Below are positions 1 through 64,000 of a stretch of DNA of 64,000 nucleotides, piece by piece (position 1 is the first letter of the stretch; each line of letters begins with the position of its first letter). A program made the position numbers and the translations under genes. The stretch is from Candidatus Gastranaerophilales bacterium (GTDB lineage: Bacteria; Cyanobacteriota; Vampirovibrionia; Gastranaerophilales; Gastranaerophilaceae). The stretch is taken from NCBI GenBank assembly GCA_900768915.1, contig CAAGEQ010000010.1, positions 45,963-109,962 on the forward strand, read 5' to 3'. The notes under the pieces are model-generated. The model did no database searches. It was not told the DNA's origin and saw only the letters and a program-made list of their open reading frames with translations.

Positions 1-38
1 AACCTTTCGGTTTCTCTTTTTTTATATTTTTTATCTGA

Positions 39-233
39 TTAAGACTTGCGTTTGCGAGCTGCTTCAGATTTGCGTTTTCTTTTTACGCTAGGTTTTTCGT
101 ATCTTTCACGTTTTTTAACTTCAGAAAGAATTCCTGCTTTTTGGATTTTCTTTTTGAAACGTCTAAGTGCTACTTCGATACTTTCGTTTTCACCAACCTT
201 AACTTCTGGCATTCTGTTTTTCACCACCTTCAA
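39..233 (-). CDS. rpsU: 30S ribosomal protein S21
   Basis: 64 aa, very basic; the pattern [19 protein letters not shown]...[14 protein letters not shown] is typical of S21. Confidence 0.9.
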
Positions 234-338
234 TGCTTGTGTAACAGATAAATAATATATTAAAAATTTTATAAAATCAAGTGATTAGGCAATATTGCTT
301 TACAATCGTGATTATTTTTGAAATAAATTATAGATTTG

Positions 339-389
339 AATTCTAATATCGTCATTTCGAGTTTGTTTCGGAATCTCTTTAATTTTTTT
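339..389 (+). repeat. Copy 1 of a ~50-bp hairpin element (hairpin 354-374 followed by T7 on the + strand); inverted copy at 28202-28255
   Basis: The reverse complement matches 28212-28242 at 28/31 nt in the core TAAAGAGATTCCGAAACAA..TCG.AATGAC. Stem pairing on the + strand is kept through two G.U wobbles. Confidence 0.6.
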
Positions 390-521
390 ATTTGTTAAAT
401 TCCTACATTTGTCTTTTTGTCGGTATAAGAAAATGAATAACAATTTAACAAATTAAATCTTCTCTCATGCAGATATATGATATTTTGTTGTTAGGTATGT
501 TGTTAGTGGTATTATATTATT

Positions 522-2423
522 ATGGCATTATCTTATGATGAAGTAATATCACTGATTAAGGATAGGTTGGATATAGTCGATGTTGTATCGCAATCTGTCG
601 TATTAAAAAAATCTGGTGCAAACTATTGGGGGTTGTGTCCATTTCATAATGATAAAAAACCGTCATTATGTGTTAGTCCATCAAAAGGCATTTATAAATG
701 TTTTTCTTGTGGTGCTGGTGGTGATGCTCTTACATTTTTATTAAAAACTCAAAATAAGGATTTTAAAGAATTAATTGCTGAATTAGCAGAGAAATTCGGT
801 ATTGAATTACCTAAGACAGCAGGTTTTAAACCTCAAAATAAAGAATTAAAAGATGAAATGAAGCATGCTTGTAAAGAAGCCGCTAGATTTTATCAAAAAC
901 AACTTACTTTAGATAAAGATTCGTCAAAAGCAATGGGCTATCTTAAGAAAAGAAGTATTAATGATTCTATTATAGATATTTTTACTCTTGGTTGGGCACC
1001 TAATGATTATCACAAGTTGTATGACCATTTGAAAGGTAGTTTTTCTGACGAAGTTTTAGAAAAAGCAGGTTTGATTTTAAAAAGTAAAACAGGTCATTGG
1101 ATAGATAGGTTTAGAAATAGAATTATTATACCTATACAAAATGAAGATGGTGAGTATGTTGCGTTTGGAGCAAGGGCAGTTGATGAAGGACAAAATCCAA
1201 AATATTTAAACTCTGCTGATTCTTTGATTTATAACAAACGTAAGATTTTATTCGGCTTATATACTGCAAAAGATTATATAAAAGAAGAAGATGCAGTAAT
1301 AATTATGGAAGGTTATTTTGACGTAATTTCAACTCAGGCTCATGGAATAAAAAATTGTGTAGCATCTTGTGGTACTGCATTTACTCAGGAGCATGTGAGA
1401 TTGTTATCTAGATATACGAAATCAAGAAGAATCTTTTTATCATTTGATACAGATTCAGCAGGTGTAAATGCAACAACAAAAGGTGGTGAAACTATTAGAG
1501 AAGTATTCTCATCTTTAGGTAATATCAAGCAGTTTGATGAAAGTCATGTTGCTGCCGGAGATGAAAATTATGCTTGTGAAATACGTGTTGTATCTCCACC
1601 AGAAGGCAAAGATCCTGATGAATATGTAAGGGCTTATGGTGCAGAGGCATTGAAAGAACATATCAAAAATGCACCACTTCTTATTGATTTTGAACTTAAT
1701 AATATTTTAAAACAAAGTCATGCAGCAAAGACTCCTCAAGAAAAATCAAAGATTGTTGAGGATATTATTCCAATATTGTGTGAAATACACAATAAAGTTA
1801 TTCAGGGTGAATATATAAAAATGGTTGCAACAGCATTGGATATTGATGAATCATCATTGGTTCAAGAAGTGCGTAAAATGGCGAAATATGAACCTGATAA
1901 TATGTTTGCACCTGATAGCAATTTTACTCCAGTTGTAAAATCAAATGTAACAAAAACTTCACAAATCCTTGAAATGACGCAAAAAAATTTATTGAGTGTT
2001 TATTTAGTAGTTGGAAATCAAATTACTTTACCTCAAATAAGTGAAATGATACCAACAGATATATTCACTGATGAAATGTTAATAATTGTAAAAAATACAA
2101 TTGACAAATTTACTCAAACAGTAAATAATGTCAGGGGTCTTCGAGAAAAGTTATTTACAGAATTTATTGAAGATACAACGATGACTCAGCTATTAACGGA
2201 GTTAGTGTATATAGCAGATTCCTTCAAAGGATTACCCGCTAGCGACCTAAGTCAAGCAATAGATGATATGAAATTTAAACTCAGTAGGTTAGCGAACGAA
2301 GAAGAAACAAAGGAATTGAAAAAGAAATATAGTGCAGCAAATGATGATGATATAGAGGCATTAAAGTTGCAAATGGCACTTAGAGATAAGTTGAAGTTAA
2401 AATTAAATGGAGATAATAAATGA
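522..2423 (+). CDS. dnaG: DNA primase DnaG
   Basis: N-terminal zinc ribbon [10 protein letters not shown]...CFSCGAGGD; TOPRIM motifs EGYFDVIS and SFDTDSAG; 633 aa; 4-nt overlap with rpoD. Confidence 0.95.
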
Positions 2424-3487
2424 ACAAAACTGATCCAAATTCATCAATAGTTAGTGTAGCAGAAGATGACAGATTAGATGTAATTGATTATGAAGGAGAT
2501 AAAACTGATTATATTTCTGAAAGTTTAGCATCTGACAGTATTGAAGATATTATTTCATCTGACAAAATGCCAATGAAAAATAGTGATAGTTACATGAGTG
2601 AAGATTCTTCAATGATGACACCATCAATTGAAGTTCCAAAGGGTATTGCTGTTGAGGATCCTGTTAGATTATATTTAAGAGAAATAGGTCGTATTAAATT
2701 ATTATCAACAGCAGAAGAAATTGAATTAGCACGTAAAATTATGGCTGGTGGTTCTGCAGGTGATAGAGCAAAGAGAAAATTAGTTCAAGCAAATTTAAGA
2801 TTAGTTGTTAGTATCGCTAAGAAATATGTTGGTAGAGGTATGTTATTCTTAGACCTTATTCAAGAAGGTAATTTAGGTTTAATTCGTGCCGCAGAAAAAT
2901 TTGACCACGAAAGAGGCTTCAAGTTCTCAACTTATGCAACTTGGTGGATTAGACAAGCAATTACAAGAGCAATTGCTGACCAAGCAAGAACAATCCGTAT
3001 TCCGGTTCACATGGTTGAAACAATTAATAAATTGAAAAAGGTTACTAGACGTTTAGCACAAGAACGTTCAAGAAAACCAACCGAAGAAGAATTAGCAGCA
3101 GAAATGGGTGTATCTATTTCTAAATTGAGAGATATTGTTAAAATCGCTCAAGAACCACTTTCATTAGAAACACCAATTGGTAAAGAAGAAGATTCTAGAT
3201 TAGGTGATTTTATTGAAGATACAGGTGCTGATGCTCCTATTAAAACAGTTGCTTCTGAATTATTGAAAGAAGATTTAGCAGAAGTATTATGTACATTATC
3301 TGCTAGAGAACGTGATGTATTAAGATTACGTTTTGGTATGGACGATGGTCGCCAAAGAACATTGGAAGAAGTTGGTCAGTTGTTTGGTGTTACTCGTGAA
3401 CGTATTAGACAGATTGAAGCAAAAGCTTTAAGAAAATTACGTCACCCTAATCGTCGTAAAAAATTAGAAGAATACGTTGAAAGTTAA
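2420..3487 (+). CDS. rpoD: Primary RNA polymerase sigma factor (sigma-70 family, group 1)
   Basis: Region 2 [49 protein letters not shown]; region 4 [32 protein letters not shown]. Confidence 0.95.
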
Positions 3488-3573
3488 TATTTTTAACAAT
3501 TTATAAATAAAACTTGTATTCTGTGTATTTTTAGGGTATTTTAATATTACACTAAAAGAAGGAAGGACAAATC

Positions 3574-3765
3574 ATGTCAAAGCAATGTGAAGTATGTGGT
3601 AAAAAACCACTTAAAGCAGCAAAATTAACTTTTTCTCATAAACAAATTGTTCACAGACAAACACCTAACTTACAGTCTGTAAAGGTTAATGTGAATGGTA
3701 CTTCAAAAAAGATGACAGTTTGTACATCTTGTTTAAGAGCAGGAAAAGTTCACAAAGCAGTTTAA
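3574..3765 (+). CDS. rpmB: 50S ribosomal protein L28
   Basis: 63 aa, starts MSKQCEVCGKKP; an SD-like GAAGGAAGGA lies upstream. Confidence 0.85.
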   Translation: MSKQCEVCGKKPLKAAKLTFSHKQIVHRQTPNLQSVKVNVNGTSKKMTVCTSCLRAGKVHKAV

Positions 3766-3783
3766 GCTTTATTTGAAAATTTA

Positions 3784-3820
3784 AAAATAACGGATTGATT
3801 ATTCAGTCCGTTATTTTTTT
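3784..3820. terminator. Bidirectional intrinsic terminator between rpmB (+) and udg (-)
   Basis: 12-bp stem AATAACGGATTG / CAGTCCGTTATT (one G.U), 6-nt loop, A-run upstream and T-run downstream. Confidence 0.6.
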
Positions 3821-3843
3821 GTATTTATATCTATTAAATATAT

Positions 3844-4425
3844 TTATTTGTTTTTGATGTTTTTTAAATCTTCCATCATAAGCCATCTAGGCTTGCCAAT
3901 TTCAGTAGAATGGTTTCTTAACAAGTATGATGGGTGGAAGATTGCCATTGCATCATATTCTTTTCCACAAACCTCTATTTTTAACCATTGACCTCTAATT
4001 TTTGAAATGGGTGTTTTGTTTGGATAAAATGATTGTAGTGCGGTTGCTCCACAAAGGATAATTACTTTAGGATCAACTGTTTTTATTTGTGTTTCAATAT
4101 AGTTTCTGCATGCAGATTTTTCGCTATCTTTAGGAACTCTATTTTCTGGAGGTCTACATTTTACTGTATTGATAATGTATAAATCATTTTCTCTTGATAT
4201 GCCAGACTGTTCTAAAAACTCGTTTAAGAGTTTTCCTGCTCTGCCGACGAATGGTGTTCCTGTTAAATCTTCATTTGCTCCAGGGGCTTCTCCTACAAGA
4301 ATATACATTGCACTGTCAGGGTTTCCGTCTGAAAAAACAATATTTGTTCTTGTATTACCAAGTTCGCATTTATGGCAATTTTGACATTCATTTTGTAATT
4401 TGTTAAGTATTTCACTTTTTTTCAT
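3844..4425 (-). CDS. Uracil-DNA glycosylase, family 4
   Basis: Motifs GEAPGANED and TPFVGRAGKLLN, HPSYLLRN near the C-terminus, N-terminal Cys cluster CQNCHKC. Start moved to the internal ATG (MKKSEIL) behind AGGAAA, which avoids overlap with the upstream gene. Confidence 0.8.
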   Translation of the reverse strand: MKKSEILNKLQNECQNCHKCELGNTRTNIVFSDGNPDSAMYILVGEAPGANEDLTGTPFVGRAGKLLNEFLEQSGISRENDLYIINTVKCRPPENRVPKDSEKSACRNYIETQIKTVDPKVIILCGATALQSFYPNKTPISKIRGQWLKIEVCGKEYDAMAIFHPSYLLRNHSTEIGKPRWLMMEDLKNIKNK

Positions 4426-4435
4426 TGTTATTTCC

Positions 4436-5647
4436 TTATGGGTGTAAGATTGCAATGACTGTTTTGTCTGTGAAATATTTGTTTGCACATTCTAAAACTT
4501 GTTCAGAAGTTACGTTTTTGATTCTTTCATGCATTGTTTCGTAATAACCAAATGGCAAATCATTTATTCCGTAATATGCCATAGAAGTTGATTGTTGGAA
4601 ATTAGTTTCAACAATAAATTGATGCTTACCAAAAATATTATTTTTAGCATTTTTTAATTCTTCTTCTGAAACAGGTTCTTTTTTAATTTTTTCAATTTCT
4701 TCTTTAAAACCTTTTAGGCAAGTGTCTATATTAGACGGTTCAGTTGCAATATATATACTGAATAAAGAAGATAATTCTCTGATTTCGCAAGCAGTTCTAA
4801 CTGTGTATGCTAGACCACGTTTTTCACGTAATTCTCTAAATAATCGAGATGATAGACCACTAGCACCAAGTATTGTGTTAATGACAAGGATTACTGGATA
4901 ATCTTCTTCTTTAAAAGTAGGGATTAACCAACCTTGCAAAATTTGTGCTTGTTGAGCATCTTCCTTTATTACTTCTGTTCTTTTTGATTCAGTAATTGTA
5001 GGTTTTTCAAAAGTTTTTGTTACATTTTTTGTGTTTGGTAACTCATCAAAGTTATCATTTAGTAACTTGACAACAGTTTCTTCTTCAAGGCTACCAACAA
5101 CTGCTAAAACTTTTCTACTAGAAGTAATAATTCTTTTGTAAGAGTTGATAACATCTTCTTTTGTGATTTTATCAATACATTCCAAGATGTTTGTATATGT
5201 ATGTCCATAGTAGTGGTTTTCATATACAGTTTTAACAAAGGCATCAGAAACTTTTAATCTAGCAGAATCAAGTTCCGCAACAAGTTCACCTTTCATCTTT
5301 GTTTTTTCTTTTTCAAATTCTGCAAATGTAGAATTTTTGATAATATCTTCTAAAATTTCTATAGATTTAGCAAAATCTTCGTTTAGACATAAAAGTCTAA
5401 ACCTAAGGTAATCTTGTTTCATATCTGCAATAATTTCAATACCGTTTTCGTCAAGAATTTTTGCTAATTCTTCGTTGTTATATTTTTTTGTTCCTTGTAG
5501 CAACAATCTTGTCATTAAAGAATATGTGCCTGCAAGTTCTTCTGCATCATTGATTGACAAATTCATAGTCAATGCAATTCTAGGTGTTTCAGAGTTCTTT
5601 TTATAAACGGCTCTGATTCCGTTTTTTAATTCAAATTCTCTCATCAT
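4436..5647 (-). CDS. M16 (pitrilysin/insulinase) family protein, apparently lacking the HxxEH zinc motif
   Basis: The family-typical segment reads AGTYSLMTRLLLQGTKKY where active members have HxxEH. The two-domain length (~400 aa) fits. Start uncertain (ATG at 5647 or 5644; TTG at 5665). Confidence 0.7.
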   Translation of the reverse strand: MMREFELKNGIRAVYKKNSETPRIALTMNLSINDAEELAGTYSLMTRLLLQGTKKYNNEELAKILDENGIEIIADMKQDYLRFRLLCLNEDFAKSIEILEDIIKNSTFAEFEKEKTKMKGELVAELDSARLKVSDAFVKTVYENHYYGHTYTNILECIDKITKEDVINSYKRIITSSRKVLAVVGSLEEETVVKLLNDNFDELPNTKNVTKTFEKPTITESKRTEVIKEDAQQAQILQGWLIPTFKEEDYPVILVINTILGASGLSSRLFRELREKRGLAYTVRTACEIRELSSLFSIYIATEPSNIDTCLKGFKEEIEKIKKEPVSEEELKNAKNNIFGKHQFIVETNFQQSTSMAYYGINDLPFGYYETMHERIKNVTSEQVLECANKYFTDKTVIAILHP

Positions 5648-5876
5648 ACATATATTTAAGCACAAATTTTGATGTTTGTAAAACCATTAAAGAACGTGAA
5701 AATGTCCAGAATTTGTTATTTTATGATATGTGTAGTGTAAATTTGTTAGTGTAATCAAATCGTATGTTGTAATAAGGTATTTTTAGTAAATATTATTTCT
5801 AATTGTATCAAATATTTATTAAAAATGTTTGTAGTGGTGCTATATGTAATGTGTTTTTGTTATTATATATTTTATA

Positions 5877-6437
5877 ATGACAATCAACTTCACAGCGAAT
5901 TTTTTAAAGACAGTAAATATCCCTAAACGTACGATTGATGGGAATTATTTTAATACAAAAGTTTCTTTTGTTGAACTAGATAAAAATGATAGAGTTGATA
6001 AAGATTCTTTGAAAAATGTTTCGAAATTGTGGAATAAAAAAGAATTTAATTATGCTTCAGAAATATATTATGATGCTGCAAAACCTTTTGAATACGATAA
6101 TATAGTCAAAGAACATTATTATGCTGTGACTACTCAATCAGAAAATTTTGAAAAGTTGGAGTCTGAAAAGATTTTAGGATTGTCTCTTTTTTCAGAGACT
6201 ACTAAACCTGAAAATGAAATAAATTGGTTACAAACAAATCCTGTTTATAAATACGGTTCTATTGAACCACGTGAATATAAAGGAATTGGCAAAGCAATTA
6301 TTGAATATGTAAAAGAGCATTATAGAGATAAAAATATTAAAGTATTTGCAGCAGACGATGCTATAAATTTTTACAAAAAATTGGGTTTTAAAAATTGTCC
6401 TACAAAAACTGAAAGAGAATTATATTTAGAAGTTTAG
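5877..6437 (+). CDS. Hypothetical protein with a C-terminal GNAT-like acetyltransferase segment
   Basis: YKGIGKAIIEYV...AADDAINFYKKLGFK resembles GNAT motif A plus the C-terminal strand. N-terminus MTINFTANF carries the leader motif. Confidence 0.45.
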   Translation: MTINFTANFLKTVNIPKRTIDGNYFNTKVSFVELDKNDRVDKDSLKNVSKLWNKKEFNYASEIYYDAAKPFEYDNIVKEHYYAVTTQSENFEKLESEKILGLSLFSETTKPENEINWLQTNPVYKYGSIEPREYKGIGKAIIEYVKEHYRDKNIKVFAADDAINFYKKLGFKNCPTKTERELYLEV

Positions 6438-6570
6438 TTTGTATTGTTTGTTAAGATATATTAATTTTCTTCTTGTTTTATTAAAGTTTATATTAAAACA
6501 GTCGTTAATCATGCAAAAGGTATGGTATGCCGTACAATTGGATTAGTTAAATTCAGTAAAGGAGTTCCTC

Positions 6571-8892
6571 GTGGGCATTAATTTGAATGGTAGAAGTATT
6601 GATGGTAATGGTATCACACAAGATAAGTTTAATGAAATATTAAAAAATTCAAATTATTCAGAAAAAGAGAAAAAGGCTGCTTTGGATATTTTCACAAAGT
6701 TTGCAGCGATGGATAATGATAAAACAACTCTTTCCGCAGATGAAGCGAAACAGGCTTTTGCTGAGTTGGAAAAACTTAATACCGATAATGATAATGATGT
6801 ATCTAAAAAAGAATTAAAACAAGGTAAAAATGGTTCGGATTATCAAAAGGCATTGGCTGAAGCCGGAAAAAGTGCCGTTGAATTATTTTATTCAAAAATT
6901 TCAGGAAATACAGATGTTCATTTAAGTAAAGATGAAGTTGGCAATACTGTCGTTACAACATTAAATGATAAAAATACTGTACCCACAAAAGATGATGATT
7001 TTAAAACGACTGTTTATGATGATAAAGGTGAAGTAAAGCATGAGGATAAACATGAAGAACCTCCAAAACTAACTGATAATGATATACAGGCAACATTTTT
7101 AAAATATATTACTAATTCTAAAGATTTTGATGGTAAACTTTTCGGCGAAAATACATTAAATGGATTTTTTGCTGGTGATAATCCACAATTAAAGGTTATT
7201 AATGAAAATGGTAAGGTCGGTATAGAATATAACGGCAAAATGTATAATATGCGTGGCAAAGATGGTGATATTCGTTTTGAATATGATGGTGAAGGTACTG
7301 AAAATAAAGGTGCTGAAACTTTACAACATGCTATTTTAAATTCTAATTCTGATGATGCTATTCATAAATATCATAACCATGGTGAGGCAATAAATTCTGG
7401 CTCTACTTATGATGTTGCAACGGGTACAATTAATCATGGTACAAATAAGGATTCTGTATCCCAATCACAAACTTTTGCATCAATGCTAATGAATGGTAAT
7501 GAAAATTCTACACTTACTCTTGATAAACAAAGAAGTAAAGATGGCTCGTTTGAAACAACAGCAGAACATATTATAAAAACACTTGATAGCAACGAAAATG
7601 GTCAATCAGATAATGAAATCTCTATGAAAGAGTTGATTTCATATCTAAAAGCAGCTGAAGTTGAGTCAAATGGACTTAATGAAAATCAGGCAACGGGTGC
7701 AAGAAGATTCGCTAAAGGTGTTGATTTAGACCTAAAAGATTTGGCAAATATTGGTGCAGTATTTAAAAAATATGATACAACTGGTAATGGAAAACTAGAT
7801 AAAAATGAACTTCAAAAACTTTTAGATGATTTAAAGAAAAATAGTATGTCAAAGTTGGCACAAGGTGAGAAAATTGCTGAATATAAAGGTCCAGATGATA
7901 AAGGTAACAATCCAGTAACACAACTTCACACACCAAGAACAAGAACTGCTAATCGAACAAGAAATGAAGTTAATATAAATGGTAATAAAACTGGAGAAAA
8001 AATACAATATGACTATGAAAATGGTCTTCGTACCGTTGTAAAAGATGGTAAAGAAGATTTAGAAGGTAATATTGCAGAAGAATCTGATCCAGGTTTTGGA
8101 TTAGGTAAAAAACGTTTTGTATATATTGAAGGGCTTCCAATAGAAGTTCGTGCAGAATTAAAACTTGATGAAGAAAGCAAAAGTAAAATTGTTGAAGTAA
8201 AAGACCGTAATGGTAGTGTTAGATATTATAAAGTTGATATTAGTAAAACAGAAGGCGAAGATGATACTTACAAACTTGGTGACGAGTTAGTTAAAAATGG
8301 TAAAAAAATGGTATCACGTCAACAATTAACAGATGATATTTGTAAACAACTTGGTATCAGAGGAGAGAATATTAAACTTCCTGATAATATAACTGCTGAG
8401 TACGGTAAAAATGGTAAAATGACATTCAAGTTGAATGGTAGAATTTGTAATTCTAATTTTGCTAGAGTTGCTATAATGCGTGCTAATTCGGAGGCAAAAG
8501 GACTTGATGATGGTCAACGTAAAGTTGAACTGTCAAGATTGAGAAATAAAAATAAAAAGCCTATTTCATCACAATTAAATTATAATGAAAATGGTAAACT
8601 TGATAATAGAAATATTGATATATCCAATCTTGAAAAAATATATGCTACGGATTCAATTTCGGTATTATTAAGAGATTTTATGAAAAAAAATAAAGATGTT
8701 TCAATTGATAAACAAACTTATAAAATTTCTTCATCTGAAATAAGAAGTAAATCTGGTGAAGTTCTTGTAAAATATGAAAATGGAAAATTTTATAATTCAA
8801 AAGGTAAAGAAATTGATATATATAAAGCACGAGATATATTAGATAAAGCAAGTGATAATCTTGCAAGTTTAATACAAAAATTTAAAGAATAA
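6571..8892 (+). CDS. Large EF-hand-containing protein (773 aa)
   Basis: Canonical EF-hand loop DTTGNGKLDKNE (nt 7774-7809) and several degenerate loops (NTDNDNDVSKKE, DSNENGQSDNEISMKE). GTG start behind AGGAG. No signal peptide. Confidence 0.6.
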   Translation: MGINLNGRSIDGNGITQDKFNEILKNSNYSEKEKKAALDIFTKFAAMDNDKTTLSADEAKQAFAELEKLNTDNDNDVSKKELKQGKNGSDYQKALAEAGKSAVELFYSKISGNTDVHLSKDEVGNTVVTTLNDKNTVPTKDDDFKTTVYDDKGEVKHEDKHEEPPKLTDNDIQATFLKYITNSKDFDGKLFGENTLNGFFAGDNPQLKVINENGKVGIEYNGKMYNMRGKDGDIRFEYDGEGTENKGAETLQHAILNSNSDDAIHKYHNHGEAINSGSTYDVATGTINHGTNKDSVSQSQTFASMLMNGNENSTLTLDKQRSKDGSFETTAEHIIKTLDSNENGQSDNEISMKELISYLKAAEVESNGLNENQATGARRFAKGVDLDLKDLANIGAVFKKYDTTGNGKLDKNELQKLLDDLKKNSMSKLAQGEKIAEYKGPDDKGNNPVTQLHTPRTRTANRTRNEVNINGNKTGEKIQYDYENGLRTVVKDGKEDLEGNIAEESDPGFGLGKKRFVYIEGLPIEVRAELKLDEESKSKIVEVKDRNGSVRYYKVDISKTEGEDDTYKLGDELVKNGKKMVSRQQLTDDICKQLGIRGENIKLPDNITAEYGKNGKMTFKLNGRICNSNFARVAIMRANSEAKGLDDGQRKVELSRLRNKNKKPISSQLNYNENGKLDNRNIDISNLEKIYATDSISVLLRDFMKKNKDVSIDKQTYKISSSEIRSKSGEVLVKYENGKFYNSKGKEIDIYKARDILDKASDNLASLIQKFKE

Positions 8893-8928
8893 TAAACATT
8901 TATTTATGATATAATTTCTTTGGATGAT

Positions 8929-9396
8929 ATGAAGAAGAAATACGTACCGTTTAACAAATCTATAGTTTATGCTGCTGAACTCATGACAAAGGCTTTTAAA
9001 GAGGCCGCTAGAAAATTTCATAAAGATATGAACTTTGAAATAAATCATGAGGAATTTATTGTATTGGAATCTATTTATACTAATCCTGGAATTATTCAAA
9101 TAAATATTGCTAAAAATATTTTGATGAAACGTTCTTATGTTTGTAAATTTTTGGTTCAATTAGAAGAAAAAGGTTATATTTATAAAAAACAAGCAATACG
9201 TGGCAAACGTCAGATTATTATGGAGAATTATATTACTCCAGAAGGTGAAAAGGTTTATAAAAAAGTCGTAGATTTTATTGAAAAAGATATTGAAAAATGT
9301 TCTACAGAATATAATTTAGATGATTTAGAAAGAATAACTAATGTTATGTTTGATTGGGCTGAAAAAATAAAAAAAGAATGTAATTTAAAATATTAA
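8929..9396 (+). CDS. MarR family transcriptional regulator
   Basis: Winged-helix pattern EEFIVLESIY...IQINIAKNILMKRSYVCKFLVQLEEKGYIYKK. Extended -10 (TGATATAAT, 8907-8915) lies just upstream, so the leader is very short. A TTG at 8920 is the alternative start. Confidence 0.8.
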   Translation: MKKKYVPFNKSIVYAAELMTKAFKEAARKFHKDMNFEINHEEFIVLESIYTNPGIIQINIAKNILMKRSYVCKFLVQLEEKGYIYKKQAIRGKRQIIMENYITPEGEKVYKKVVDFIEKDIEKCSTEYNLDDLERITNVMFDWAEKIKKECNLKY

Positions 9397-9437
9397 AATA
9401 TATAGGCAATTTTTATTTTTAGGTATTTTAAATAAGT

Positions 9438-10580
9438 ATGCCAAGTATAAGTACTATAAAAACATATACCCACAATTTAGGATTACGTAGTATCGTAGAG
9501 TCTAAGAAAACTAGTGATATTCATGGAATAAATCCTGTTGTTACGTGTTTAACTAATGGTAAAAGGACTGAATTATCACGTTACAATTCTATTGAAATGA
9601 TTCAAGCAAAAGTAATGAATAATATTGCTAAAACAGATTTGTATAAATTACTTTCAAATAAGACTAATTTTCCAAAAGCAGAAGCAAAAGATGTTGAACG
9701 TTTAACTTCTACTTCTTTAGATAGTACTTATAAGCGTGCTGTTTGGATAAATCCCAAAGATAAAAAAGGGTATTATCTTTTAGATGAGGGAATTACAAAA
9801 AGTGGCAATCAAAAGTTACGAATATTAAATAGTGATGGTGTTTTTGTTAAAAATGCAACAGTAGGACGCAAAACTGTTATTTTATCTGATTTAGTAAATA
9901 ATATACCTATTATTGATACTCATGGAAGTCAAGGTCATTTGAATCATACAGATATAGTTAATATTGTTGCTCGTAGGTACAATCCTTTTGCAAAATATAA
10001 AACTATTCAGCATGAAAAACCATCAAAGGTTGAAACTTTTAAACAAATGCAATCAAAAATAGATGATAATACATCTTGTATTTCTTGTTCTTATGGTGAA
10101 GAAACAGAAATGAATCCTAGACTTTTCAACAAACCTAATATAGATAGAATGTATGCATATAAACAATTATTATCTATGCGTAATGGAATTACTCGTACAG
10201 ATGCAGAAAAAGAAGTTGATAATGTTTTAAAACGTACTCGACTTTTATATTCTGCCGGTAATGATGGCGAAAATTTTATAAATAATTTGTTAGCACATAG
10301 TGGTGTAGAAGGTGTTGGAGGATTGGATAGTGTTGGTAATATATCAAAACACTCTTCTTCTGTTGATACAATATTTACTCAACATTATGAACAATATAAA
10401 TTTCCTGTTACTACAACAAAAGAAGGAATAAATATCACAGGATTAAAAGGTACTGATTATCCGTTTAGGCATCATGGACAAGTTGGTGAGTTGATACAAA
10501 TTTTTTCTGGAACATCATTTTCTGCTCCAATTAGGGCCGCAAAATTGGCTCTTAATGATATGATGGAAGGGGTTTTGTAA
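9438..10580 (+). CDS. Divergent subtilase (S8)-like protein
   Basis: Ordered motifs VILSDL (Asp?), DTHGSQGH (His), YSAGNDGEN (oxyanion Asn), SGTSFSAPIRAAKLAL (Ser). No signal peptide; ~140 aa unknown N-terminal region. Confidence 0.55.
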   Translation: MPSISTIKTYTHNLGLRSIVESKKTSDIHGINPVVTCLTNGKRTELSRYNSIEMIQAKVMNNIAKTDLYKLLSNKTNFPKAEAKDVERLTSTSLDSTYKRAVWINPKDKKGYYLLDEGITKSGNQKLRILNSDGVFVKNATVGRKTVILSDLVNNIPIIDTHGSQGHLNHTDIVNIVARRYNPFAKYKTIQHEKPSKVETFKQMQSKIDDNTSCISCSYGEETEMNPRLFNKPNIDRMYAYKQLLSMRNGITRTDAEKEVDNVLKRTRLLYSAGNDGENFINNLLAHSGVEGVGGLDSVGNISKHSSSVDTIFTQHYEQYKFPVTTTKEGINITGLKGTDYPFRHHGQVGELIQIFSGTSFSAPIRAAKLALNDMMEGVL

Positions 10581-10585
10581 TATAT

Positions 10586-10933
10586 TTATTCGCTTACGTG
10601 TTCTAATGCTTTTTCTAGAACAAGTTTTACGTGTTCATCATCAAGCGAATAATAAACATTTTTACCTTTTTTGTTTGCTCTAACAAGTTTTGCTGTACGT
10701 AAAACTTTTAGTTGATGTGATACGGCTGATTTTGTCATATTTAGTAAAACTGCTAAATCTCCAACGCACATTTCACTTTCTTCTAATGCCCATAATAATT
10801 GAATTCTAGTTCCGTCACCCATTACTTTGAAAAAGTCTGATAATTCATATAAGAGGTTCATATCAGGCATGCTTGGACTTACTTTATTAACTATGTCTAT
10901 ATTTATTGCTTCGCAATCTGAACGTTTAATCAT
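10586..10933 (-). CDS. ArsR/SmtB family metal-sensing repressor
   Basis: HTH MCVGDLAVLLNMTKSAVSHQLKVLRTAKLV..KKGKNVYYSL. ATG at 10933 lies 6 nt after GGAG; the ORF-track start at 10945 is a TTG. Confidence 0.85.
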   Translation of the reverse strand: MIKRSDCEAINIDIVNKVSPSMPDMNLLYELSDFFKVMGDGTRIQLLWALEESEMCVGDLAVLLNMTKSAVSHQLKVLRTAKLVRANKKGKNVYYSLDDEHVKLVLEKALEHVSE

Positions 10934-10953
10934 TATTATCTCCAATCATTAAT

Positions 10954-10982
10954 ATAATAGCATTAAATGAACAGTTGTTCAA
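10954..10982 (-). promoter_or_regulatory. Putative arsR promoter (-35 TTGAAC, 17-nt spacer, -10 TATTAT on the minus strand) overlapping operator 1 (TGAACAGTTGTTCA, 10968-10981)
   Basis: Perfect 6-2-6 palindrome TGAACA-GT-TGTTCA; the -35 hexamer lies inside it. Confidence 0.55.
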
Positions 10983-11018
10983 TTGTGTAAATAATGTAAA
11001 ATTTTGTCTATGAAAGGA

Positions 11019-11073
11019 TTGACAATTGAATAGTTGTTCAATTATAATAATAGTACAGTTGAATAATTGTTCA
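11019..11073 (+). promoter_or_regulatory. Putative ATPase-operon promoter (TTGACA 11019-11024, TATAAT 11043-11048) with operators 2 (11027-11040) and 3 (11060-11073)
   Basis: TGAATAGTTGTTCA sits between -35 and -10; TGAATAATTGTTCA sits just downstream of -10. Both are near-copies of operator 1. Confidence 0.55.
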
Positions 11074-11088
11074 ACGAATGGTGGTAAT

Positions 11089-12975
11089 ATGGCAGAATGT
11101 AAACATAATCATTGTTGTGAAGATTGTCACGAAGAAGAAAATTTACAAGTATCTAAGATAGTTATATCAGTAATTTTGCTTGCGTTTGGTTTGTTATTGA
11201 GTGGTTATCCTCAAGTTAAAATTGTGATATTTTTGTTCGCTTATTTATTGGTTGGTTTTGATATTATTTCAGAAGCCGTTAAGAATATATTGCATGGTGA
11301 AGTTTTTGATGAAAATTTTTTGATGAGTATTGCTACTATTGGTGCATTCTGTATAAAAGAATATCCGGAAGCAATTATGGTTATGGTGTTATATCAACTT
11401 GGTGAATATTTTCAACATCGTGCCGTTGAAAAATCTAGACAATCTATTACTCAATTGATGGATATTAGACCAGATTTTGCTAATGTGATTTTTAATGATG
11501 AAATTGTTATTAAGACCCCAGAAAATGTTAAAATAGATGACACTATAATCGTAAAAACAGGTGAAAAAATACCATTAGACGGCATTGTTATTGAAGGTAG
11601 TGCTACAATTGATGTTTCTGCTCTAACAGGTGAATCTGCACCTAAAAAAATATCTGTTGGTGATAATGCGATTAGTGGTTCAATAAATATTAATGGTGTA
11701 TTGAAAATAAAAGTTACAAAATTATTTCAAAATTCTACTGTTTCAAAAATTTTAGAATTAGTTCAAGAGGTGGCAGAAAAGAAATCAAAATCAGAAAACT
11801 TTATATCTAAATTTGCTAAGATTTATACTCCAATAGTTGTTTTCTTGGCAGTATTGTTAGTTATTATTCCAACAATATTTTTTAATGGAGTTTTTTCAAT
11901 ATGGTTTCAAAGGGCTTTAACATTTTTAGTTATTTCTTGTCCTTGTGCATTTGTTATTGCAATTCCATTAAGTTTCTTTGCAGGCATTGGAGGTGCTTCA
12001 AAATGTGGAATTTTAATTAAAGGTAGCAATTATATAGAACAATTATCAAAAGTTAATGCAGTATTTTTTGATAAAACGGGTACACTTACAAAAGGTGCAT
12101 TTAGAGTTGTTGATATTATTCCGAATGATAATTGTACAAAAGATGAATTGCTTAAAGATACTGCTTATGTTGAATATTTTTCAAGTCACCCAATCGCTAT
12201 TTCTATTAAACAAGCATTTGGAAAAGAGGTTGATTATAACAATGTATCAAATTTAGAAGAATTTGCCGGACTTGGTTTGAAAGCAACAATTGATGGGTAT
12301 GATGTTATAGTTGGTAATGAAAAGTTGATGAATAAATTCAATATAGAATTTGAGAAACAACAAAAAGATGGAACAATTGTTTATGTTGCAAAAGATGATA
12401 AGTATTTAGGCGCAATTATCATCTCAGATGAAATAAAAGAAAACGTTATATCATCAATTGAATTATTGAAAAAAATAGTAAAGTTTGTTGCTATTTTAAC
12501 TGGTGATGTCAAAAATTCGGCAGATTATATTGCAAAAAAAATAGGTATAGTAAATGTTTATTCAAATTTATTACCAATAGATAAGGTGAAAAAAATAGAA
12601 GAATGTATAAAGGAAAATAAAACCGTCATGTTTGTTGGTGACGGTATAAATGATGCACCAGTATTAATGAGAGCAGATGTTGGTGTTGCTATGGGTGCAT
12701 TAGGTTCAGATGCTGCTATTGAATCTGCTGATGTTGTTATTATGGACGATAAAATATCTAAAATACCGATGGCAATAAAAATTTCTAAAAAAACAATGTC
12801 TATTGTTTGGCAAAATATTATTTTTGCATTAGGTGTGAAAATATTGTTTTTAATATTAGGTGCATTAGGTTATATTTCTATGTGGGGAGCAGTTTTTGCT
12901 GATGTTGGTGTTACGTTAGTTGCAATCCTAAATGCATTACGCTCTTTACAAATAAATGATTTTATTAAAAAATGA
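11089..12975 (+). CDS. Heavy-metal translocating P1B-type ATPase (Zn/Cd/Co-type)
   Basis: CPC in SCPCAFVIAIP, DKTGTLT, GDGINDAP, TGES. N-terminus is Cys/His-rich (MAECKHNHCCEDCHEEE). Start taken at the ATG at 11089, after the promoter and operators. Confidence 0.9.
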   Translation: MAECKHNHCCEDCHEEENLQVSKIVISVILLAFGLLLSGYPQVKIVIFLFAYLLVGFDIISEAVKNILHGEVFDENFLMSIATIGAFCIKEYPEAIMVMVLYQLGEYFQHRAVEKSRQSITQLMDIRPDFANVIFNDEIVIKTPENVKIDDTIIVKTGEKIPLDGIVIEGSATIDVSALTGESAPKKISVGDNAISGSININGVLKIKVTKLFQNSTVSKILELVQEVAEKKSKSENFISKFAKIYTPIVVFLAVLLVIIPTIFFNGVFSIWFQRALTFLVISCPCAFVIAIPLSFFAGIGGASKCGILIKGSNYIEQLSKVNAVFFDKTGTLTKGAFRVVDIIPNDNCTKDELLKDTAYVEYFSSHPIAISIKQAFGKEVDYNNVSNLEEFAGLGLKATIDGYDVIVGNEKLMNKFNIEFEKQQKDGTIVYVAKDDKYLGAIIISDEIKENVISSIELLKKIVKFVAILTGDVKNSADYIAKKIGIVNVYSNLLPIDKVKKIEECIKENKTVMFVGDGINDAPVLMRADVGVAMGALGSDAAIESADVVIMDDKISKIPMAIKISKKTMSIVWQNIIFALGVKILFLILGALGYISMWGAVFADVGVTLVAILNALRSLQINDFIKK

Positions 12976-12997
12976 AAGAGTATAGGAGATTAGTAAG

Positions 12998-13837
12998 TTG
13001 GAAAAAATACTCACATTGATATATGTTACAGCATTTGCTGGAATTGGTGGAACTGGTTTAGGTGGTGTTATCGGAGCATTATTTAAAAAAGATTCTGATA
13101 GGACTGCTAGTTTGTTATTGAGTTTTGCAGCAGGTGTAATGGTTGCAATCGTTTGTTTTGATTTGATTGTTAGTGCAATTGATACTAAAACAAATATTTT
13201 AATTGTCTGTGCCGGTATTGCATTTGGTGTGTTGGTTGTTTATTCACTAAACTTTTTTATTGATAGATTTACCAATTTAGAAGTTGAACATATTGATAAC
13301 TCTCACCCTCAAACTGCAGATGATTTAGATGAGATTATTCATAGTAATCATTTATCAGTTCATATAAAAAAACACGATACAAAGATGGCATTGCTTACAG
13401 CAGGTGTAATTATGGCATTTGCTATTGCTCTTCATAACTTGCCAGAGGGTATGACAATTGGTGCATCTTATGCAAATACTAAGGGGTTAATGCAAGGTTC
13501 TGCTTTAGTTCTATCAATACTTATTGGTTTACACAATATTCCAGAGGGTATGGCAATTGCTGTTCCATTGATTAATGGTGGTGTAAAAAGACGTCTTGCA
13601 ATACTTATTACAGCATTGAGTGGTGCTCCAACAATAGTAGGTGCATTAGTTGGTTTTTGGATAGGTGATATTGGACCATTAGGATTAGCATTAAGTTTAA
13701 GTTTTGCTAGTGGTGCAATGTTATATGTTGTTTTTGGTGAAATATTACCTCAATCAATTCTTATGTATAGAAGTAAATTACCAGCATTTTTTGTAATTAT
13801 TGGTATGCTTTTGGGGTTGGTAGTAATTCATTCATAA
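12998..13837 (+). CDS. ZIP family metal transporter (ZupT-like)
   Basis: Duplicated HNLPEGM / HNIPEGMA motifs and a His-rich loop (EHIDNSHP...HSNHLSVHIKKHD). TTG start 9 nt after AGGAG. Confidence 0.85.
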   Translation: MEKILTLIYVTAFAGIGGTGLGGVIGALFKKDSDRTASLLLSFAAGVMVAIVCFDLIVSAIDTKTNILIVCAGIAFGVLVVYSLNFFIDRFTNLEVEHIDNSHPQTADDLDEIIHSNHLSVHIKKHDTKMALLTAGVIMAFAIALHNLPEGMTIGASYANTKGLMQGSALVLSILIGLHNIPEGMAIAVPLINGGVKRRLAILITALSGAPTIVGALVGFWIGDIGPLGLALSLSFASGAMLYVVFGEILPQSILMYRSKLPAFFVIIGMLLGLVVIHS

Positions 13838-13898
13838 TTTAATTGTTGTATTTTGTACACTAAATATGTTACTATCATAATAAGTTAAGGATAAAATT

Positions 13899-15434
13899 AT
13901 GATAGTTAATACATTGAAGAAAGATTTTTTAGCCTCAATAATTGTATTTTTGGTGGCTTTGCCGTTAGCAATTGGTATCTCAATCGCTTGTGGATTACCA
14001 ATCTATAGTGGTATTGTTTCAGGTATTATTGGTGGTATTGTAGTTGGTGCATTTTCTGGAAATTCTTTACAAGTTTCTGGGCCTGCTGCTGGTTTAATAT
14101 TGATTATTGTTGATATTATGCAAACGATGGGGGTTGAAAAACTCTTTTTAATTATATTTATTGTTGGGCTTTTGCAAATAACATTCGGATTATTTTCTTT
14201 TGGTAAATGGTTTAGAGCAATTTCTCCTGCAATAATTCAAGGTATGTTAGCTGGAATTGGTGTTTCGATTTTTCTTTCTCAATTTCATATAATGTTAGAT
14301 AGTACACCTAAAAATAATTTTATTGATAACATAAAAGATTTATGTAGTGTTATTTATCATTCTGTCTTACCATTAGATGGTTCAAATCATCATTTGGCTT
14401 GTATGATTGGAGTATTAACTATTGTTGTTATGTTGATTTGGAAAGTTATTCCTATTAAAAAGTTGAAATTTATTCCATCTGCTTTAGTCGGTATTATTGT
14501 TTCATCTATTGTTGCAAATGCATATCATTTTAATATTAATTATATTCAAGTTGATTCTAATTTTTTGAATAATATGACTTTTATCAAGCCTGCTCAATTC
14601 TTGGGTATATTTGATTTTAAAGTACTTTTAAATGCTTTGGTTATCACATTTATTGCTAGTGCAGAAACATTGCTTACCTCTGCTGCTATTGATAAAATGA
14701 GTACTAATTCTAAAACAGATTATGATAAAGAAATCATTGCTCAAGGTATAGGTAATTCATTATCAGGTTTAGTGGGTGGTTTACCTATTACTGGTGTAAT
14801 TGTTCGTAGTGCTGCAAATATTAATGCAGATGCTCAAACTAGAATGTCTGCAATTTTACACGGCGTTTGGTTATTGTTATTCGTTACAGTATTTCCACAA
14901 GTATTAAATTATATTCCAATTTCAGCATTGGCGGCAATTCTTGTATATACAGGTTATAAATTGATAGATGTTGATGCTGCGAAACATATTTATACTTTAA
15001 GTAAAGGTGAATTTTTGATTTATTTAATTACTCTTGTTTCAATATTATTTACGAATTTGTTTGAGGGTATTTTGATTGGTTTTGGTTTTGCTTTCTTAAA
15101 GAGTGCTTATAAAGTTTTGAAAGTTGATATTGATAAAGAATTTGTTGAAGCAGAAAATAAGATTATTGTTAAATTGCATGGTAATATTACATTCTTGCAA
15201 TTACCAATGTTAATTGAATCAATGGATCATCTTCCAAAAAATAAAAATATTCATTTATGTACGGAACGTTTGCATTATATCGATCATGCCTGTGTTGATT
15301 ATATCAAGTATTGGGAAAAAGAACGTTTGAACAAGATGAAAGGCTATACCGTAGATATTGCTTGGGATGAAATCAGTAAGACTTATCCAAGTTTTGAATG
15401 GGATAAATTCCATGAAAAACACGACGAAGAATAA
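13899..15434 (+). CDS. SulP family inorganic anion transporter with C-terminal STAS-like domain
   Basis: N-terminus DFLASIIVFLVALPLAIGISIA, SGPAAG motif, multi-TM core, soluble ~110-aa C-terminus. Confidence 0.85.
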   Translation: MIVNTLKKDFLASIIVFLVALPLAIGISIACGLPIYSGIVSGIIGGIVVGAFSGNSLQVSGPAAGLILIIVDIMQTMGVEKLFLIIFIVGLLQITFGLFSFGKWFRAISPAIIQGMLAGIGVSIFLSQFHIMLDSTPKNNFIDNIKDLCSVIYHSVLPLDGSNHHLACMIGVLTIVVMLIWKVIPIKKLKFIPSALVGIIVSSIVANAYHFNINYIQVDSNFLNNMTFIKPAQFLGIFDFKVLLNALVITFIASAETLLTSAAIDKMSTNSKTDYDKEIIAQGIGNSLSGLVGGLPITGVIVRSAANINADAQTRMSAILHGVWLLLFVTVFPQVLNYIPISALAAILVYTGYKLIDVDAAKHIYTLSKGEFLIYLITLVSILFTNLFEGILIGFGFAFLKSAYKVLKVDIDKEFVEAENKIIVKLHGNITFLQLPMLIESMDHLPKNKNIHLCTERLHYIDHACVDYIKYWEKERLNKMKGYTVDIAWDEISKTYPSFEWDKFHEKHDEE

Positions 15435-15470
15435 ATATTGTAAATATTATTTTATTTTTTAGCAAATTTA

Positions 15471-16511
15471 TTGATTGATAGACATTATAGTTGTGTGATT
15501 ATACAAAATTATAGCCCTAGTGTATCTTATTCAATCAACAAAAATAATAGAACTAATAATTATAAAATTAGTTCGTTACCTTGTGATACAGTATCATTTC
15601 AAGGTCATGCCGGTATCGAAAGATATGCTAAAAATGGGATTGATTATTTGAAACATGAAACTGCTTTTTTTAGAGAAGCAACAACTGATAATTTCGTGAA
15701 AAATTTTATCAAAGATAATTTTGCTGAAAAAAATAAAATAAAAATAGTTATTGGTGGTTGTTCAACAGGTGAAGAAGCCGTCACTTATAGTATGTTGCTT
15801 GATGATATGAAAAATAAAGTTGATATTTTAGGATTTGATTTAAGTAAAACGTCTATTGAACAAGCAAAAAAAAGAACATATTTATTTCATAAACCTAATG
15901 AAAAAGAAAAAGAAGAATTAGAATCTATGGGGGTTGCTGCATATAGAGATTCTTATTTAGTCTTTGATAGTAAAAAACAATTGACCGATGATGAAAAACA
16001 AAATAAAGTATTATTTGATAAATTTTTCGAAAAATCAGATGAAATTGTTGAAAATAAAAAGCCGTTAATTGAACGTTTTCAAGATTGGTTAATTTCAAAA
16101 ATTTATAAAGAACCTCCAATGGCTATGCAGAAAAAATTATACAAATTAAAAGATGGCAAGGCTGATAATTGTAAATTTATTCAAGGTGATATTGAAGATA
16201 TTAGAGGTATTGTCGGTGAAAAGAAAGCAGATGTAATTTTGTTTAGAAATGCTATGTATCATTTAACAACTAAAGAAATTGGTTATGAAGCAACTCGTGT
16301 TCCTAGAAAAAATTCTCCAACAATTGTAGAAAATATTTGTAAAAAAATGAAAGATAGTTTATCTGATAATGGTTTGTTAGTTTTTGGTAAAAATGAACAT
16401 TCTCAAATGGTTGATGAAAATACATTACCAAATGTTATGATGAAATTAGGCTTTAAACCGTTGAATAAATTAGATAATAAACATGTTACTGTTTGGCAAA
16501 AAGTTTCATAA
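15471..16511 (+). CDS. Orphan CheR-type SAM-dependent methyltransferase-like protein
   Basis: GGCSTGEEAVTYSMLL (CheR SAM-binding motif), ILGFDLS...AKKRTY, DVILFRNAMYHL. TTG start. Leader motif DTVSFQG at aa 39-45. Confidence 0.6.
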   Translation: MIDRHYSCVIIQNYSPSVSYSINKNNRTNNYKISSLPCDTVSFQGHAGIERYAKNGIDYLKHETAFFREATTDNFVKNFIKDNFAEKNKIKIVIGGCSTGEEAVTYSMLLDDMKNKVDILGFDLSKTSIEQAKKRTYLFHKPNEKEKEELESMGVAAYRDSYLVFDSKKQLTDDEKQNKVLFDKFFEKSDEIVENKKPLIERFQDWLISKIYKEPPMAMQKKLYKLKDGKADNCKFIQGDIEDIRGIVGEKKADVILFRNAMYHLTTKEIGYEATRVPRKNSPTIVENICKKMKDSLSDNGLLVFGKNEHSQMVDENTLPNVMMKLGFKPLNKLDNKHVTVWQKVS

Positions 16512-17915
16512 TTATTTTGTAAGATAAGGAAGTTCTATTATAAAATTAGTTCCTTTATTAAGTTCACTTTCAATATGAATTGTTCCATTGTGTAATTCAA
16601 TTATGTTTTTTACAATTGCTAATCCTAGTCCAGTTCCACCAGTTTTTCTGCTACGTGCCTTATCTATTCTAAAGAATTTTTCAAATAAACGTTCAAAATA
16701 TTTTTTTTCTATGCCAATACCATAATCTTTTACTTCAATTTTCAAGGTTGTTTTGTTATCAGATAATATGACATCAATTTTGTCTGATTGTGAGTATTTT
16801 ATTGCATTATTAATCAAGTTTGAGATTGCTCTGTGCATAAGTTCATCTTCTCCATAGAAGAAATAAACTTTATCAGCAATAAGATTAACTTTTATATTTG
16901 GAGTAGATGAATAATTTATAATATTATTTATCAAATTGTTTAAAGAAAATTCTTTATAATCTTTATTATCATTACTTTTTTCTGCCTCAATTTCTGCTAA
17001 ATTAAGAATATCATTTACTAAAATATTTATATATTTAACTTGATAAGAGATGATATTAAAGCATTCTTTATCTGCTTCATTCATTTCATCATATCTGGTT
17101 TCAATTAGTTCTACTGCAGAATTTATAGCAGTAATAGGTGTTTTAATTTCGTGTGTGATATTTTGTATAAAATCACTTTTATATTCTTCGAGTTGTTCTA
17201 ATCTTTGAATTTGACGTTTTAATCTTTTTGTCATTTTCTTTACAGAAATTGCTAGTTCTTCAAGGATTCCAATATCCGGAATAGTTATTTCGGTATCAAG
17301 ATTTCCATTTGCAATTTGGGTTATGCTATCTTGTAGAGTGTTAAATGGAACTCTGATTTTTTGGATAATATATATAAAACTAGAAATTAAAAGTAGTAAA
17401 CAAGCACCTAAGAACAACCAAATACTACGTTGTGCTTTTAAGATACTTTTCATTACATCTTCTTCAGAAACAGTGATTTCTAAATAATATTTTTTGTTCT
17501 TTATTGTTAGTTTTTCAACGTGACAAATTATTTTGTCTTTAATAGAGTGTCTATAAAGTTTAAAGATATCCTTGCAAGTTTTATGAAATTCAATGTTATC
17601 TTTTGCAAGTTGTGTATCTGAAAAACCTTTTGAAGATGCTAATAATTTTTTATTATTATCAAATATTCTGAATTTTATATTTTCATATTGGAAATCATCA
17701 CAATATTGTTGAAGTTTTCTTGTATTATGAGTTTCAATTAGTGGTGTAATAACCCATTCTATTTGCTTTTGAAAGATTGTTAGTTCTTCAATTTCTTCTT
17801 TCATATAAGAATTGTTAAATTTGACAATGTTATACAAAGACAATGCAGCAAAAATTAGTATTATTGTTGTGAAACTGTACAGTTTGTTTAACCAAAATTT
17901 ATCTCGTTTATTCAT
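16512..17915 (-). CDS. Sensor histidine kinase (TM-HAMP-HisKA-HATPase)
   Basis: H-box FIQNITHEIKTPIT, N-box LINNAIKYS, G-boxes DYGIGI and GTGLGLAIV. Start placed at the ATG in ATGAATAA, which overlaps the regulator stop by 8 nt. Confidence 0.85.
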   Translation of the reverse strand: MNKRDKFWLNKLYSFTTIILIFAALSLYNIVKFNNSYMKEEIEELTIFQKQIEWVITPLIETHNTRKLQQYCDDFQYENIKFRIFDNNKKLLASSKGFSDTQLAKDNIEFHKTCKDIFKLYRHSIKDKIICHVEKLTIKNKKYYLEITVSEEDVMKSILKAQRSIWLFLGACLLLLISSFIYIIQKIRVPFNTLQDSITQIANGNLDTEITIPDIGILEELAISVKKMTKRLKRQIQRLEQLEEYKSDFIQNITHEIKTPITAINSAVELIETRYDEMNEADKECFNIISYQVKYINILVNDILNLAEIEAEKSNDNKDYKEFSLNNLINNIINYSSTPNIKVNLIADKVYFFYGEDELMHRAISNLINNAIKYSQSDKIDVILSDNKTTLKIEVKDYGIGIEKKYFERLFEKFFRIDKARSRKTGGTGLGLAIVKNIIELHNGTIHIESELNKGTNFIIELPYLTK

Positions 17916-18612
17916 TATTTGGTTCCTTAAGTCTATATCCAACGCCACGCAATGTTTCTAAATCTGTACTAAGTTTATTTAACTTTCTTCTTATGTTTAA
18001 GATTTGAACGTCAACGGCTCTTTCTGATATATCAAAACCATCATCACCACGCAAATATTCAAGTATTTGAGAACGAGTATAAACTTTTCCTACATTTGCA
18101 ATAAATAGTTTTAATATCTCAAATTCAAATCTTGTTAGTTTAATTTCTTGATTATCAATTTCAGCACTACGTTTGTCTTCATTTAGTACTAATGTTTTAT
18201 AACTAAGTATTTTGTTTTGTTCTTTTGCTAAATGTGCACGTATCCTTGCTAACAAAATTTTGTTGCTAAATGGTTTTGTTATATAATCAATTGCACCACA
18301 TTCAAAACCTTTTACAATATCTTCTTCCATTTTTTTTGCAGTTAGCATTATTATAGGTATATTTTTAAGTCTAATATCTTGTTTTATTGCTTTGCAAACT
18401 GTGAAACCATCTATTTCTGGTAACATTACATCTAGCAGCACAAGGTCAGGCATGTAGTTTTTAATTATATTTAATGCTTCTTGCCCATCGTATGCTTTTT
18501 TTATATTGTGGTAGCCATCAGACAACAATACTAACTCAATTAGTCGATTGATGTCGTGTTCATCTTCTACAATTAAAATTTTACTGTCTTTAAGCATATT
18601 TATATTATACAT
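17908..18612 (-). CDS. OmpR/PhoB family response regulator
   Basis: Receiver domain (ILIVEDE, DLVLLDVMLPEIDG, LTAK) and winged-helix output (LTRFEFEILKLF...VDVQILNIRRKL...LRGVGYRL). Confidence 0.9.
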   Translation of the reverse strand: MYNINMLKDSKILIVEDEHDINRLIELVLLSDGYHNIKKAYDGQEALNIIKNYMPDLVLLDVMLPEIDGFTVCKAIKQDIRLKNIPIIMLTAKKMEEDIVKGFECGAIDYITKPFSNKILLARIRAHLAKEQNKILSYKTLVLNEDKRSAEIDNQEIKLTRFEFEILKLFIANVGKVYTRSQILEYLRGDDGFDISERAVDVQILNIRRKLNKLSTDLETLRGVGYRLKEPNNE

Positions 18613-18709
18613 GTTTTCTGTTAGATATACATTAGTTTTGTGTTAGCAATTTTGTTTTATATACAATTTACGATATAATGTGAATGGAATATTGAATTTG
18701 GAGTTTATT

Positions 18710-19660
18710 ATGAGTTGGTTAGGTTGGCAAATAGATTATTTATTGTTCTTACAAAATTTTAGAGATGTATCACATCATATTTTTGATAATTTCTTTTTAA
18801 CAATTACTTTGTTTGGACAAATATTTGTACCTCTGACTATTATATGTTTGATATATTGGTGCATAAATAAAAAAATAGGTTTTTATATTGTATCAACGTA
18901 TTTGTACGGTTTTTTAGTTAATATATTTTTGAAAACAACGGCTTGTATATATCGTCCTTGGTTGTTAGATTCAAGAGTAAAACCATTAACTCAAGCGATT
19001 GCAGGTGCTACAGGATATTCATTTCCGAGTGGTCATACTTCAGAAGTTGTGACTGCATTTGGTTCTATTGCAAAATCTTTTTGGGACAATAAATTTTTAA
19101 GATATTTATGTTTTGCAGTTATATTTTTAGTAATGCTTTCTCGTAATTATCTTGGTGTGCACACTCCTCAAGATGTTATAGTCTCATTTTTCGTAGGTAT
19201 AGGTTTAATATTTGCGAATGAAAAAATATTGAAATGGGTAGATGATGGTAAAAATAGAGATTTTATTCTAATATCTGTTGTGACAATTGCTTGTGTGTTA
19301 TTAACTTTATATGTTACGTATAAAAGTTATCCTATTCATTATTTGAATGGAAAAGTTTTGTATAATCCATATTTTATTAAAACTGATATTTATATAAAAG
19401 TTGGTTTTATATTGGGTGCATTGTATGGTTGGTGCATTGAAAAACGCTTTGTAAACTTCTCTGCTGAAATTGGTTCTATTCTGCATAAAGTAGTTCGATT
19501 TGTTGTTGGTATAACTGTTTTTTATGTTTTATTTAATTTTGCTAACAATGTTTTAGTTCTTTATCTAGGTAAAAAATTAGGTTATTTAATTGGATATTTT
19601 GTTGTAGGTTTATTTATGACTCTGATTTATCCATTTTGCATTAAATTGACTCAAAAATAA
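18710..19660 (+). CDS. PAP2 superfamily membrane phosphatase
   Basis: Motifs KxxxxxxRP (KTTACIYRPW), PSGHTS, SRNYLGVHTPQDV. ATG at 18710 follows GGAG; multi-TM. Confidence 0.75.
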   Translation: MSWLGWQIDYLLFLQNFRDVSHHIFDNFFLTITLFGQIFVPLTIICLIYWCINKKIGFYIVSTYLYGFLVNIFLKTTACIYRPWLLDSRVKPLTQAIAGATGYSFPSGHTSEVVTAFGSIAKSFWDNKFLRYLCFAVIFLVMLSRNYLGVHTPQDVIVSFFVGIGLIFANEKILKWVDDGKNRDFILISVVTIACVLLTLYVTYKSYPIHYLNGKVLYNPYFIKTDIYIKVGFILGALYGWCIEKRFVNFSAEIGSILHKVVRFVVGITVFYVLFNFANNVLVLYLGKKLGYLIGYFVVGLFMTLIYPFCIKLTQK

Positions 19661-19752
19661 GTTATAATTTTTTTGTATGTCTTTTGTTATCAATATGTTT
19701 GTGTTACCTTATAAATGTTCGGAATACCTAAACATGTTGAGGAATGTTATTT

Positions 19753-20691
19753 ATGATAAATAATAAAGAATATACAAAAGAAGAATTATTAGATTTGTAT
19801 GAAAAACCATTAGAAGAATTAATTGAACTTTCACACGAAGTTACTATTGAAAATTTTGATAATAAGGTAGAGGCTTGTAGTATTATCAGTGCAAAGACAG
19901 GTGCTTGTAGTGAAAATTGTAAATATTGTGCTCAAAGTAAACATAATCATGCAGAAATTGAATGCCACCCACTTTTAGATGTAGAAACTGTTAAAAAGGC
20001 TGCTTTAAGTGCAAAGGAAAATGGTGCGACTCGTTTCTGTATCGTTACATCTGGACGTGTGCCAACAGATAGCGATTTTGAAAAAATATTAGAAATGATT
20101 AAAGAAGTTGCTTCAATTGATGGTATTCATTGTTGTGCGTCATTAGGTTTGTTATCAGAAGAACAAGTTAAACAAATTAAAGAGGCAGGTGTTGAAAGAT
20201 ATAATCACAATATTAACACTTCTGAACATTATCATAATCATATTTGTACAACTCATAATTTTGAAGATAGAGTTAATACAGTTAAAATGGTTAAAAAATA
20301 TAGTATGGAAGCCTGTTGTGGTGTAATTGTTGGTATGGGTGAATCTCGTGAAGATAGAATTGAGATGGCTTTATCTTTAAGACAACTTAACCCTAAAACA
20401 GTTCCAATAAATTTCTTAAATCCAATCAAGGGAACTCCATTAGAAGATTATGAAGATAAAATTTCAGAAGAAGAAATTTTAAAGACTATATGTATTTTTA
20501 GATTAGCACTTCCAAAATCTTTGTTGAGATATGCAGGTGGTAGAACTACTCGTTTGAGTAAATATAATCAAAAATTAGGTATTATTGCGGGTATAAATTC
20601 TTTATTAGTAGGTAATTACTTAACTACAACTGGCTCAAAATCTGAAGAAGATAAGGAAATGTTAAAGAGTTTAGATTTGGTTATGAACTAA
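19753..20691 (+). CDS. bioB: Biotin synthase (radical SAM), paralog 1
   Basis: CSENCKYCAQS, YNHNINTS, CCGVIVGMGE, RYAGGR. ATG at 19753 lies 9 nt after GAGGA; an alternative ATG is at 19744. Confidence 0.85.
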   Translation: MINNKEYTKEELLDLYEKPLEELIELSHEVTIENFDNKVEACSIISAKTGACSENCKYCAQSKHNHAEIECHPLLDVETVKKAALSAKENGATRFCIVTSGRVPTDSDFEKILEMIKEVASIDGIHCCASLGLLSEEQVKQIKEAGVERYNHNINTSEHYHNHICTTHNFEDRVNTVKMVKKYSMEACCGVIVGMGESREDRIEMALSLRQLNPKTVPINFLNPIKGTPLEDYEDKISEEEILKTICIFRLALPKSLLRYAGGRTTRLSKYNQKLGIIAGINSLLVGNYLTTTGSKSEEDKEMLKSLDLVMN

Positions 20692-20733
20692 ATTAATGTG
20701 ATAAAATTTAATTATACAGTAAGGAGTTGTTCT

Positions 20734-21084
20734 ATGTATGATGAAATTTTTGAGAAGTTGGCAAAATCTGATTTCAGAAGTAAATTCAAATTAAAAGAAA
20801 AAGATTTTGAATATATAAATGCTAAAGGTATTGATACTATTAGACAACATGCTCATGATTTTATCAAAAAACGAATTGCTCCTTCTTTTATTCCGAATGA
20901 TGAACGACAAACACCGATGAAAGGTCACCCTGTTTTTATTGCACAACACGGAACTGGTACTTGTTGCAGAAAATGTATCAGTAAATGGCATAATATTCCA
21001 AAGGGTGTAGAATTAACTACCTCTCAACAAAATTATATTGTTGATATTATTATGGAATGGATAAGGCGACAAATGGAAAAATAA
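20734..21084 (+). CDS. DUF4186 domain protein
   Basis: KGHPVFIAQHGTGTCCRKCISKWHNIPKG matches my recollection of the family. ATG follows AAGGAG. Confidence 0.65.
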   Translation: MYDEIFEKLAKSDFRSKFKLKEKDFEYINAKGIDTIRQHAHDFIKKRIAPSFIPNDERQTPMKGHPVFIAQHGTGTCCRKCISKWHNIPKGVELTTSQQNYIVDIIMEWIRRQMEK

Positions 21085-21085
21085 T

Positions 21086-22255
21086 TTATTTTTCTGTTCT
21101 CAATCTGGTTACAAAGTTTTTAAGTCTATCCATTGCAATTTTTAATTTTTCAAGGGAGTATGCATAAGATATTCTTAAATATCCTTCTCCGCTATCACCG
21201 AATGCTGTTCCAGGAATTGCTGCAACTTTTTCTTCTTCTAAAAATCTTGTTGCAAATTCTTCGCTTGTCATTCCAAACTCTTTTATACAAGGGAAAACAT
21301 AGAATGCTCCAAATGGTTCAAAACATTCTAAATCCATTTCTTTAAATGCATTCATCAAAAATCTTCTTCTTTGATTATAAGATTTTTTCATCTTTTCAAC
21401 ATCTTCATCACCATTTTTTAGTGCATCGACTGCTGCATATTGGCTAATTGTTGGAGCACACATTATTGCGTATTGATGAATTTTTGTCATTTGTGCAATG
21501 ATGTCTTTGTTTCCACAAGCATATCCTAATCTCCAACCAGTCATTGCATAAGATTTTGAAAAACCATTGATTAAAATTGTTCTTTCTTTCATTCCATCAA
21601 TGCTGGCAATAGATATGTGTTTGTTTTTGTAACTTAATTCACTATATATTTCATCGGAGATTACAAATATATCGTGTTTAATGATTACTTTTGCAATTGA
21701 TTCTAAGTCTTCTTTTTCCATAATAGAGCCGGTTGGATTATTAGGAAATGGTAAAATTAGAACTTTTGTTTTGTCTGTTATAGCATTTTCTAATTCTTTT
21801 GCCGTTAATCTAAATTCATTTTCAGCTTTCAAATTTATTATAACTGGAACTCCGTCCGCTAAAACTGTACAAGGTTCATAAGAAACATAAGATGGTTGAG
21901 GTATTATTACTTCATCACCAGCATTAAGCATTGCTCTTAGTGCGATGTCGATTGCCTCTGAACCACCAACTGTAACAACAATTTCATTATCAGGATTGTA
22001 AGATAGTCCTTGACGTCTTTGCAAATAGTTGTTTATTTCTATTCGTAAGTCTTTTAGACCAGCATTAGCAGTGTAAAAAGTGCGTCCTCTTTCAAATGCG
22101 TAGATGCCTTCATCTCTAATATGCCAAGGCGTTTCAAAATCAGGTTCTCCAACACCAAGCGAAATAGCATCTTTCATTTCACTAACCAAATCAAAGAATT
22201 TTCTTATACCTGATGGTTTTATTTCTGTAACTTTTTTAGATAAAGGATTTCTCAT
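21086..22255 (-). CDS. Class I/II PLP-dependent aminotransferase (aspartate/alanine type)
   Basis: SKSYAMTGWRLGY (PLP lysine), PNNPTG, 389 aa. Confidence 0.85.
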   Translation of the reverse strand: MRNPLSKKVTEIKPSGIRKFFDLVSEMKDAISLGVGEPDFETPWHIRDEGIYAFERGRTFYTANAGLKDLRIEINNYLQRRQGLSYNPDNEIVVTVGGSEAIDIALRAMLNAGDEVIIPQPSYVSYEPCTVLADGVPVIINLKAENEFRLTAKELENAITDKTKVLILPFPNNPTGSIMEKEDLESIAKVIIKHDIFVISDEIYSELSYKNKHISIASIDGMKERTILINGFSKSYAMTGWRLGYACGNKDIIAQMTKIHQYAIMCAPTISQYAAVDALKNGDEDVEKMKKSYNQRRRFLMNAFKEMDLECFEPFGAFYVFPCIKEFGMTSEEFATRFLEEEKVAAIPGTAFGDSGEGYLRISYAYSLEKLKIAMDRLKNFVTRLRTEK

Positions 22256-22734
22256 GGTGTGATAATCTCTCTTTCATCTTCTTGTTTTTTACCTAAGATT
22301 GTACCATGGTCTTTGTATCTTTTTAAAATAAAGTGTGTTGCAGTACTTAGAACACTATCAAGTGTTGAAAGTTTGTCAGATACAAATCCTGAAATTTCTT
22401 TTAAAGATTTTTCTTCTAATGTTACAAGCAAATCGTAACCACCAGAGATTAAGTAAACAGATTTTACTTCCGGATAGTTATAAATTCTTTCGGCTATTTT
22501 ATCAAAGCCTTGTCCACGTTGTAGAGTTACTCTTACCTCAATTAATGCGTTTACTTTTTCTATAGAAGTCTTTTCCCAATCAATTAGTGTATGGTATCCA
22601 CAAATAATGCCTTCGTTTTCTAATTTTTCTAATTCGTTTAAAACTTCTGCTTCTGTTGAACCAACAAGAACAGCAAGTTCTTTAATATCAATTCTACTAT
22701 TTTTTTCAATAAGTGATAAGAGTTCTTCTCTCAT
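22252..22734 (-). CDS. Lrp/AsnC family transcriptional regulator
   Basis: N-terminal HTH (LLSLIEKNSRIDIKELAVLVGSTEAEVLNELEKLENEGII) and a C-terminal RAM/ACT-like domain. 4-nt overlap with the aminotransferase gene. Confidence 0.85.
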   Translation of the reverse strand: MREELLSLIEKNSRIDIKELAVLVGSTEAEVLNELEKLENEGIICGYHTLIDWEKTSIEKVNALIEVRVTLQRGQGFDKIAERIYNYPEVKSVYLISGGYDLLVTLEEKSLKEISGFVSDKLSTLDSVLSTATHFILKRYKDHGTILGKKQEDEREIITP

Positions 22735-22868
22735 TGTTGCTCCTTTGTTTTGTGAAAATATTATTTCTTCGATTATAGCACAATTTTACATTTAGAATAA
22801 TTTATTATTTTAATTTTTTATGTTAAAATCATTCAAAATTATTGATATTCATAGGAAAAGGAGTTTTT

Positions 22869-23411
22869 ATGAAAAGAGAAATTAATGTTTTTGAATATGC
22901 TCAAGAAATTCTCACTGCTGTTAATCAAGGTGTGTTATTAACTACAAAAGCAGATGGAAAAGTTAATTCTATGTCTATATCTTGGGGAACATTGGGTGTT
23001 GAATGGAATAAACCTATATTTACAACGTTTGTAAGACAAAATCGATTTACAAAAGAATTGTTGGATAAAAATCCTGAGTTTACTATAAATATTCCTTTTG
23101 AAAAATATTATGACAAAAAAATAATTGCATTTTGTGGAACGAAATCTGGACGTGATATCGATAAAATTAAAGAGTTAAATTTAACAACCGTAGAATCTGA
23201 AAAAGTTGCACCACCAGCATTTAAAGAATTACCTTTGACATTGGAATGCAAAGTTATTTATAAACAAATGCAAGATATTGAAGCAATTAGTGATGAAAAT
23301 AAAAAATTGCACTATCCACAAAATGTTGATAGTTCATTTCATGGCTCTAATAGAGATGTTCATACAGCATATTATGGCGAAATTGTTAGTGCGTATATTT
23401 TAGAGGATTAA
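22869..23411 (+). CDS. Flavin reductase-like (FMN-binding split-barrel) protein
   Basis: General family pattern (VNSMSISWGTLG..., size ~180 aa). ATG follows GGAAAAGGAG. Confidence 0.5.
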   Translation: MKREINVFEYAQEILTAVNQGVLLTTKADGKVNSMSISWGTLGVEWNKPIFTTFVRQNRFTKELLDKNPEFTINIPFEKYYDKKIIAFCGTKSGRDIDKIKELNLTTVESEKVAPPAFKELPLTLECKVIYKQMQDIEAISDENKKLHYPQNVDSSFHGSNRDVHTAYYGEIVSAYILED

Positions 23412-24189
23412 TGCCAAATTTTTTGTATGGCATTTTTACTTTTTGAAAAACAAATTCAACTGGAGTTTCTTCAAATCCATTCTTTTGAAGAAGTTCATTT
23501 GTATTACACTCTATATCGTGTTCTCCAATGATAACCAGCGAAGTCGAATCTAGTTTTTCGCCAAGTCTTTGGGCTAATTTTTCTGCTGAATTCCCAACTT
23601 TCGGTAAATATCTCCAAAAATTCCTGCATAACAAAACATTATTTGATTTTGGCATTTGTTCAATATTTTGGAATATATCACCTTGTTTAAAGTTTATTTT
23701 TTCTTTAAGTTCAGTTTTGGGAGAGAGTGCTAAATCATCATAAAAATTTATTTTTGGTGCAAAATCGAAATAATCTCTGTATTTACCATTTGTAGCACAA
23801 TTTATATCATATAATTCTTTGTTGGAAATTCCTAATATTCCGTTCTTCGCATTTTGTATATTTTCTGAGTTGTAATCACTCGCTTGTATTGGGAAAAATT
23901 TTTTTGATTTGTTGCCCATTTGTTGTTGCAATTTTATTGCTAGACTAATTGGTTCGTGACCGTCTGAACAAGCATCATTAAATACGTGTACTTCGTCGCA
24001 ATCTTTATATTTATTTTCAAGTAGTCGAACAAATCTATCCCAGTCTAAATCTTCTCTAAAAAAATATGTTGTTGTTTTGTAGGTTGTACCAGTTTTTGTA
24101 TCAATAAATTGTCTGTTATTAGCAGTGAAGTTTGGACAAGATTGATTAATATATGAATTTTGATAATTAGGTCTTGTATTTATGTTCAT
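23386..24189 (-). CDS. Second orphan CheR-type methyltransferase-like protein
   Basis: DACSDGHEPISLAIKL, IQASDYNSENIQNAKNG, NVLLCRNFWRYL run parallel to the CheR motifs. N-terminus carries CPNFTAN. Confidence 0.5.
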   Translation of the reverse strand: MNINTRPNYQNSYINQSCPNFTANNRQFIDTKTGTTYKTTTYFFREDLDWDRFVRLLENKYKDCDEVHVFNDACSDGHEPISLAIKLQQQMGNKSKKFFPIQASDYNSENIQNAKNGILGISNKELYDINCATNGKYRDYFDFAPKINFYDDLALSPKTELKEKINFKQGDIFQNIEQMPKSNNVLLCRNFWRYLPKVGNSAEKLAQRLGEKLDSTSLVIIGEHDIECNTNELLQKNGFEETPVEFVFQKVKMPYKKFGINPLKYTH

Positions 24190-24228
24190 ATATTAATCAA
24201 TGCTTATAAAAAAAATATTTGCTCTAAT

Positions 24229-25899
24229 TTATAATGTTACTGTTGAAATAACTTCTTTTCTTTTAACTTTTCTTGTAGTTGTTCTAGGTAGAGCATCTTT
24301 TCTAACAATAATATCAATAGGACGTTTGTATGGAGTTAGTCTTTGACATTGTTGTTTAATATCTTTTTTTACAATATCTTCTACTGCTTTTTCGTCATTA
24401 TCTTTGTATAATTGTTCTGTCGGAACAACAACTGCAACAATTGATTCTGTTCCGTCTTTTGTTCCGAAATCTCTTGAATGTCCAAATACACAAGATTCTG
24501 TTATATATTTACTCTTTTCAAGGACTGCTTCAACTTCTTCAGGGAAAACTTTTTTGCCCCCTGATAATACAATCATATTTTTAATACGACCAGTAATATA
24601 GATGTGTCCGTCCTTATCGAATTTTGCTATATCGCCAGTGTGTAGCCAACCATCTTCATCAATTGTTTGAGCGGTTAATTCTGGTTGATTATGGTATCCT
24701 TTCATTACAGATGGACCTTTTAGTTGAAGTTCACCAGTTTCTGAATCAATTCTTGCTTCAAAATGTTGTAGAGGTTTTCCAACAGAGGCTAAAACATGAC
24801 GTTTGTCATAATTTACAGAAACAACTGGACTTGTTTCTGACAAACCATAACCTTGATATACTTTTAAGCCGATTCGCTCAAAAAATCTGCCAACATCTAT
24901 ATCCAATGGTGCTCCACCAGATATACAACCAATAAATCTGCCTCCAAATTTGTCGTGAATTTTTTTGAATAATATTTTTTTTACGCTATAAAATGGAATA
25001 AATTTTGCAAAATGATATGTTGCTTTGAATAGTAATTGTGTACTTTTCGGAGATTTATTTAATTCGTTTTCAATAGCAGATTTTAATAATTTTAAAAATG
25101 CCGGTACAACAATCATAAATTCAATTTTTTTATCTCTCATTATGCCTAAAATATCTTTTGGTTTAAGGCTATGAGTGTAATATACAGAGAAACCAAAATT
25201 TAGGAATGTTGAAAAGCCAACAGTCATTTCAAATAAATGATTCATTGGTAAAATCGATAGGACATTTATTTCTTTTGGGGGAAGAATATTTTCTAATGCA
25301 ATTTTAAGGTCTTCCAATTGTGACATCATATTGTTAAAGGTTATTTCAACACCTTTTGGAGCACCAGTTGTACCTGACGTATAAATAATGAATGCTGTTG
25401 AATTGGAACTTCTTAGTTTCCATTTTGTTTCATATTTTTCTGGTAAATTATAGATATTTTCTAACCCAACATTTTTGCAGTGTTCATCAATGACTAATAT
25501 TTTTTTGATAGATGGAAGCTTCTTTTGAAGTTCGATAGCAGTATTTGCGTAATGTTCAGAAACTAACATAATTGTTGGCTTACAATCATTAAGTATAGAA
25601 GTAAGTTCAAAGACTGTTAGTTTAATATCCAAAGGTACTGCTGTCATACCTGATATAATTGAGGCGAAAACACAAGCACCATATTCTGGTTTTGATTCTG
25701 ATAAGATTGCACATTTCTCACCTTTTTTTACGTGTAATTCTTCTATTAGGTGATAGGCTATTCTTCTGGACATTAGCCCTAATCCTTTGTACGAAAATTC
25801 TTTCCAACCGTAGTTATCTTTTATACTTAATGCAGTTTTTTCATTGTAGAAAACGGTTTTTTCCTCTAACAATGATAGGACATTGTTTTTTCTTTTCAT
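24229..25899 (-). CDS. AMP-dependent synthetase / long-chain fatty-acid-CoA ligase
   Basis: YTSGTTGAPKGV, GYGLSETS, GWLHTGD, C-terminal TTRKVKR. Confidence 0.85.
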   Translation of the reverse strand: MKRKNNVLSLLEEKTVFYNEKTALSIKDNYGWKEFSYKGLGLMSRRIAYHLIEELHVKKGEKCAILSESKPEYGACVFASIISGMTAVPLDIKLTVFELTSILNDCKPTIMLVSEHYANTAIELQKKLPSIKKILVIDEHCKNVGLENIYNLPEKYETKWKLRSSNSTAFIIYTSGTTGAPKGVEITFNNMMSQLEDLKIALENILPPKEINVLSILPMNHLFEMTVGFSTFLNFGFSVYYTHSLKPKDILGIMRDKKIEFMIVVPAFLKLLKSAIENELNKSPKSTQLLFKATYHFAKFIPFYSVKKILFKKIHDKFGGRFIGCISGGAPLDIDVGRFFERIGLKVYQGYGLSETSPVVSVNYDKRHVLASVGKPLQHFEARIDSETGELQLKGPSVMKGYHNQPELTAQTIDEDGWLHTGDIAKFDKDGHIYITGRIKNMIVLSGGKKVFPEEVEAVLEKSKYITESCVFGHSRDFGTKDGTESIVAVVVPTEQLYKDNDEKAVEDIVKKDIKQQCQRLTPYKRPIDIIVRKDALPRTTTRKVKRKEVISTVTL

Positions 25900-25978
25900 A
25901 CTTCCCCCTAATAAACACTAAATCTACCTGTATTGTATTATTCCATAATATAAATGTCAATATTGTTATATTAATAGA

Positions 25979-27604
25979 TTATTTTACAATATTTCTGGTT
26001 TGCCAAATATAGGTATTGTCATCTTTAATGCCACCTTCTATATCTTGTGGTACTCCAAATTCTTGTTCTATTGTAAGTGCATCATCAATAATATTATGTA
26101 ATTGTTTGAATAATTTTTTATTATTCGATAAATTATTTTCTATTTTGTCAGAATTAATAATATTCATATCTTCATCAAATGTAACAGATATATTATCCAT
26201 TTGAATAGAATCATATTGTAATTTTTTTGTGTCTTTGTTATACGTGAATATGTGTGGTTGTATAGCATTCTCATAAAACCAAGCATTATCAGAGTATAAG
26301 TCTATTTTTAGATTGTTATTATCATCATCAGTGTATATTGTGAATTTATAGTCTTCATCTATAAAATCTTGAATAATAATTCCGGTTTTTATATCATTAT
26401 CTGGAATTTTGTGACGTTTACGAGATGCAATAGCATCTTTGCTCATTTTTGAATCAGCAACTGTCTCTATGGCATAATATAGCCCCTCTCTTGTGTCTTC
26501 AGGTTCAATGTTTTTGTATACACAAGTAGATGAATAAATTCCTGCCGCAGAATAATTCGGTAAATCTTCACCATTAAAAGAAGAACGTACCATAAATGGG
26601 TTAGAATTTATTTTTTGTTCTTTCATTTTTGATAATATTTCATTCATATTATTTTTTGAATTTTCATCATTATATATTTTATCATTGTTTTCTGTGAATA
26701 GTTTTTCTATATAATTATTCGGAAGTGCAATTGATTTTGGTATTATTGAATGAATTTTTTTTGATTTCGAGAGTTCTTCTAATCGTTTTAAATTTACTGC
26801 TTTTGCCCCTATAATATCACTATTGTATTTATTACTAGTTAGAATTTTGTCACAATTTTTTTGCTGTGGTACATTTATTTTTTTATATTGTTTTGGACTG
26901 TAAGTTTTGTTTGTTTCGTTGAATTTTATATAATTGTCTTTAAGTTCAAGTTCAATATTTTTGCCATTTAATTTTTCTAATTTTTCTATTATTTTAGGAT
27001 TGTATATGGCACCACAAACATCTGTACGTGTTCTTAATTGTGTAGATAAATGAGTGAAACTACCGCTATCATCTGATGTGTATATTATTCCAACAATATT
27101 TGGGTTTGATATGTTTGTATGAAATTTTTTTGCTAAAAGAATTGTTGGTTCATTGATATTGTTTATAAAATCAGAATTATTAAGACCAATATTTTCTTGA
27201 TGTAGAAGTTTACCAGTGGCTTTACCTGATTTTATCGCATGGATTATTGGTTGATTGTGTAGTTTTCTTAGATAAAGAGATGCATTTTGTTGCATTTTTT
27301 TGCAATTTATTTCGTAATCTTTACCGTTTTTGTTATCAATTTTACCACTATCGTCATATTCAATGTGGTAGTTTATTATATTAGATGTTATTGGGATATT
27401 TTGAGTAAAATATTTCCCTTCTTTTTGCATACTTTTTTTGTTTGTGTCCCATTCATAGAAATTCGGTGAAATAAGATAAGGCGAATCTCCTAAATAAGGT
27501 TCGTTGTCAGTTTGTATTGTGACTTCATCATTTTTAGGCCTTATTTTGTATGTATGTGCATCAAAATTGATTTGATTATATGGGTTTAAATAACTTATCC
27601 TCAT
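25979..27604 (-). CDS. Hypothetical protein with a C-terminal PEP/pyruvate-binding (PPDK_N, ATP-grasp) domain
   Basis: GAKAVNLKRLEEL ... MVRSSFNGEDLPNYSAAGIYSS ... IQDFI ... DIEGG resembles the PPDK_N signature (VRSS..EDL...S.AG). ~250 aa unknown N-terminal region. Confidence 0.5.
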   Translation of the reverse strand: MRISYLNPYNQINFDAHTYKIRPKNDEVTIQTDNEPYLGDSPYLISPNFYEWDTNKKSMQKEGKYFTQNIPITSNIINYHIEYDDSGKIDNKNGKDYEINCKKMQQNASLYLRKLHNQPIIHAIKSGKATGKLLHQENIGLNNSDFINNINEPTILLAKKFHTNISNPNIVGIIYTSDDSGSFTHLSTQLRTRTDVCGAIYNPKIIEKLEKLNGKNIELELKDNYIKFNETNKTYSPKQYKKINVPQQKNCDKILTSNKYNSDIIGAKAVNLKRLEELSKSKKIHSIIPKSIALPNNYIEKLFTENNDKIYNDENSKNNMNEILSKMKEQKINSNPFMVRSSFNGEDLPNYSAAGIYSSTCVYKNIEPEDTREGLYYAIETVADSKMSKDAIASRKRHKIPDNDIKTGIIIQDFIDEDYKFTIYTDDDNNNLKIDLYSDNAWFYENAIQPHIFTYNKDTKKLQYDSIQMDNISVTFDEDMNIINSDKIENNLSNNKKLFKQLHNIIDDALTIEQEFGVPQDIEGGIKDDNTYIWQTRNIVK

Positions 27605-27654
27605 ACATGATTAATACGTGTAAATATATAATTTGTTATGTTGTATGATTATTG

Positions 27655-27972
27655 TTACAAAGGTTTAATTTTATTGTTATTTGCATCTGTGAAATTCCCA
27701 CAGATAATTATTATTAAGTCTATAATACACCATATTGATGTAATGAATGCACCAAATATTGTTAGAGTAAGAATTAACATAGTAATGGCTGATGCATTCT
27801 TTTTTAAGTAGAATCTGTGAGCACCAAAAGAACCGAGAAAGAAACATAGTAGGAGTGTAATCAACCAAGTGTTGCAGAGTGTGTTGTTTTGTCTGCAACC
27901 ACAATTCGGACATATTTCAGCATCTTTAAGAATTTCTTTTCCACACTTGTAGCAAAATATTGTTTCTTGCAT
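27655..27972 (-). CDS. Zinc-ribbon plus TM2 domain membrane protein
   Basis: CYKCG...CPNCG ribbon; FFLGSFGAHRFYLKK and IWCIIDLI are typical TM2 motifs. Confidence 0.75.
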   Translation of the reverse strand: MQETIFCYKCGKEILKDAEICPNCGCRQNNTLCNTWLITLLLCFFLGSFGAHRFYLKKNASAITMLILTLTIFGAFITSIWCIIDLIIIICGNFTDANNNKIKPL

Positions 27973-28201
27973 TTTGTATTCCTTTGTTTCTTAACAATAT
28001 TATAGATGTAGTTTATTGATATGTAAACATTGTTTTTTTATAAATGTTTATTTGGTGCATGAATTGCATCAATAAAAAAGATATTTCGGCTAAAGCCTCA
28101 ATATGACGTTACTATTGTCATTTTGAACAATGTGTTTTACAAATTTTACATTACCGTACAAATACTAGTGAAAGATTTATAAAATAATAATTTAACAAAT
28201 T

Positions 28202-28255
28202 AAAAAAAAAATAAAGAGATTCCGAAACAAGTTCGGAATGACTCTATACTAGATT
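28202..28255 (-). repeat. Copy 2 of the hairpin element (perfect 8-bp stem ATTCCGAA/TTCGGAAT at 28219-28239; A10 on +, i.e. T10 after the hairpin on the minus strand)
   Basis: See copy 1 (339-389). The 14-mer TTTAACAAATTAAA directly abuts it (28193-28206) and also occurs at 444-457. Confidence 0.6.
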
Positions 28256-28390
28256 GCGAAAATAAAAATTAAATAAATTAAATCTATGTTTTTTGTTAAG
28301 AAATTTAAAAATTATTATAAAAATCAATCAAATTTTATTTTTACAGGTTTTATTTAGAACGAATAAAACAATTAAAATAAAGGTAAAAAA

Positions 28391-29902
28391 ATGCTTAGTC
28401 CAATATTAAATTTCAATAAAATAAATACAATAAAACCATTATATGTAAATAATAACAATAATAATTATAAGAATAGATATACAAATCTTGCTCCTCTTAG
28501 ACAAGATACAGTTTCTTTTACAGGTATGTCTATTCCATCTAAATATAAAACTGTATATGAATATTTAGCAGCCGATATAGCATCAAAAAATCAAAAATAT
28601 GGTGTAAATGGTAGTTGCCTTTCTTCTTCTAATATTGGTAAAACAATGGATAAAATGCAAAAAAATGGGACATTGTATCTTCCTTTTCAAGAAGCTTCAA
28701 AAACTAAAATTCGTTGGAAAAATTATGTTCCCGATGATGTTAGAGAATTTTGTGTTGATAAAATAAATCAAGCAAGAGAAATTAGACTTGATGAATGGAA
28801 GTCTTTTTTAGAAAATCCAGAAGCTCATGAAGAAGCGAGTAAATTTCCAAATCTAGTTAAGAAAACTAAAGATAACAATCCAATGAAATTTGTTATTTGG
28901 CACGCAATCAATACTGATTTAAAAGCAAATAACAGACATATTCCAGTTCCATTTGATGTAAAAGCATTAGATGAAACTGTAAATAGTTTTGATGCTATGC
29001 CACCAAAAGATAGAGCATTAAGATGCATTTCTCCAACATTCTTGGAAATGTACACTCATCGACTTAGAGATAATTTATTGATGGAAAAAGGTATTTTAAA
29101 AGAAAAAACTGCTTGGGTAAAAATTCCATCATATAAGCATGATAGAGAAAATAATGATAAAAATATTCATGACTTAGAAATTTTAAGTTGTAGAAACTGG
29201 TGTACACGTTCAAGTGTTGATAAAGCAAAAGATGCATTACTTGATGGTGATTTTTATGTATTTTTAGAAAGAGATAGTAAAAATATGTGGTCACCTCAAA
29301 TCGGTATGGCTACATCAAGAAATAAAGTAGATCAGATTCAAGGTGTTGAAAATAATAACCTTATTCCACTTAATCAAATCGCTAATGTTAAAGAATTTAT
29401 TAAGAAAGAAAAATTAGATTGTGTTAATGGTATTGTTGATGAAGGTCCTAAAGCAGCACAAGAAATTATGATTGCTGATAAATTGGCTCAACATGATGAA
29501 CTATTTGATAAAACTCTTGATAAAGCAATTAAAGAAAAAGATTCTTTTGCAGTATTTTCAATGTTAGGTAAAAAAGTTGAACATAAATCTGATAACACAC
29601 TTGAGATAGAAACTTATAAACCTATATATGTGGCTGATAAACAAAAAGGTATTACAATTCCTTATTCAATGATGGGGATTGAAGAAGATGTTTTACTTAG
29701 AAATGTTAGCAAGATAAAAGGTGATATGATGTTATATAATAAGAATTTTATATATAACAGTCAAATTAAAGAATTTCCACAAAAATTAGAAGAAGTTACT
29801 GGTAAAGTTGTATGTAATCAAAAGCAATATGATAAGTTCGCCGAAGATATCAATAGAGTTGTTAATGGCGATTCTAAAAGAATTGTTGTATATGATAAAT
29901 AA
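28391..29902 (+). CDS. Hypothetical protein, possibly with a PcfJ-like domain
   Basis: LSCRNWCTRSS...GDFYVFLERDS...VDQIQGVENN resembles the PcfJ pattern (Cys-containing motif, short strand, Q.RG.N). Asn-rich leader with DTVSFTG at aa 39-45. Confidence 0.4.
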   Translation: MLSPILNFNKINTIKPLYVNNNNNNYKNRYTNLAPLRQDTVSFTGMSIPSKYKTVYEYLAADIASKNQKYGVNGSCLSSSNIGKTMDKMQKNGTLYLPFQEASKTKIRWKNYVPDDVREFCVDKINQAREIRLDEWKSFLENPEAHEEASKFPNLVKKTKDNNPMKFVIWHAINTDLKANNRHIPVPFDVKALDETVNSFDAMPPKDRALRCISPTFLEMYTHRLRDNLLMEKGILKEKTAWVKIPSYKHDRENNDKNIHDLEILSCRNWCTRSSVDKAKDALLDGDFYVFLERDSKNMWSPQIGMATSRNKVDQIQGVENNNLIPLNQIANVKEFIKKEKLDCVNGIVDEGPKAAQEIMIADKLAQHDELFDKTLDKAIKEKDSFAVFSMLGKKVEHKSDNTLEIETYKPIYVADKQKGITIPYSMMGIEEDVLLRNVSKIKGDMMLYNKNFIYNSQIKEFPQKLEEVTGKVVCNQKQYDKFAEDINRVVNGDSKRIVVYDK

Positions 29903-29908
29903 TCCTTT

Positions 29909-31636
29909 TTATACTGATTGAGTAACATTATCAAATATATCAATAAATCTACATTCAGTTGTATCAAAAATACCTTTATCTGTAATTTTTAGTTCTGGTA
30001 TTACTGGTAATGATAGGAATCCCATTGCCATAAATGGATCTTCAACTGTACAACCAAGTTTTCTAGTTGCGTTGTTTAGTTCTTCACCTTTTTCGATTAC
30101 ATATTGAGCATCTTTATCTGAGATTAGACCAGCAACAGGTAATGGTAAGTGTGCAATGATTTCACCGTTATTAACAACAATTTTACCGCCGTGAGATTTA
30201 ATTAATGCTACTGCTGCTGTGTACATATCATTGTCATTAGTACCAATAACAATCATATTGTGAGAATCGTGTGCAACAGTTGAAGCAATTGCACCTGATT
30301 TTAGATTAAATCCCTTTACGAATCCTTTACCAATGTTTCCACCGGCTCTGTGGCGTTCTAATACACAGATTTTTAATGTATCATTATCAACATTGCTTTC
30401 TGCATATCCATCAACAACTTTGATTTTTGATACAATATTTTTTGTTATTAATTGTTTTGGTATCAATTGGATTGCATGAACTTCATCTGATTTCGCTTCT
30501 AATTTAAAATCATCATATTTAATCCATTTAACGTTAACAGAGTTTCTTACACCAGTTACACCTTTATTTTTTATTTCACCAACCAAGTGACCGTGATTTG
30601 CTACTAATTCACCATTTTTGAATACTAATTCTGGACTAAATTCTTTTAAATCAGGTAATACTATGAAATCTGCTTTGTATCCAGGTGCAATTGCACCAAG
30701 ATTTTGAATTTTGAAGTATTCTGCAGTATTTAAACTTGCCATTTGAATTGCTTTGATAGGTGGAATACCATATTCAACTGACTTACGAACCATTGAATTG
30801 ATGTGAGCACTTAAGTCTTCAGGGTGTCTATCATCTGTAACAAATATGCATTTTCTTGTATTAACATCTTTTAATAAAGGTAGTAATGCTTCTAAATCTT
30901 TAGCAGCAGAACCTTCTCTTATCATTAAGTACATACCCATACGAAGTTTTTCTTGTGCTTCTTGAGGTGTTGTACATTCGTGGTCAGAACGAACACCACT
31001 TGCGATATATGCACATAAATCTTTACCGCTTAAGCAAGGTGCGTGCCCGTCAATTTGTTTATTATGAGATTTCGCTAGTTCTAATTTAGCCATAACATTT
31101 TTATCTAAGTTTAAAACTCCAGGGTAGTTCATCATTTCAGCGATACCAAGTACCCATGGTCTATCAATTAACAATGATAGGTCATAACTGTTTAAGTCGA
31201 AACCTGATGTTTCAAATGGTGTTGCAGGAACACACGATGGTAGCATTGTATAAACGTCCATTGGCAAGTCTTGAACTGCTTCATGCATAAAACTAATACC
31301 GTGTAAACCAAGAACATTTGAAATTTCATGAGGGTCAATAATAACTGTTGTTGTACCTGCTGGAACAACCATTTTTGCAAATTCAGATGGTAATAACATT
31401 GAACTCTCAATGTGAACGTGCCCGTCAATGAATGATGGACTGACGTAAGCACCATTTACATCAATTTCTTTATCACCTTGATAGTCTTTGCCAATACCAG
31501 CGATAATTCCATCTGCAATTGCTATATCTGCTTTATGAATTTCTTCGGAAAGAACGTTAATTATACTTGCGTTCTTAATTACTAAATCTGCAGGTTCTAC
31601 ACCTCTTGCAACATTTATAATATGTTCTTGATTCAT
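29909..31636 (-). CDS. ade: Adenine deaminase
   Basis: SPSFIDGHVHIESSML, 575 aa, amidohydrolase fold followed by the Ade C-terminal domain. Confidence 0.9.
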   Translation of the reverse strand: MNQEHIINVARGVEPADLVIKNASIINVLSEEIHKADIAIADGIIAGIGKDYQGDKEIDVNGAYVSPSFIDGHVHIESSMLLPSEFAKMVVPAGTTTVIIDPHEISNVLGLHGISFMHEAVQDLPMDVYTMLPSCVPATPFETSGFDLNSYDLSLLIDRPWVLGIAEMMNYPGVLNLDKNVMAKLELAKSHNKQIDGHAPCLSGKDLCAYIASGVRSDHECTTPQEAQEKLRMGMYLMIREGSAAKDLEALLPLLKDVNTRKCIFVTDDRHPEDLSAHINSMVRKSVEYGIPPIKAIQMASLNTAEYFKIQNLGAIAPGYKADFIVLPDLKEFSPELVFKNGELVANHGHLVGEIKNKGVTGVRNSVNVKWIKYDDFKLEAKSDEVHAIQLIPKQLITKNIVSKIKVVDGYAESNVDNDTLKICVLERHRAGGNIGKGFVKGFNLKSGAIASTVAHDSHNMIVIGTNDNDMYTAAVALIKSHGGKIVVNNGEIIAHLPLPVAGLISDKDAQYVIEKGEELNNATRKLGCTVEDPFMAMGFLSLPVIPELKITDKGIFDTTECRFIDIFDNVTQSV

Positions 31637-31730
31637 TTTTTTACCTCATTAATTTTTAGCATTTTATCATATATTTTTAATTTATTCAATTGTTTATATT
31701 ACGATTTTTTAGTGTTATATTTTAATTATT

Positions 31731-32318
31731 ATGTTGAATGATTTAGAAAAAAATAAAATTAAAAAAATATTACAAAATGATGGTGTAATCGCATTTGTGA
31801 CGGATACGGTATGGGGGTTAGGTTGTCTTCCTGATAGTGAAAAAGCCGTAAAAAAGATTTATGATATAAAACATAGAGATTCTAAGAAACCTCTTATCTT
31901 GATGTCGGGTGAATCGTATCCATTGATTAAATATGTTAAAGAATTACCAAAATCTGCTCATCAATTGATGAAACAATATTTCCCCGGTGCTTTGACATTA
32001 GTTTTAGAAAAAAGTGAGTTAACTCCAGATTATATTACATCAGGTATGAATACTGTTGGTATTAGAGTTCCTGATAATGAAATATTTGTTGATATTTGTA
32101 ATGCTATTCCAGAACAAGTTTTAGCAACAACAAGTGCAAATTTGTCATCACAACCAGCCGCATTAACTTATGATGAAGCAATTGAATATATTGGAGATGC
32201 CGTTGACTATGTTGTTCCAAATTATGGATTAAAAGCCAATGGTACTGCATCAACTGTTGCGGGAATTTTTGAAGATAATGTTAAAATATTCCGTCAAGGT
32301 GATATTTATATAAAATAA
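31731..32318 (+). CDS. tsaC: L-threonylcarbamoyladenylate synthase (YrdC/TsaC family)
   Basis: TDTVWGLGC, KKPLILM, VGIRVPD, TSANLS. Confidence 0.85.
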   Translation: MLNDLEKNKIKKILQNDGVIAFVTDTVWGLGCLPDSEKAVKKIYDIKHRDSKKPLILMSGESYPLIKYVKELPKSAHQLMKQYFPGALTLVLEKSELTPDYITSGMNTVGIRVPDNEIFVDICNAIPEQVLATTSANLSSQPAALTYDEAIEYIGDAVDYVVPNYGLKANGTASTVAGIFEDNVKIFRQGDIYIK

Positions 32319-32430
32319 TGTATAAGATTGCTTTAAATAATCTATAATATTTTTTTACAAAATAAAATATTTAACTGGAAAAATTTTTATGTCTTAGGTA
32401 TTATATTATTCATAATACAGAGTGGAATGT

Positions 32431-33321
32431 ATGGATAACGATAACAATAAGGATAGGGTTTACCCTTTAATATCAAAAGAAGTAAATTCAACAGATAAAA
32501 TATTTAAACCTGACTTTTCGCAAAAGACAGGACGAGAGTTGTTGGCATTTTATCTTCAAACAAAGTTTAAACAGGTTTTAGCATATGATAGACATGCACA
32601 AATGCCTGTTTTTATTGATATTAAGCCAGATTTTATTTCAAAATTTTCTAAAAGATTGATTAATAATCCTAATAAGAGAATATTGATAGGTATTACGGGG
32701 GAATCTGCTTCTGGAAAATCAACAATTTGTGCAGAAATAAAAAATGTTATCGCTAAGTTGTCATTGCCTGTATCTATTGTTACGACTGACAACTATTTTA
32801 ATGATATATCAGCATTGATTGAAAAATATGGTTCATTTGATGCTTTGAGAGATAATGGTTATGATGTTGATTCTCCATCAAGTTTTCAATTAGATGTTTT
32901 GAGAGAAGATTTGAAAGCAATTTCTCAAGGTCAAGATATAATGATTCCTGAATATCTTCCAAATGGTACAGGTGTATCTATTCCGAAATCAATACCAATT
33001 ACATCAAACAAGATTGTTGTTGTCGAGGGTATGGCTACTATGTATGAAGATATTAAAGATATATTTGATGTAAAAATTTATATAGAAACTGATATTGAAT
33101 TAAGACGAAAACGTTTTATGACAAGAGCGACAGAAGAAAGAAATCAAGATGTCGAAAATGCTAAAAAACATTGGGAGTATATCTTGCAGGCTGGTCAAAA
33201 ATATGTTGTTCCATCTCGTTCTTTTGTTGATATTATATTAAACGGTGATTGCAGTCTTAGTTATTTCTCTCAAATTCTTGAATATATTCACATGATTACA
33301 AACAATTTTGAACAAGAATAG
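32431..33321 (+). CDS. Uridine kinase / phosphoribulokinase-family P-loop kinase
   Basis: GITGESASGKSTI Walker A; VVVEGM; ~70 aa N-terminal extension. The ORF-track start at 32422 is a GTG. Confidence 0.6.
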   Translation: MDNDNNKDRVYPLISKEVNSTDKIFKPDFSQKTGRELLAFYLQTKFKQVLAYDRHAQMPVFIDIKPDFISKFSKRLINNPNKRILIGITGESASGKSTICAEIKNVIAKLSLPVSIVTTDNYFNDISALIEKYGSFDALRDNGYDVDSPSSFQLDVLREDLKAISQGQDIMIPEYLPNGTGVSIPKSIPITSNKIVVVEGMATMYEDIKDIFDVKIYIETDIELRRKRFMTRATEERNQDVENAKKHWEYILQAGQKYVVPSRSFVDIILNGDCSLSYFSQILEYIHMITNNFEQE

Positions 33322-33325
33322 TTTT

Positions 33326-34144
33326 TTAAGTATTTCTATAGATGTTATTTGTCCCCAAAACTTTATCATAAAGACGTTTAAGTCCTGAACCATAAACATA
33401 CATCAGTTCTTCTGGTAGTTTGTTTTGTATATCTAAAACAATCATATCGTGAATAATTAGTTCTTTGATAAGGAATACAATATCAGGGTTTTTAGTCCAA
33501 ATGCTACTAATAGATTCTTCCGAGTTTGAGTGTATTTTGCCAAATAGACCTTCTTTATCATCGACTGCTACAACGATGACTCTACCGTTGAAATATTTTT
33601 CTAATTTTTTTGAATATGGGTGTTCGTAAACTAATCCAAATGAACTTTGAAGTCTATCATAACCTACGATTCTGATTTCAACGTTTCTGTTATAGGCATC
33701 AAGCAAGTCTTTTTCTATTTGTTTGAAATCTTGTGACCACAATTCGATATAAATTTCTTTTTTTGCACTTTTAATGATTTCTTTTAATTTTGATTGAATT
33801 TTATTTTCACCACTTATTGATAATACTGGCTCAATGTAATTGTCTTTAACTTCTGGTAAGTGTTTTTCTAGAAAATCAATATTTGCAGTAATTCTTCTTT
33901 TGTATCTTTTTGTTAATTCTTTTGGTTTTATTGGAGAATACATAACAGGTTTGTCAGTTGTAGCAGTTACAATTTGTTTGTTTGTGAGAATTTTAAGAGT
34001 ATCATACGTTCTAGATTGTGGTATGTCTGCCAATTTGCTAACTTCGTAACCAGTTGCTGGGAATTTCTTCAACAAAGCAAGATAAACTTTTGCTTCATAC
34101 GTATTTAGTCCGACTTCTTTTAAATTCTCTATTAGTTTATCCAT
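33326..34144 (-). CDS. TrmB family transcriptional regulator
   Basis: N-terminus LKEVGLNTYEAKVYLALLKKFPATGYEVSKLADIPQSRTYDTLKIL. Confidence 0.8.
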   Translation of the reverse strand: MDKLIENLKEVGLNTYEAKVYLALLKKFPATGYEVSKLADIPQSRTYDTLKILTNKQIVTATTDKPVMYSPIKPKELTKRYKRRITANIDFLEKHLPEVKDNYIEPVLSISGENKIQSKLKEIIKSAKKEIYIELWSQDFKQIEKDLLDAYNRNVEIRIVGYDRLQSSFGLVYEHPYSKKLEKYFNGRVIVVAVDDKEGLFGKIHSNSEESISSIWTKNPDIVFLIKELIIHDMIVLDIQNKLPEELMYVYGSGLKRLYDKVLGTNNIYRNT

Positions 34145-34408
34145 ATATTGATATTAACAAATTTTATAAATCCATGCAAGAAATGTTGTGATTATTTCAA
34201 GGAGTTTGTTTTAATTTTATGATGTTTCGTTGTTTTAATTGTAATGTCGTTATTGGAATTACAAAGGAGGGGTTCGTGAATATAGTTTATCCAATTAAAG
34301 ACAAAGAAAAAATTGCACAAAGTGTTTATTTTTAATGGCTACAAAGAAAGATGACTAAGGTCATACATTACAGAAACAAATTAAAAATAAAATATAAGAA
34401 TTTATATT

Positions 34409-36460
34409 TTAATTGATTAAGTTGTATTCTCTAGAATCTATTATTGTCGATGTATTCATATTCCTGTGTTCTGGTATATCGGATATTTTGCATAGAAAAG
34501 TGCTAAAAACATTATCTTTCTTAAAATTGTTTGTTGTTGTAATTGAATCTATATAAATGATGTCTTCGCCCGATGTTCCAAAAATTTTAAAATTCTTACG
34601 TTCGCATTTATACTCTCTAAGGTTAACTTTACTTCTATTCCAACCAATATAAATTGGCATATCTTCTTTTCCAAGTTCTTTCGTAAATTTTTTAGCATAA
34701 GAAAACATCAAATCTCTAGCATTATCATTTATAGTTCCTTTTCTATAATCAGGTTTCATTTCTATATTATCAAGAACTAATGCCGGTTTGTTGTCGATTT
34801 CTGCAATATAGCAAATTGTGTTACCAATAGGTTTATTATCAGTAAGGACTTCTATTCCGGAAATCATTTTGTTTTTAATATAATTAGGTGCAATTGCTTG
34901 TTTTGAACCTGTTCCTATTGACATACAACAAGAAGAATCATTCCCTAAGAATAATGAATGAGTAATATCATTCATATCAACTTGTTGTGCTGTTATTGTA
35001 ACCTTTTTAGCATTAGGATTTTTCTTTGCTGAAATCATTTTTTGTTTAACATCTTTAATACTGTTTTCTATAGTTTTCTTTGCAATATTTGATTGTGAAG
35101 TGTTATCAGGACTTTTCCAAGATTGATTGTTTTTCATAAAATTATCTATTGTTTCAACCAACTCTGGCATATCTTGAAACGTTATTTGTTTATTATCTTT
35201 AAACAGTTGTAAATAATTTGTATCACGCTTAATAGTACCTACAAAATTATTTAAAAATATAACTTTTGGTTTTATTTCATATCCTTTTGCATTCAATTCT
35301 TTTTTTAACAAGTTTTTCTTATCACTAGAAACCAGTGTATATATTGGTGAATTAAAAGTTTCTTCTAATGATTGTATTGCACTTTTTTGTTTGTTTTCAA
35401 TTACGATTGTTTTTTGTATTTTTGATTCTGGCTTGAAAGTTGTCCATCTTTCAAAATTTACTCCTAGTTCCTCAAATTGTTTTTTTGTTTCTTTATTTTG
35501 TGGAAGCTCTAATAACACCTCTTTAACATTTTTATCTGGATTTTTGTTTAGTGTTTTTAAAAGTTCATCATAAGAATTTTTGAACATTTTATCTGTTGTA
35601 AACATTTTGGGTAAATATTTATTGTTTTTTAAATCAAATTGTTTGCAAATTTGACCATTAGAATCTGTCCTTGCAATATTATTTAAAGTATCAAGCAAAT
35701 GATGATTATTATTTTTGTCGTAATTATTTAAAACAGAACTCAATGTCTCATGAGAATCTTTTATTGTATGAAAGAATTCTGCAAGTTCAATCTTTTCTGG
35801 ATAATCTGTAATAGAATTTTTTATCAAATTTTTATTTTCGTCTGTTAAATGATTTATTTGTTTTATCAAGTCAGTTTTGTTATCTGTTGTTTGAAATTGC
35901 TTTTTTACATTAGTAATTTGTTCTTTTGTATTTTTGTATTTGATACTTTCTGTTGGATTGGTTAATTCTATCAAATTTTGATAGAGTGGATGTTGAGGAG
36001 TAATATCACCAATCGTATTTATGTAATTCTTTACGTTTTCAAACTTGTTATTAAATGATGAGATAAAAGAATTTTTACCGAGAATATTTATTGTGTTCAA
36101 TACTTTATGTGGCTTTTCAAAAAATAACTTGTCTAATTCTTCATTATTAACTTTATGATTGTAGGAAGATAAAACGCCACGTTTTTCAGAAGCGACATTT
36201 CTAATATCCATAAGTGTTTTTGCTTGTTCTAAATTATTCAAATGCCCTTTTACAAAATTTATTAGATATTGATTAGGGTATCCCATTTTTACTAATTGTA
36301 AAATGGTTTTACTAGTAATAAAATATGAGTTTTCATAATTGCCACAAAAACTTATATTTGATTGTTTATTATCTTTTATGACATTAGTAGTTTGAACTTT
36401 TTGTTTTAAATTTGCATAATGACATTTGTTATTATTATTTGATACTCGCAAAATGTTCAT
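34409..36460 (-). CDS. Orphan 683-aa Asn/Lys-rich protein
   Basis: Long uninterrupted ORF. Leader ends in NISFCG (aa 35-40). C-terminal module HSLFLGNDSSCCMSIG...ALVLDNIE. No NTPase or nuclease motif recognised. Confidence 0.6.
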   Translation of the reverse strand: MNILRVSNNNNKCHYANLKQKVQTTNVIKDNKQSNISFCGNYENSYFITSKTILQLVKMGYPNQYLINFVKGHLNNLEQAKTLMDIRNVASEKRGVLSSYNHKVNNEELDKLFFEKPHKVLNTINILGKNSFISSFNNKFENVKNYINTIGDITPQHPLYQNLIELTNPTESIKYKNTKEQITNVKKQFQTTDNKTDLIKQINHLTDENKNLIKNSITDYPEKIELAEFFHTIKDSHETLSSVLNNYDKNNNHHLLDTLNNIARTDSNGQICKQFDLKNNKYLPKMFTTDKMFKNSYDELLKTLNKNPDKNVKEVLLELPQNKETKKQFEELGVNFERWTTFKPESKIQKTIVIENKQKSAIQSLEETFNSPIYTLVSSDKKNLLKKELNAKGYEIKPKVIFLNNFVGTIKRDTNYLQLFKDNKQITFQDMPELVETIDNFMKNNQSWKSPDNTSQSNIAKKTIENSIKDVKQKMISAKKNPNAKKVTITAQQVDMNDITHSLFLGNDSSCCMSIGTGSKQAIAPNYIKNKMISGIEVLTDNKPIGNTICYIAEIDNKPALVLDNIEMKPDYRKGTINDNARDLMFSYAKKFTKELGKEDMPIYIGWNRSKVNLREYKCERKNFKIFGTSGEDIIYIDSITTTNNFKKDNVFSTFLCKISDIPEHRNMNTSTIIDSREYNLIN

Positions 36461-36513
36461 ATAGAGATAAACAATACTAAAAATATTTTTTGCTAATATT
36501 TAATCAAGTAGAT

Positions 36514-37218
36514 TTATTCATTTGTATCTGCAACATAAGTGCTTACACTATTTGAATTGTATAAATGTTTTACGATTTTTACCCAATCATTATATTTGAA
36601 AACTCCACCAAGCCAATTATCTAAAATGATTGAATCTGCTTCAACTTTATCATTTTCGTTTTTATCTTTAACTAATACTGCAACGTGATTTGAAATTACA
36701 TCGTCATTTAAAATGCTTGCATATAAAAGTTTTGCATTGTATTTATCTTGTTTTTGGTTTATATCTTCGGCTGTAACTAATGATATATCAGTACAATTGC
36801 CGATTTTGCGTTCTTTCATACGTGCTTTTAAATTTTTACCATAATTATCTTTACTGCGACATTCTTTACGCATTTTATTTATATTATCAGTTAATGTTGA
36901 ATCATAATTTGGTGAAAGAGGGTTTAATACAAGTTGTTGCATTGAACCCGATTTTATTGTACCAAATTCTGAGATAAAATTTTTTCTGCAATCAGATGCA
37001 AAATTTAATTTTTCTGATTTTAATACATAATTTGTACTTAAATCATACTTTTCAACCATATTTTTTAATTCAAGATATTTAGGTGAGGAAAAATATGATG
37101 GAAACGTATTTTGAGTTTCAGAATTTTTAGGTACGAAAATTTGATACTCGGCTGTAGGAGTATCGTATTTTTGAATATTTGAAAAATTATTTATATAAAA
37201 GTTTTCATCTATCCTCAT
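36514..37218 (-). CDS. Orphan 234-aa protein with candidate Cys-His-Asp (papain/transglutaminase-like) residues
   Basis: Ordered IGNCTD, SNHVAVLV, IILDNW in the C-terminal half. Confidence 0.5.
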   Translation of the reverse strand: MRIDENFYINNFSNIQKYDTPTAEYQIFVPKNSETQNTFPSYFSSPKYLELKNMVEKYDLSTNYVLKSEKLNFASDCRKNFISEFGTIKSGSMQQLVLNPLSPNYDSTLTDNINKMRKECRSKDNYGKNLKARMKERKIGNCTDISLVTAEDINQKQDKYNAKLLYASILNDDVISNHVAVLVKDKNENDKVEADSIILDNWLGGVFKYNDWVKIVKHLYNSNSVSTYVADTNE

Positions 37219-37476
37219 AATATAATAAAAAATTTCACACCATAAAAATTGCTAAAACAATAAATCTTTGTAAAATACTTATATCTGTTTAAAATATGTC
37301 TTATTGAAATTAAGTATAAAAATTATTATTTTACCAATTATTAAAATTTAATGTTTTCTGCTTTGAATGTGATAAAAATAAAAATAATTTTAAAATAAAA
37401 AACATTTATTTACATTATTGTAAAAAAATTTCAAAAATTTAATATTTATGCTATATTTATCTCGTAAAGGTGTGGT

Positions 37477-38622
37477 ATGGTGAAGAAGGAAGAATCGTAT
37501 AAGTTTATTGATTTATTTGCAGGGGCAGGTGGTTTGAGTCTTGGTCTAGAACAGGCTGGCTTTGATGTAATTTTTGCAAATGAAATTAATTCTATATGTG
37601 CAGAAACATATTTATATAATAGAAATTTATCAAGTGATCAAATGTTTATAGGTGATATAAAAGATCTTATAAAAAATATTGATAAATATAAAAAATATTT
37701 TAAAGATGTTTCTTTAGTTTGTGGGGGACCACCTTGTCAAGGTTTTTCAATGGCAAATAGACAAAGATTAATAGATGATCCACGTAATAAACTTTATAAA
37801 AGTTATTTAGAATTTTTGAGTAGTATTATGCCTAAATTTTTTATTATGGAAAATGTTAAAGGCATGGTAAATAAAATTGATGAAATTTTAGAAGATTTTT
37901 ATAATAAACTTGGAAATCAATATAATATTGAATATAAAATACTAAATGCGAAAGATTTTGGAATTCCACAAAATAGAGAACGTCTTATTGTTATTGGTAA
38001 TAAAATTGGTATTGAATCAAAAGAGGTATTTGATGAAATTGAAACATATAAAGTTTTTGATAAAGTAACTTTGGGTAAAGCAATATTAGATTTGCCAAAA
38101 TTAAAACCTAATAAATTGAAAAATAATACGGATTTTGAAGATGAAAATTGTGGATATTTCGAAAAAAATTATAACTATACAAAAACAAATTTTTATAATT
38201 TTATAAATAATGGTAGAACTATAACAAAATTATATAATCATAAAAGTAGGTATAACAATGATAGGGATATTAAAATATTTGATTTACTTCCACAAGGTTG
38301 TAATTCTCTGCATGAATCTATAAAAGATATTATGCCTTATCAAAGTAGAAAAAATATTTTTAAAGATAAATATTTTAAATTATCAGAAGATGAAGTTTGT
38401 AAAACAATAACATCTCACATGAAATTTGACTGTAATATGTATATTCATCCTACACAAGCAAGAGGACTATCACCAAGAGAAGCTGCTCGTGTTCAAACTT
38501 TTCCAGATGATTATGTTTTTAAAGGTCCTCAAAATAGTTGGTATATGCAAATTGGTAATGCTGTGCCAGTTAAATTAGCAGAGGTAATAGGGAAATGCAT
38601 AATAAACAAAATAAAGAATTAA
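37477..38622 (+). CDS. DNA (cytosine-5)-methyltransferase, M1
   Basis: Motif I FIDLFAGAGGLSLG, IV GGPPCQGFS, VI ENVKGM, VIII QNRERL, X GNAVPV. Confidence 0.92.
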   Translation: MVKKEESYKFIDLFAGAGGLSLGLEQAGFDVIFANEINSICAETYLYNRNLSSDQMFIGDIKDLIKNIDKYKKYFKDVSLVCGGPPCQGFSMANRQRLIDDPRNKLYKSYLEFLSSIMPKFFIMENVKGMVNKIDEILEDFYNKLGNQYNIEYKILNAKDFGIPQNRERLIVIGNKIGIESKEVFDEIETYKVFDKVTLGKAILDLPKLKPNKLKNNTDFEDENCGYFEKNYNYTKTNFYNFINNGRTITKLYNHKSRYNNDRDIKIFDLLPQGCNSLHESIKDIMPYQSRKNIFKDKYFKLSEDEVCKTITSHMKFDCNMYIHPTQARGLSPREAARVQTFPDDYVFKGPQNSWYMQIGNAVPVKLAEVIGKCIINKIKN

Positions 38623-39704
38623 ATCATTTAGAATTATTTGCCGGAATCGGTGGATTTCGTCTTGCTCTTGAATTATTGGGCAAGGATTTTGGTATAAATA
38701 TGAATTGTATTGGTTATTCCGAGATAGACAATTATGCCACTCAAAGCTATAAGGCGAATTTTGATACTAATAATGATGTTGAAATTGGTGATATTGTGAG
38801 TTTTACAGAAGATAAAACAAATATAAAAAAATTACAAGATTTTTCATTATTGACTGGAGGCTTTCCATGCCAAGCATTTAGTATGATGGGTTTGCAAAAA
38901 GGATTTAAAGATCTAAGAGGAAATGTGTTTTTTAAAATAATTGATATTTTAAAAGTGAAACAGCCTAAAATGATTTTATTAGAAAATGTTAGAAATTTAA
39001 TTTCACATAATAAAGGTAAAACATTTCAGATAATTGTAAATTTAATTAAAAATACTGGATATAATGTTTATTTTGATGTTTTTAATACAAATGATTTTGG
39101 TTTAGCTCAAACGAGAAACAGGGTTTTTATATTTGCTTTTCGTAATGATTTAAATTTACCGGAGGAATTTGATTTTACACAAGAATTTGTTAAAATATCT
39201 TTTGATAAAATAAAAACAAAAACCTCATTACTATTGCAAAACAATGTTTTAGATGTATTAGAAAAAAAAGTTGATGACAAATATTATATTTCGGAGATAC
39301 TTAAACCAACAATATTATCAAATGGAACAAAAAACTTTTCAAGTAAGTCAGAAATAAATCCAATAATAGCAAAACCTCTTACTGCAACTATGGTTAAAAT
39401 GCATAGGGCATGTCAAGATAATTATTTTAGTGATGATTTTATTTATTGTGAAGATCCTGTTAAATATAAGGAAAACGAATTTACAATGAATCAACTATTA
39501 AAGAAAAAAATAAGAAAAATTACTCCACTTGAAGCTTTAAATTTTCAAGGTTTTCCAAAATCATATTTTGAAAAAGCACAAAAAGTTGGAATTAGTAATC
39601 ATCAATTGTACAAACAAGCCGGAAATGCTGTTAGTATAAATACAGTATATGCAATATTGTATTATTTACTTATTGAAAAAGATGTTTTAGGAGTTAAATC
39701 ATAA
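38595..39704 (+). CDS. DNA (cytosine-5)-methyltransferase, M2
   Basis: Motif I LELFAGIGGFRLA, IV GGFPCQAFS, VI ENVRNL, VIII QTRNRV, X GNAVSI. 28-nt overlap with M1. Confidence 0.92.
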   Translation: MHNKQNKELNHLELFAGIGGFRLALELLGKDFGINMNCIGYSEIDNYATQSYKANFDTNNDVEIGDIVSFTEDKTNIKKLQDFSLLTGGFPCQAFSMMGLQKGFKDLRGNVFFKIIDILKVKQPKMILLENVRNLISHNKGKTFQIIVNLIKNTGYNVYFDVFNTNDFGLAQTRNRVFIFAFRNDLNLPEEFDFTQEFVKISFDKIKTKTSLLLQNNVLDVLEKKVDDKYYISEILKPTILSNGTKNFSSKSEINPIIAKPLTATMVKMHRACQDNYFSDDFIYCEDPVKYKENEFTMNQLLKKKIRKITPLEALNFQGFPKSYFEKAQKVGISNHQLYKQAGNAVSINTVYAILYYLLIEKDVLGVKS

Positions 39705-40810
39705 TGGATAAATTTTTTAAATTGCATAGAGAAAAAATAATTGGATATAAGGCTTTAACTGATGCAGATTTGGGGAAAAGTAGAACAAGTCATCAAACAC
39801 ATATTGGTTTATTTGATGATGTTTTAACTTTTTTACCAAATCAACCAAATATTGAAGACACAGCAATGTTTATCTATAATTCTAAAGCGAACATTTTAAG
39901 TTTAAATTTTGATAGAATAGAAAATAAAGATGGTTCTTTCAGAAGTCCTAAAATAAGAGTTGGTGGAAGAGATACTGTATCTATTGTTTCTATAATAAGA
40001 AAAATTACACAAGAAGTAGATAATTCTTTGGTTTGGTATCTATTTTGGTTTGGATTAGAAAGTGGACAGGTAGTTTTTTGGTTATTTAATAATGCATCTC
40101 AAACTTATATTGATATAACTAATTTAGGTTTATCATTAAATGGTAATTCAAAAGGTCGTCTTATTGAAAATGATTCACTCTTTAATAAAATCTTATTATA
40201 TATTGAAGGTAATTTAGATAAATCTACTGAATGTGTTATGAAAGAATTAGAAATAGAAACGCAAATTCCAGGTAAATTAATTACAGAACAAAGAATAAGA
40301 AAATATGATATTGTACGAGCGCAAAAATTATTTACAGAGATTGGTAAAAGAGGAGAAGAATTTGTTGCAGAATATTTTGATAAATTAAAACATAAAAAGT
40401 GTATTACAAATTATAATTGGGTGAATAAATCTTCTGAAAGTGGATACCCATATGATTTTTATTATCAAGATTTATCAGATAATGTTGTATATTTAGATGT
40501 AAAAACAACAAAATTTGATTTTAAACAAAAAATTATATATAGCAATAAAGAAATAGACTTTGCAAGTACTGTTTCAAATGATTGTTATAATATATATCGA
40601 GTTTATAATTTAACTGAAAGTAATGCCAAATTACGAATATGTAAAAATTGTACAACTCATTTCAATTCAATAAATGGGAATATTATAAAATTCCAAGAAA
40701 ATTTAAATAGAATTAATACGGGCGTTCAATCAGTAAATATTGCATTTGAGCCTACAATTTCAAATCTTGTATTTGATAAAGAAATTCAAATAGAAAAAAA
40801 TAGTTATTAA
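39704..40810 (+). CDS. Putative restriction endonuclease (unknown N-terminal domain plus C-terminal DUF3883-like PD-(D/E)xK module)
   Basis: GKRGEEFVAEYF...GYPYDFYY...VYLDVKTTK...YSNKEIDFA...YNIYRVYNL fits the DUF3883 pattern. The TAATG overlap with M2 indicates one operon. Confidence 0.55.
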   Translation: MDKFFKLHREKIIGYKALTDADLGKSRTSHQTHIGLFDDVLTFLPNQPNIEDTAMFIYNSKANILSLNFDRIENKDGSFRSPKIRVGGRDTVSIVSIIRKITQEVDNSLVWYLFWFGLESGQVVFWLFNNASQTYIDITNLGLSLNGNSKGRLIENDSLFNKILLYIEGNLDKSTECVMKELEIETQIPGKLITEQRIRKYDIVRAQKLFTEIGKRGEEFVAEYFDKLKHKKCITNYNWVNKSSESGYPYDFYYQDLSDNVVYLDVKTTKFDFKQKIIYSNKEIDFASTVSNDCYNIYRVYNLTESNAKLRICKNCTTHFNSINGNIIKFQENLNRINTGVQSVNIAFEPTISNLVFDKEIQIEKNSY

Positions 40811-40986
40811 ATTTATTATTGATTTTTTATTTTGAAATTACCATTTTTTATTAAATATTACAGAATTTATTTTAATACAAGTTTGTTAAAATTCTAAAAA
40901 ATATGCAAAATATTTAATAGTATAGTTCTTTAGCATCAGTCTAAAATTTAAAATAGGCTATAATTAGATAAAGTATGATATAAAAA

Positions 40987-41012
40987 AGACCTGTGAAAAC
41001 AGGTCTTTTTTA
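40987..41012. terminator. Bidirectional intrinsic terminator (3' of tRNA-Gln)
   Basis: AGACCTGT-GAAA-ACAGGTCT stem-loop flanked by A6 and T6. Confidence 0.7.
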
Positions 41013-41017
41013 TAAAT

Positions 41018-41090
41018 CTGGGGCGGAAGGATTCGAACCTCCGAGATGCCTGGACCAAAACCAGGTGCCTTACCACTTGGCGACGCCCCA
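41018..41090 (-). tRNA. tRNA-Gln (anticodon UUG)
   Basis: The reverse complement TGGGGCGTCGCCAAGTGGTAAGGCACCTGGTTTTGGTCCAGG...GGTTCGAATCCTTCCGCCCCAG folds as a cloverleaf with anticodon loop TTTTGGT. CCA is not encoded. Confidence 0.9.
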
Positions 41091-41105
41091 TCACGTCGTA
41101 TTTCT

Positions 41106-41133
41106 ATAATAGTATTTCAAAACTAATTGTCAA
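41106..41133 (-). promoter_or_regulatory. Putative tRNA-Gln promoter
   Basis: On the minus strand: TTGACA, 16-nt spacer, TATTAT, about 15 nt upstream of the tRNA 5' end. Confidence 0.5.
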
Positions 41134-41245
41134 GTTTTTTCTTAAAAAAATTTTATTGTTTATTTTCTTAATTTTTTATTATATATTCTTGACTTTGTTC
41201 TTTGTTAGATTTACAACATACTTGTAAAAAAATTGGGATAGGAAT

Positions 41246-43216
41246 ATGAATAGTTATTTTATTGGTTTAGCAGCCCTAGTTTTGGGTGGATTGATATCGC
41301 TATTTTGCGTAGAAAAATTAAAGTTTAAAGCAGTTTCTTTGTTTACAGGTATTTCTGCAGTTTGTTGCATGATTCCTGCTATTAATGTACTTTTATCAGG
41401 AAATGTTATATCAAAATCTTTTGATATTAATAACTTATTTGGAACTGTGAATGTAGTTATCGATCCGTTAGCTGCATTTTTTATTGTCGTAATCTCATTT
41501 ATGAGTTTTATGGCTTCAATTTATGCTAACGGTTATATGAAACATTATTTAGACAAAAATATGAACACTTCATCTCATTGTTTGTTCTTAACTCTTTTGT
41601 TTGCATCAATGCTCGCAGTTGTTACTGTTCAAAATGCTTTGATGTTCCTTATCGTTTGGGAAATAATGTCACTTTCTTCTTTCTTCTTAGTTATTTTTGA
41701 AGATAACAAAAAAGAAGTTTTATCAGCAGGTATCAAGTATTTAATCTATATGCACGTATCTGTTATATTTATAATTCTTGCATTTGTTCTTATGGTTGCA
41801 AATTCAGGCAATCTTGATTTCGCATCATTTAAAACAGTTTTAGAAAACAATGCCGGACTTGCTAATCTAGCATTTATATTAGCATTTATTGGTTTCGGTA
41901 TAAAGGCTGGTTTCGTACCATTTCATAACTGGTTGCCAGAAGCACACCCAGCAGCACCTAGTCATGTTTCAGGTGTTATGTCAGGTGTTATGATTAAAAC
42001 TGGTATATATGGTATTCTTAGAGTTCTTACTCTTGTTGGACATCCATCTATTCAAGTTAGTTACTTTGTTTTAATTATTTCTGTTATATCAGCACTTTAT
42101 GGTGTGCTTTATGCAATTACTCAACACGATTTAAAAAGACTTCTTGCATATCACAGTATAGAAAATATTGGTATTATTGGTATTGGTATCGGTACTGGTA
42201 TGTTAGGTTTAGCATACAACTGCATTCCAGTAGCAGTACTTGGGTTTGCTGGTGGTATTCTTCATATTTTGAATCACTCAATCTTTAAAGAATTATTATT
42301 CTTGGCTGCTGGTTCAGTTTATACAAAAACTCATACAAGAAATATAGAAGTTCTTGGTGGTTTGATTAAATCAATGCCAATGACAGCATTATTGTTCCTT
42401 ACTGGTTCAATTGCAATTTGTGGTTTGCCACCATTCAATGGATTTATTAGTGAATTCTTAATATACTTTGGTATGTTAAAAGGTTTGATGATTAATAATC
42501 TTTCAGCATTGATTACATTTATACTAGCAATTGCAGGTCTTGCTCTTGTTGGAACAATGGCTATTCTTTGTTTTACAAAAGCATTTAGTATAATTTTCTT
42601 AGGTGCTCCTAGAGAAAAGGCTGCAGAAGATGTTAGCGAAGATACTACAATATCTTTCATTTTTCCAATGTCAGTGCTTGCAATTCTTACATTGATAATT
42701 GGTGTTTGTCCTCAACATGTATTTAATATTATGATGGCTCCAGTTTCAGTATTTACTGGTGTAGTACAAATGCCTGTTATGGTTGCTTTGATGCAAAATA
42801 TATCTTGGGTTTGTTTAGGGTTGATTGCATTCATCGCAGTTCTTTCAGTATTTAAGTTAGTTATTGAAAACAAATATACTCAACATTGTACTTGGGGTTG
42901 TGGTTTTGATAAGCCAAATAATCATATTCAATATACAGCATCTTCTTATGCTAGTCCATTTTTGTCAATGTTGACACCTTTATTTAAGAAAGTTTTTGAT
43001 ATTAAAAAGCCAAAAGCATTATTTCCAAAAGATGCTCACTTTACTCTTCATATTGAAGATGTTGAAGAAGCATACTTCTTGAAACCGTTTATTAAATCAA
43101 CTGAGAAGTTTTTGGCTAGATTTGAAAAAATACAAAACGGTAATATTCAACAATATATTTTATACGGTTTGATATTCTTAGTATTATCGCTTGTTGGTGT
43201 AGTTTTATTAGGATAG
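41246..43216 (+). CDS. Antiporter-like membrane subunit (HyfB / NuoL-type)
   Basis: 656 aa, polytopic; WLPEAHPAAPSHVSGVMSGVMIKTGIYG is the proton-antiporter M signature. Confidence 0.85.
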   Translation: MNSYFIGLAALVLGGLISLFCVEKLKFKAVSLFTGISAVCCMIPAINVLLSGNVISKSFDINNLFGTVNVVIDPLAAFFIVVISFMSFMASIYANGYMKHYLDKNMNTSSHCLFLTLLFASMLAVVTVQNALMFLIVWEIMSLSSFFLVIFEDNKKEVLSAGIKYLIYMHVSVIFIILAFVLMVANSGNLDFASFKTVLENNAGLANLAFILAFIGFGIKAGFVPFHNWLPEAHPAAPSHVSGVMSGVMIKTGIYGILRVLTLVGHPSIQVSYFVLIISVISALYGVLYAITQHDLKRLLAYHSIENIGIIGIGIGTGMLGLAYNCIPVAVLGFAGGILHILNHSIFKELLFLAAGSVYTKTHTRNIEVLGGLIKSMPMTALLFLTGSIAICGLPPFNGFISEFLIYFGMLKGLMINNLSALITFILAIAGLALVGTMAILCFTKAFSIIFLGAPREKAAEDVSEDTTISFIFPMSVLAILTLIIGVCPQHVFNIMMAPVSVFTGVVQMPVMVALMQNISWVCLGLIAFIAVLSVFKLVIENKYTQHCTWGCGFDKPNNHIQYTASSYASPFLSMLTPLFKKVFDIKKPKALFPKDAHFTLHIEDVEEAYFLKPFIKSTEKFLARFEKIQNGNIQQYILYGLIFLVLSLVGVVLLG

Positions 43217-43220
43217 GAAA

Positions 43221-44153
43221 ATGGAAAAGACAACATTGTTAATAACATTATTTAATATTTTGGTTCTTTTATTAGCACCGTTCTTTGTGATTGGCATTAT
43301 CAAGAAGACTAAGGCTTTTTGGGCTGGTCGTAAAGGTGTTTCAATCTTTCAGCCATTATATGATTTTATTAGATTGTTTAAGAAAGACCAAGTTATTAGT
43401 TTAACAACTTCATGGGTATTTAGATTTGCTCCGATTGTAATTTTCGCAACTACAATTTTTGCAGGTTTATTTGTACCTATGCTTTGTGGAAACTCAATTA
43501 TAAATATTGAGGGTGCATTTGTTATTTTCTCATACATTTTAGGTTTAGGAAAATTCTTTGCTCTTATTTCTGCAATGGATACAGGTAGTAGTTTTGAAGG
43601 TATGGGTGCAAGTAGAGAAGCATGTTTTACTACAATCGTAGAACCAGCATTCTTTATTATGTTAGCATCAATAATTGCTTTGACTGGTAATTATTCTTTT
43701 AAAAGTTTATCAATGATTTTGTCATCATCTGGTACATTTGGTATTTTAATTGCATTCTTGGCAGTTTTAGCATTATTTGTAATGTTGCTAACTGAATGTT
43801 CAAGAGTTCCTGTAGATGACCCTACTACTCACCTTGAATTAACAATGATTCATGAAGTTATGATTTTAGATAATTCTGGTCAAGATTTAGCAGTTATTAC
43901 TTGGGCTGCTGGTATAAAAATGGTTGTATTAGAGGCATTGATTGCAAACTTTATTATTCCATCTAATCTTAGTGTTGGATTATCTGCTGTGTTATTCTTA
44001 GCACTTATTGGGTTGATTGCTGTTATTATTGGTACATTGGAATCAGCAATCGCAAGATTAAGAATGTCACACGTTTTTGAATTTATATTTTCAATGTCAT
44101 CTTTTGCATTGATTATTTTGTCATTAGTTGCAATTAAAATTTATGGAAGTTAG
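43221..44153 (+). CDS. HyfC/HycD/NuoH-like membrane subunit
   Basis: 310 aa, polytopic; loop ECSRVPVDDPTTHLELTMIHE; operon position. Confidence 0.75.
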   Translation: MEKTTLLITLFNILVLLLAPFFVIGIIKKTKAFWAGRKGVSIFQPLYDFIRLFKKDQVISLTTSWVFRFAPIVIFATTIFAGLFVPMLCGNSIINIEGAFVIFSYILGLGKFFALISAMDTGSSFEGMGASREACFTTIVEPAFFIMLASIIALTGNYSFKSLSMILSSSGTFGILIAFLAVLALFVMLLTECSRVPVDDPTTHLELTMIHEVMILDNSGQDLAVITWAAGIKMVVLEALIANFIIPSNLSVGLSAVLFLALIGLIAVIIGTLESAIARLRMSHVFEFIFSMSSFALIILSLVAIKIYGS

Positions 44154-44161
44154 GTTTAATT

Positions 44162-44812
44162 ATGGAAAATGCTCTTATAATTTTATTTGGTTTAACAATG
44201 CTTTATATGGCTGCAACTAGCAGAATTATGGCTCATATCCGTATTCTTGTTGCTCAAGGTATATTATTGTTTTTGATTTGCTATTTCGGAATAGAAAAAA
44301 CATCTATTCTTAATTGTATATTCTTAGCATTTGAAACTTTAATAGTTAAGGCGTGTGTTATTCCGATGTTTTTAAACAAAATTGTGAAAACTACTCATCA
44401 ATATAGAGATGCAGAAGCAAACATTCCTCATTTTTATTGTTTGTTTATCTCTACAGTGATTTTATTCTCAGGATTTTTGATTTCAGATGTTAATTTTCCT
44501 GCTATGAAAATGATTAATCCTGTTTATTTGGGTGTTTCAATTGCTGTTATAATTATTAGTTTGTTGTTGATAACAATTAAGCATAAAATTATTACTAATA
44601 TTGTTGAGTTTATAACAATGGAAAATGGTATATTCTTATTATCATTGGCTGTTGTAAAAGAAATGCCAATAATTGTAAATCTTGGCGTACTTTTAGATTT
44701 ATTTATCGCAGTATTTATTTTAGGACTTCTAGTTAATAGAATTAACAAAGAATTTGAAGGACTTGAAGTTTCTCATTTGTCAGATTTGAAGGATTGTGAA
44801 TATGATGATTAA
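44162..44812 (+). CDS. HyfE-like membrane subunit
   Basis: 216 aa polytopic protein in the HyfE position, of HyfE-like size. Confidence 0.6.
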   Translation: MENALIILFGLTMLYMAATSRIMAHIRILVAQGILLFLICYFGIEKTSILNCIFLAFETLIVKACVIPMFLNKIVKTTHQYRDAEANIPHFYCLFISTVILFSGFLISDVNFPAMKMINPVYLGVSIAVIIISLLLITIKHKIITNIVEFITMENGIFLLSLAVVKEMPIIVNLGVLLDLFIAVFILGLLVNRINKEFEGLEVSHLSDLKDCEYDD

Positions 44813-46241
44813 TTTACTTTTGATATTTCCAATAGTTGCCACATTATTGTTGGTAATTTTAAAAAATAAGTGGCTTAACAATGCAACTTTGATTGTTTAT
44901 GCATTGATGCATTTTGCATTGTCTTGTACTTATTTAGTAAATCCGAGTTTGATTGAAAAAACTCAATATTTTGCGATTGATTCTACAAATTTCATTTTTA
45001 TGATGTTGTTATCGATTGTATTCTTGGCAGTTGCTATATATAACAATGGTTATATGCGACATAGTGAAGCATCTGCGAGAAGTCTTAGTCATTATTCAGG
45101 AATGACATTAATATTTGTTATGGCAATTACAGGTGCTATTTTGAGTAATAATTTAGGACTTTCTTGGGTGTTTATTGAGGCAACAACTTTAGCAAGTGCA
45201 TATCTTATTTGTTTCAATAAAACAAAACATTCTATTGAAGCTGCTTGGAAGTATGTATTTATTTGTTCAATTGGTATTGCATTAGCATTTGTTGGTATTA
45301 TTTTACTTACTATTGCAACTGGTTCTGTGAATACGTTGGCATTCAATGATTTGTATATTCATGCACAATCATTTAATCATTTTTGGTTGAAATTATCATT
45401 TGTATTTATATTATTTGGTATTGGTACAAAGATGGGTTTAGCACCGGTTCATTTTTGGTTGCCTGATGCTCACTCAGAAGCACCAACTCCAATTTCTGCA
45501 CTTTTATCTGCTGCACTTTTGAATTCTGCTTTTCTTATTATTTTAAAAGTTTACAGGATTGTTCTATTGGCAGGTTGTGAAAGTTTTGCAAAAATAATGA
45601 TGTTGGCGATGGGATTTATTTCATTGTTTATTACAGCAGTATTTATTTATTACATTACTAATTATAAAAGAATGCTTGCATATTCTTCTGTTGAAAATAT
45701 GGGTATTTTAGTTATTGGTACTGCATTAGGTGGTATTGCAATGTATGCTGCGATTTTGCATATGATTGCTCATTCATTGATTAAAGCATCATTCTTCTTA
45801 ACTTCTGGTAATGTTTTAGATATATATAATACAAAGAAAATTAAATCTGTTTCAGGTATTTTGAAACTTGATAAAACAACTGGTTGGTTGTGGATATTCT
45901 CATTCTTGGGTATTGCAGCATTTCCACCATCATTGTTATTCATTAGTGAATTTTTGATGATTAAAACAATGGTGGTTCAAAAACAGTTTGTTTTATGCGT
46001 ATTCTTTGTAGTGTTATTAACAATTATTTTATTCGGTTTAGCAAAAACAATTATTAGAATGAGTTTTGGTGAACCAAATGAAAAGAAAATTGATATGTAT
46101 AATGACAATGTGAAGAAATTATCTGTAGGTATGTATTTACCTCAAATAGTTATGTTGCTTTCAGCATTTGCATTAGGTTGTTATGTTCCACCTTGTGTTA
46201 ATAATTTGATTAATGCAGTAATTGTTGGATTTGGGGGTTAA
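44796..46241 (+). CDS. Antiporter-like membrane subunit (HyfF / NuoM/N-type)
   Basis: WLPDAHSEAPTPISALLSAALLNSA; 481 aa. Confidence 0.85.
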   Translation: MNMMINLLLIFPIVATLLLVILKNKWLNNATLIVYALMHFALSCTYLVNPSLIEKTQYFAIDSTNFIFMMLLSIVFLAVAIYNNGYMRHSEASARSLSHYSGMTLIFVMAITGAILSNNLGLSWVFIEATTLASAYLICFNKTKHSIEAAWKYVFICSIGIALAFVGIILLTIATGSVNTLAFNDLYIHAQSFNHFWLKLSFVFILFGIGTKMGLAPVHFWLPDAHSEAPTPISALLSAALLNSAFLIILKVYRIVLLAGCESFAKIMMLAMGFISLFITAVFIYYITNYKRMLAYSSVENMGILVIGTALGGIAMYAAILHMIAHSLIKASFFLTSGNVLDIYNTKKIKSVSGILKLDKTTGWLWIFSFLGIAAFPPSLLFISEFLMIKTMVVQKQFVLCVFFVVLLTIILFGLAKTIIRMSFGEPNEKKIDMYNDNVKKLSVGMYLPQIVMLLSAFALGCYVPPCVNNLINAVIVGFGG

Positions 46242-46243
46242 TA

Positions 46244-47701
46244 ATGGATTGGTATATAGCAAAAAATAATGAATTGATTAATATATCTGATATACCTTGT
46301 TTGGATATTGAAACATTAAGACAAGAAATTATTAAATTAAATAAAAGAGTTGTTGCATTCTTTGGTAAAAGAGAATGGAACGGTGTAAAACTTTATGTTG
46401 CAATGGCTGATGATTCAAAAGGTCAATTGTATGTATCATCTTCATTCTTTGATAATACATTTGAAAAGTATTATGAATCATTAACTCAAGTGATACCTGC
46501 TTTTCACATGTTTGAAAGAGAATTTTATGAAGAATTTGGTATTGAACCATTGCATCACCCTTGGTTAAAACCTGTTCGGGATCACAAAAAAGAATATCCA
46601 TTCTTTGAAGTTGAAGGTGAAGAAGTTCACCAAGTTGGTGTTGGTCCTATTCACGCAGGGGTTATTGAACCTGGACATTTTAGATTTATGTGTAATGGTG
46701 AAAAAGTTTATGACCTAGAAATTAGATTAGGTTATCAATCTAAGGGGATTGAAGATTTAATTGTAAAAGAACCATCAAATCAATTAGCAGAATCTATATG
46801 TGGTGATAGTGTTATTGCATATAATTTGGCCTATTCAAGAGTTATGGAGTCTTTAAAAGGTATAAAAATTTCTAATAAAGCAGAGATTATTAGGTTAATT
46901 GCATTAGAGATGGAAAGATGTGCTATTCATATCGGTGATTTAGGTGCGATTGCTGGTGATACTGCTTATCAAATGGGTGCTGCAATTTTTGGTGTTACAA
47001 GAACTCTCGTAATCAATACAATGTTAGAATTGTGTGGTAGCCGTTTTGGTAGAGGGTTGATTACTGTTGGTGGTGTAAATTATGATATTGATGAACAATT
47101 TGCTGAAAAGATTTTAACTATGTTTAAAAAGGTTTCAGATGATGTTAAAAGAACATTTGCAACTATGTTGAAATCTCCAACTGTTATCTCACGTTTAGAA
47201 AAAACTGGTGTTGTTAGTAACGCAACTGCCTTAGAATTAGGATTAGTTGGTATGGCTGCAAAAGCATCTGGTGTTGAATTGGATTCAAGATTTGATTTTC
47301 ACGAAAAATGGCTTGAAGGTATTGAAGACAAAAAAATTAAAGCCAATGGTGATGTTTATTCTAGAACTAGAGAAAGATATAAAGAAGTGCTTCAATCAAT
47401 ATTTATTATTAAACAATTATTGAAGAAACTTCCTGAATATAAAAATGAACCTTTATGTGTTGATTGTAACAATCAATATAAGCCTGATACAATGGTTATT
47501 TCTATTGTAGAAGGTTGGAGAGGTGAAGTTGTTCATACTGCAATAACTGATGATTATGATAATCTTGCAAGATACAAGGTTAAAGATCCATCATTCAATA
47601 ATTGGTATGGATTAGCAATGGCTGTTAGAAATAATGGAATTTCAGATTTCCCATTGTGTAATAAGAGTTTCAATCTTTCATATTGTGGAAATGATTTATA
47701 A
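46244..47701 (+). CDS. Group-4 [NiFe]-hydrogenase large-subunit / NuoD-like protein with degenerate metal-ligand motifs
   Basis: GPIHAGVIEPGHFRF core. L1 position reads ICGDSVIAY (expected CG.C...H). The C-terminus reads NLSYCGNDL (expected DPC..C..R). Confidence 0.8.
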   Translation: MDWYIAKNNELINISDIPCLDIETLRQEIIKLNKRVVAFFGKREWNGVKLYVAMADDSKGQLYVSSSFFDNTFEKYYESLTQVIPAFHMFEREFYEEFGIEPLHHPWLKPVRDHKKEYPFFEVEGEEVHQVGVGPIHAGVIEPGHFRFMCNGEKVYDLEIRLGYQSKGIEDLIVKEPSNQLAESICGDSVIAYNLAYSRVMESLKGIKISNKAEIIRLIALEMERCAIHIGDLGAIAGDTAYQMGAAIFGVTRTLVINTMLELCGSRFGRGLITVGGVNYDIDEQFAEKILTMFKKVSDDVKRTFATMLKSPTVISRLEKTGVVSNATALELGLVGMAAKASGVELDSRFDFHEKWLEGIEDKKIKANGDVYSRTRERYKEVLQSIFIIKQLLKKLPEYKNEPLCVDCNNQYKPDTMVISIVEGWRGEVVHTAITDDYDNLARYKVKDPSFNNWYGLAMAVRNNGISDFPLCNKSFNLSYCGNDL

Positions 47702-47712
47702 GGGATAATAAA

Positions 47713-48462
47713 ATGTTTGATACTTTAAAATTAAAATTTTTTCAAGGAAATCAATTTATAAAAGATATTGAAAATGCACCAATGAGAGATGCATTTAGAG
47801 GATTTCCTATTTTAAATGATAAAGTTGATTGTTCTGGATTGGAAAATGTTTGTCCAACAGGTGCGTTATCAACTAATCCATTATGTATTGATATGGGTAA
47901 ATGTACATTTTGTGGTAAATGTGCAAGATGTTCAGAAGCAGTTAAATTTACGAATGGATACAAATTAACATCATCTTCTAGAGATAAATTAATTGTTAAA
48001 CCTGATATGACTTATGAAGAATATCAAAAAACTGCAGTTGAAGTTAAAAAAGAAATTGTCAAAGTGTTTGGTAAATCTTTGAAGTTAAGACAAGTTTCAG
48101 CAGGTGGTTGTAATGGCTGCGAAATGGAATTGAATGCTTGTTCAAATTGTAATTTTGATATGGGTAGATTTGGTATTGATTTTGTTGCATCTCCTCGTCA
48201 TGCTGATGGTTTAGTTATTACTGGTCCAATTTCAGAAAATATGGCTTATGCTTTAGAAGATTGTTATAAATCGACACCTGATCCTAAAATAGTAATTTTA
48301 TGTGGTGCTTGTGCTATTAGTGGTGGTATATTTCAACACGCAGACAAATTAAATAGAGAATTTTTGGATAAGTATCCTATAGATTTGTATATTCCAGGTT
48401 GTCCAACTCATCCACTTACATTTATTAATGGTGTGTTGAGTTATATAAAAAATAAGAAGTAA
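47713..48462 (+). CDS. NuoB/HycG-like small subunit fused to an N-terminal ferredoxin-like segment
   Basis: N-terminus CPTGAL...CTFCGKCARC. NuoB part has GGCNGCEMEL, CGACAISGG, PGCPTHP, so all four proximal-cluster Cys are present. Confidence 0.8.
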   Translation: MFDTLKLKFFQGNQFIKDIENAPMRDAFRGFPILNDKVDCSGLENVCPTGALSTNPLCIDMGKCTFCGKCARCSEAVKFTNGYKLTSSSRDKLIVKPDMTYEEYQKTAVEVKKEIVKVFGKSLKLRQVSAGGCNGCEMELNACSNCNFDMGRFGIDFVASPRHADGLVITGPISENMAYALEDCYKSTPDPKIVILCGACAISGGIFQHADKLNREFLDKYPIDLYIPGCPTHPLTFINGVLSYIKNKK

Positions 48463-48477
48463 GATACATAAATGATT

Positions 48478-48515
48478 AAAAAACTCTACTAAATTTATTT
48501 AGTAGAGTTTTTTTT
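48478..48515 (+). terminator. Intrinsic terminator after the hyf-like operon
   Basis: 16-bp stem (AAAAAACTCTACTAAA / TTTAGTAGAGTTTTTT), 4-nt loop, T8 tail, 16 nt after the stop. Confidence 0.7.
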
Positions 48516-48529
48516 AATAATTGTAAAAA

Positions 48530-48571
48530 ATAATGTATGAAATAACAAAATTTTGTTATTTCATACATTAT
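48530..48571. repeat. 42-bp perfect palindrome
   Basis: ATAATGTATGAAATAACAAAA|TTTTGTTATTTCATACATTAT checked base by base; A-run upstream and T5 downstream. Confidence 0.9.
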
Positions 48572-48601
48572 ACTTTTTGTAAATACTAGTATGGTGTAAA
48601 A

Positions 48602-49843
48602 ATGGTTAAAGCTGTTTCTTTCGGTAATCCGTTAAGAAAATTATATAATTGTTTAAAAAATCAAAAGAAACCGAAATCTCAATATGAACTTTTGGAGAAA
48701 ACTAAAAATTTGCCAGTAAAAAATTTTCCTGCTGGTTCTTGGACTTTGCCTGTTGGGGCTAAGACATTTACTAGGGTTCAGATTGGTAAAAAATTAGATG
48801 AAAGTTATCATAGAGAAGTTGTTACTTTTTATGATGATAAAAATAAAATAATAAAAAGGTGCTTTAAGGGCACTGGTATGAATAAGAAAATTAGAGAGTA
48901 TGAATATGATTTTACATTACCACCAAAAAATACGGATATTGGTGGTGCTTATGGTGTTAATATTAGAAGAATAAAAACAAAAGAGGCATTTCCGGAATCT
49001 TATGATGTATCAAATTATTTTGTATGGACTGATACGGTAAATGAAGAACAGTTCGTTGCAATAATGTTTGATAAAAGGAGAGGAGCAAAACTTGCACGAA
49101 AAATACATATAAATAAAAACGAATACTCTTATGGAGAAGATTTAGATGGGATTAAAGCGACTTGTATTGAGTATCCAATAAATTTAGGTTTTGAACCTAA
49201 AACTAATAAAAAAGTTTTATCTGTTGATATTTCAGTTTCTAATAACAATGTTAACAATACACGAATCAATTCTGAAACAAATGTTAAGGTTGATGAAAAT
49301 GATGTGTTTTTACCTTATCGATTGATGTTAGGTAAAGGAAAACAAGAAAGATTAGCACAATATTTTTTGAATAAAAAAGGGCTTGGAGATAAAGGTATTT
49401 TTATAGAAACTAATCCAGAAAGAGTTCAAGGAAATGCATCTGCGTATTTTTCATCATCTAGTAGGGAAATCGTTTTTAAAAATGTATTATTGGGATATCA
49501 CCCAGTTAGGACTGCTGCTCATGAAGCAGAGCATGCTTATCAGCATTGTCAGGTTGGTCGTTTAGGAAGAGCTGAGACTGCTTATGAAAAAGAGTGTGCA
49601 TTAACAAAAGGTAATCTAACAAATATTTCTGAAATAGAAGAAGCCATAAAATATGCTGATGCAAGAAAATGTTATCCTGATACAATTGGGATAGAAGATT
49701 TAAGTAAATGCAAAGAATATAAAGAAAATTATCTAGAGATTAAAGCAAATGAAGCAGGTGCTAATGCTTTAAAAATTTATGAAGTAGGTAGAACGGCATT
49801 AAAAAATATTTTCAAATTTGTAACTAGTTATAATTCTTTTTAG
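48602..49843 (+). CDS. Orphan protein with an HExxH motif (putative metallopeptidase)
   Basis: TAAHEAEHAYQH in the C-terminal third. N-terminus MVKAVSFGN carries the leader motif. No signal peptide. Confidence 0.5.
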   Translation: MVKAVSFGNPLRKLYNCLKNQKKPKSQYELLEKTKNLPVKNFPAGSWTLPVGAKTFTRVQIGKKLDESYHREVVTFYDDKNKIIKRCFKGTGMNKKIREYEYDFTLPPKNTDIGGAYGVNIRRIKTKEAFPESYDVSNYFVWTDTVNEEQFVAIMFDKRRGAKLARKIHINKNEYSYGEDLDGIKATCIEYPINLGFEPKTNKKVLSVDISVSNNNVNNTRINSETNVKVDENDVFLPYRLMLGKGKQERLAQYFLNKKGLGDKGIFIETNPERVQGNASAYFSSSSREIVFKNVLLGYHPVRTAAHEAEHAYQHCQVGRLGRAETAYEKECALTKGNLTNISEIEEAIKYADARKCYPDTIGIEDLSKCKEYKENYLEIKANEAGANALKIYEVGRTALKNIFKFVTSYNSF

Positions 49844-49935
49844 TTTTTAAACTTCTGTTAAATAATTGTATAAAATAGTTTGTTTGATATAAAATAAAGA
49901 AAAATAGTGGAATAAGATAAAGGGAGAATATTAAT

Positions 49936-51306
49936 ATGGAACGTCAGCATCCTAAAGAACAAGATAAAATTCAACGTAGAAGTAATTTTGATGCAGTTGA
50001 AGAAAATTTTACACCAGAACAAGCATTAGCAGAAGCATCAAGATGCTTGAATTGTAAAAATCCTCGTTGTGTGAAAGGTTGCCCTGTAAATATTCATATT
50101 CCTGAATTTATACATGAAGTAAAAGAAGGTAATTTGGATAAGGCTGGTGAAATTATCCGTCAAACAAGTATGTTACCATCAGTTTGTGGTCGTGTTTGTC
50201 CACAAGAAAGACAATGTGAAGGTAATTGTGTATTAGGTATTAAAGGTGAAGCAGTTGCTATTGGTGCTTTAGAAAGATATGTCGGTGATAATACATCTGC
50301 TAAACAAACTGAAATTAAACCATCTGGTAAAAAGGTTGCTGTAGTTGGTTCAGGTTGTGCAGGTATTACAGCAGCATCTGATTTGAGAAAAGCAGGTCAT
50401 GAAGTTGTTGTATTTGAAGCATTACACAAATTAGGTGGTGTACTTAGATATGGTATTCCTCCATTCCGTTTACCAAGAGTTGTTCTTGATAAAGAAATTG
50501 ATAACTTAAAGGCAATGGGTGTTGAATTTAAGAAAAATGTTATTGTTGGTAAATCAATTACATTAAAACAACTTCAAGAAGATGGTTTTGATGCAATCTT
50601 TATTTGTTCAGGTGCTGGTCTTCCAAAAATGATGAGAATTCCTGGTGAAAACTTGAATGGTGTTTTCTCTGCAAATGAATTCTTGACTCGTGTAAACCTT
50701 ATGCAAGCGAATGATGAAACTACTGCTACACCACTTAAAGTTGGTAAAAAAGTTGCAGTTATCGGTGGTGGTAATGTTGCAATGGACGCAGCTAGAACTT
50801 CTGTTCGTGTAGGTTTTGAAGAAGTTTATATTGTATATAGAAGAACTGAAAAAGAACTTCCTGCTCGTTTGGAAGAAATTAGACATGCCAAAGAAGAAGG
50901 TGTTGTATTCAAATTCTTACATTCACCTGTTGAAATTTTAGATAAAGATGGTTATGTTGCTGGCATGAAGTTTGAGTTATGTGAACTTGGTGAACCTGAT
51001 GAATCAGGACGTAGAAAACCTGTTGGTACTGGCGAATATGTTGTATTAGATGTTGATACTGTAATTGTTGCATTAGGTACTGGTCCTAATCCAATTATTC
51101 AATCTTCAGCACATGATGATGGTATTGATTTCGATACTGATAAGAGAGGCTATTTCACTGTTGATGAAGAAACTCGTGAAACATCTGTTTCAAAAATCTT
51201 TGCAGGTGGTGATGTTGCTCCAGTAGGAACGTCAAATGCTATTAATGCTATGGGTGCAGGTAAGAAAGCAGCAAAAGCAATCAATGAATATCTTGCAAAA
51301 ATATAG
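49936..51306 (+). CDS. NADPH-dependent glutamate synthase small-chain-like oxidoreductase (GltD/SudA family)
   Basis: N-terminal Cys clusters CLNCKNPRCVKGCP and CGRVCPQERQCEGNC; two Rossmann motifs VAVVGSGCAG and VAVIGGGNVAMD. Confidence 0.85.
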   Translation: MERQHPKEQDKIQRRSNFDAVEENFTPEQALAEASRCLNCKNPRCVKGCPVNIHIPEFIHEVKEGNLDKAGEIIRQTSMLPSVCGRVCPQERQCEGNCVLGIKGEAVAIGALERYVGDNTSAKQTEIKPSGKKVAVVGSGCAGITAASDLRKAGHEVVVFEALHKLGGVLRYGIPPFRLPRVVLDKEIDNLKAMGVEFKKNVIVGKSITLKQLQEDGFDAIFICSGAGLPKMMRIPGENLNGVFSANEFLTRVNLMQANDETTATPLKVGKKVAVIGGGNVAMDAARTSVRVGFEEVYIVYRRTEKELPARLEEIRHAKEEGVVFKFLHSPVEILDKDGYVAGMKFELCELGEPDESGRRKPVGTGEYVVLDVDTVIVALGTGPNPIIQSSAHDDGIDFDTDKRGYFTVDEETRETSVSKIFAGGDVAPVGTSNAINAMGAGKKAAKAINEYLAKI

Positions 51307-52372
51307 TATAAAAGTTTTAACAATATTTTGTATAATACAGGCATTATTTTTGATGCCTGTATTTGCAATTGATTTGGATTCTACTGTTAATGATAGTTCA
51401 AGAAAGAATTATACAGTTCCTAAAAAAACTGTGCAACCAAATATTGAAACGACAAAACAAATTACAAATACTGTTCAATCTGGTGCAAAATCTGTCATAG
51501 AAGTTGTACCACAAACACCAGTATCTACTCAAGTAATAGAAAAAACAGTTTTACCAGCAGTTCCAGCATTGCCTCAAAAGGCATATAGTTCTACTGCTGC
51601 TCATACAAATACTCAATATAGCGGTAAAGTTCCTAATGCTGATGCAATTATTCCTTGTTCAAACATAAAAGTTGGTGATTTGATTATTGATGAATCTTAT
51701 GCAAAGAAAAAGCCTACTATTGTAACAACATCAAAACAAAAAACTGTTACTTATCAACCATCTAAAAAAACAATTGCTAGTGCAAACTATCGTTATGTAA
51801 AATTACCACAAGGTACTCAAATTAGAGCGATTAATTCTTCTAAAATTACAGATTATATGTTCGAGGGACAAAAATTAACGTTCTTGACTACTCAAGAAAT
51901 TTATACTCCGTATTTTAGAATTCCTGCAAAAACGAAATTAACAGCAAAAATAGTTGATTCTCATAGACCTCAAATGTCTTGTAATGGTGGTTTGGTTGCA
52001 TTTAGAATCGTTTCAGCACAGATTAATGGTTATACTCAACCATTAAATGCTGGTATTATAAAAATAAAAACAGATAGAGTTTATTTTAGTAATTTGAAAG
52101 GTAATCATACATATTGGAAAACGACCTGTAAAAAGGCTAAATGGGGACAGAAAATATTTACAAAATGGTCTAGAACATCTTCTAAGTTGGCATCAAAAGG
52201 ACCTGCAATAATATTGTCACCATTCCCTTATTTGGGTGGTTGTGTATTGGCTGCTGCAAGTACAGTAACTTCACCAGTTACTGCATTGTTAGGTAAAGGT
52301 GGAAGTCTTGTTGTACCAGCAAATACTACGTTTACTATAAAATTATATGAGGATGCGAAGATAAGATACTAA
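51284..52372 (+). CDS. Secreted hypothetical protein
   Basis: The internal ATG gives a signal peptide MNILQKYSIKVLTIFCIIQALFLMPVFA|ID. The ORF-track start at 51236 would lie deep inside gltD. Confidence 0.55.
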   Translation: MNILQKYSIKVLTIFCIIQALFLMPVFAIDLDSTVNDSSRKNYTVPKKTVQPNIETTKQITNTVQSGAKSVIEVVPQTPVSTQVIEKTVLPAVPALPQKAYSSTAAHTNTQYSGKVPNADAIIPCSNIKVGDLIIDESYAKKKPTIVTTSKQKTVTYQPSKKTIASANYRYVKLPQGTQIRAINSSKITDYMFEGQKLTFLTTQEIYTPYFRIPAKTKLTAKIVDSHRPQMSCNGGLVAFRIVSAQINGYTQPLNAGIIKIKTDRVYFSNLKGNHTYWKTTCKKAKWGQKIFTKWSRTSSKLASKGPAIILSPFPYLGGCVLAAASTVTSPVTALLGKGGSLVVPANTTFTIKLYEDAKIRY

Positions 52373-52375
52373 GTA

Positions 52376-52795
52376 TTACATATCCATCATGAAACTTGGT
52401 ACATCGGTGTGCATAGCAACTTCGTCTGCATCTTGTAGTAAACCAACTGTGATTTTTTGTTGTTTTTGTAGGCTTTTTATTTCTGCTGAAACGTTACCAT
52501 TGAAAATGTTTTCATTTGCTTCAAAATAATCAATAATAGGCTTGATTGGTGCCATTGCTAAATCTTGGAATGTCTTTTTGATTAAAGTTTGAGTTCTAAC
52601 ACCAATAGGGTTTTGTGGAACTCTAACATTTAAACCAAATGGTCTTGGAGCACGTTTCCAACTGTGTGAATATTCAGTACTGTTCGCACCAGCACCGTTA
52701 ACTTTTTCAATGTTAGTATTGTTGGATACTTGATATTGATTATTATATGATGCTGATGAATCACCAGCATTTAAGTTGTTAAACATTTCTGCCAT
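52376..52795 (-). CDS. Hypothetical protein (139 aa)
   Basis: ORF only; no motif recognised. Confidence 0.4.
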   Translation of the reverse strand: MAEMFNNLNAGDSSASYNNQYQVSNNTNIEKVNGAGANSTEYSHSWKRAPRPFGLNVRVPQNPIGVRTQTLIKKTFQDLAMAPIKPIIDYFEANENIFNGNVSAEIKSLQKQQKITVGLLQDADEVAMHTDVPSFMMDM

Positions 52796-53001
52796 AATAT
52801 TTATCCCTAATTACATTATGTAACTACGGCTCCCTTCTATTGAATCTTTAATAAAATCTTTCAATTTTTCAGTTTTTGTTACAAATATTTACAGTAAAAA
52901 TATTTTAAAGAAAAAATGTTTATATTTTAAAATGATAAAATTTTTGTCTTTAAAAAAAATATTGTTATAATATTAAGTATGGATAAATGGAGTGAGTTGT
53001 T

Positions 53002-53670
53002 ATGAAAAAGTTATTGATATTATCATTATGCATAATAATGTTAGGTTTACCGTCTTTTGCAAAAAAGACAATTCCAGTTCCTCCTAGTGTGAAGTTGCCT
53101 GCAAAGTATTCACAAACTTACATTGATAATATTGCAGATGAATATAATAGTGTTACAAATAATGAGTTATTATTTGTTGCATTAGATATGTTAAAGGGTA
53201 CAGATGGGGATTTTTCAAGAAAAGCAATTCTTGGTTATAATTTGAGTGGTTATCCAATTAAAATTGAATTTAAAGATTTAGCATCTGTAAACAAAGCCTA
53301 TGCGAACTTTGATGCTGTTGGTTGGAAACGTAAGAAAAAGTTGTTTATATATATAAATCCTAAACATCAAGCAGCACCTCCTGCTGCATTGGCTGCGTTA
53401 TTATCACATGAAGCCTTGCATCAAGATGAATATAATTCATTGAGTGAAGAAACTTTTGCTTGGACAATGGAAGCAGTTGTTTGGATCGATTTATTAGAAA
53501 TTTATCCTGAATGTAATGTCGAAAGTAATGCTCTTGTTAAACGTGAGAATACTTTGAAAAAATTGTTTGAAAAGGGTAATAATTCTCCAAAATATATTAA
53601 AAAATCTGTTTATCAAAATAAAGGTTATCAGGGTTTACCATTAACTTCTCCAGGTTTTCAAGAATTGTAG
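53002..53670 (+). CDS. Secreted protein with an HExxH motif
   Basis: Signal peptide MKKLLILSLCIIMLGLPSFA; motif LLSHEALHQDE. Confidence 0.55.
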   Translation: MKKLLILSLCIIMLGLPSFAKKTIPVPPSVKLPAKYSQTYIDNIADEYNSVTNNELLFVALDMLKGTDGDFSRKAILGYNLSGYPIKIEFKDLASVNKAYANFDAVGWKRKKKLFIYINPKHQAAPPAALAALLSHEALHQDEYNSLSEETFAWTMEAVVWIDLLEIYPECNVESNALVKRENTLKKLFEKGNNSPKYIKKSVYQNKGYQGLPLTSPGFQEL

Positions 53671-53768
53671 TTTTGTATAGTCAATCATTAAGAAAAAGTA
53701 AACTTTTCTTGTATATCGCCCTTGATAAACTATAATATAATTGTAAAATATTGTAGGGGGAGGTTATT

Positions 53769-54326
53769 ATGTCTAATCCTTTTAAACAAGATGACGCAGA
53801 TGAAAATATAGAAACTCAAGATGTTGCAGTTGAAGAAGTTTCAACTGAAGAACAACAAGTTGAAGAAAATGTTGATGAAAAATCAGATTGGCAAAAAAAA
53901 TATGAAGAGTTAAATAATCAATATATTAGACTTGCTGCTGATTTTGATAATTATAGAAAACGTCAAGCACAAGAACGTGAAAATTTATTGAAATATGGTG
54001 CTGAAAATACTTTGAAAAAGATATTAGAAGTTCTTGATAATTTTGAACGTGGTGCAAAAGCAAATGAAACTGTTGAAGATTGTGAAAAGGTTAAAGAAAG
54101 TTTTAATCTTATCCATAAGCAACTTATTGATGTTTTGACAAAATCTGGTTTGGAATTAATTGATGCTCAAGGTCAAGAATTTGATCCTAATTTCCATGAA
54201 GCAGTTATGCAAACTCCAACAAATGATTATCCGGAACATACAATTATTGCAGAATTACAAAAAGGTTATAAGATGGGAGACCGTGTTCTTCGCCCTGCAT
54301 TAGTTAATGTGGCTACAGCAGAATAA
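53769..54326 (+). CDS. grpE: Nucleotide exchange factor GrpE
   Basis: RLAADFDNYRKR, LEVLDNFERG, FDPNFHEAV, GYKMGDRVLRPALV. Confidence 0.92.
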   Translation: MSNPFKQDDADENIETQDVAVEEVSTEEQQVEENVDEKSDWQKKYEELNNQYIRLAADFDNYRKRQAQERENLLKYGAENTLKKILEVLDNFERGAKANETVEDCEKVKESFNLIHKQLIDVLTKSGLELIDAQGQEFDPNFHEAVMQTPTNDYPEHTIIAELQKGYKMGDRVLRPALVNVATAE

Positions 54327-54341
54327 TATAAAGAGAAAACG

Positions 54342-55466
54342 ATGACGGATTATTATGAAATACTTGGTGTGTCAAAAGACGCAACAAAAGATGAGATAAA
54401 AAGTGCTTTTCGTAAGATGGCAAGAAAGTTGCACCCAGATGTTAACAAAGCACCTGATGCAGAAGAAAAATTTAAAGAATTAGGTAAAGCATACGAAACT
54501 TTAATGGACGATAACAAACGTTCTACTTATGATAGATTTGGTGAAGAAGGTCTAAATAATGCTGGATTTAGTTCTCAAGGCCCATTCGCTGAAGGTTTTG
54601 GTGATTTGAATGATATATTTGAATCATTCTTTGGTGGTTTTGGTTTTGGGGGAAGTCGTCATGTCGATCCAAATGCTCCTCAACGTGGAGAAAATTTAAG
54701 ACTTGATGTAGAAATTGAGTTTGAAGAGGCTGTATTTGGTGTAGAAAAAGAAATCAAAATTGATCATTTAGAAGTATGCGAAACTTGTCATGGTACTGGT
54801 GCAAAAGAAGGTTCTGAACCTGTTACTTGTACAGTTTGTGGTGGACGTGGGCAAGTTCAACAATCTACTCGAACTATTTTGGGTAATATTTCTCAAATAA
54901 TTACTTGTCCAAAATGTCACGGTAAAGGTAAAATTATTGCTGAGCCTTGTAAGGATTGTAAGGGTGAAGGTAGAAAAGAAGTTGAGAAGAAAATAGAAAT
55001 TAAGATTCCTCAAGGTGTTGATAATGGTTCTAAAATGAGATTATCACACGAGGGTGATGCTGGTATAAATGGTGGGCCGGCAGGTGATTTGTATGTAGTA
55101 ATTCATGTTAAACCTTCTGAATATTATCATAGAGAAGATATGAATGTTTATACAAATACTGTTATTACTCCATCACAAGCAGCATTGGGTGATAGTGTAG
55201 AAATTAAAACTCTTGATGGACAAAAATCAATTAGCATTCCCGCAGGTTTACAAAGCGGTGATAAAATAAAAATTAAAGGTGCCGGTGTGCCTAGTATTGC
55301 TAATCATTCCATGAGAGGTGATCATATTGTTATTGTAACTGTAAAAACACCAACTCATATTTCAAATGAAGAAAAAGCATTATATGAAAAGTTGTATGAA
55401 CTCCAAAACGGAAAGAAACGTGAAAAACAATCCGTTAAAGAAAAAATAAAAGGAGCTTTTAGATGA
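54342..55466 (+). CDS. dnaJ: Molecular chaperone DnaJ
   Basis: J domain DYYEILGV...KLHPDVN, G/F region, four CxxCxGxG repeats (CETCHGTG, CTVCGGRG, CPKCHGKG, CKDCKGEG). Confidence 0.95.
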   Translation: MTDYYEILGVSKDATKDEIKSAFRKMARKLHPDVNKAPDAEEKFKELGKAYETLMDDNKRSTYDRFGEEGLNNAGFSSQGPFAEGFGDLNDIFESFFGGFGFGGSRHVDPNAPQRGENLRLDVEIEFEEAVFGVEKEIKIDHLEVCETCHGTGAKEGSEPVTCTVCGGRGQVQQSTRTILGNISQIITCPKCHGKGKIIAEPCKDCKGEGRKEVEKKIEIKIPQGVDNGSKMRLSHEGDAGINGGPAGDLYVVIHVKPSEYYHREDMNVYTNTVITPSQAALGDSVEIKTLDGQKSISIPAGLQSGDKIKIKGAGVPSIANHSMRGDHIVIVTVKTPTHISNEEKALYEKLYELQNGKKREKQSVKEKIKGAFR

Positions 55467-56914
55467 TGAAAAAATTATTGGGAATATTTTTTGTTCTAGT
55501 ATTGTCTGTGACATCTGTGTTTGCGGCGAAGTTGCCGACAGATGTTCAAGTATATTTGAAGAAGAATATTTCTGGTATTGATATTAGGTTCGACGGGGTT
55601 ATAATTCTTCCAGATGGAACATTGTATCTTCCTCTTTATCCTGCATCATTTAAAAAGCCTGACAAATTAGAGATTGCTGAAACTTACCCTAGTGGTGTTG
55701 GTATCAATGCAAAACCTGATGTTGTTATTTTTAATAATGATTTCGTATTATTAAAGGTTCTAACAAATGCTAATGGCAAAAAGACTGTTAAAAGATTTGA
55801 TAAACCTCCAATTTTGGTTAAGACCGGTGTGTTGCCTCAAGATATGTTAGTGCCGAATGGTTTAATTATTCCAGAAAATCTGAAAGGAATTATTGGTAAT
55901 TTAGATATTCAATTATCTCCAGAACAAGATATAAAAGTTGCTGCTGAAACTTTCACAAGTGCAAGAGTAAATGAAGCAAATAAGAATAGAAAATATACAA
56001 ATTCTTCAACAGTTGCTCAATTAAAGGATAAAAATTTGTATATGGTAACAGCATATTCAAAGAATATATCTGTAGTTAATGGCGAATCTTTAAAAGCGGA
56101 TTATGCATTATCACAAGTTGCAACTCCAATTGATGCAAAACTTACTAAAGATGGTAAATTTTTGTTAGTAACTGCGTATGATAGTACTTTGGTTAATGTT
56201 ATTTCAATCGCTGATGATAGAATAATCAAACAACTTGATTTAACTACTCAAGGTGGTGAAATTGTTATGGATTATGCTAATAACAAGGCATTTATTGCAT
56301 CGCCTAATGCTTCTACGATTTATGTGTTAGATACATCTAATATGACACTTGTTCAAAGAATTAAAATCAATGGAATGTGTGAAAAATTGACTTTAAATGG
56401 TGATTATTTATTATATGTTGATAAGTTGAGTGATAATGTTTGGTCTATGGAAATAGCAAATAATTATACTCTTAAGAATTTAGGTAATTTCCCAAATGTT
56501 TCAAAAGTGATATTTAATAATGGTATTGTATATCTTTCAAGTAGAACAAAAAATAGAATTGCTGTGTTAGATTATAATACAAAACAATTGTTAACAGAGT
56601 TTGAAACAGTTGAAAAACCTATTGATATGCTGATACATAATAATTCATTATATATTTTGGGTGCAAAAGATAATAAAATTCAAGTTGTTAGTTTAGAAGA
56701 TTGTGAACCAGTTGGTATGATAAATATTGGTGGTGATGGATTTTCTACTAAATTTTGTCTTATACCTGAATCAAATTTAGTAATTGTATCTGATACAAAA
56801 TTAAGTAAATATTCAATAATTGATTTGAATACAAATAAAGTTGTGAAAACAAATGGTACAGAATTACCTGTAAATAATATTATTGTAGGAAAGAAAATTA
56901 AGAAGATAAATTAG
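55463..56914 (+). CDS. Secreted beta-propeller (YVTN-like repeat) protein
   Basis: Signal peptide MMKKLLGIFFVLVLSVTSVFA. About six ~40-aa repeats of the type ..LLVTAYDSTLVNVISIADDRII... 4-nt overlap with dnaJ. Confidence 0.55.
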   Translation: MMKKLLGIFFVLVLSVTSVFAAKLPTDVQVYLKKNISGIDIRFDGVIILPDGTLYLPLYPASFKKPDKLEIAETYPSGVGINAKPDVVIFNNDFVLLKVLTNANGKKTVKRFDKPPILVKTGVLPQDMLVPNGLIIPENLKGIIGNLDIQLSPEQDIKVAAETFTSARVNEANKNRKYTNSSTVAQLKDKNLYMVTAYSKNISVVNGESLKADYALSQVATPIDAKLTKDGKFLLVTAYDSTLVNVISIADDRIIKQLDLTTQGGEIVMDYANNKAFIASPNASTIYVLDTSNMTLVQRIKINGMCEKLTLNGDYLLYVDKLSDNVWSMEIANNYTLKNLGNFPNVSKVIFNNGIVYLSSRTKNRIAVLDYNTKQLLTEFETVEKPIDMLIHNNSLYILGAKDNKIQVVSLEDCEPVGMINIGGDGFSTKFCLIPESNLVIVSDTKLSKYSIIDLNTNKVVKTNGTELPVNNIIVGKKIKKIN

Positions 56915-56915
56915 T

Positions 56916-57473
56916 ATGGATAAAGTATTAGAAGAAACTTTAAAAGAATTAGAAAAAACTCAAAAAGATTTTTGGAATGTAGCAAGACAAACTGGTAATT
57001 TTTTGAATATGTTAGTAAAAATGAACAATTCAAAAAAAGTATTAGAAATAGGTACTTCTAATGGTTATTCTGGTTTATGGTTTTTGAATGCTTTAGAATA
57101 TACAGATGGACATTTAACAACTATAGAATTTTATGAAAAACGACAAAGTGTAGCGATTGAAAATTATAAAAAATGTGGTTTTGATGGTAGATTTACAGCA
57201 TTACGTGGTTCTGCCTGTACTTTATTAGAATATCTGCCAGAAGATGCCATGTTCGATTTTATTTTTATTGATGCTAATAAAAAGGAATATATCAAAGATT
57301 TTGAATTGATAAAACCTCATTTATTACCTCATTCAATTATTGCTGCTGATAATGTAAATTCTCATAGAGAAAAAGTTCAACCATTTTTAGATGCAATTTA
57401 TGCAGATGAAGATTTTCAGACAGAAATATTAGATTTACCTGCAGGTTTATCATTATCTTATAAATTAAGTTAA
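56916..57473 (+). CDS. Class I SAM-dependent O-methyltransferase (caffeoyl-CoA OMT / YrrM-like)
   Basis: VLEIGTSNGYSGLWF motif I, FDFIFIDANKKEY, AADNV. Confidence 0.75.
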   Translation: MDKVLEETLKELEKTQKDFWNVARQTGNFLNMLVKMNNSKKVLEIGTSNGYSGLWFLNALEYTDGHLTTIEFYEKRQSVAIENYKKCGFDGRFTALRGSACTLLEYLPEDAMFDFIFIDANKKEYIKDFELIKPHLLPHSIIAADNVNSHREKVQPFLDAIYADEDFQTEILDLPAGLSLSYKLS

Positions 57474-58153
57474 CTTAGGATTATCCAAAAAATTCTTTTT
57501 GCAAGTACTGATAAGTATATTGCTATTATGCTGAAAAATATATCATAGAAAAATTTAAAACCACTCATTGAATATAATAGGTTTCTAATCATTAAACCGT
57601 TTTCGTGTTTAAGACAAGCAATTATAAGTAAAATTAATGCTCCAATAATATTTATGATTATTACACCGGCAAGAACTGCTTTAAATACATTCATAAATGA
57701 ATATTTTCTGTTTAAAATGGAACCAGCAAAAAATAATGCTGGAATATAAGCAATAATGTAACCTATGCCATATTGGAATATGTATTTCCAACCGCCTCCC
57801 ATTGCAAATATTGGGTATCCGACAAATCCCAGAATCATATAAAGTAATATTGTTATTATTGAATATTTTTTGTCTAATAATCCAAGAATAAAAAATATAA
57901 CAGGTACTTGTGGAATATATTTCACTGTTTTTATAAAACCAGCAATGTTTGTACCATTATCAGTGAAATAATTTCCCCAATTAGAAAATATATCTAATGG
58001 AATATAGAAATGCTTGAAGTGCAATTCTGTAAAAGTTGCCATAATAATCAATAAAATAGAAAAACCAATAGTAACAAGTGTTCCTAGTCGAAATCTTACA
58101 GGTTCTCCATTGTATTTAAAATAATTTAATTGTTCTTCAACTCGTTTTGTCAT
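57470..58153 (-). CDS. BioY-like membrane protein (putative biotin ECF S-component)
   Basis: IPQVPVIFFILG...LGFVGYPIFAMGGGWKYI...GIGYIIAYIPALFFAG runs parallel to the BioY core pattern. Confidence 0.5.
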   Translation of the reverse strand: MTKRVEEQLNYFKYNGEPVRFRLGTLVTIGFSILLIIMATFTELHFKHFYIPLDIFSNWGNYFTDNGTNIAGFIKTVKYIPQVPVIFFILGLLDKKYSIITILLYMILGFVGYPIFAMGGGWKYIFQYGIGYIIAYIPALFFAGSILNRKYSFMNVFKAVLAGVIIINIIGALILLIIACLKHENGLMIRNLLYSMSGFKFFYDIFFSIIAIYLSVLAKRIFWIILS

Positions 58154-58677
58154 TTTATAATTATTTCTTCTTCAAGTTTTTCTATATTTCTTTTGTATAA
58201 CTCTTTGTATTTATCAGAAAAAATATTTTCTGTCCACATAATTAAGGCATCTTCATTGTTATCTTGATAATAACCTTTTCTTGTACCTAACGATTTAAAA
58301 CCATATTTTTCATATAGTTTTATTGCAGGTATATTACTTACTCTAACTTCTAAAGTTATATATTTTATGAATTCATTATAACAATCCTCTAACAATTTTA
58401 CAATAAGTGTTTCTGCAATATGTTTTCTTCTATATTCTTTGCTAACGGCAACGGTTGTTATATGTGCTTCATCTACTATATGCCAACAACCGGCAAAACC
58501 TGTAATATCTCCATTTGGCATTCTTGCAGTATAATATTTTGCAATTTTGTTGTTTATTTCTGTATAAAAGGAATCTTTTGACCAGTGATGTTGACCGTAA
58601 GCATTAGTTGCAACATCAACAACTTTGTTTACGTCTTCTTTTTGTAGAGGGTTAACATAAATTTCTTGTTTTGTCAT
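58150..58677 (-). CDS. rimI: GNAT acetyltransferase, RimI-like
   Basis: HITTVAVSKEYRRKHIAETLI, LEVRVSN..AIKLYEKYGF. The ATG at 58677 follows the upstream stop. Confidence 0.7.
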   Translation of the reverse strand: MTKQEIYVNPLQKEDVNKVVDVATNAYGQHHWSKDSFYTEINNKIAKYYTARMPNGDITGFAGCWHIVDEAHITTVAVSKEYRRKHIAETLIVKLLEDCYNEFIKYITLEVRVSNIPAIKLYEKYGFKSLGTRKGYYQDNNEDALIMWTENIFSDKYKELYKRNIEKLEEEIIIK

Positions 58678-58678
58678 T

Positions 58679-58933
58679 TTAGTATATTTCCTCTGGTTCT
58701 TCTCCTGGTTCAGGGATTCTTTCACCATCTTCAAGCATAATCATTAATGTTAATTTTAACTGTCTTTTGTAGCCTTCAAGTGCTTTTTCTCTTGTCTTTG
58801 CACAGAATACAAAACTTGGAAATTCTTTTATTTCAATGTAATGATATGGCTGTTGATTGAAGTCTAAATCAGTTCCTTCAACTAATGTCCAATTTTGGTT
58901 AAGATAGTATTCTATGTCTTTATTAGTCATCAA
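58679..58933 (-). CDS. HicB/UPF0150-like small protein
   Basis: IEIKEFPSFVFCAKTREKALEGYKRQLKLTLMIMLEDGERIPEPG resembles the HicB N-domain pattern. Confidence 0.45.
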   Translation of the reverse strand: MMTNKDIEYYLNQNWTLVEGTDLDFNQQPYHYIEIKEFPSFVFCAKTREKALEGYKRQLKLTLMIMLEDGERIPEPGEEPEEIY

Positions 58934-59621
58934 GAGAGTTCCTTCTTAGTGGTTGTTTTAACATTAAACCTTCGCCACCAATCACATTGGCTTGTTTACC
59001 ATTGATATATAAATATACGGGCTTTGTTGTATTGTTATTTACGGTTTTTATTAGTTGGTACATTCTTTTGTAAAGACTGTCACCACCACCACCAAATTCA
59101 AAATCAGATGAAAGATTAATAATTATTCTTTTTTGTGTTTCTTTTACATAGATAAGTTTTGTGCTTGATGGAATTTCTGAATATATACCATTTTTCTTTT
59201 CACTAGAAGTTGGACCATTTAACAATGTTTTAACAGCATATTCAATATCTGAACATTTATTACCATTCTTAATACGTGGTAATGCTACATATACATCTTG
59301 TCCATTAGATGATTTTGTGAAAAATATTTTTACGTATTTGTCGGCTTTTTTTATAGATTTTTGTTGAGTGATATTATTTTTTTCTTTTGCTTGTTCTTTT
59401 TGTAATTCTGGTTGAATTTCAGAATAATCTTCCTTTACAGAACGTTCTGTTACTTTAATTTTACGTTCAAAAGTAGGCATTTTGATATTGAGATTTTGGA
59501 TTTCTTCTAAGAAATTGAAATCTTTAAGAATTGTCATTTTTGCATATACTGCAATTGCAATAATTATGACAATTATGCCGATTGTATTTGTATTATTTCT
59601 TTTCTTTCTTTTTCTTCCCAT
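58923..59621 (-). CDS. GerMN domain protein with an N-terminal membrane anchor
   Basis: LLNGPTSSEKKNGIYSEIPSSTKL...INLSSDF...LYINGKQANVIGGEGL. Confidence 0.6.
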   Translation of the reverse strand: MGRKRKKRNNTNTIGIIVIIIAIAVYAKMTILKDFNFLEEIQNLNIKMPTFERKIKVTERSVKEDYSEIQPELQKEQAKEKNNITQQKSIKKADKYVKIFFTKSSNGQDVYVALPRIKNGNKCSDIEYAVKTLLNGPTSSEKKNGIYSEIPSSTKLIYVKETQKRIIINLSSDFEFGGGGDSLYKRMYQLIKTVNNNTTKPVYLYINGKQANVIGGEGLMLKQPLRRNSLDD

Positions 59622-59625
59622 ATTG

Positions 59626-60453
59626 TTAAGCCTTTTTAATTACGAGATTACCATCAATACAGATTTTTTTATCTTGAACTTTTACATTTTTAACAGTCAT
59701 AGTTGAGTCTGTTCCATTAAACAAATTTAGTTTAATATTCTCTAACAAATTGTAGTTATTCATTACATTCGCAATTCTTTCAGAAAAATCGTGTCTTGTT
59801 CCACTAGTTTGGATATCTGTAAGTATAATTTTTCCATCTTCTATTTTTGGACTACCAGAAATAGAAAATTTTATAGATTTACTAAAAGGAAATCTTATTG
59901 CTGTATTAAGCCTAACTTTGTTATCGGTCAATTGAAATTTGAATTTATCAATACTAACTAAAGGAATCATTGCTGAAAAACTATTAAAGAAGTTATCTTT
60001 TTCTACTGTTTTATTTAAATCATCTTCTGTGATTTCTACGACATAATCCATAGGTACGTCAGTCTTAAAAACAATAGGCTTTTTACTATAATCAACATAA
60101 TTAAAATTAGAGGTTGTTTCTAGATGTAATTTTGAAAAATAAATGCTATCTTCTAGGCATAAATCTTTCCCATCGATTATCAGACCTCTAAACTTACCTT
60201 TTTTAAGGTCAACACCGCTAAAAGAATCTATTTTAACTGTGTAGTCACCTTTTACATTTTTATTTAAAGCTTTTTTGATTACATTTTGAGCAATATGTCT
60301 TGTTATAAAATTATATCCAAACATATTGGTTGTAACTCTTACTAATGTTGATGCTGTTTTATATTCATTTGTGTTGTCTTGTGCAAATGACGGTGTTATA
60401 TTTAAAAATAGCATACTTAAAATGATAATTGATAACAAATTTTTCTTATTCAT
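59626..60453 (-). CDS. Secreted hypothetical protein (possibly DUF2993/LmeA-like)
   Basis: Signal peptide MNKKNLLSIIILSMLFLNITPSFA. The family assignment is only an impression. Confidence 0.35.
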   Translation of the reverse strand: MNKKNLLSIIILSMLFLNITPSFAQDNTNEYKTASTLVRVTTNMFGYNFITRHIAQNVIKKALNKNVKGDYTVKIDSFSGVDLKKGKFRGLIIDGKDLCLEDSIYFSKLHLETTSNFNYVDYSKKPIVFKTDVPMDYVVEITEDDLNKTVEKDNFFNSFSAMIPLVSIDKFKFQLTDNKVRLNTAIRFPFSKSIKFSISGSPKIEDGKIILTDIQTSGTRHDFSERIANVMNNYNLLENIKLNLFNGTDSTMTVKNVKVQDKKICIDGNLVIKKA

Positions 60454-60583
60454 AAAAAACCTTCTATCTTAATTTTTGTTATATATATTTTAGCATAATT
60501 TCTTTATTTTTGGGTATCTATTTTTTGTAGTATTTTATTTGATTTTATGTGTTATGATAAATTGATAAAGTGGAGAACTTTTT

Positions 60584-61510
60584 ATGATAACTAGAATGAA
60601 AAAATTAGTAAAAGTTGTTTCTAATAAAAAAGAATTTGATGAAAATAAAATTATTGCTCAAGTTTCTACAGTAGGCATTTTGGGTAATGTTGTATTATCT
60701 GGTTTTAAATTATATGCAGGTATTGTTGGTAAATCTTGTGCAATGTTATCTGATGCTATACATTCTTTATCTGATGTATTTGCGACATTAATTGCTTTTA
60801 TTGGTGTTAAAATTTCTAAAAAAGCTGCTGATAAGGCTCATCCTTATGGACATGAAAGAATTGAATGCGTTGCATCTTTGTTGTTAGGTTTAATTTTGTT
60901 TTTTACAGGTATTGGTATTGGTAAAATCGGTGTTGAAAATATTATATTTAAAAATCATGATGTATTAGTTATACCCAAAATGCTCGCTTTGATTGCAGCA
61001 ATTGTTTCTATATTAACCAAAGAAGCAATGTTTTGGTATACAAGATATTATGCTAAATTGTTAGATTCTGCAGCATTTATGGCAGATGCTTGGCATCACC
61101 GTTCAGATGCATTTTCTTCTATAGGTTCATTGATTGGTATTGCTGGTGCTATGTTAGGATTTCCTGTTTTAGATTCTGTTGCAAGTGTTGTTATTTGTAT
61201 ATTTATTTTGAAAGTTTCTTATTCTATTTCAAAAGATGCTTTATCTAAAATGTTGGATACATCTTGTGGAGATGATTATGAAAAGAAACTTATTGCTTAT
61301 ATTGAAAAACAAGATGATGTTGTATGCGTAGATGTTTTACATACAAGAATGTTTGGTAATAAGGTTTATATTGATTTGGAAATAGAAGTCGATGGTAATA
61401 AATCATTACGTGAAGCACATAAGATAGCAGAAAATGTTCATCATAATGTTGAAACTCATTTTAAAAATATAAAACACGTTATGATTCATTTAAATCCTGC
61501 TGAGGAATAA
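60584..61510 (+). CDS. Cation diffusion facilitator (CDF) transporter
   Basis: HSLSDVFATLIAF, DAWHHRSDAFSS, C-terminal cytoplasmic domain. Confidence 0.85.
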   Translation: MITRMKKLVKVVSNKKEFDENKIIAQVSTVGILGNVVLSGFKLYAGIVGKSCAMLSDAIHSLSDVFATLIAFIGVKISKKAADKAHPYGHERIECVASLLLGLILFFTGIGIGKIGVENIIFKNHDVLVIPKMLALIAAIVSILTKEAMFWYTRYYAKLLDSAAFMADAWHHRSDAFSSIGSLIGIAGAMLGFPVLDSVASVVICIFILKVSYSISKDALSKMLDTSCGDDYEKKLIAYIEKQDDVVCVDVLHTRMFGNKVYIDLEIEVDGNKSLREAHKIAENVHHNVETHFKNIKHVMIHLNPAEE

Positions 61511-61560
61511 ATTGTAACGGGTATTCTTTTATTATATACTATGTTTGATAGGAGTATGAA

Positions 61561-62484
61561 ATGGAAACAATTGGTTTAGATAAAGAAGAATTATTAGATT
61601 TATATAATACGGATTTAGAGACGTTATTAGAATTATCATCTCAATATATGTCTAAAAATATTGAGTTTTGTTCTTTGGTTAATGCGAGAAGTGGAAAGTG
61701 TTCTCAAAACTGTAAATATTGTGCTCAAAGTAGTCATTATAGAACTGATATTGAAACATATCCTTTAATAGATAAGGAAGAAGTTTTGAAGGCTGCAAAA
61801 GAAGCAAAAGAATATGGCGTTAATCATTTTGCAATCGTTACTTCTGGAAAAGATCCGGAAGAAGAAAATTTTGATAAAATTATTGAACTTATTCAAGAAA
61901 TAAATAAAGTTGATGGAATTAGTAGTTGTGCATCTATTGGTATTTTGAACGAAGAAGATGCTAAAAAACTTGCAGATGCTGGATTAAAAAGATTCCATCA
62001 TAATATAAATACATCTCAATCATATTATCCTGAAGTTTGTACAACTCACACTTGGGAAGATAGAGTTAATACTTGTAAATTAGTAAAAAAATATGGTATG
62101 GAATTGTGTTGTGGTGTAATTTTAGGTATGGGTGAAACTGTAGAACAACGTATTGAAATGGCTATGGAATTAGCAGAAATTCAACCTGATTCTATTCCTA
62201 TCAATATTCTTATGCCAATCCCTCAGACTCCATTTGAAAATTATGGAGATAAGATTGATGAAGAAAATATTTTAAGAACTTTAGCCGTATTTAAAATTTC
62301 CAATCCGAATTCAGTACTTCGTTTTTGTGGTGGTCGTTTGAGATTATCTGAAAAAAATCAAGAATTGGCTTTGAAAACTTGTGTTGAGGGTATCTTAACG
62401 GGTAACTATTTGACAACGACTGGTAAAAGTCCTCAAGAAGATTTAAAAACTGTTGAAAAATTGGGTAAAACATTATTAAAATAA
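61561..62484 (+). CDS. bioB: Biotin synthase (radical SAM), paralog 2
   Basis: CSQNCKYCAQSS, FHHNINTS, CCGVILGMGE, RFCGGR; collinear with paralog 1. Confidence 0.8.
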   Translation: METIGLDKEELLDLYNTDLETLLELSSQYMSKNIEFCSLVNARSGKCSQNCKYCAQSSHYRTDIETYPLIDKEEVLKAAKEAKEYGVNHFAIVTSGKDPEEENFDKIIELIQEINKVDGISSCASIGILNEEDAKKLADAGLKRFHHNINTSQSYYPEVCTTHTWEDRVNTCKLVKKYGMELCCGVILGMGETVEQRIEMAMELAEIQPDSIPINILMPIPQTPFENYGDKIDEENILRTLAVFKISNPNSVLRFCGGRLRLSEKNQELALKTCVEGILTGNYLTTTGKSPQEDLKTVEKLGKTLLK

Positions 62485-62741
62485 CAATATCATGTTAATT
62501 CTTTAATAGTGTATATTTTACGATTATTAAAATGCTGTATTTCTTGCTATGTGTAGGTTTTACACTATTTAGTTTTGTAAAATTATTGTCATTATTGGAC
62601 TTTACCCTGTTTTAAAATGGTTAAAATGTGGAACTATATTAATGTAAGGATAATGTTACTCAAGCCCCTTATAGAGTGTTACACCCCATCACCACTCTTT
62701 AATAAAAAAGGTATCTGTTTACTCCAAAAAGAGGTGACATT

Positions 62742-63989
62742 ATGGATACCATTTGTTCCAGTTTTAATCACGAACGACTAATGATTTTGTGTGCTAATGT
62801 AGTTTTAGTTGCTTCGTTTATATTCTCACAAAATAGTTTTGTATTTGCTGACAATATAAAAATTGTCAATGGGATAGTATCTCCTCCGATATTAAATTCT
62901 CTTCAATTGGAAAGGCATTTAGATAGAATTATTACGGAAGAAGAATCAGTTTCAGAGTTTAATGCCTACATATCAAGGAAATATGCAAATTGTAAAATTT
63001 ATGATGTAGGAAAGGGTATAAAACATATAAAATTGGTTAGGTATTATCAAGGGAGACCTGTAAGATTAAATGTAATTGAAGCAGACTTAAATGTAAATCC
63101 TAAATTAAGAGTAGAACCAGTATTAGCCTCAACAACTCTATCAAGAAAAGCATCGATAACTGCAATGGCAAAACGAAATAATTCACTAGTAGCAGTTAAC
63201 GGTGCTTTTTTCTTGCCACAAACTGGTTGTCCTTTGGGTACAATGATGGTAAATAAAAAATTATATACCGGTCCGGTTTTCAACCGTGTTGCAATGGGTA
63301 TTTTTGATAATGGATTTGCAATGGATAGAGTAAAATTGAATGCTACTATTAAAAGTGGTTGGAATACTATTAAATTGGATAATATTAACCAACCAAGAAT
63401 GTCTATTGCTTATACAATTGCTTACACTCCTGACTGGGGACAATTATCTCCTACTACTCCTAAAAATGGAGTTCAAATTGTTGTTAGTAATAATAATATT
63501 ACAAGTATTACAAAATCACGTGTACAAATTCCAAAAGATGGTTATGTGATTGTTGGACCTGCTTCTGTATTAGGTTCATTGAAAGTTAAAGAAAAAATTT
63601 CTCTTGATATTAAGACATTGCCTGATTGGGAAAATGTAAACCATATTATTAGTGGTGGACCATATCTAGTTAAAGATGGTAAAGTATATGTTGATATTCA
63701 AGACCAAAAATTATTGGCAATTGGTGGTAGAAATCCAAGAACTGCAATAGGTTATACAAAAGACAATCATTTTATTATTGTTACAGCCGATGGTAGAGAA
63801 GGCAGTTCAATAGGTCTTACCTTAAAAGAATTAGCATATTATATGCAAAAAATTGGTTGTGTTAATGCAATGAATCTTGATGGTGGTGGTTCAACTGTTA
63901 TGTATGTTAAAGGATACATAACAAACAAACCTCCTGTAAAAGGTGGTATTGCCCTATCAAATGCATTGACAATAGCAATGTATGAATAG
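62742..63989 (+). CDS. Phosphodiester glycosidase family (DUF2233/NAGPA-like) protein
   Basis: GGPYLVKDGK, GRNPRTAIGYT, VTADGR, GLTLKELA, NAMNLDGGGS. Hydrophobic N-terminus. Confidence 0.75.
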   Translation: MDTICSSFNHERLMILCANVVLVASFIFSQNSFVFADNIKIVNGIVSPPILNSLQLERHLDRIITEEESVSEFNAYISRKYANCKIYDVGKGIKHIKLVRYYQGRPVRLNVIEADLNVNPKLRVEPVLASTTLSRKASITAMAKRNNSLVAVNGAFFLPQTGCPLGTMMVNKKLYTGPVFNRVAMGIFDNGFAMDRVKLNATIKSGWNTIKLDNINQPRMSIAYTIAYTPDWGQLSPTTPKNGVQIVVSNNNITSITKSRVQIPKDGYVIVGPASVLGSLKVKEKISLDIKTLPDWENVNHIISGGPYLVKDGKVYVDIQDQKLLAIGGRNPRTAIGYTKDNHFIIVTADGREGSSIGLTLKELAYYMQKIGCVNAMNLDGGGSTVMYVKGYITNKPPVKGGIALSNALTIAMYE

Positions 63990-64000
63990 ATTACTTGCCA

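Follow-up and report, generated by a model that had tools for sequence, protein, structure and literature searches.

An N-terminal leader ending in Φ-x-F-x-[G/A] on unrelated Gastranaerophilales proteins, a putative lineage-specific targeting tag

Do enzyme-like orphan proteins of an uncultured Gastranaerophilales bacterium share an N-terminal leader and, if so, what could such a leader do? The window analysed here, a 64,000-nt piece of the chromosome of a Gastranaerophilales (Melainabacteria) bacterium with roughly 29% GC, had been proposed to encode at least seven proteins in which the pentapeptide [IV]-[SN]-F-x-[GA] precedes unrelated bodies, as in a secretion or sorting signal. Every peptide quoted in the original prediction was found at its given position, and the motif proved to be real and enriched, but neither the number of members nor the [SN] position held. 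We find the leader on 6 of the 57 open reading frames (ORFs) of the window, namely 5877, 15471, 23386, 28391, 34409 and probably 25979; the count is six rather than seven because the relatives of 48602 do not keep the motif. The leaders and the candidates that were set aside are given below, with PSSM scores from training on four families (28391, 15471, 34409 and the 5877 GNAT family), all other window proteins being held out.

5877..5897, plus strand: short leader M-T-I-N-F-T-A of the GNAT ORF 5877-6437 (Pfam GNAT; PSSM 6.8)
15495..15605, plus strand: leader of a CheR-like methyltransferase ORF listed as 15471-16511 (homologues; AlphaFold; Pfam CheR 2.2e-15)
24121..24189, minus strand: leader of the second CheR-like ORF, 23386-24189 (PSSM; paralogue; Pfam CheR 2.4e-20)
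27557..27604, minus strand: probable leader of the PPDK_N/ATP-grasp ORF 25979-27604 (PSSM 6.4; Pfam PPDK_N 1e-20)
28391..28525, plus strand: leader of ORF 28391-29902, a 503-aa orphan with a novel fold (orthologue conservation; AlphaFold)
36341..36460, minus strand: leader of ORF 34409-36460, a 683-aa orphan (28/29 homologues)
6571..8892, plus strand: EF-hand protein with GINLNG, not a member (no Phe; Pfam EF-hand)
36514..37218, minus strand: orphan with NNFSN, not a member (PSSM -3.2)
48602..49843, plus strand: HExxH orphan, rejected ('VSFGN', PSSM 2.3)

Scanning residues 1–50 of all 57 ORFs for the strict pattern [IV][SN]F.[GA] gives five matches, against 0.28 expected when each N-terminus is shuffled 2,000 times with its composition kept; none of the 2,000 shuffles reached five, and the rest of the window proteins (16,919 residues) contain the pattern only twice. 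The enrichment recurs in an independent set of fliI-centred metagenome loci, where a PSSM score of at least 8 was found in the first 80 residues of 20/422 families compared with 8/649 internal control windows (Fisher p = 5e-4), and a score of at least 10 in 14/422 compared with 3/649 (p = 3e-4). A reading by chance or composition, in which the AT-rich codons of Asn, Ile, Phe, Ser, Lys and Tyr make such N-terminal peptides common, can point to the low GC content of the genome, to the post hoc definition of the pattern and to a loose regular expression that also matches structural strands in NrdG-like, EamA and PGI proteins. The shuffles and the second set of loci argue against it, as do orthologues sharing 46–58% identity, in which F and G/A are nearly invariant while neighbouring residues drift. 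Gly, moreover, is a GC-rich residue, and at the invariant position every one of its four codons occurs (GGA 29, GGT 20, GGC 16, GGG 13), indicating that selection acts on the protein and not on a DNA element. Asp and Glu, whose codons are AT-rich as well, make up 1.5–1.8% of the leader in three long-leader families against 12.6% proteome-wide, a roughly sevenfold depletion, so AT bias does not explain the spacer. The compositional reading is already refuted.

The core motif is [D/N/Q]-[T/S/N]-[V/I]-x-F-x-[G/A], conserved as a polar D/N at −4, T/S/N at −3, an aliphatic residue at −2, F at 0 and G/A at +2. The aliphatic, F and G/A positions of the pentapeptide as first described therefore stand, but its second position does not, as S, C, N, T, H, R and Q all occur there; only about half of the families carry a hydrophobic residue at +4. 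Of 228 relatives from four unrelated families, 224 retain the motif. In contrast, the spacer upstream of it is hypervariable and 0–60 residues long. The Phe position spans residues 12–73 inside one family, has a median of 32–40 in three long-leader families and lies at residue 12 or earlier in 8/32 leader families, about a quarter. Purifying selection is shown to be confined to the motif and, more weakly, to the extreme N-terminus, whereas the spacer drifts in length and sequence.

The best-conserved examples illustrate this arrangement. The 28391 leader opens with M-L-S-P-I-L-N-F and runs through an Asn-rich spacer into D39-T-V-S-F43-T-G45; an alignment of 41 orthologues shows no change at F43 or G45. 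Across this family, F-x-G-x-S is found in 120/120 orthologues, preceded by D (86%), T (68%) or S (20%) and V (72%). AlphaFold places residues 1–29 below pLDDT 50 and models the motif as coil, and the body has no fold match in the PDB. For the CheR-like ORF 15471, translation probably begins at the GTG at 15495, from which the leader reads M-I-I-Q-N-Y, a spacer and D-T-V-S-F-Q-G; 'D[TS]VSF.GH' is present in 56/59 homologues, with F35 invariant. Residues 1–35 of this protein fall below pLDDT 50 and the first strand begins at residue 39, and low confidence that includes the invariant Phe fits a motif that needs a partner. The 34409 leader begins M-N-I-L-R-V, followed by an Asn/Lys/Gln spacer and S-N-I-S-F-C-G at residues 34–40; its homologues vary the spacer in both sequence and length but, in 28/29 cases and down to 28% identity, keep an M-[KN]-I start and [VI]-x-F-x-[GAS]. 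In related loci, all 20 members of the 5877 GNAT family start M-[QEN]-[IV]-x...N-N-[VL]-[QHS]-F-G-[AG]-[KR].

The two remaining members were held out from training. ORF 23386, with the leader M-N-I-N-T-R-P-N-Y-Q-N-S-Y-I-N-Q-S-C-P-N-F-T-A, has the top PSSM score (8.6) of all window proteins that do not belong to a training family, and a paralogue of 30% identity (L156 4406-5278) carries P-x-F-T-A at the same place ('..K-P-T-F-T-A-H'). ORF 25979, with M-R-I-S-Y-L-N-P-Y-N-Q-I-N-F-D-A and not one acidic residue ahead of the motif, is a probable member on its held-out score. As for 48602, a score of at least 6 occurs in only 2/85 of its full-length relatives, and in both the match lies at residues 44–48, away from the N-terminus. 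These relatives include a 96%-identical copy. Both weaker cases that had been put forward were rejected on the motif or the PSSM: 6571 (INLNG) is missing the Phe, and 36514 has D and E at positions 4–5 of its N-terminus. ORF 6571 may belong to a separate group of N-termini, 'MG[IL][ND][FL][NS]', and similar starts were seen elsewhere (L055 13243-13584, fam43). The S8-like orphan 9438 is not a leader member.

Apart from the motif, the leaders share a make-up. They usually open M-x-[I/V], are roughly 5–60 residues long and net basic, and are rich in Asn, Gln, Ser, Thr, Tyr and Pro; K+R reach 11–14% and N/Q/S/T/Y 46–51% in the long-leader families, the latter compared with 25% proteome-wide. No hydrophobic core is present, any 15-residue stretch of true leaders having at most 4–8 hydrophobic residues. 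The first 12 residues are free of D/E in 67% of leader-family representatives versus 39% of others (p = 0.006). Ile or Val occupies position 3 in 65–85% of members of three deep families, although across all families, with crude start calls, the excess of I/L/V there is not significant (38% versus 24%, p = 0.10). Structure prediction agrees with a disordered tag: AlphaFold leaves the leaders of 28391 and 15471 unstructured and puts the motif at the junction of leader and folded body. This net basic, acid-poor and polar-rich make-up supports a likeness to known targeting peptides. Chloroplast transit peptides, for example, are unstructured, variable in length, acid-poor and rich in hydroxyl and amide residues, and carry FGLK-type motifs. 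Their semi-conserved Phe, Gly or Pro, small and basic residues recall F-G-A-[KR] and F-T-G-K here, and they too sit on many unrelated proteins (hundreds in their case). However, they serve import into eukaryotic organelles, and the likeness is one of composition, implying neither a translocon nor removal here.

At least 15 unrelated Gastranaerophilales protein families are shown to open with a disordered leader ending in this motif. When leader-stripped family alignments were compared using hhalign, the only related pair was 15471 and 23386, both CheR-like, confirming that the bodies are otherwise unrelated. The carriers, most of them uncharacterised, include CheR-type methyltransferases, GNAT, PPDK_N/ATP-grasp and RelA_SpoT domains, a weak HNH match and a VanY/Peptidase_M15_4 protein, whose substrate is peptidoglycan although it lacks a Sec signal. 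The leader is covered by no model in Pfam or NCBIfam, and no description was found in the literature, in keeping with the earlier impression that this is not a described signal. The idea of a secretion or sorting signal gains from a shared, conserved and disordered tag on bodies that resemble effectors, but not from the rest of the set: some carriers (fam22, L059 15902-18385) appear from sequence to be polytopic membrane proteins, and several families behave as core genes, conserved and present in about one copy, whose synteny is kept in part; effectors seldom look like this.

These features could instead reflect docking inside the cell, with the leader tethering varied clients to one hub (a scaffold, a membrane complex, a cytoskeletal element or an AAA+ unfoldase or protease that starts at a disordered tail) and no membrane being crossed. 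Many carriers use cytoplasmic cofactors (SAM for CheR, acetyl-CoA for GNAT, ATP for PPDK_N and RelA_SpoT), many hub-binding peptides combine a disordered tail with a short strand-type motif, and the apparent membrane-protein carriers would fit as well. Families such as 28391, present in 85 genome stretches of species-representative genomes with partly conserved neighbours, would also fit housekeeping roles. We nonetheless consider docking unlikely, if a serious contender, since it leaves both the near-absence of acidic residues in the spacer and the tagged peptidase unexplained, and no candidate hub was identified.

Import resembling that of colicin-type bacteriocins, whose disordered N-terminus passes through a receptor in the target cell's outer membrane and binds TonB by strand addition, is far less credible. 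The TonB box in PROSITE reads [DENF]-[ST]-[LIVMF]-[LIVSTEQ]-V-x-[AGP]-[STANEQPK], and D-T-V-S-F-T-G-K, as a strand-forming D-T-x-x-Φ-x-[A/G] closing a disordered segment, fits the pattern at all positions but one. Colicins likewise join enzymatic cargo to disordered polar N-terminal domains, the peptidase, RelA_SpoT and HNH-like carriers would suit such a role, and a strand reading is proposed here too. However, the sole mismatch falls on the invariant position (Phe here, Val there), and only two families have the D-T prefix, most (GNAT, 34409, fam22) lacking it. The tagging of apparent polytopic membrane proteins also argues against import, and the carriers behave as conserved orthologous core genes, unlike bacteriocin-immunity modules; in the ORF map of the window, no small immunity-like gene adjoins a member.

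The position of the motif exactly at the boundary of leader and body would also suit a removal site for a dedicated protease, acting in maturation or after export. Propeptides have unconstrained lengths, and cleavage sites typically hold a small residue at a fixed position. Prp, which cleaves the N-terminal extension of L27 in Firmicutes, has a superficially similar motif, MLxx(D/N)LQ(F/L)F'A(S/H)KK, in an extension that is short, starts M-L/I and ends Φ-Q-F-x-A; its reported or proposed substrates are unrelated proteins as well (L27, phage capsid and scaffold, possibly FlhB; PMC9405229). We find such processing doubtful. Prp cuts F'A, and all L27 and FlhB motifs quoted there place Phe at P1, whereas the residue after F is variable here; the L27 extension has only 8–12 residues, unlike the long leaders; and the phyla listed with Prp or a long L27 in the excerpted text include neither Cyanobacteria nor Melainabacteria (PMC9405229). 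A Prp or L27 gene was not found in the DNA searched, and cleavage alone would leave the acid-free spacer unexplained.

We tentatively favour, with a probability of roughly 0.45, a lineage-specific N-terminal targeting tag for a putative Sec-independent sorting or export route. One common partner would recognise the alternating aliphatic, Phe and small residues in trans, in the form of an extended strand, and the best candidate machine may be the flagellar-type type III export apparatus, which the lineage appears to keep, often without filament genes, and whose early substrates have a similar signal in two parts. A FliI/YscN-family ATPase is present (TIGR01026, 551 bits, below both equivalog cut-offs) and matches the best 80 of 330 metagenome stretches at 84–99% identity; its gene lies roughly 5 kb from 28391 orthologues in three loci (L062, L065, L081). 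Only this ATPase was found and no injectisome genes were seen. Complete flagellar sets occur in only three of nine Gastranaerophilales genomes (PMC4040986).

The FlgD export signal consists of 2-SIAV-5 and 36-FLTLL-40, which must be at least 19 residues apart, with about 24 being best (PMC8983047). Like the leader, FlgD-type signals are without a Sec-type hydrophobic core and have a small hydrophobic element directly after Met1 (here M-x-I/V), a polar disordered spacer and a Phe-centred docking motif, which in the long-leader families falls at a comparable place. Early flagellar substrates are also unchaperoned and unrelated in function, like the carriers, and the FliI-family ATPase is conserved in this lineage. 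The two signals differ in geometry, Φ-x-F-x-[G/A] being strand-like (i, i+2) and FlgD FxxxΦ helix-like (i, i+4), and in spacing: the spacer can be missing here, and the quarter of families with an early Phe break the flagellar minimum. The invariant G/A at +2 lies outside the FxxxΦ docking motif, and the hydrophobic residue at +4 is seen in only about half of the families; both count against a type III reading.

Injectisome effectors offer a further comparison. The rules for Pseudomonas syringae Hop proteins call for an aliphatic residue or Pro at position 3 or 4, an acid-free first 12 residues and a polar-rich composition; the leader, with its acid-poor start, Ile/Val at position 3, polarity and disorder, resembles such signals, and the cargo is similarly effector-like. 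To our knowledge, injectisome effector signals have no invariant motif, unlike the leader, and we know of no type III signal that is as sharply conserved across unrelated proteins. The tag has the look of an address label, so far undescribed, by which proteins may be sorted or exported in an uncultured gut relative of cyanobacteria.

The leader that we studied is an acid-poor, disordered N-terminal spacer ending in a short motif built around one phenylalanine (position 0) and a following Gly or Ala (G/A, +2). Every leader peptide quoted in the original prediction was found in its place in the window, and the pentapeptide proposed there, [IV]-[SN]-F-x-[GA], is enriched at N termini: it occurs five times within the first 50 residues of the 57 open reading frames (ORFs, named by lower coordinate) and twice in the remaining 16,919 residues, whereas composition-preserving shuffling of each N terminus gave a mean of 0.28, with 0 of 2,000 rounds reaching five. 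Because the pattern was defined post hoc, evidence from beyond the window counted for more in our judgement.

Such tests show that the motif is conserved in deep alignments. Relatives of the orphan protein 28391 (46–100% identical) keep F-x-G-x-S in 120 of 120 cases, preceded by D in 86%, T or S in 88% and V or I in 82%, on a spacer of about 35 residues in which neither sequence nor length is fixed and the Phe falls anywhere in residues 12–73. The CheR-like 15471 family keeps ‘D-T-V-S-F-x-G-H’ in 56/59 members, the orphan 34409 family keeps the motif in 28/29, including a 1,195-residue relative at 28% identity, and the acetyltransferase (GNAT) family of 5877 keeps ‘N-N-V-Q-F-G-A-K/R’ in 20/20. 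Loss in orthologs, named beforehand as a way for the prediction to fail, thus does not hold in these four families. Position 0 is Phe in 100% of the anchored members of the deep families; the residue between Phe and G/A varies (T, K, R, G, S, Q, D or C), and a D-T prefix precedes the motif in two families only. The Phe and G/A of the proposed pentapeptide therefore stand, whereas its second position is variable rather than [SN], and on these alignments the motif is better written [D/N/Q]-[T/S/N]-[V/I]-x-F-x-[G/A].

Neither codon bias nor a DNA element accounts for this likeness. Spacers contain 46–51% N+Q+S+T+Y versus 25% proteome-wide, with normal Lys+Arg (11–14%), and in the three long-leader families (28391, 15471 and 34409) Asp+Glu falls to 1.5–1.8% versus 12.6% proteome-wide. 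Base composition fails to explain this exclusion of acids because the acidic codons GAT and GAA are no less AT-rich than AAT or AAA; the shuffles and the acid-free spacers together speak against AT codon bias, the second proposed refutation. The invariant Gly is drawn from all four of its codons, and therefore reflects selection at the protein level; several Thr, Val and Ser codons are also used within the motif. An internal ribosome-binding site or slippery site beneath the motif was rejected on the same varied codons and on the intact reading frame of the leaders across over 200 orthologs.

To define membership in the window, a position matrix built from the four deep families was applied to held-out proteins. 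The top two outside the training families were 23386, a second CheR-like protein (score 8.6), in which P-x-F-T-A is kept in a 30%-identical paralogue, and 25979, a PPDK_N/ATP-grasp protein (6.4). The ‘at least seven’ carriers of the original prediction come down to six among the 57 ORFs; 48602 and the weaker candidates 6571 and 36514 fail. The HExxH protein 48602 (48602–49843) scores 2.3, and only 2 of 85 full-length relatives (within P0209–P0318, from a search of 1.84 billion representatives) score at least 6, one of these being a near-identical copy; this family is without the F-x-G/A motif. ORFs 6571 and 36514 fail the matrix test and, together with 9438, were ruled out as carriers. The 773-residue EF-hand protein at 6571–8892 bears instead the start M-G-[IL]-[ND]-[FL]-[NS], which recurs on unrelated proteins (related locus L055, 13243–13584; protein family fam43, for example L012, 6875–8395) and may be a separate tag. 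For 15471–16511, a TTG start is listed; the near-identical database protein P0152 starts MIIQNYSPS, matching a GTG at 15495. The listed start is probably wrong, judging from this match, and GTG 15495 gives the usual M-I-I beginning.

The window belongs to an uncultured gut bacterium of the Gastranaerophilales, a widespread, non-photosynthetic lineage of relatives of cyanobacteria in which a large share of genes lacks annotation: all 28391 homologues bearing a name belong to Candidatus Gastranaerophilales or Melainabacteria. A first comparison set comprised 80 loci from species-representative genomes, almost all from these same groups; a second comprised 80 metagenome loci (1.1 Mb) centred on fliI, a gene unrelated to leaders. 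Each gene was taken simply as the longest ORF, begun at its first ATG, which leaves some N termini wrong and family counts approximate. In the fliI-centred set, a matrix score of at least 8 was reached within the first 80 residues by 20/422 families versus 8/649 internal windows (Fisher p = 5e-4), and a score of at least 10 by 14/422 versus 3/649 equally long internal windows (p = 3e-4). The leader's share is approximately 3–5% of families, and the window is unusually dense in carriers. Loose regular expressions also match NrdG-like, EamA, PGI and MarR-like proteins, which we treated as false positives.

The window has a GC content of about 29% throughout and carries ordinary chromosomal genes: dnaG, rpoD, an M16 peptidase, UDG, a P-type ATPase, ZIP and SulP transporters, a two-component pair, an aminotransferase, an acyl-CoA synthetase type enzyme, adenine deaminase, a TrmB regulator, a membrane-bound hydrogenase module and gltD. 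Several other features of the window stood out:
37477–40810, two neighbouring C-5 cytosine DNA methylases (PF00145, E ~1e-73 and ~1e-76), then a NOV_C-domain protein; the lowest GC in the window (24.7%), directly adjoining leader gene 34409 and orphan 36514; probably a restriction-modification island
41246–48462, membrane-bound hydrogenase module of hyf/Ech type (Proton_antipo_M, Complex1_49kDa, Oxidored_q6), immediately upstream of 48602
19744–20691, BioB-type radical-SAM gene (Radical_SAM and BATS domains by Pfam)
61561–62484, paralogous BioB-type radical-SAM gene, assigned by family clustering with 19744–20691 rather than by its own Pfam scan

As had been proposed, the modules behind the leader are unrelated: hhalign comparison of leader-stripped alignments joins only the two CheR-like families (15471/23386), which rules out shared ancestry of the bodies, and the 28391, 34409, GNAT, PPDK_N, fam22, fam92 and fam6 bodies are mutually unrelated. 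Predicted structures bear out a disordered tag in both families modelled. In the AlphaFold model of 28391 (41 orthologs) the body is confident (mean pLDDT 88.7), residues 1–29 fall below 50 and the motif (41–45) is coil; a fold search of the body against the PDB gave no match with E <0.5. In the 15471 family, residues 1–35, including the invariant Phe35, have pLDDT <50, and strand structure begins at residue 39. The models do not support the motif as the first strand of each fold, since it is coil or of low confidence in both families. The most conserved residues are unplaced against their own fold, as is usual for short linear motifs that are bound in trans by a partner; from the alternating aliphatic, Phe and small residues we infer an extended strand that would bury one of its faces. 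No Pfam or NCBIfam model covers the leader in scans of the leader proteins, and our literature search on the motif, or on secretion in Gastranaerophilales, found nothing relevant. We are highly confident that the leader exists, is under selection and, to judge from the libraries used here, is undescribed; what sets it apart is the unusual sharpness of the motif next to spacers that are otherwise hypervariable and free of acids.

Our main reading, to which we assign a probability of roughly 0.45, is that the leader may be a sorting or export tag, and we compared it with the known signal types; it fits none of those that follow here. Sec type I signals have a basic n-region, a hydrophobic h-region of about 10–15 residues and an AxA-type cleavage site; the leaders have at most 4–8 hydrophobic residues per 15-residue window, and –3 relative to G/A is Phe, not a small residue. 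Tat signals carry the twin-arginine motif S/T-R-R-x-F-L-K and then a hydrophobic stretch, both absent from all leaders read. The lipobox, L-[AS]-[GA]-C, has an invariant Cys at +1; the leader's G/A is followed by K, M, H, L, R, N or A, and a conserved Cys was never found there. The TonB box (PROSITE PS00430-type pattern) has Val as its fifth position; ‘DTVSFTGK’ fits at all but one position, the misfit being the invariant Phe in place of this Val, and most leader families lack the D-T prefix. Double-glycine (C39/PCAT) leaders have G-G, G-A or G-S at –2/–1 and an amphipathic helix with hydrophobics at –4, –7 and –12; here, –2 is Gly only in an F-G-A subset (GNAT and part of 34409), the 28391 and 15471 families have T, K, R or S there, and AlphaFold shows no helix. 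Class III prepilins have a short basic leader with G or A as its last residue, followed by F/M-T-L-x-E and a hydrophobic helix, whereas in the leaders Phe comes before Gly and there is no hydrophobic helix behind it. The same loci also encode genuine prepilins (‘KKAFTLAEVLITLGIIG’), which are unlike the leaders. Many paralogous type IV pilin-like genes of one family (fam9, L002–L045) start ‘K-[KG]-A-F-T-L-A-E-V-L-I-T-L-G-I-I-G’, with up to three per 20 kb, as in locus L032:
13197–13976, pilin-like gene
16369–17046, pilin-like gene
17638–18384, pilin-like gene

Alternatively, the motif could be the cleavage site of a propeptide, which we consider unlikely. The Prp-processed extension of L27 has the motif MLxx(D/N)LQ(F/L)F'A(S/H)KK, in which P1 of the cleavage site is Phe (PMC9405229), whereas the leader residue between Phe and G/A is variable, which argues against Prp-type processing. 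By tblastn, Bacillus subtilis Prp (DUF464), L21 and L27 had no match in about 1.46 Mb of related DNA, excluding the rplU–rpmA locus; flagellin was also unmatched there.

Type III secretion signals, by their hallmarks, have an aliphatic residue near the N terminus (position 3), an acid-free first 12 residues and polar disorder. Position 3 is I or V in 88% of the 34409 family, 65% of the 15471 family and 80% of the GNAT family, and 88% of the 28391 family has I, L or V at position 5; across all families, with crude start calls, the position-3 aliphatic is a trend only (p = 0.10). The first 12 positions are free of acidic residues in 67% of leader families versus 39% of others (p = 0.006), and the leaders share with early flagellar substrates a disordered N terminus with small hydrophobic residues near residues 2–7. 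Early flagellar substrates combine a hydrophobic patch at residues 2–5 with a Phe-centred gate-recognition motif at 36–40, the two lying at least 19 and best about 24 residues apart (PMC8983047). The motif Phe lies at median residue 32–40 in the three long-leader families, and a hydrophobic residue stands at +4 in the 15471, 34409, GNAT and fam22 families. Type III signals are thus what the leader most resembles, which would agree with the secretion or sorting signal suggested in the original prediction, but other features speak against a type III signal: the Phe lies at residue 12 or earlier in a quarter of leader families (8/32), +4 is hydrophobic in only about half of families (it is Ser in the 28391 family), the invariant +2 G/A has no counterpart in the FxxxPhi gate motif (Phi, hydrophobic), polytopic-looking proteins bear the leader, and several carriers behave as conserved core genes. 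The partly conserved order of these genes (L018–L057, ~10000–15300) is fam22 or fam6, the 28391 ortholog, a helicase-like gene of about 1,020 residues and the GNAT leader gene; fam22 looks polytopic and fam6 starts ‘MTEINF[GT]S’.

The lineage has a FliI/YscN-family ATPase (TIGR01026, 551 bits), which reaches the subfamily cut-off and neither the FliI nor the SctN equivalog cut-off. It is widespread in gut metagenomes (84–99% identity across the best 80 of 330 metagenome stretches), and three contigs (L062, L065 and L081) carry its gene some 5 kb away from a 28391 ortholog:
L062, 4539–5888 (-), FliI/YscN ATPase
L065, 3401–4750 (-), FliI/YscN ATPase
L081–L160, FliI/YscN ATPase in further loci

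In the fliI-centred loci fliI is solitary, outside any flagellar cluster, and other flagellar genes were not found; when signatures of rod/hook proteins, FlhA, FlhB and flagellin were sought by regular expression in related loci (2.5 Mb), FliI alone came up. Flagellar gene sets described in the literature range from partial to complete, with complete sets in only 3 of 9 Gastranaerophilales genomes (PMC4040986). An export core kept without its propeller and many type III-like leaders would together form a coherent picture, as yet unproven.

Further carriers broaden the range of bodies. The fliI-centred loci add a RelA_SpoT-domain protein, a third CheR-like protein, a protein with a weak HNH match and, in L149, a run of adjacent small orphans; the first set adds polytopic-membrane-like and long coiled-coil proteins, with 10/10 extra carriers giving no Pfam match above the curated cut-off. 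Locus L161 holds a paralogous pair with M-T-[IV] starts, no hydrophobic signal and a low-complexity S/T/P/N/F/Y-rich stretch of about 150 residues containing ‘IF[SN]FG[AT]PRY’:
5077–5973 (-), carrier with an M-T-V start and a VanY/Peptidase_M15_4 domain, its stretch reading ‘IFNFGTPRY’
4064–4906 (-), paralogue whose C-terminal domain has no Pfam match and no PDB match by sequence; a CHAP-like amidase guess was left unsupported by the PDB search

The VanY/Peptidase_M15_4 carrier speaks for an exit from the cytoplasm, since peptidoglycan, its substrate, is found beyond it. As the remaining bodies depend on SAM, acetyl-CoA or ATP, they would work only in their own or a target cell's cytoplasm. 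Such a mix of cytoplasmic cofactors and a peptidase is typical of translocated effector sets. It is equally compatible with a rather unlikely alternative, in which the motif docks its carriers in the cytoplasm as clients of one hub. A further point against the type III reading is that no small immunity-like gene was seen next to the window carriers.

A more specific form of the export-tag reading, which we regard as improbable, is that a flagellar-type apparatus reads the tag. Gut Gastranaerophilales, many with an export core but no filament, would then use the flagellar apparatus as a secretion system, with M-x-[I/V] ... Phi-x-F-x-[G/A] as its address label. About 50–100 orphan proteins per genome would be labelled for delivery out of the cell, possibly reaching other microbes or host-associated cells; candidate substrates would include methyltransferases, an acetyltransferase, an ATP-grasp enzyme, a RelA/SpoT-like nucleotidyltransferase, a possible nuclease and a peptidoglycan peptidase. 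If true, a type III signal would for the first time have a sharply defined sequence motif, and the lineage's puzzling partial flagellar gene sets, noted since 2013, would gain a function.

With one leader on about 3–5% of gene families and on 6 of the 57 window ORFs, much of the dark proteome of these bacteria appears as a single functional class. The leader can be searched for in any genome and predicts a route of sorting or secretion that has so far gone unrecognised. Should it be an export signal, it would provide a ready list of the proteins that Gastranaerophilales send out; if it is a docking or processing motif, one partner would handle dozens of unrelated clients.

Follow-up and report, generated by a model that had tools for sequence, protein, structure and literature searches.

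The six tightly packed plus-strand genes at 41246-48462 of the window (the whole 64-kb stretch of DNA analysed here, from a gut Gastranaerophilales, i.e., Melainabacteria, genome) encode HyfB-, HyfC-, HyfE-, HyfF-, HyfG- and HyfI-like proteins, and our analyses support their forming an Ehr-type complex, a minimal six-subunit relative of the group 4 membrane hydrogenases and of complex I. Because it cannot bind a Ni-Fe cofactor, the complex is not a conventional hydrogenase, and the reading to which we give somewhat better than an even chance is that of a ferredoxin-linked, ion-translocating oxidoreductase of Ehr type, not a [NiFe] hydrogenase. The complex itself is not new, having already been reported in gut Melainabacteria and later called Ehr.

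The operon and its surroundings

The gene order B, C, E, F, G, I with short gaps or overlaps, proposed in an initial annotation of this DNA, was confirmed by the open reading frames and by Pfam and NCBIfam matches (Table 1). The gaps measure 2-11 nt and the one overlap 11-17 nt, and the start chosen by gene callers for the HyfF-like gene, 44802, gives a product of 479 aa. Two AT-rich hairpins probably mark the end of the operon. Strains differed by 21-22 synonymous versus 2-3 non-synonymous codon changes, indicative of strong purifying selection; the assembly collection lists the identical large subunit in 174 blocks, and 22 of the contigs carrying it were read.

Table 1. Features of the operon, in window coordinates.
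Feature	Position	Strand	Remarks
HyfB/NuoL-like antiporter-like membrane subunit, EhrA-type	41246..43216	+	656 aa; Pfam Proton_antipo_M + Proton_antipo_N
HyfC/HycD/NuoH-like membrane subunit	43221..44153	+	310 aa; Pfam NADHdh, 1.4e-31
HyfE-like small membrane subunit	44162..44812	+	216 aa; NCBIfam NF008556 (hydrogenase 4 membrane subunit), 1.1e-18, below cutoff
HyfF/NuoM-N-like antiporter-like membrane subunit	44796..46241	+	481 aa from GTG 44796; Pfam Proton_antipo_M
Large subunit, EhrL-type, NuoC-NuoD fusion, HyfG/HycE-like	46244..47701	+	485 aa; Pfam Complex1_30kDa + Complex1_49kDa
Degenerate L1 motif E-S-I-C-G-D-S-V-I-A-Y (E183-Y193)	46790..46822	+	G187-D188 nearly invariant in family
Degenerate L2 motif N-L-S-Y-C-G-N-D-L, extreme C-terminus	47672..47698	+	S479, G482, D484, L485 nearly invariant
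Small subunit, EhrS-type: N-terminal HycF/NuoI-like ferredoxin domain + NuoB/HyfI-like domain	47713..48462	+	249 aa
Ferredoxin-like domain	47794..47994	+	One complete [4Fe-4S] motif: C47(P), C64, C67, C70
Proximal [4Fe-4S] ligands C133, C136 (GGCNGCE), C200 (GACAISGG), C230 (PGCP)	48109..48402	+	
Two long AT-rich hairpins with T-runs	48478..48571	.	Stems 16 + 19 bp, directly after last stop codon

The top NCBIfam matches of the two antiporter-like subunits were HyfB (571.8 bits, below the cutoff of 667) and HyfF (328.7 bits, also below cutoff), and their charged-residue patterns are identical to those of E. coli HyfB (here E139 in TM5, K220 in TM7, K251 in TM8 and E403 in TM12) and HyfF (E128, K212, N243 and E385). 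The NuoH-like subunit retains the equivalents of E. coli NuoH R46, D63, E157, D213, E220, D223 and E228. Ion-translocation residues are thus intact in the NuoH-like and both antiporter-like subunits, which may be active. The HyfE-like protein had no Pfam match and no PDB sequence match; it is kept at the same position in 55 related loci.

That no hyp, endopeptidase or formate dehydrogenase gene flanks the operon, as first annotated, held true within the window: tblastn revealed no homologue of Hyp, HycI, HycH or HyfJ in its 64 kb or in 22 related loci, and Pfam/NCBIfam searches of 35 further ORFs (some against one library only) revealed no formate dehydrogenase and no maturation gene, the remaining ORFs being covered by tblastn only, with the same queries. 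The absence of hyp genes pertains to the 64-kb window and the flanks of relatives.

The former Ni-Fe site and the small subunit

The large subunit did not match the [NiFe] large-subunit family of Pfam. Its best PDB sequence matches were MbhL (4e-42), HycE (8.5e-37) and Nqo4 (2e-24), the top Foldseek match of its AF2 model (pLDDT 89.2) was E. coli HycE (7z0s_E, TMq 0.87), and its fold is predicted, at high confidence, to be that of HycE/NuoCD. In translation the first ligand region reads L-A-E-S-I-C-G-D-S-V-I-A-Y and the protein ends in F-N-L-S-Y-C-G-N-D-L*, with no extension for endopeptidase cleavage. HMMER aligned these motifs with MbhL 'laerMCGICsfsH' and HycE 'drVCGICgfaH ... sLDPCY', so that C-G-D-S replaces C-G-x-C and S-Y-C-G replaces C-x-x-C, and MAFFT with E. 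coli HycE/HyfG placed C, S, S and G in the columns of HycE C241, C244, C531 and C534. The first Cys ligand is therefore kept and the second, third and fourth have become Ser, Ser and Gly, C481 lying one position before the fourth column; both programs found no Cys at three of the four positions, as the initial annotation had concluded from an alignment by eye. Its N-terminal motif was likewise correct in sequence and coordinates, and its C-terminal one in sequence but not in start, which is nt 47672 (N477-L485) and not 47675. The Cys at the first ligand position is a trait of the Gastranaerophilales lineage, Ala or Ser being commonest there family-wide. A separate observation concerns the Tyr that we take, from what is established about the residues of T. 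thermophilus Nqo4, to bind quinone in complex I (Nqo4 Y87): its position is occupied by Gly187, which we count against the favoured reading.

The small subunit had been described as HyfI-like, which is true of its NuoB/HyfI-like part, but it is not a plain HyfI: a HycF/HyfH/NuoI-like ferredoxin domain occupies its N-terminal ~110 residues. The HyfH/HycF ferredoxin subunit that seemed to be "missing" is fused to its N-terminus, which had been overlooked. Pfam Oxidored_q6 matched residues 133-242, and NuoI/HycF NCBIfam models gave weak matches at 24-147; a tblastn search with E. coli HycF returned E values of 1.5e-4 in the window and 3e-12 in one relative (L021). MbhJ, HycG and Nqo6 aligned with residues 107-244, and their proximal-cluster Cys correspond to C133, C136, C200 and C230, in agreement with the earlier claim that all four are present. 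The ferredoxin motif C47/C64/C67/C70 is conserved in 98-100% of 57 relatives, and a second motif is degenerate in the window protein (C40, L43, C73/S74). One of two clusters has been lost in this lineage, which also counts against our preferred explanation.

The Ehr family and its neighbours

The same six-gene cassette was found in at least 593 species representatives of more than ten phyla, strict anaerobes and aerobes alike, and in ~80 loci, which also span more than ten phyla, nothing but these six genes was conserved as a unit. Around the cassette, no partner gene was conserved across the family loci, whether hyp, formate dehydrogenase or another oxidoreductase, as might be expected if the carrier is soluble, for instance ferredoxin. 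The family signature is A-E-x-I-[A/S/C]-G-D-[S/T] with a C-terminal ...L-S-Y-[C/S/A]-G-x-D-L, and in an NJ tree the family and the nearest true four-Cys hydrogenases, which others identify as group 4f, formed a clade (100/100 bootstrap) that excluded HycE/HyfG, MbhL and NuoCD. In a Bacteroidota subclade (D/C/D/N) and in Allomeiothermus the proximal-cluster Cys are replaced and the large-subunit signature is kept, so electron delivery to the pocket is possibly not essential to the family, another point against the favoured reading.

The name Ehr goes back to Geobacter sulfurreducens GSU0739-45 (Coppi) and the definition to Marreiros et al. 2013, whose criteria, as relayed by citing papers, describe complexes related to group 4 and close to 4f, without CxxC motifs. 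The Geobacter complex shares a group 4-related large subunit lacking the Ni-Fe Cys and the same subunit types (NuoL-like, NuoH-like, HyfE-like, second antiporter-like, large and small), and a Geobacter sp. locus has the order and motifs in common at 42% identity. The Ehr identity initially suggested was thus strengthened by the Cys-less family, the Geobacter gene set, the tree and the literature definition. The window lineage differs in the single cluster retained in its ferredoxin domain, in having Cys and Tyr at the first-Cys and His positions versus Ala/Ser and His in most members, and in lacking the HTH and PTS-EIIA-like regulator found upstream in 20 loci. Relatives at 59-82% identity were Gastranaerophilales/Melainabacteria MAGs, and the complex is almost certainly the six-subunit, motif-less 'NiFe hydrogenase' of gut Melainabacteria (Di Rienzi et al. 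2013, eLife; PMC3787301) that was called Ehr by Matheus Carnevali et al. 2019 (PMC6349859), organism group, subunit number and missing motifs being shared. Those papers give no residue-level description, fused ferredoxin domain or function; otherwise there is no substantive difference.

In Hyq of Azorhizobium caulinodans (hyqRBCEFGI; Ng et al. 2009, Sprecher et al. 2012) the structural genes number six and also run B-C-E-F-G-I, and the large subunit is a NuoC::D fusion (~500 aa); the complex is found in diazotrophs that are aerobic or microaerophilic and was proposed to be an H2:quinone oxidoreductase. Hyq-like proteins share the Cys-less signature and a C-terminal ...S-Y-x-G-H-D-L. Hyq differs in its ~32% identity, separate clade (96/100 bootstrap), upstream hyqR regulator and NuoB-only small subunit (~175 aa) without a ferredoxin domain. 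The published genetics tie this related complex to H2, which we count against the favoured reading. E. coli hydrogenase 4 (HyfA-J) and hydrogenase 3/FHL (HycB-G; PDB 7Z0S) share B, C, E, F, G and I in the same order and the hydrogenase-type CxxC motif of the small subunit, whereas the window complex lacks the Ni-Fe ligands, the C-terminal processing peptide, HyfA, HyfD, HyfJ, HyfR, FocB and nearby formate dehydrogenase or hyp genes, and has HyfH reduced and fused to HyfI. Complex I/NDH-1 has in common the folds of NuoB, NuoCD (fused as in E. coli) and NuoH, the conserved NuoH loop charges and the antiporter-like subunits of the P-module; unlike it, the window complex has CxxC in place of the tandem Cys of cluster N2 and no NuoA, J, K, N or N-module, and its sequence similarity to complex I is lower than that to MbhL and HycE.

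A putative function and its rivals

Reduced ferredoxin from fermentation would dock on the HycF-like domain, and electrons would travel by way of the single [4Fe-4S] cluster left intact there to the proximal one in the NuoB-like domain and then to a remodelled polar pocket (G187-D188-S189 plus S479-Y480-C481-G482; E142 and R426 are kept) in the large subunit at its interface with the NuoH-like subunit. Chemistry in the pocket would drive H+ or Na+ translocation via the NuoH-like, HyfE-like and two antiporter-like subunits, and the complex may also run in reverse, using membrane potential to make reduced ferredoxin. Gut Melainabacteria are described as fermenters without Rnf that need other means to energise the membrane or make reduced ferredoxin, and were reported to be without quinones and terminal reductases (Di Rienzi 2013, PMC3787301). 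As acceptor we would first guess a small oxidant, quinone-like or otherwise, bound where the Ni-Fe centre used to be; as regards quinone, that report weakens the guess.

A bona fide group 4 [NiFe] hydrogenase (Hyf/FHL-2 or Ech type) misread by eye, or a decaying pseudo-operon, would account for the hyf-like similarity and gene order, and some databases call relatives 'hydrogenase', but HMMER and MAFFT agree on the ligand positions, every NCBIfam Hyf equivalog score fell below cutoff, the C-terminal extension is absent and no hyp, hycI or fdh gene was found nearby in the window. Decay is ruled out by the strong purifying selection together with the conservation seen in hundreds of relatives, and this extremely improbable explanation is, by alignments, selection and relatives, refuted as far as sequence analysis goes. 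A non-canonical H2-metabolising enzyme like the Hyq 'endo-hydrogenase', acting at a site that is not a Ni-Fe centre held by four Cys, is doubtful. In its favour, Hyq has the same gene order, Hyq-like large subunits of Bradyrhizobium and Burkholderia bear the Cys-less signature, hyq deletion changed growth in diazotrophic cultures, and H2 is the natural electron sink of a fermenter such as the window organism. We know of no chemistry that yields H2 without a Ni-Fe or Fe-Fe cofactor, which speaks against it, as do the distance of the Hyq clade and its different small subunit. Its authors credit Hyq with H2 recycling and evolution in vivo, but on genetic and physiological evidence only and with a catalytic site they term 'speculative', and other authors hold Ehr proteins unable to interact with H2.

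To our knowledge, Mbx/MBS of Pyrococcus furiosus, of which Mbx is cited in the literature as a hydrogenase-related complex, is alone among hydrogenase-like complexes lacking a full Ni-Fe site in having a known substrate, and it is the precedent for an MBS/Mbx-like sulfane-sulfur (polysulfide/persulfide) reductase that would use ferredoxin electrons, reduce directly at the proximal [4Fe-4S] cluster and pump ions. Other strains of the species have, next upstream of the operon, a gene for a 793-aa CoA-disulfide-reductase/rhodanese/TusA/DsrE fusion, which is of a kind that handles sulfur trafficking, but in the window a methylase island stands in its place and it was not found beside the operon in relatives at ~70% identity. 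MbsL (6u8y) was not among the PDB matches at E <= 1e-10, compared with 4e-42 for MbhL, MbsJ scored below complex I NuoB proteins, and MBS has 13 subunits with an Mrp module versus six here, all of which makes such a reductase a poor prospect. Also unlikely is an Mrp-like cation/proton transporter, redox-independent or only redox-gated, with the peripheral arm as a structural or regulatory cap. The repeated loss of proximal Cys under a retained signature, the lack of a conserved redox partner, the mixed anaerobic and aerobic hosts and the upstream regulator of 20 loci would all suit it, PtsN-type EIIA proteins being linked to ion homeostasis. Against it, the window protein has its four proximal Cys and one ferredoxin cluster intact, the latter conserved family-wide, and few residues of the large subunit are as conserved as those lining the pocket, which would be unexpected of a passive cap.

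Loss of the Ni-Fe ligands from the large subunit

It is near certain that the complex encoded by the six-gene operon is a member of the Ehr (energy-converting hydrogenase-related) family that is unable to bind Ni-Fe. Its HyfG-like large subunit scored better in HMMER searches against MbhL (E 4e-42) and HycE (8.5e-37) than against complex I Nqo4 (2e-24); Pfam matched it to the complex I 49-kDa family and to no [NiFe] hydrogenase large-subunit family, and an AlphaFold2 model built with 26 family members (pLDDT 89.2, pTM 0.91) had HycE of formate hydrogenlyase as its best structural match (TMq 0.87) and E. coli NuoCD as the next. The operon shares with group 4 [NiFe] hydrogenases the four proximal-cluster Cys and the NuoH-like and NuoL-like membrane subunits, but the large subunit has neither their L1 motif (R-x-C-G-x-C-x-x-x-H) nor their L2 motif (D-P-C-x-x-C-x-x-R), each of which holds two Cys. 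Its L1 reads S-I-C-G-D-S-V-I-A-Y, in which Cys1 is kept and Cys2 and the His are replaced by Ser and Tyr, and HMMER aligned A-E-S-I-C-G-D-S-V-I-A-Y with A-E-R-M-C-G-I-C-S-F-S-H of MbhL and D-R-V-C-G-I-C-G-F-A-H of HycE. Its L2 reads N-L-S-Y-C-G-N-D-L and then stops, with Ser and Gly in the ligand columns, and the C-terminal F-N-L-S-Y fell on L-D-P-C-Y of HycE; as the protein ends right after this motif, an endopeptidase would have no peptide to cut off. When MAFFT aligned the large subunit with E. coli HycE and HyfG, the four ligand columns read C, S, S and G, bearing out the claim of the initial annotation that three of the four [NiFe] Cys are gone and only the first remains. The L2 sequence had also been read correctly, the sole slip in observation being its start, which lies at nt 47672 and not at 47675.

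The remaining Cys1 and the Tyr at the His position do not mark a residual metal site in the window protein; the retention of the one and the His-to-Tyr change are typical of Gastranaerophilales only. Among the best 150 representatives, five had Cys at all four ligand columns and the other 145 had A/S/C, then S/T, S and G. In the N-terminal motif the signature of the family reads A-E-x-I-[A/S/C]-G-D-[S/T]-x-[I/V]-[A/G]-[H/Y], and at the C-terminus F-P-L-C-N-K-S-F-[N/D]-L-S-Y-[C/S/A]-G-x-D-L, with G187, D188, S479, G482, D484 and L485 nearly invariant.

The Ehr reading was supported by the missing Cys, by the shared gene set and by phylogeny. A neighbor-joining tree (116 sequences, 363 columns, 100 bootstraps) united the Cys-less family with the nearest four-Cys hydrogenases in a clade (100/100) that excluded HycE, HyfG, MbhL and NuoCD, the Cys-less set alone being monophyletic at just 59/100. 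Published trees have Ehr adjoining group 4f, and the window protein was likewise placed by 4f and away from 4a (Hyc/Hyf), Mbh and NuoD. For the window large subunit, as for two relatives and the nearest four-Cys hydrogenases, all curated NCBIfam models stayed below cutoff; the last had NuoD/FpoD matches, all sub-threshold, and their assignment to group 4f is that of the literature. The passages that define Ehr in PMC6349859, PMC10284858 and PMC7304191 describe a group 4-homologous large subunit without the Ni-Fe Cys, as in the window. The window also has the Ehr gene set in a single cluster: genes for the large and small subunits, for the NuoL-like and a second antiporter-like subunit, and for the NuoH-like and HyfE-like ones. 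In Geobacter sulfurreducens, whose Ehr subunits have published names (GSU0739-45), proteomics found every subunit to be highly abundant on formate (PMC7894505).

The cassette and its surroundings

Positions of the operon and of adjoining features in the window
Feature	Position	Strand	Remarks
Strain-variable island	34221-40980		directly upstream of the operon, adjoining tRNA-Gln
tRNA-Gln (anticodon TTG)	41018-41090	-	just upstream of the operon; sole tRNA of the window
Sigma-70 consensus match	41133-41106		11/12, with tRNA-Gln; AT-rich DNA, in which such matches are expected by chance
Six ORFs of the operon	41246-48462	+	gaps of 2-11 nt, one short overlap
HyfG-like large subunit	46244-47701	+	485 aa
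HyfI-like small subunit	47713-48462	+	249 aa
Long hairpin with T-run	48478-48513		directly 3' of the last stop codon
Long hairpin with T-run	48530-48571		same region
Downstream genes	48602-52372		413-aa unknown, 456-aa flavoprotein, 339/378-aa unknown

Pfam and NCBIfam identified the six products, in order, as a HyfB/NuoL-like antiporter-like subunit, a NuoH/HyfC-like subunit (Pfam NADHdh), a small HyfE-like membrane protein, a HyfF/NuoM-N-like antiporter-like subunit, a NuoC-NuoD fusion resembling HyfG/HycE and a NuoB/HyfI-like Fe-S subunit, with Proton_antipo_M matches among the membrane subunits. None reached the curated cutoff of an NCBIfam Hyf equivalog model, and the HyfE-like subunit matched no PDB sequence at E <= 1. 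Both antiporter-like subunits retain the canonical TM5 Glu, TM7 Lys and TM12 Glu; the TM8 Lys is retained in the HyfB-like subunit and is Asn in the HyfF-like subunit, a residue that E. coli HyfF also has there. Counterparts of E. coli NuoH R46, D63, E157, D213, E220, D223 and E228 are present in the NuoH-like subunit. With these ion-translocation residues in place, the complex looks fully equipped to couple its chemistry to ion movement and is presumably active. Across the six genes, the window differed from three same-species contigs by 21-22 synonymous and 2-3 non-synonymous codon changes, an excess of synonymous changes that puts the operon clearly under purifying selection.

The small subunit is longer than a plain NuoB (~175 residues). 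Its residues 113-243 align with MbhJ, HycG and Nqo6, and all four proximal-cluster Cys that had been noted at the outset align with those of MbhJ and HycG, namely C133 and C136 (G-G-C-N-G-C-E), C200 (G-A-C-A-I-S-G-G) and C230 (P-G-C-P). The initial annotation of a HyfI-like protein was right as to this NuoB/HyfI domain and missed a second, fused one: residues ~28-94 match E. coli HycF/HyfH (NuoI-type 2x[4Fe-4S]), weakly in the window and strongly in relatives, so that HyfI carries, as a fusion, the HyfH that had seemed to be missing. Across an alignment of 57 members of the family, C47(P), C64, C67 and C70 are conserved in 98-100%, and the Cys of the second ferredoxin-type cluster are present in only ~55%. 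The window has C40, L43 and C73/S74 at these second-cluster positions, a degeneration that leaves just one complete ferredoxin-type motif in the Gastranaerophilales lineage.

The cassette is self-contained. ORF clustering of 83 loci (80 from GTDB, two plasmids and the window) returned its six genes in the order L-H-E-L-D-B and one extra recurrent gene, a regulator, and no conserved formate dehydrogenase, hyp gene, NuoEF module or other oxidoreductase; a conserved redox partner was rejected, as beyond the cassette only this regulator recurs. That no hyp, endopeptidase or formate dehydrogenase genes flank the operon was upheld by tblastn with E. coli HypA-F, HycI, HycH and HyfJ, which had no match in the 64-kb window or 22 related loci, and by Pfam/NCBIfam searches of 35 further window ORFs (some against one of the two libraries), which revealed genes usual for a chromosome and none for formate dehydrogenase or maturation. 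The regulator, of ~235 aa with an N-terminal HTH, a PTS-EIIA-like domain and a G-I-A-I-P-H motif, was found upstream of the cassette in 20 loci, all non-melainabacterial (directly upstream in the related loci L019, L021, L022, L024, L037, L044, L047, L048, L052, L073, L088 and others), where it hints that a signal of the phosphotransferase type controls the cassette. The window operon lacks this regulator and has the tRNA-Gln and a methylase island there instead.

The window has a G+C of ~29%, and a promoter scan of its AT-rich DNA was uninformative (53 sites vs 52.7 expected); besides the tRNA, all Rfam matches in the upstream intergenic region were far under gathering scores. A near-identical copy of the tRNA-Gln lies elsewhere in the related locus L005 (13950-14070, 82% over 122 nt). 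The island encodes two type II C5-cytosine methyltransferases, a NOV_C/PDC-S36-like protein, and 683-aa and 234-aa proteins without a family match, and three contigs of the window species, 99.5% identical on both sides of it, carry other genes there, one for a CoADR-rhodanese-TusA-DsrE fusion of 793 aa and one for a Nitro_FeMo-Co family protein of 204 aa. On the other side of the operon, the 456-aa product is an Fe-S flavoprotein like NADPH-dependent glutamate synthase GltA/NfnB/SudA (TIGR01316, 525 bits, above cutoff), and the 413-aa and 339/378-aa proteins had no family match. These downstream genes are conserved within the window species only, relatives at ~70% identity having unrelated neighbours, and since two strong hairpins also lie between, they were rejected as parts of the system.

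Candidate acceptors and proposed mode of working

We consider it somewhat probable that the window complex is a ferredoxin-linked, ion-translocating oxidoreductase. The electron donor, either ferredoxin reduced by fermentation or some other soluble carrier of low potential, would dock on the fused HycF-like domain, from which electrons would pass to the proximal cluster and on to a substrate in a remodelled polar pocket at the interface of the large, small and NuoH-like subunits; the chemistry of the pocket would be coupled, possibly reversibly, to the movement of H+ or Na+. The ligands of the proximal cluster and of one ferredoxin-type cluster are in place for such a route. As far as a canonical mechanism goes, protons are excluded as the acceptor. 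For quinone, the relevant precedent is Y87 in the R-x-D-Y motif of T. thermophilus Nqo4, which we take from the complex I literature to be the Tyr that ligates the quinone head group: an alignment of hydrogenases and NuoD put Gly187 (C-G-D-S) at this position, and the tandem Cys of cluster N2 in NuoB has as its counterpart a CxxC-type motif. The Gly, together with a reported lack of quinones, weakens the case for a quinone acceptor. Sulfane sulfur was suggested by a single, strain-specific neighbour, the CoADR-rhodanese-TusA-DsrE gene; missing from both the window and relatives, this gene lends a sulfur role weak support.

A different reading, that the chemistry of the Ehr/Hyq family runs without any Ni-Fe cofactor, in one of two versions, strikes us as improbable. 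In one version, catalysis may take place at the proximal [4Fe-4S] in a conserved Asp/Ser/Tyr-lined pocket, as in MBS, and the substrate, going by Hyq genetics, might even be protons/H2; if true, this would mean that a major gut lineage has a new catalytic class, in which ferredoxin oxidation drives the pumping of ions. Hyq, the Azorhizobium caulinodans 'endo-hydrogenase', has the hyqBCEFGI order and fused NuoC::D large subunit of the window operon, but its small subunit is NuoB-only (~175 aa), unlike the ferredoxin-bearing window protein, and it has an upstream hyqR that the window operon lacks. The Hyq-like sequences form a separate clade (96/100 bootstrap), with a large subunit ~32% identical to that of the window, and hyqBCEFGI-type clusters of Bradyrhizobium and Burkholderia combine the window gene order and Cys-less signature with a NuoB-only small subunit. 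Deletion of hyq altered growth in diazotrophic cultures, and the abstracts credit the complex with in vivo H2 recycling and evolution; hyq-dependent in vivo H2 oxidation/evolution is reported for A. caulinodans only, and its own authors describe the catalytic site as speculative. A later analysis described hyq as being without canonical Ni-Fe ligands. MBS/Mbx of P. furiosus has 13 subunits with an Mrp-like module vs six in the window operon; MbsL (6u8y_L) was not among the large-subunit matches at E <= 1e-10, and the small subunit scored 2.6e-16 with 6u8y_J vs 1e-30 with MbhJ.

In the second version, the family may be drifting from a redox pump to a redox-independent transporter, and it is variants without the proximal cluster that point there and keep a transporter role alive as a rival. 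In a Bacteroidota subclade of 16 loci (L028, L030, L033, L034, L036, L038, L039, L041-L043, L051, L054, L056, L057, L061 and L071), the four proximal-cluster Cys positions are D, C, D and N (G-G-D-N-S-C-E, G-T-D-A-I-S-G-G and P-G-N-P), and the small subunit on an Allomeiothermus silvanus plasmid (locus L010, 10260-11132) has none of the four Cys. Neither variant has lost the large-subunit signature, and the ferredoxin-type cluster that is conserved is also in place. Loss of the proximal Cys implies either that parts of the family can do without electrons being delivered to the pocket or that function has changed there, and the concerted Cys to Asp/Asp/Asn change might create a different metal site. 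These variants are the most interesting lead of the analysis, though they lie outside the window.

Distribution of the family and its significance

The complex has been published for the Gastranaerophilales/Melainabacteria group since 2013 and so is not novel; the window is a clean, selected example of the family that adds no new kind of system. The details that appear new, some of which Marreiros et al. 2013 may have described, are the family signature and its being common to Hyq, the fused and half-degenerate ferredoxin domain, the lineage-specific Cys1 and the cluster-less variants. Di Rienzi et al. 2013 (PMC3787301) described a six-subunit 'NiFe hydrogenase' without the motifs in gut Melainabacteria and reported these bacteria to have no Rnf, formate dehydrogenase or respiratory chain, and Ehr complexes were found in four Melainabacteria genomes by Matheus Carnevali et al. 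2019 (PMC6349859), who discussed a possible FDH-Ehr pairing for sister lineages. In Gastranaerophilales gut bacteria, the complex is among very few candidates for membrane energisation or ferredoxin balancing, so what it uses as substrate determines the way in which these widespread bacteria of the human gut conserve energy, and if they are to count as H2 producers through it. The hydrogenases of Soo et al. may be the same Cys-less complex, mis-annotated.

Proteins identical or nearly identical to those of the window came from human gut metagenomes, and the nearest named relatives (59-82% identity) from Candidatus Gastranaerophilales/Melainabacteria MAGs. Beyond these, a scan of 1.84 billion cluster representatives produced 525 distinct 50%-identity clusters at E <= 1e-30, and at least 593 loci matched in GTDB species representatives, the phyla among the matches listed being Bacteroidota, Spirochaetota, Lentisphaerota, Planctomycetota, Verrucomicrobiota, Gemmatimonadota, Acidobacteriota, Desulfobacterota (Geobacter, Desulfuromonadales, Desulfovibrio), Omnitrophota, Riflebacteria and Ignavibacteria. 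Some 60 loci, those of Geobacter and Desulfuromonadales among them, have the window gene order. Cassettes of the Ehr type are very common, and the names that they routinely receive, 'hydrogenase' or 'NADH-quinone oxidoreductase subunit C', are mis-annotations. Two aerobes, Variovorax and Allomeiothermus (A. silvanus DSM 9946, pMESIL01), have copies on plasmids; plasmid 3 of Variovorax sp. PBL-E5 (locus L009) has two paralogous six-gene cassettes ~3.4 kb apart (3872-11156 and 14568-19395), one with a fused ferredoxin-NuoB small subunit of 249 aa, as in the window, and the other annotated as hyfB/hyfF-like.
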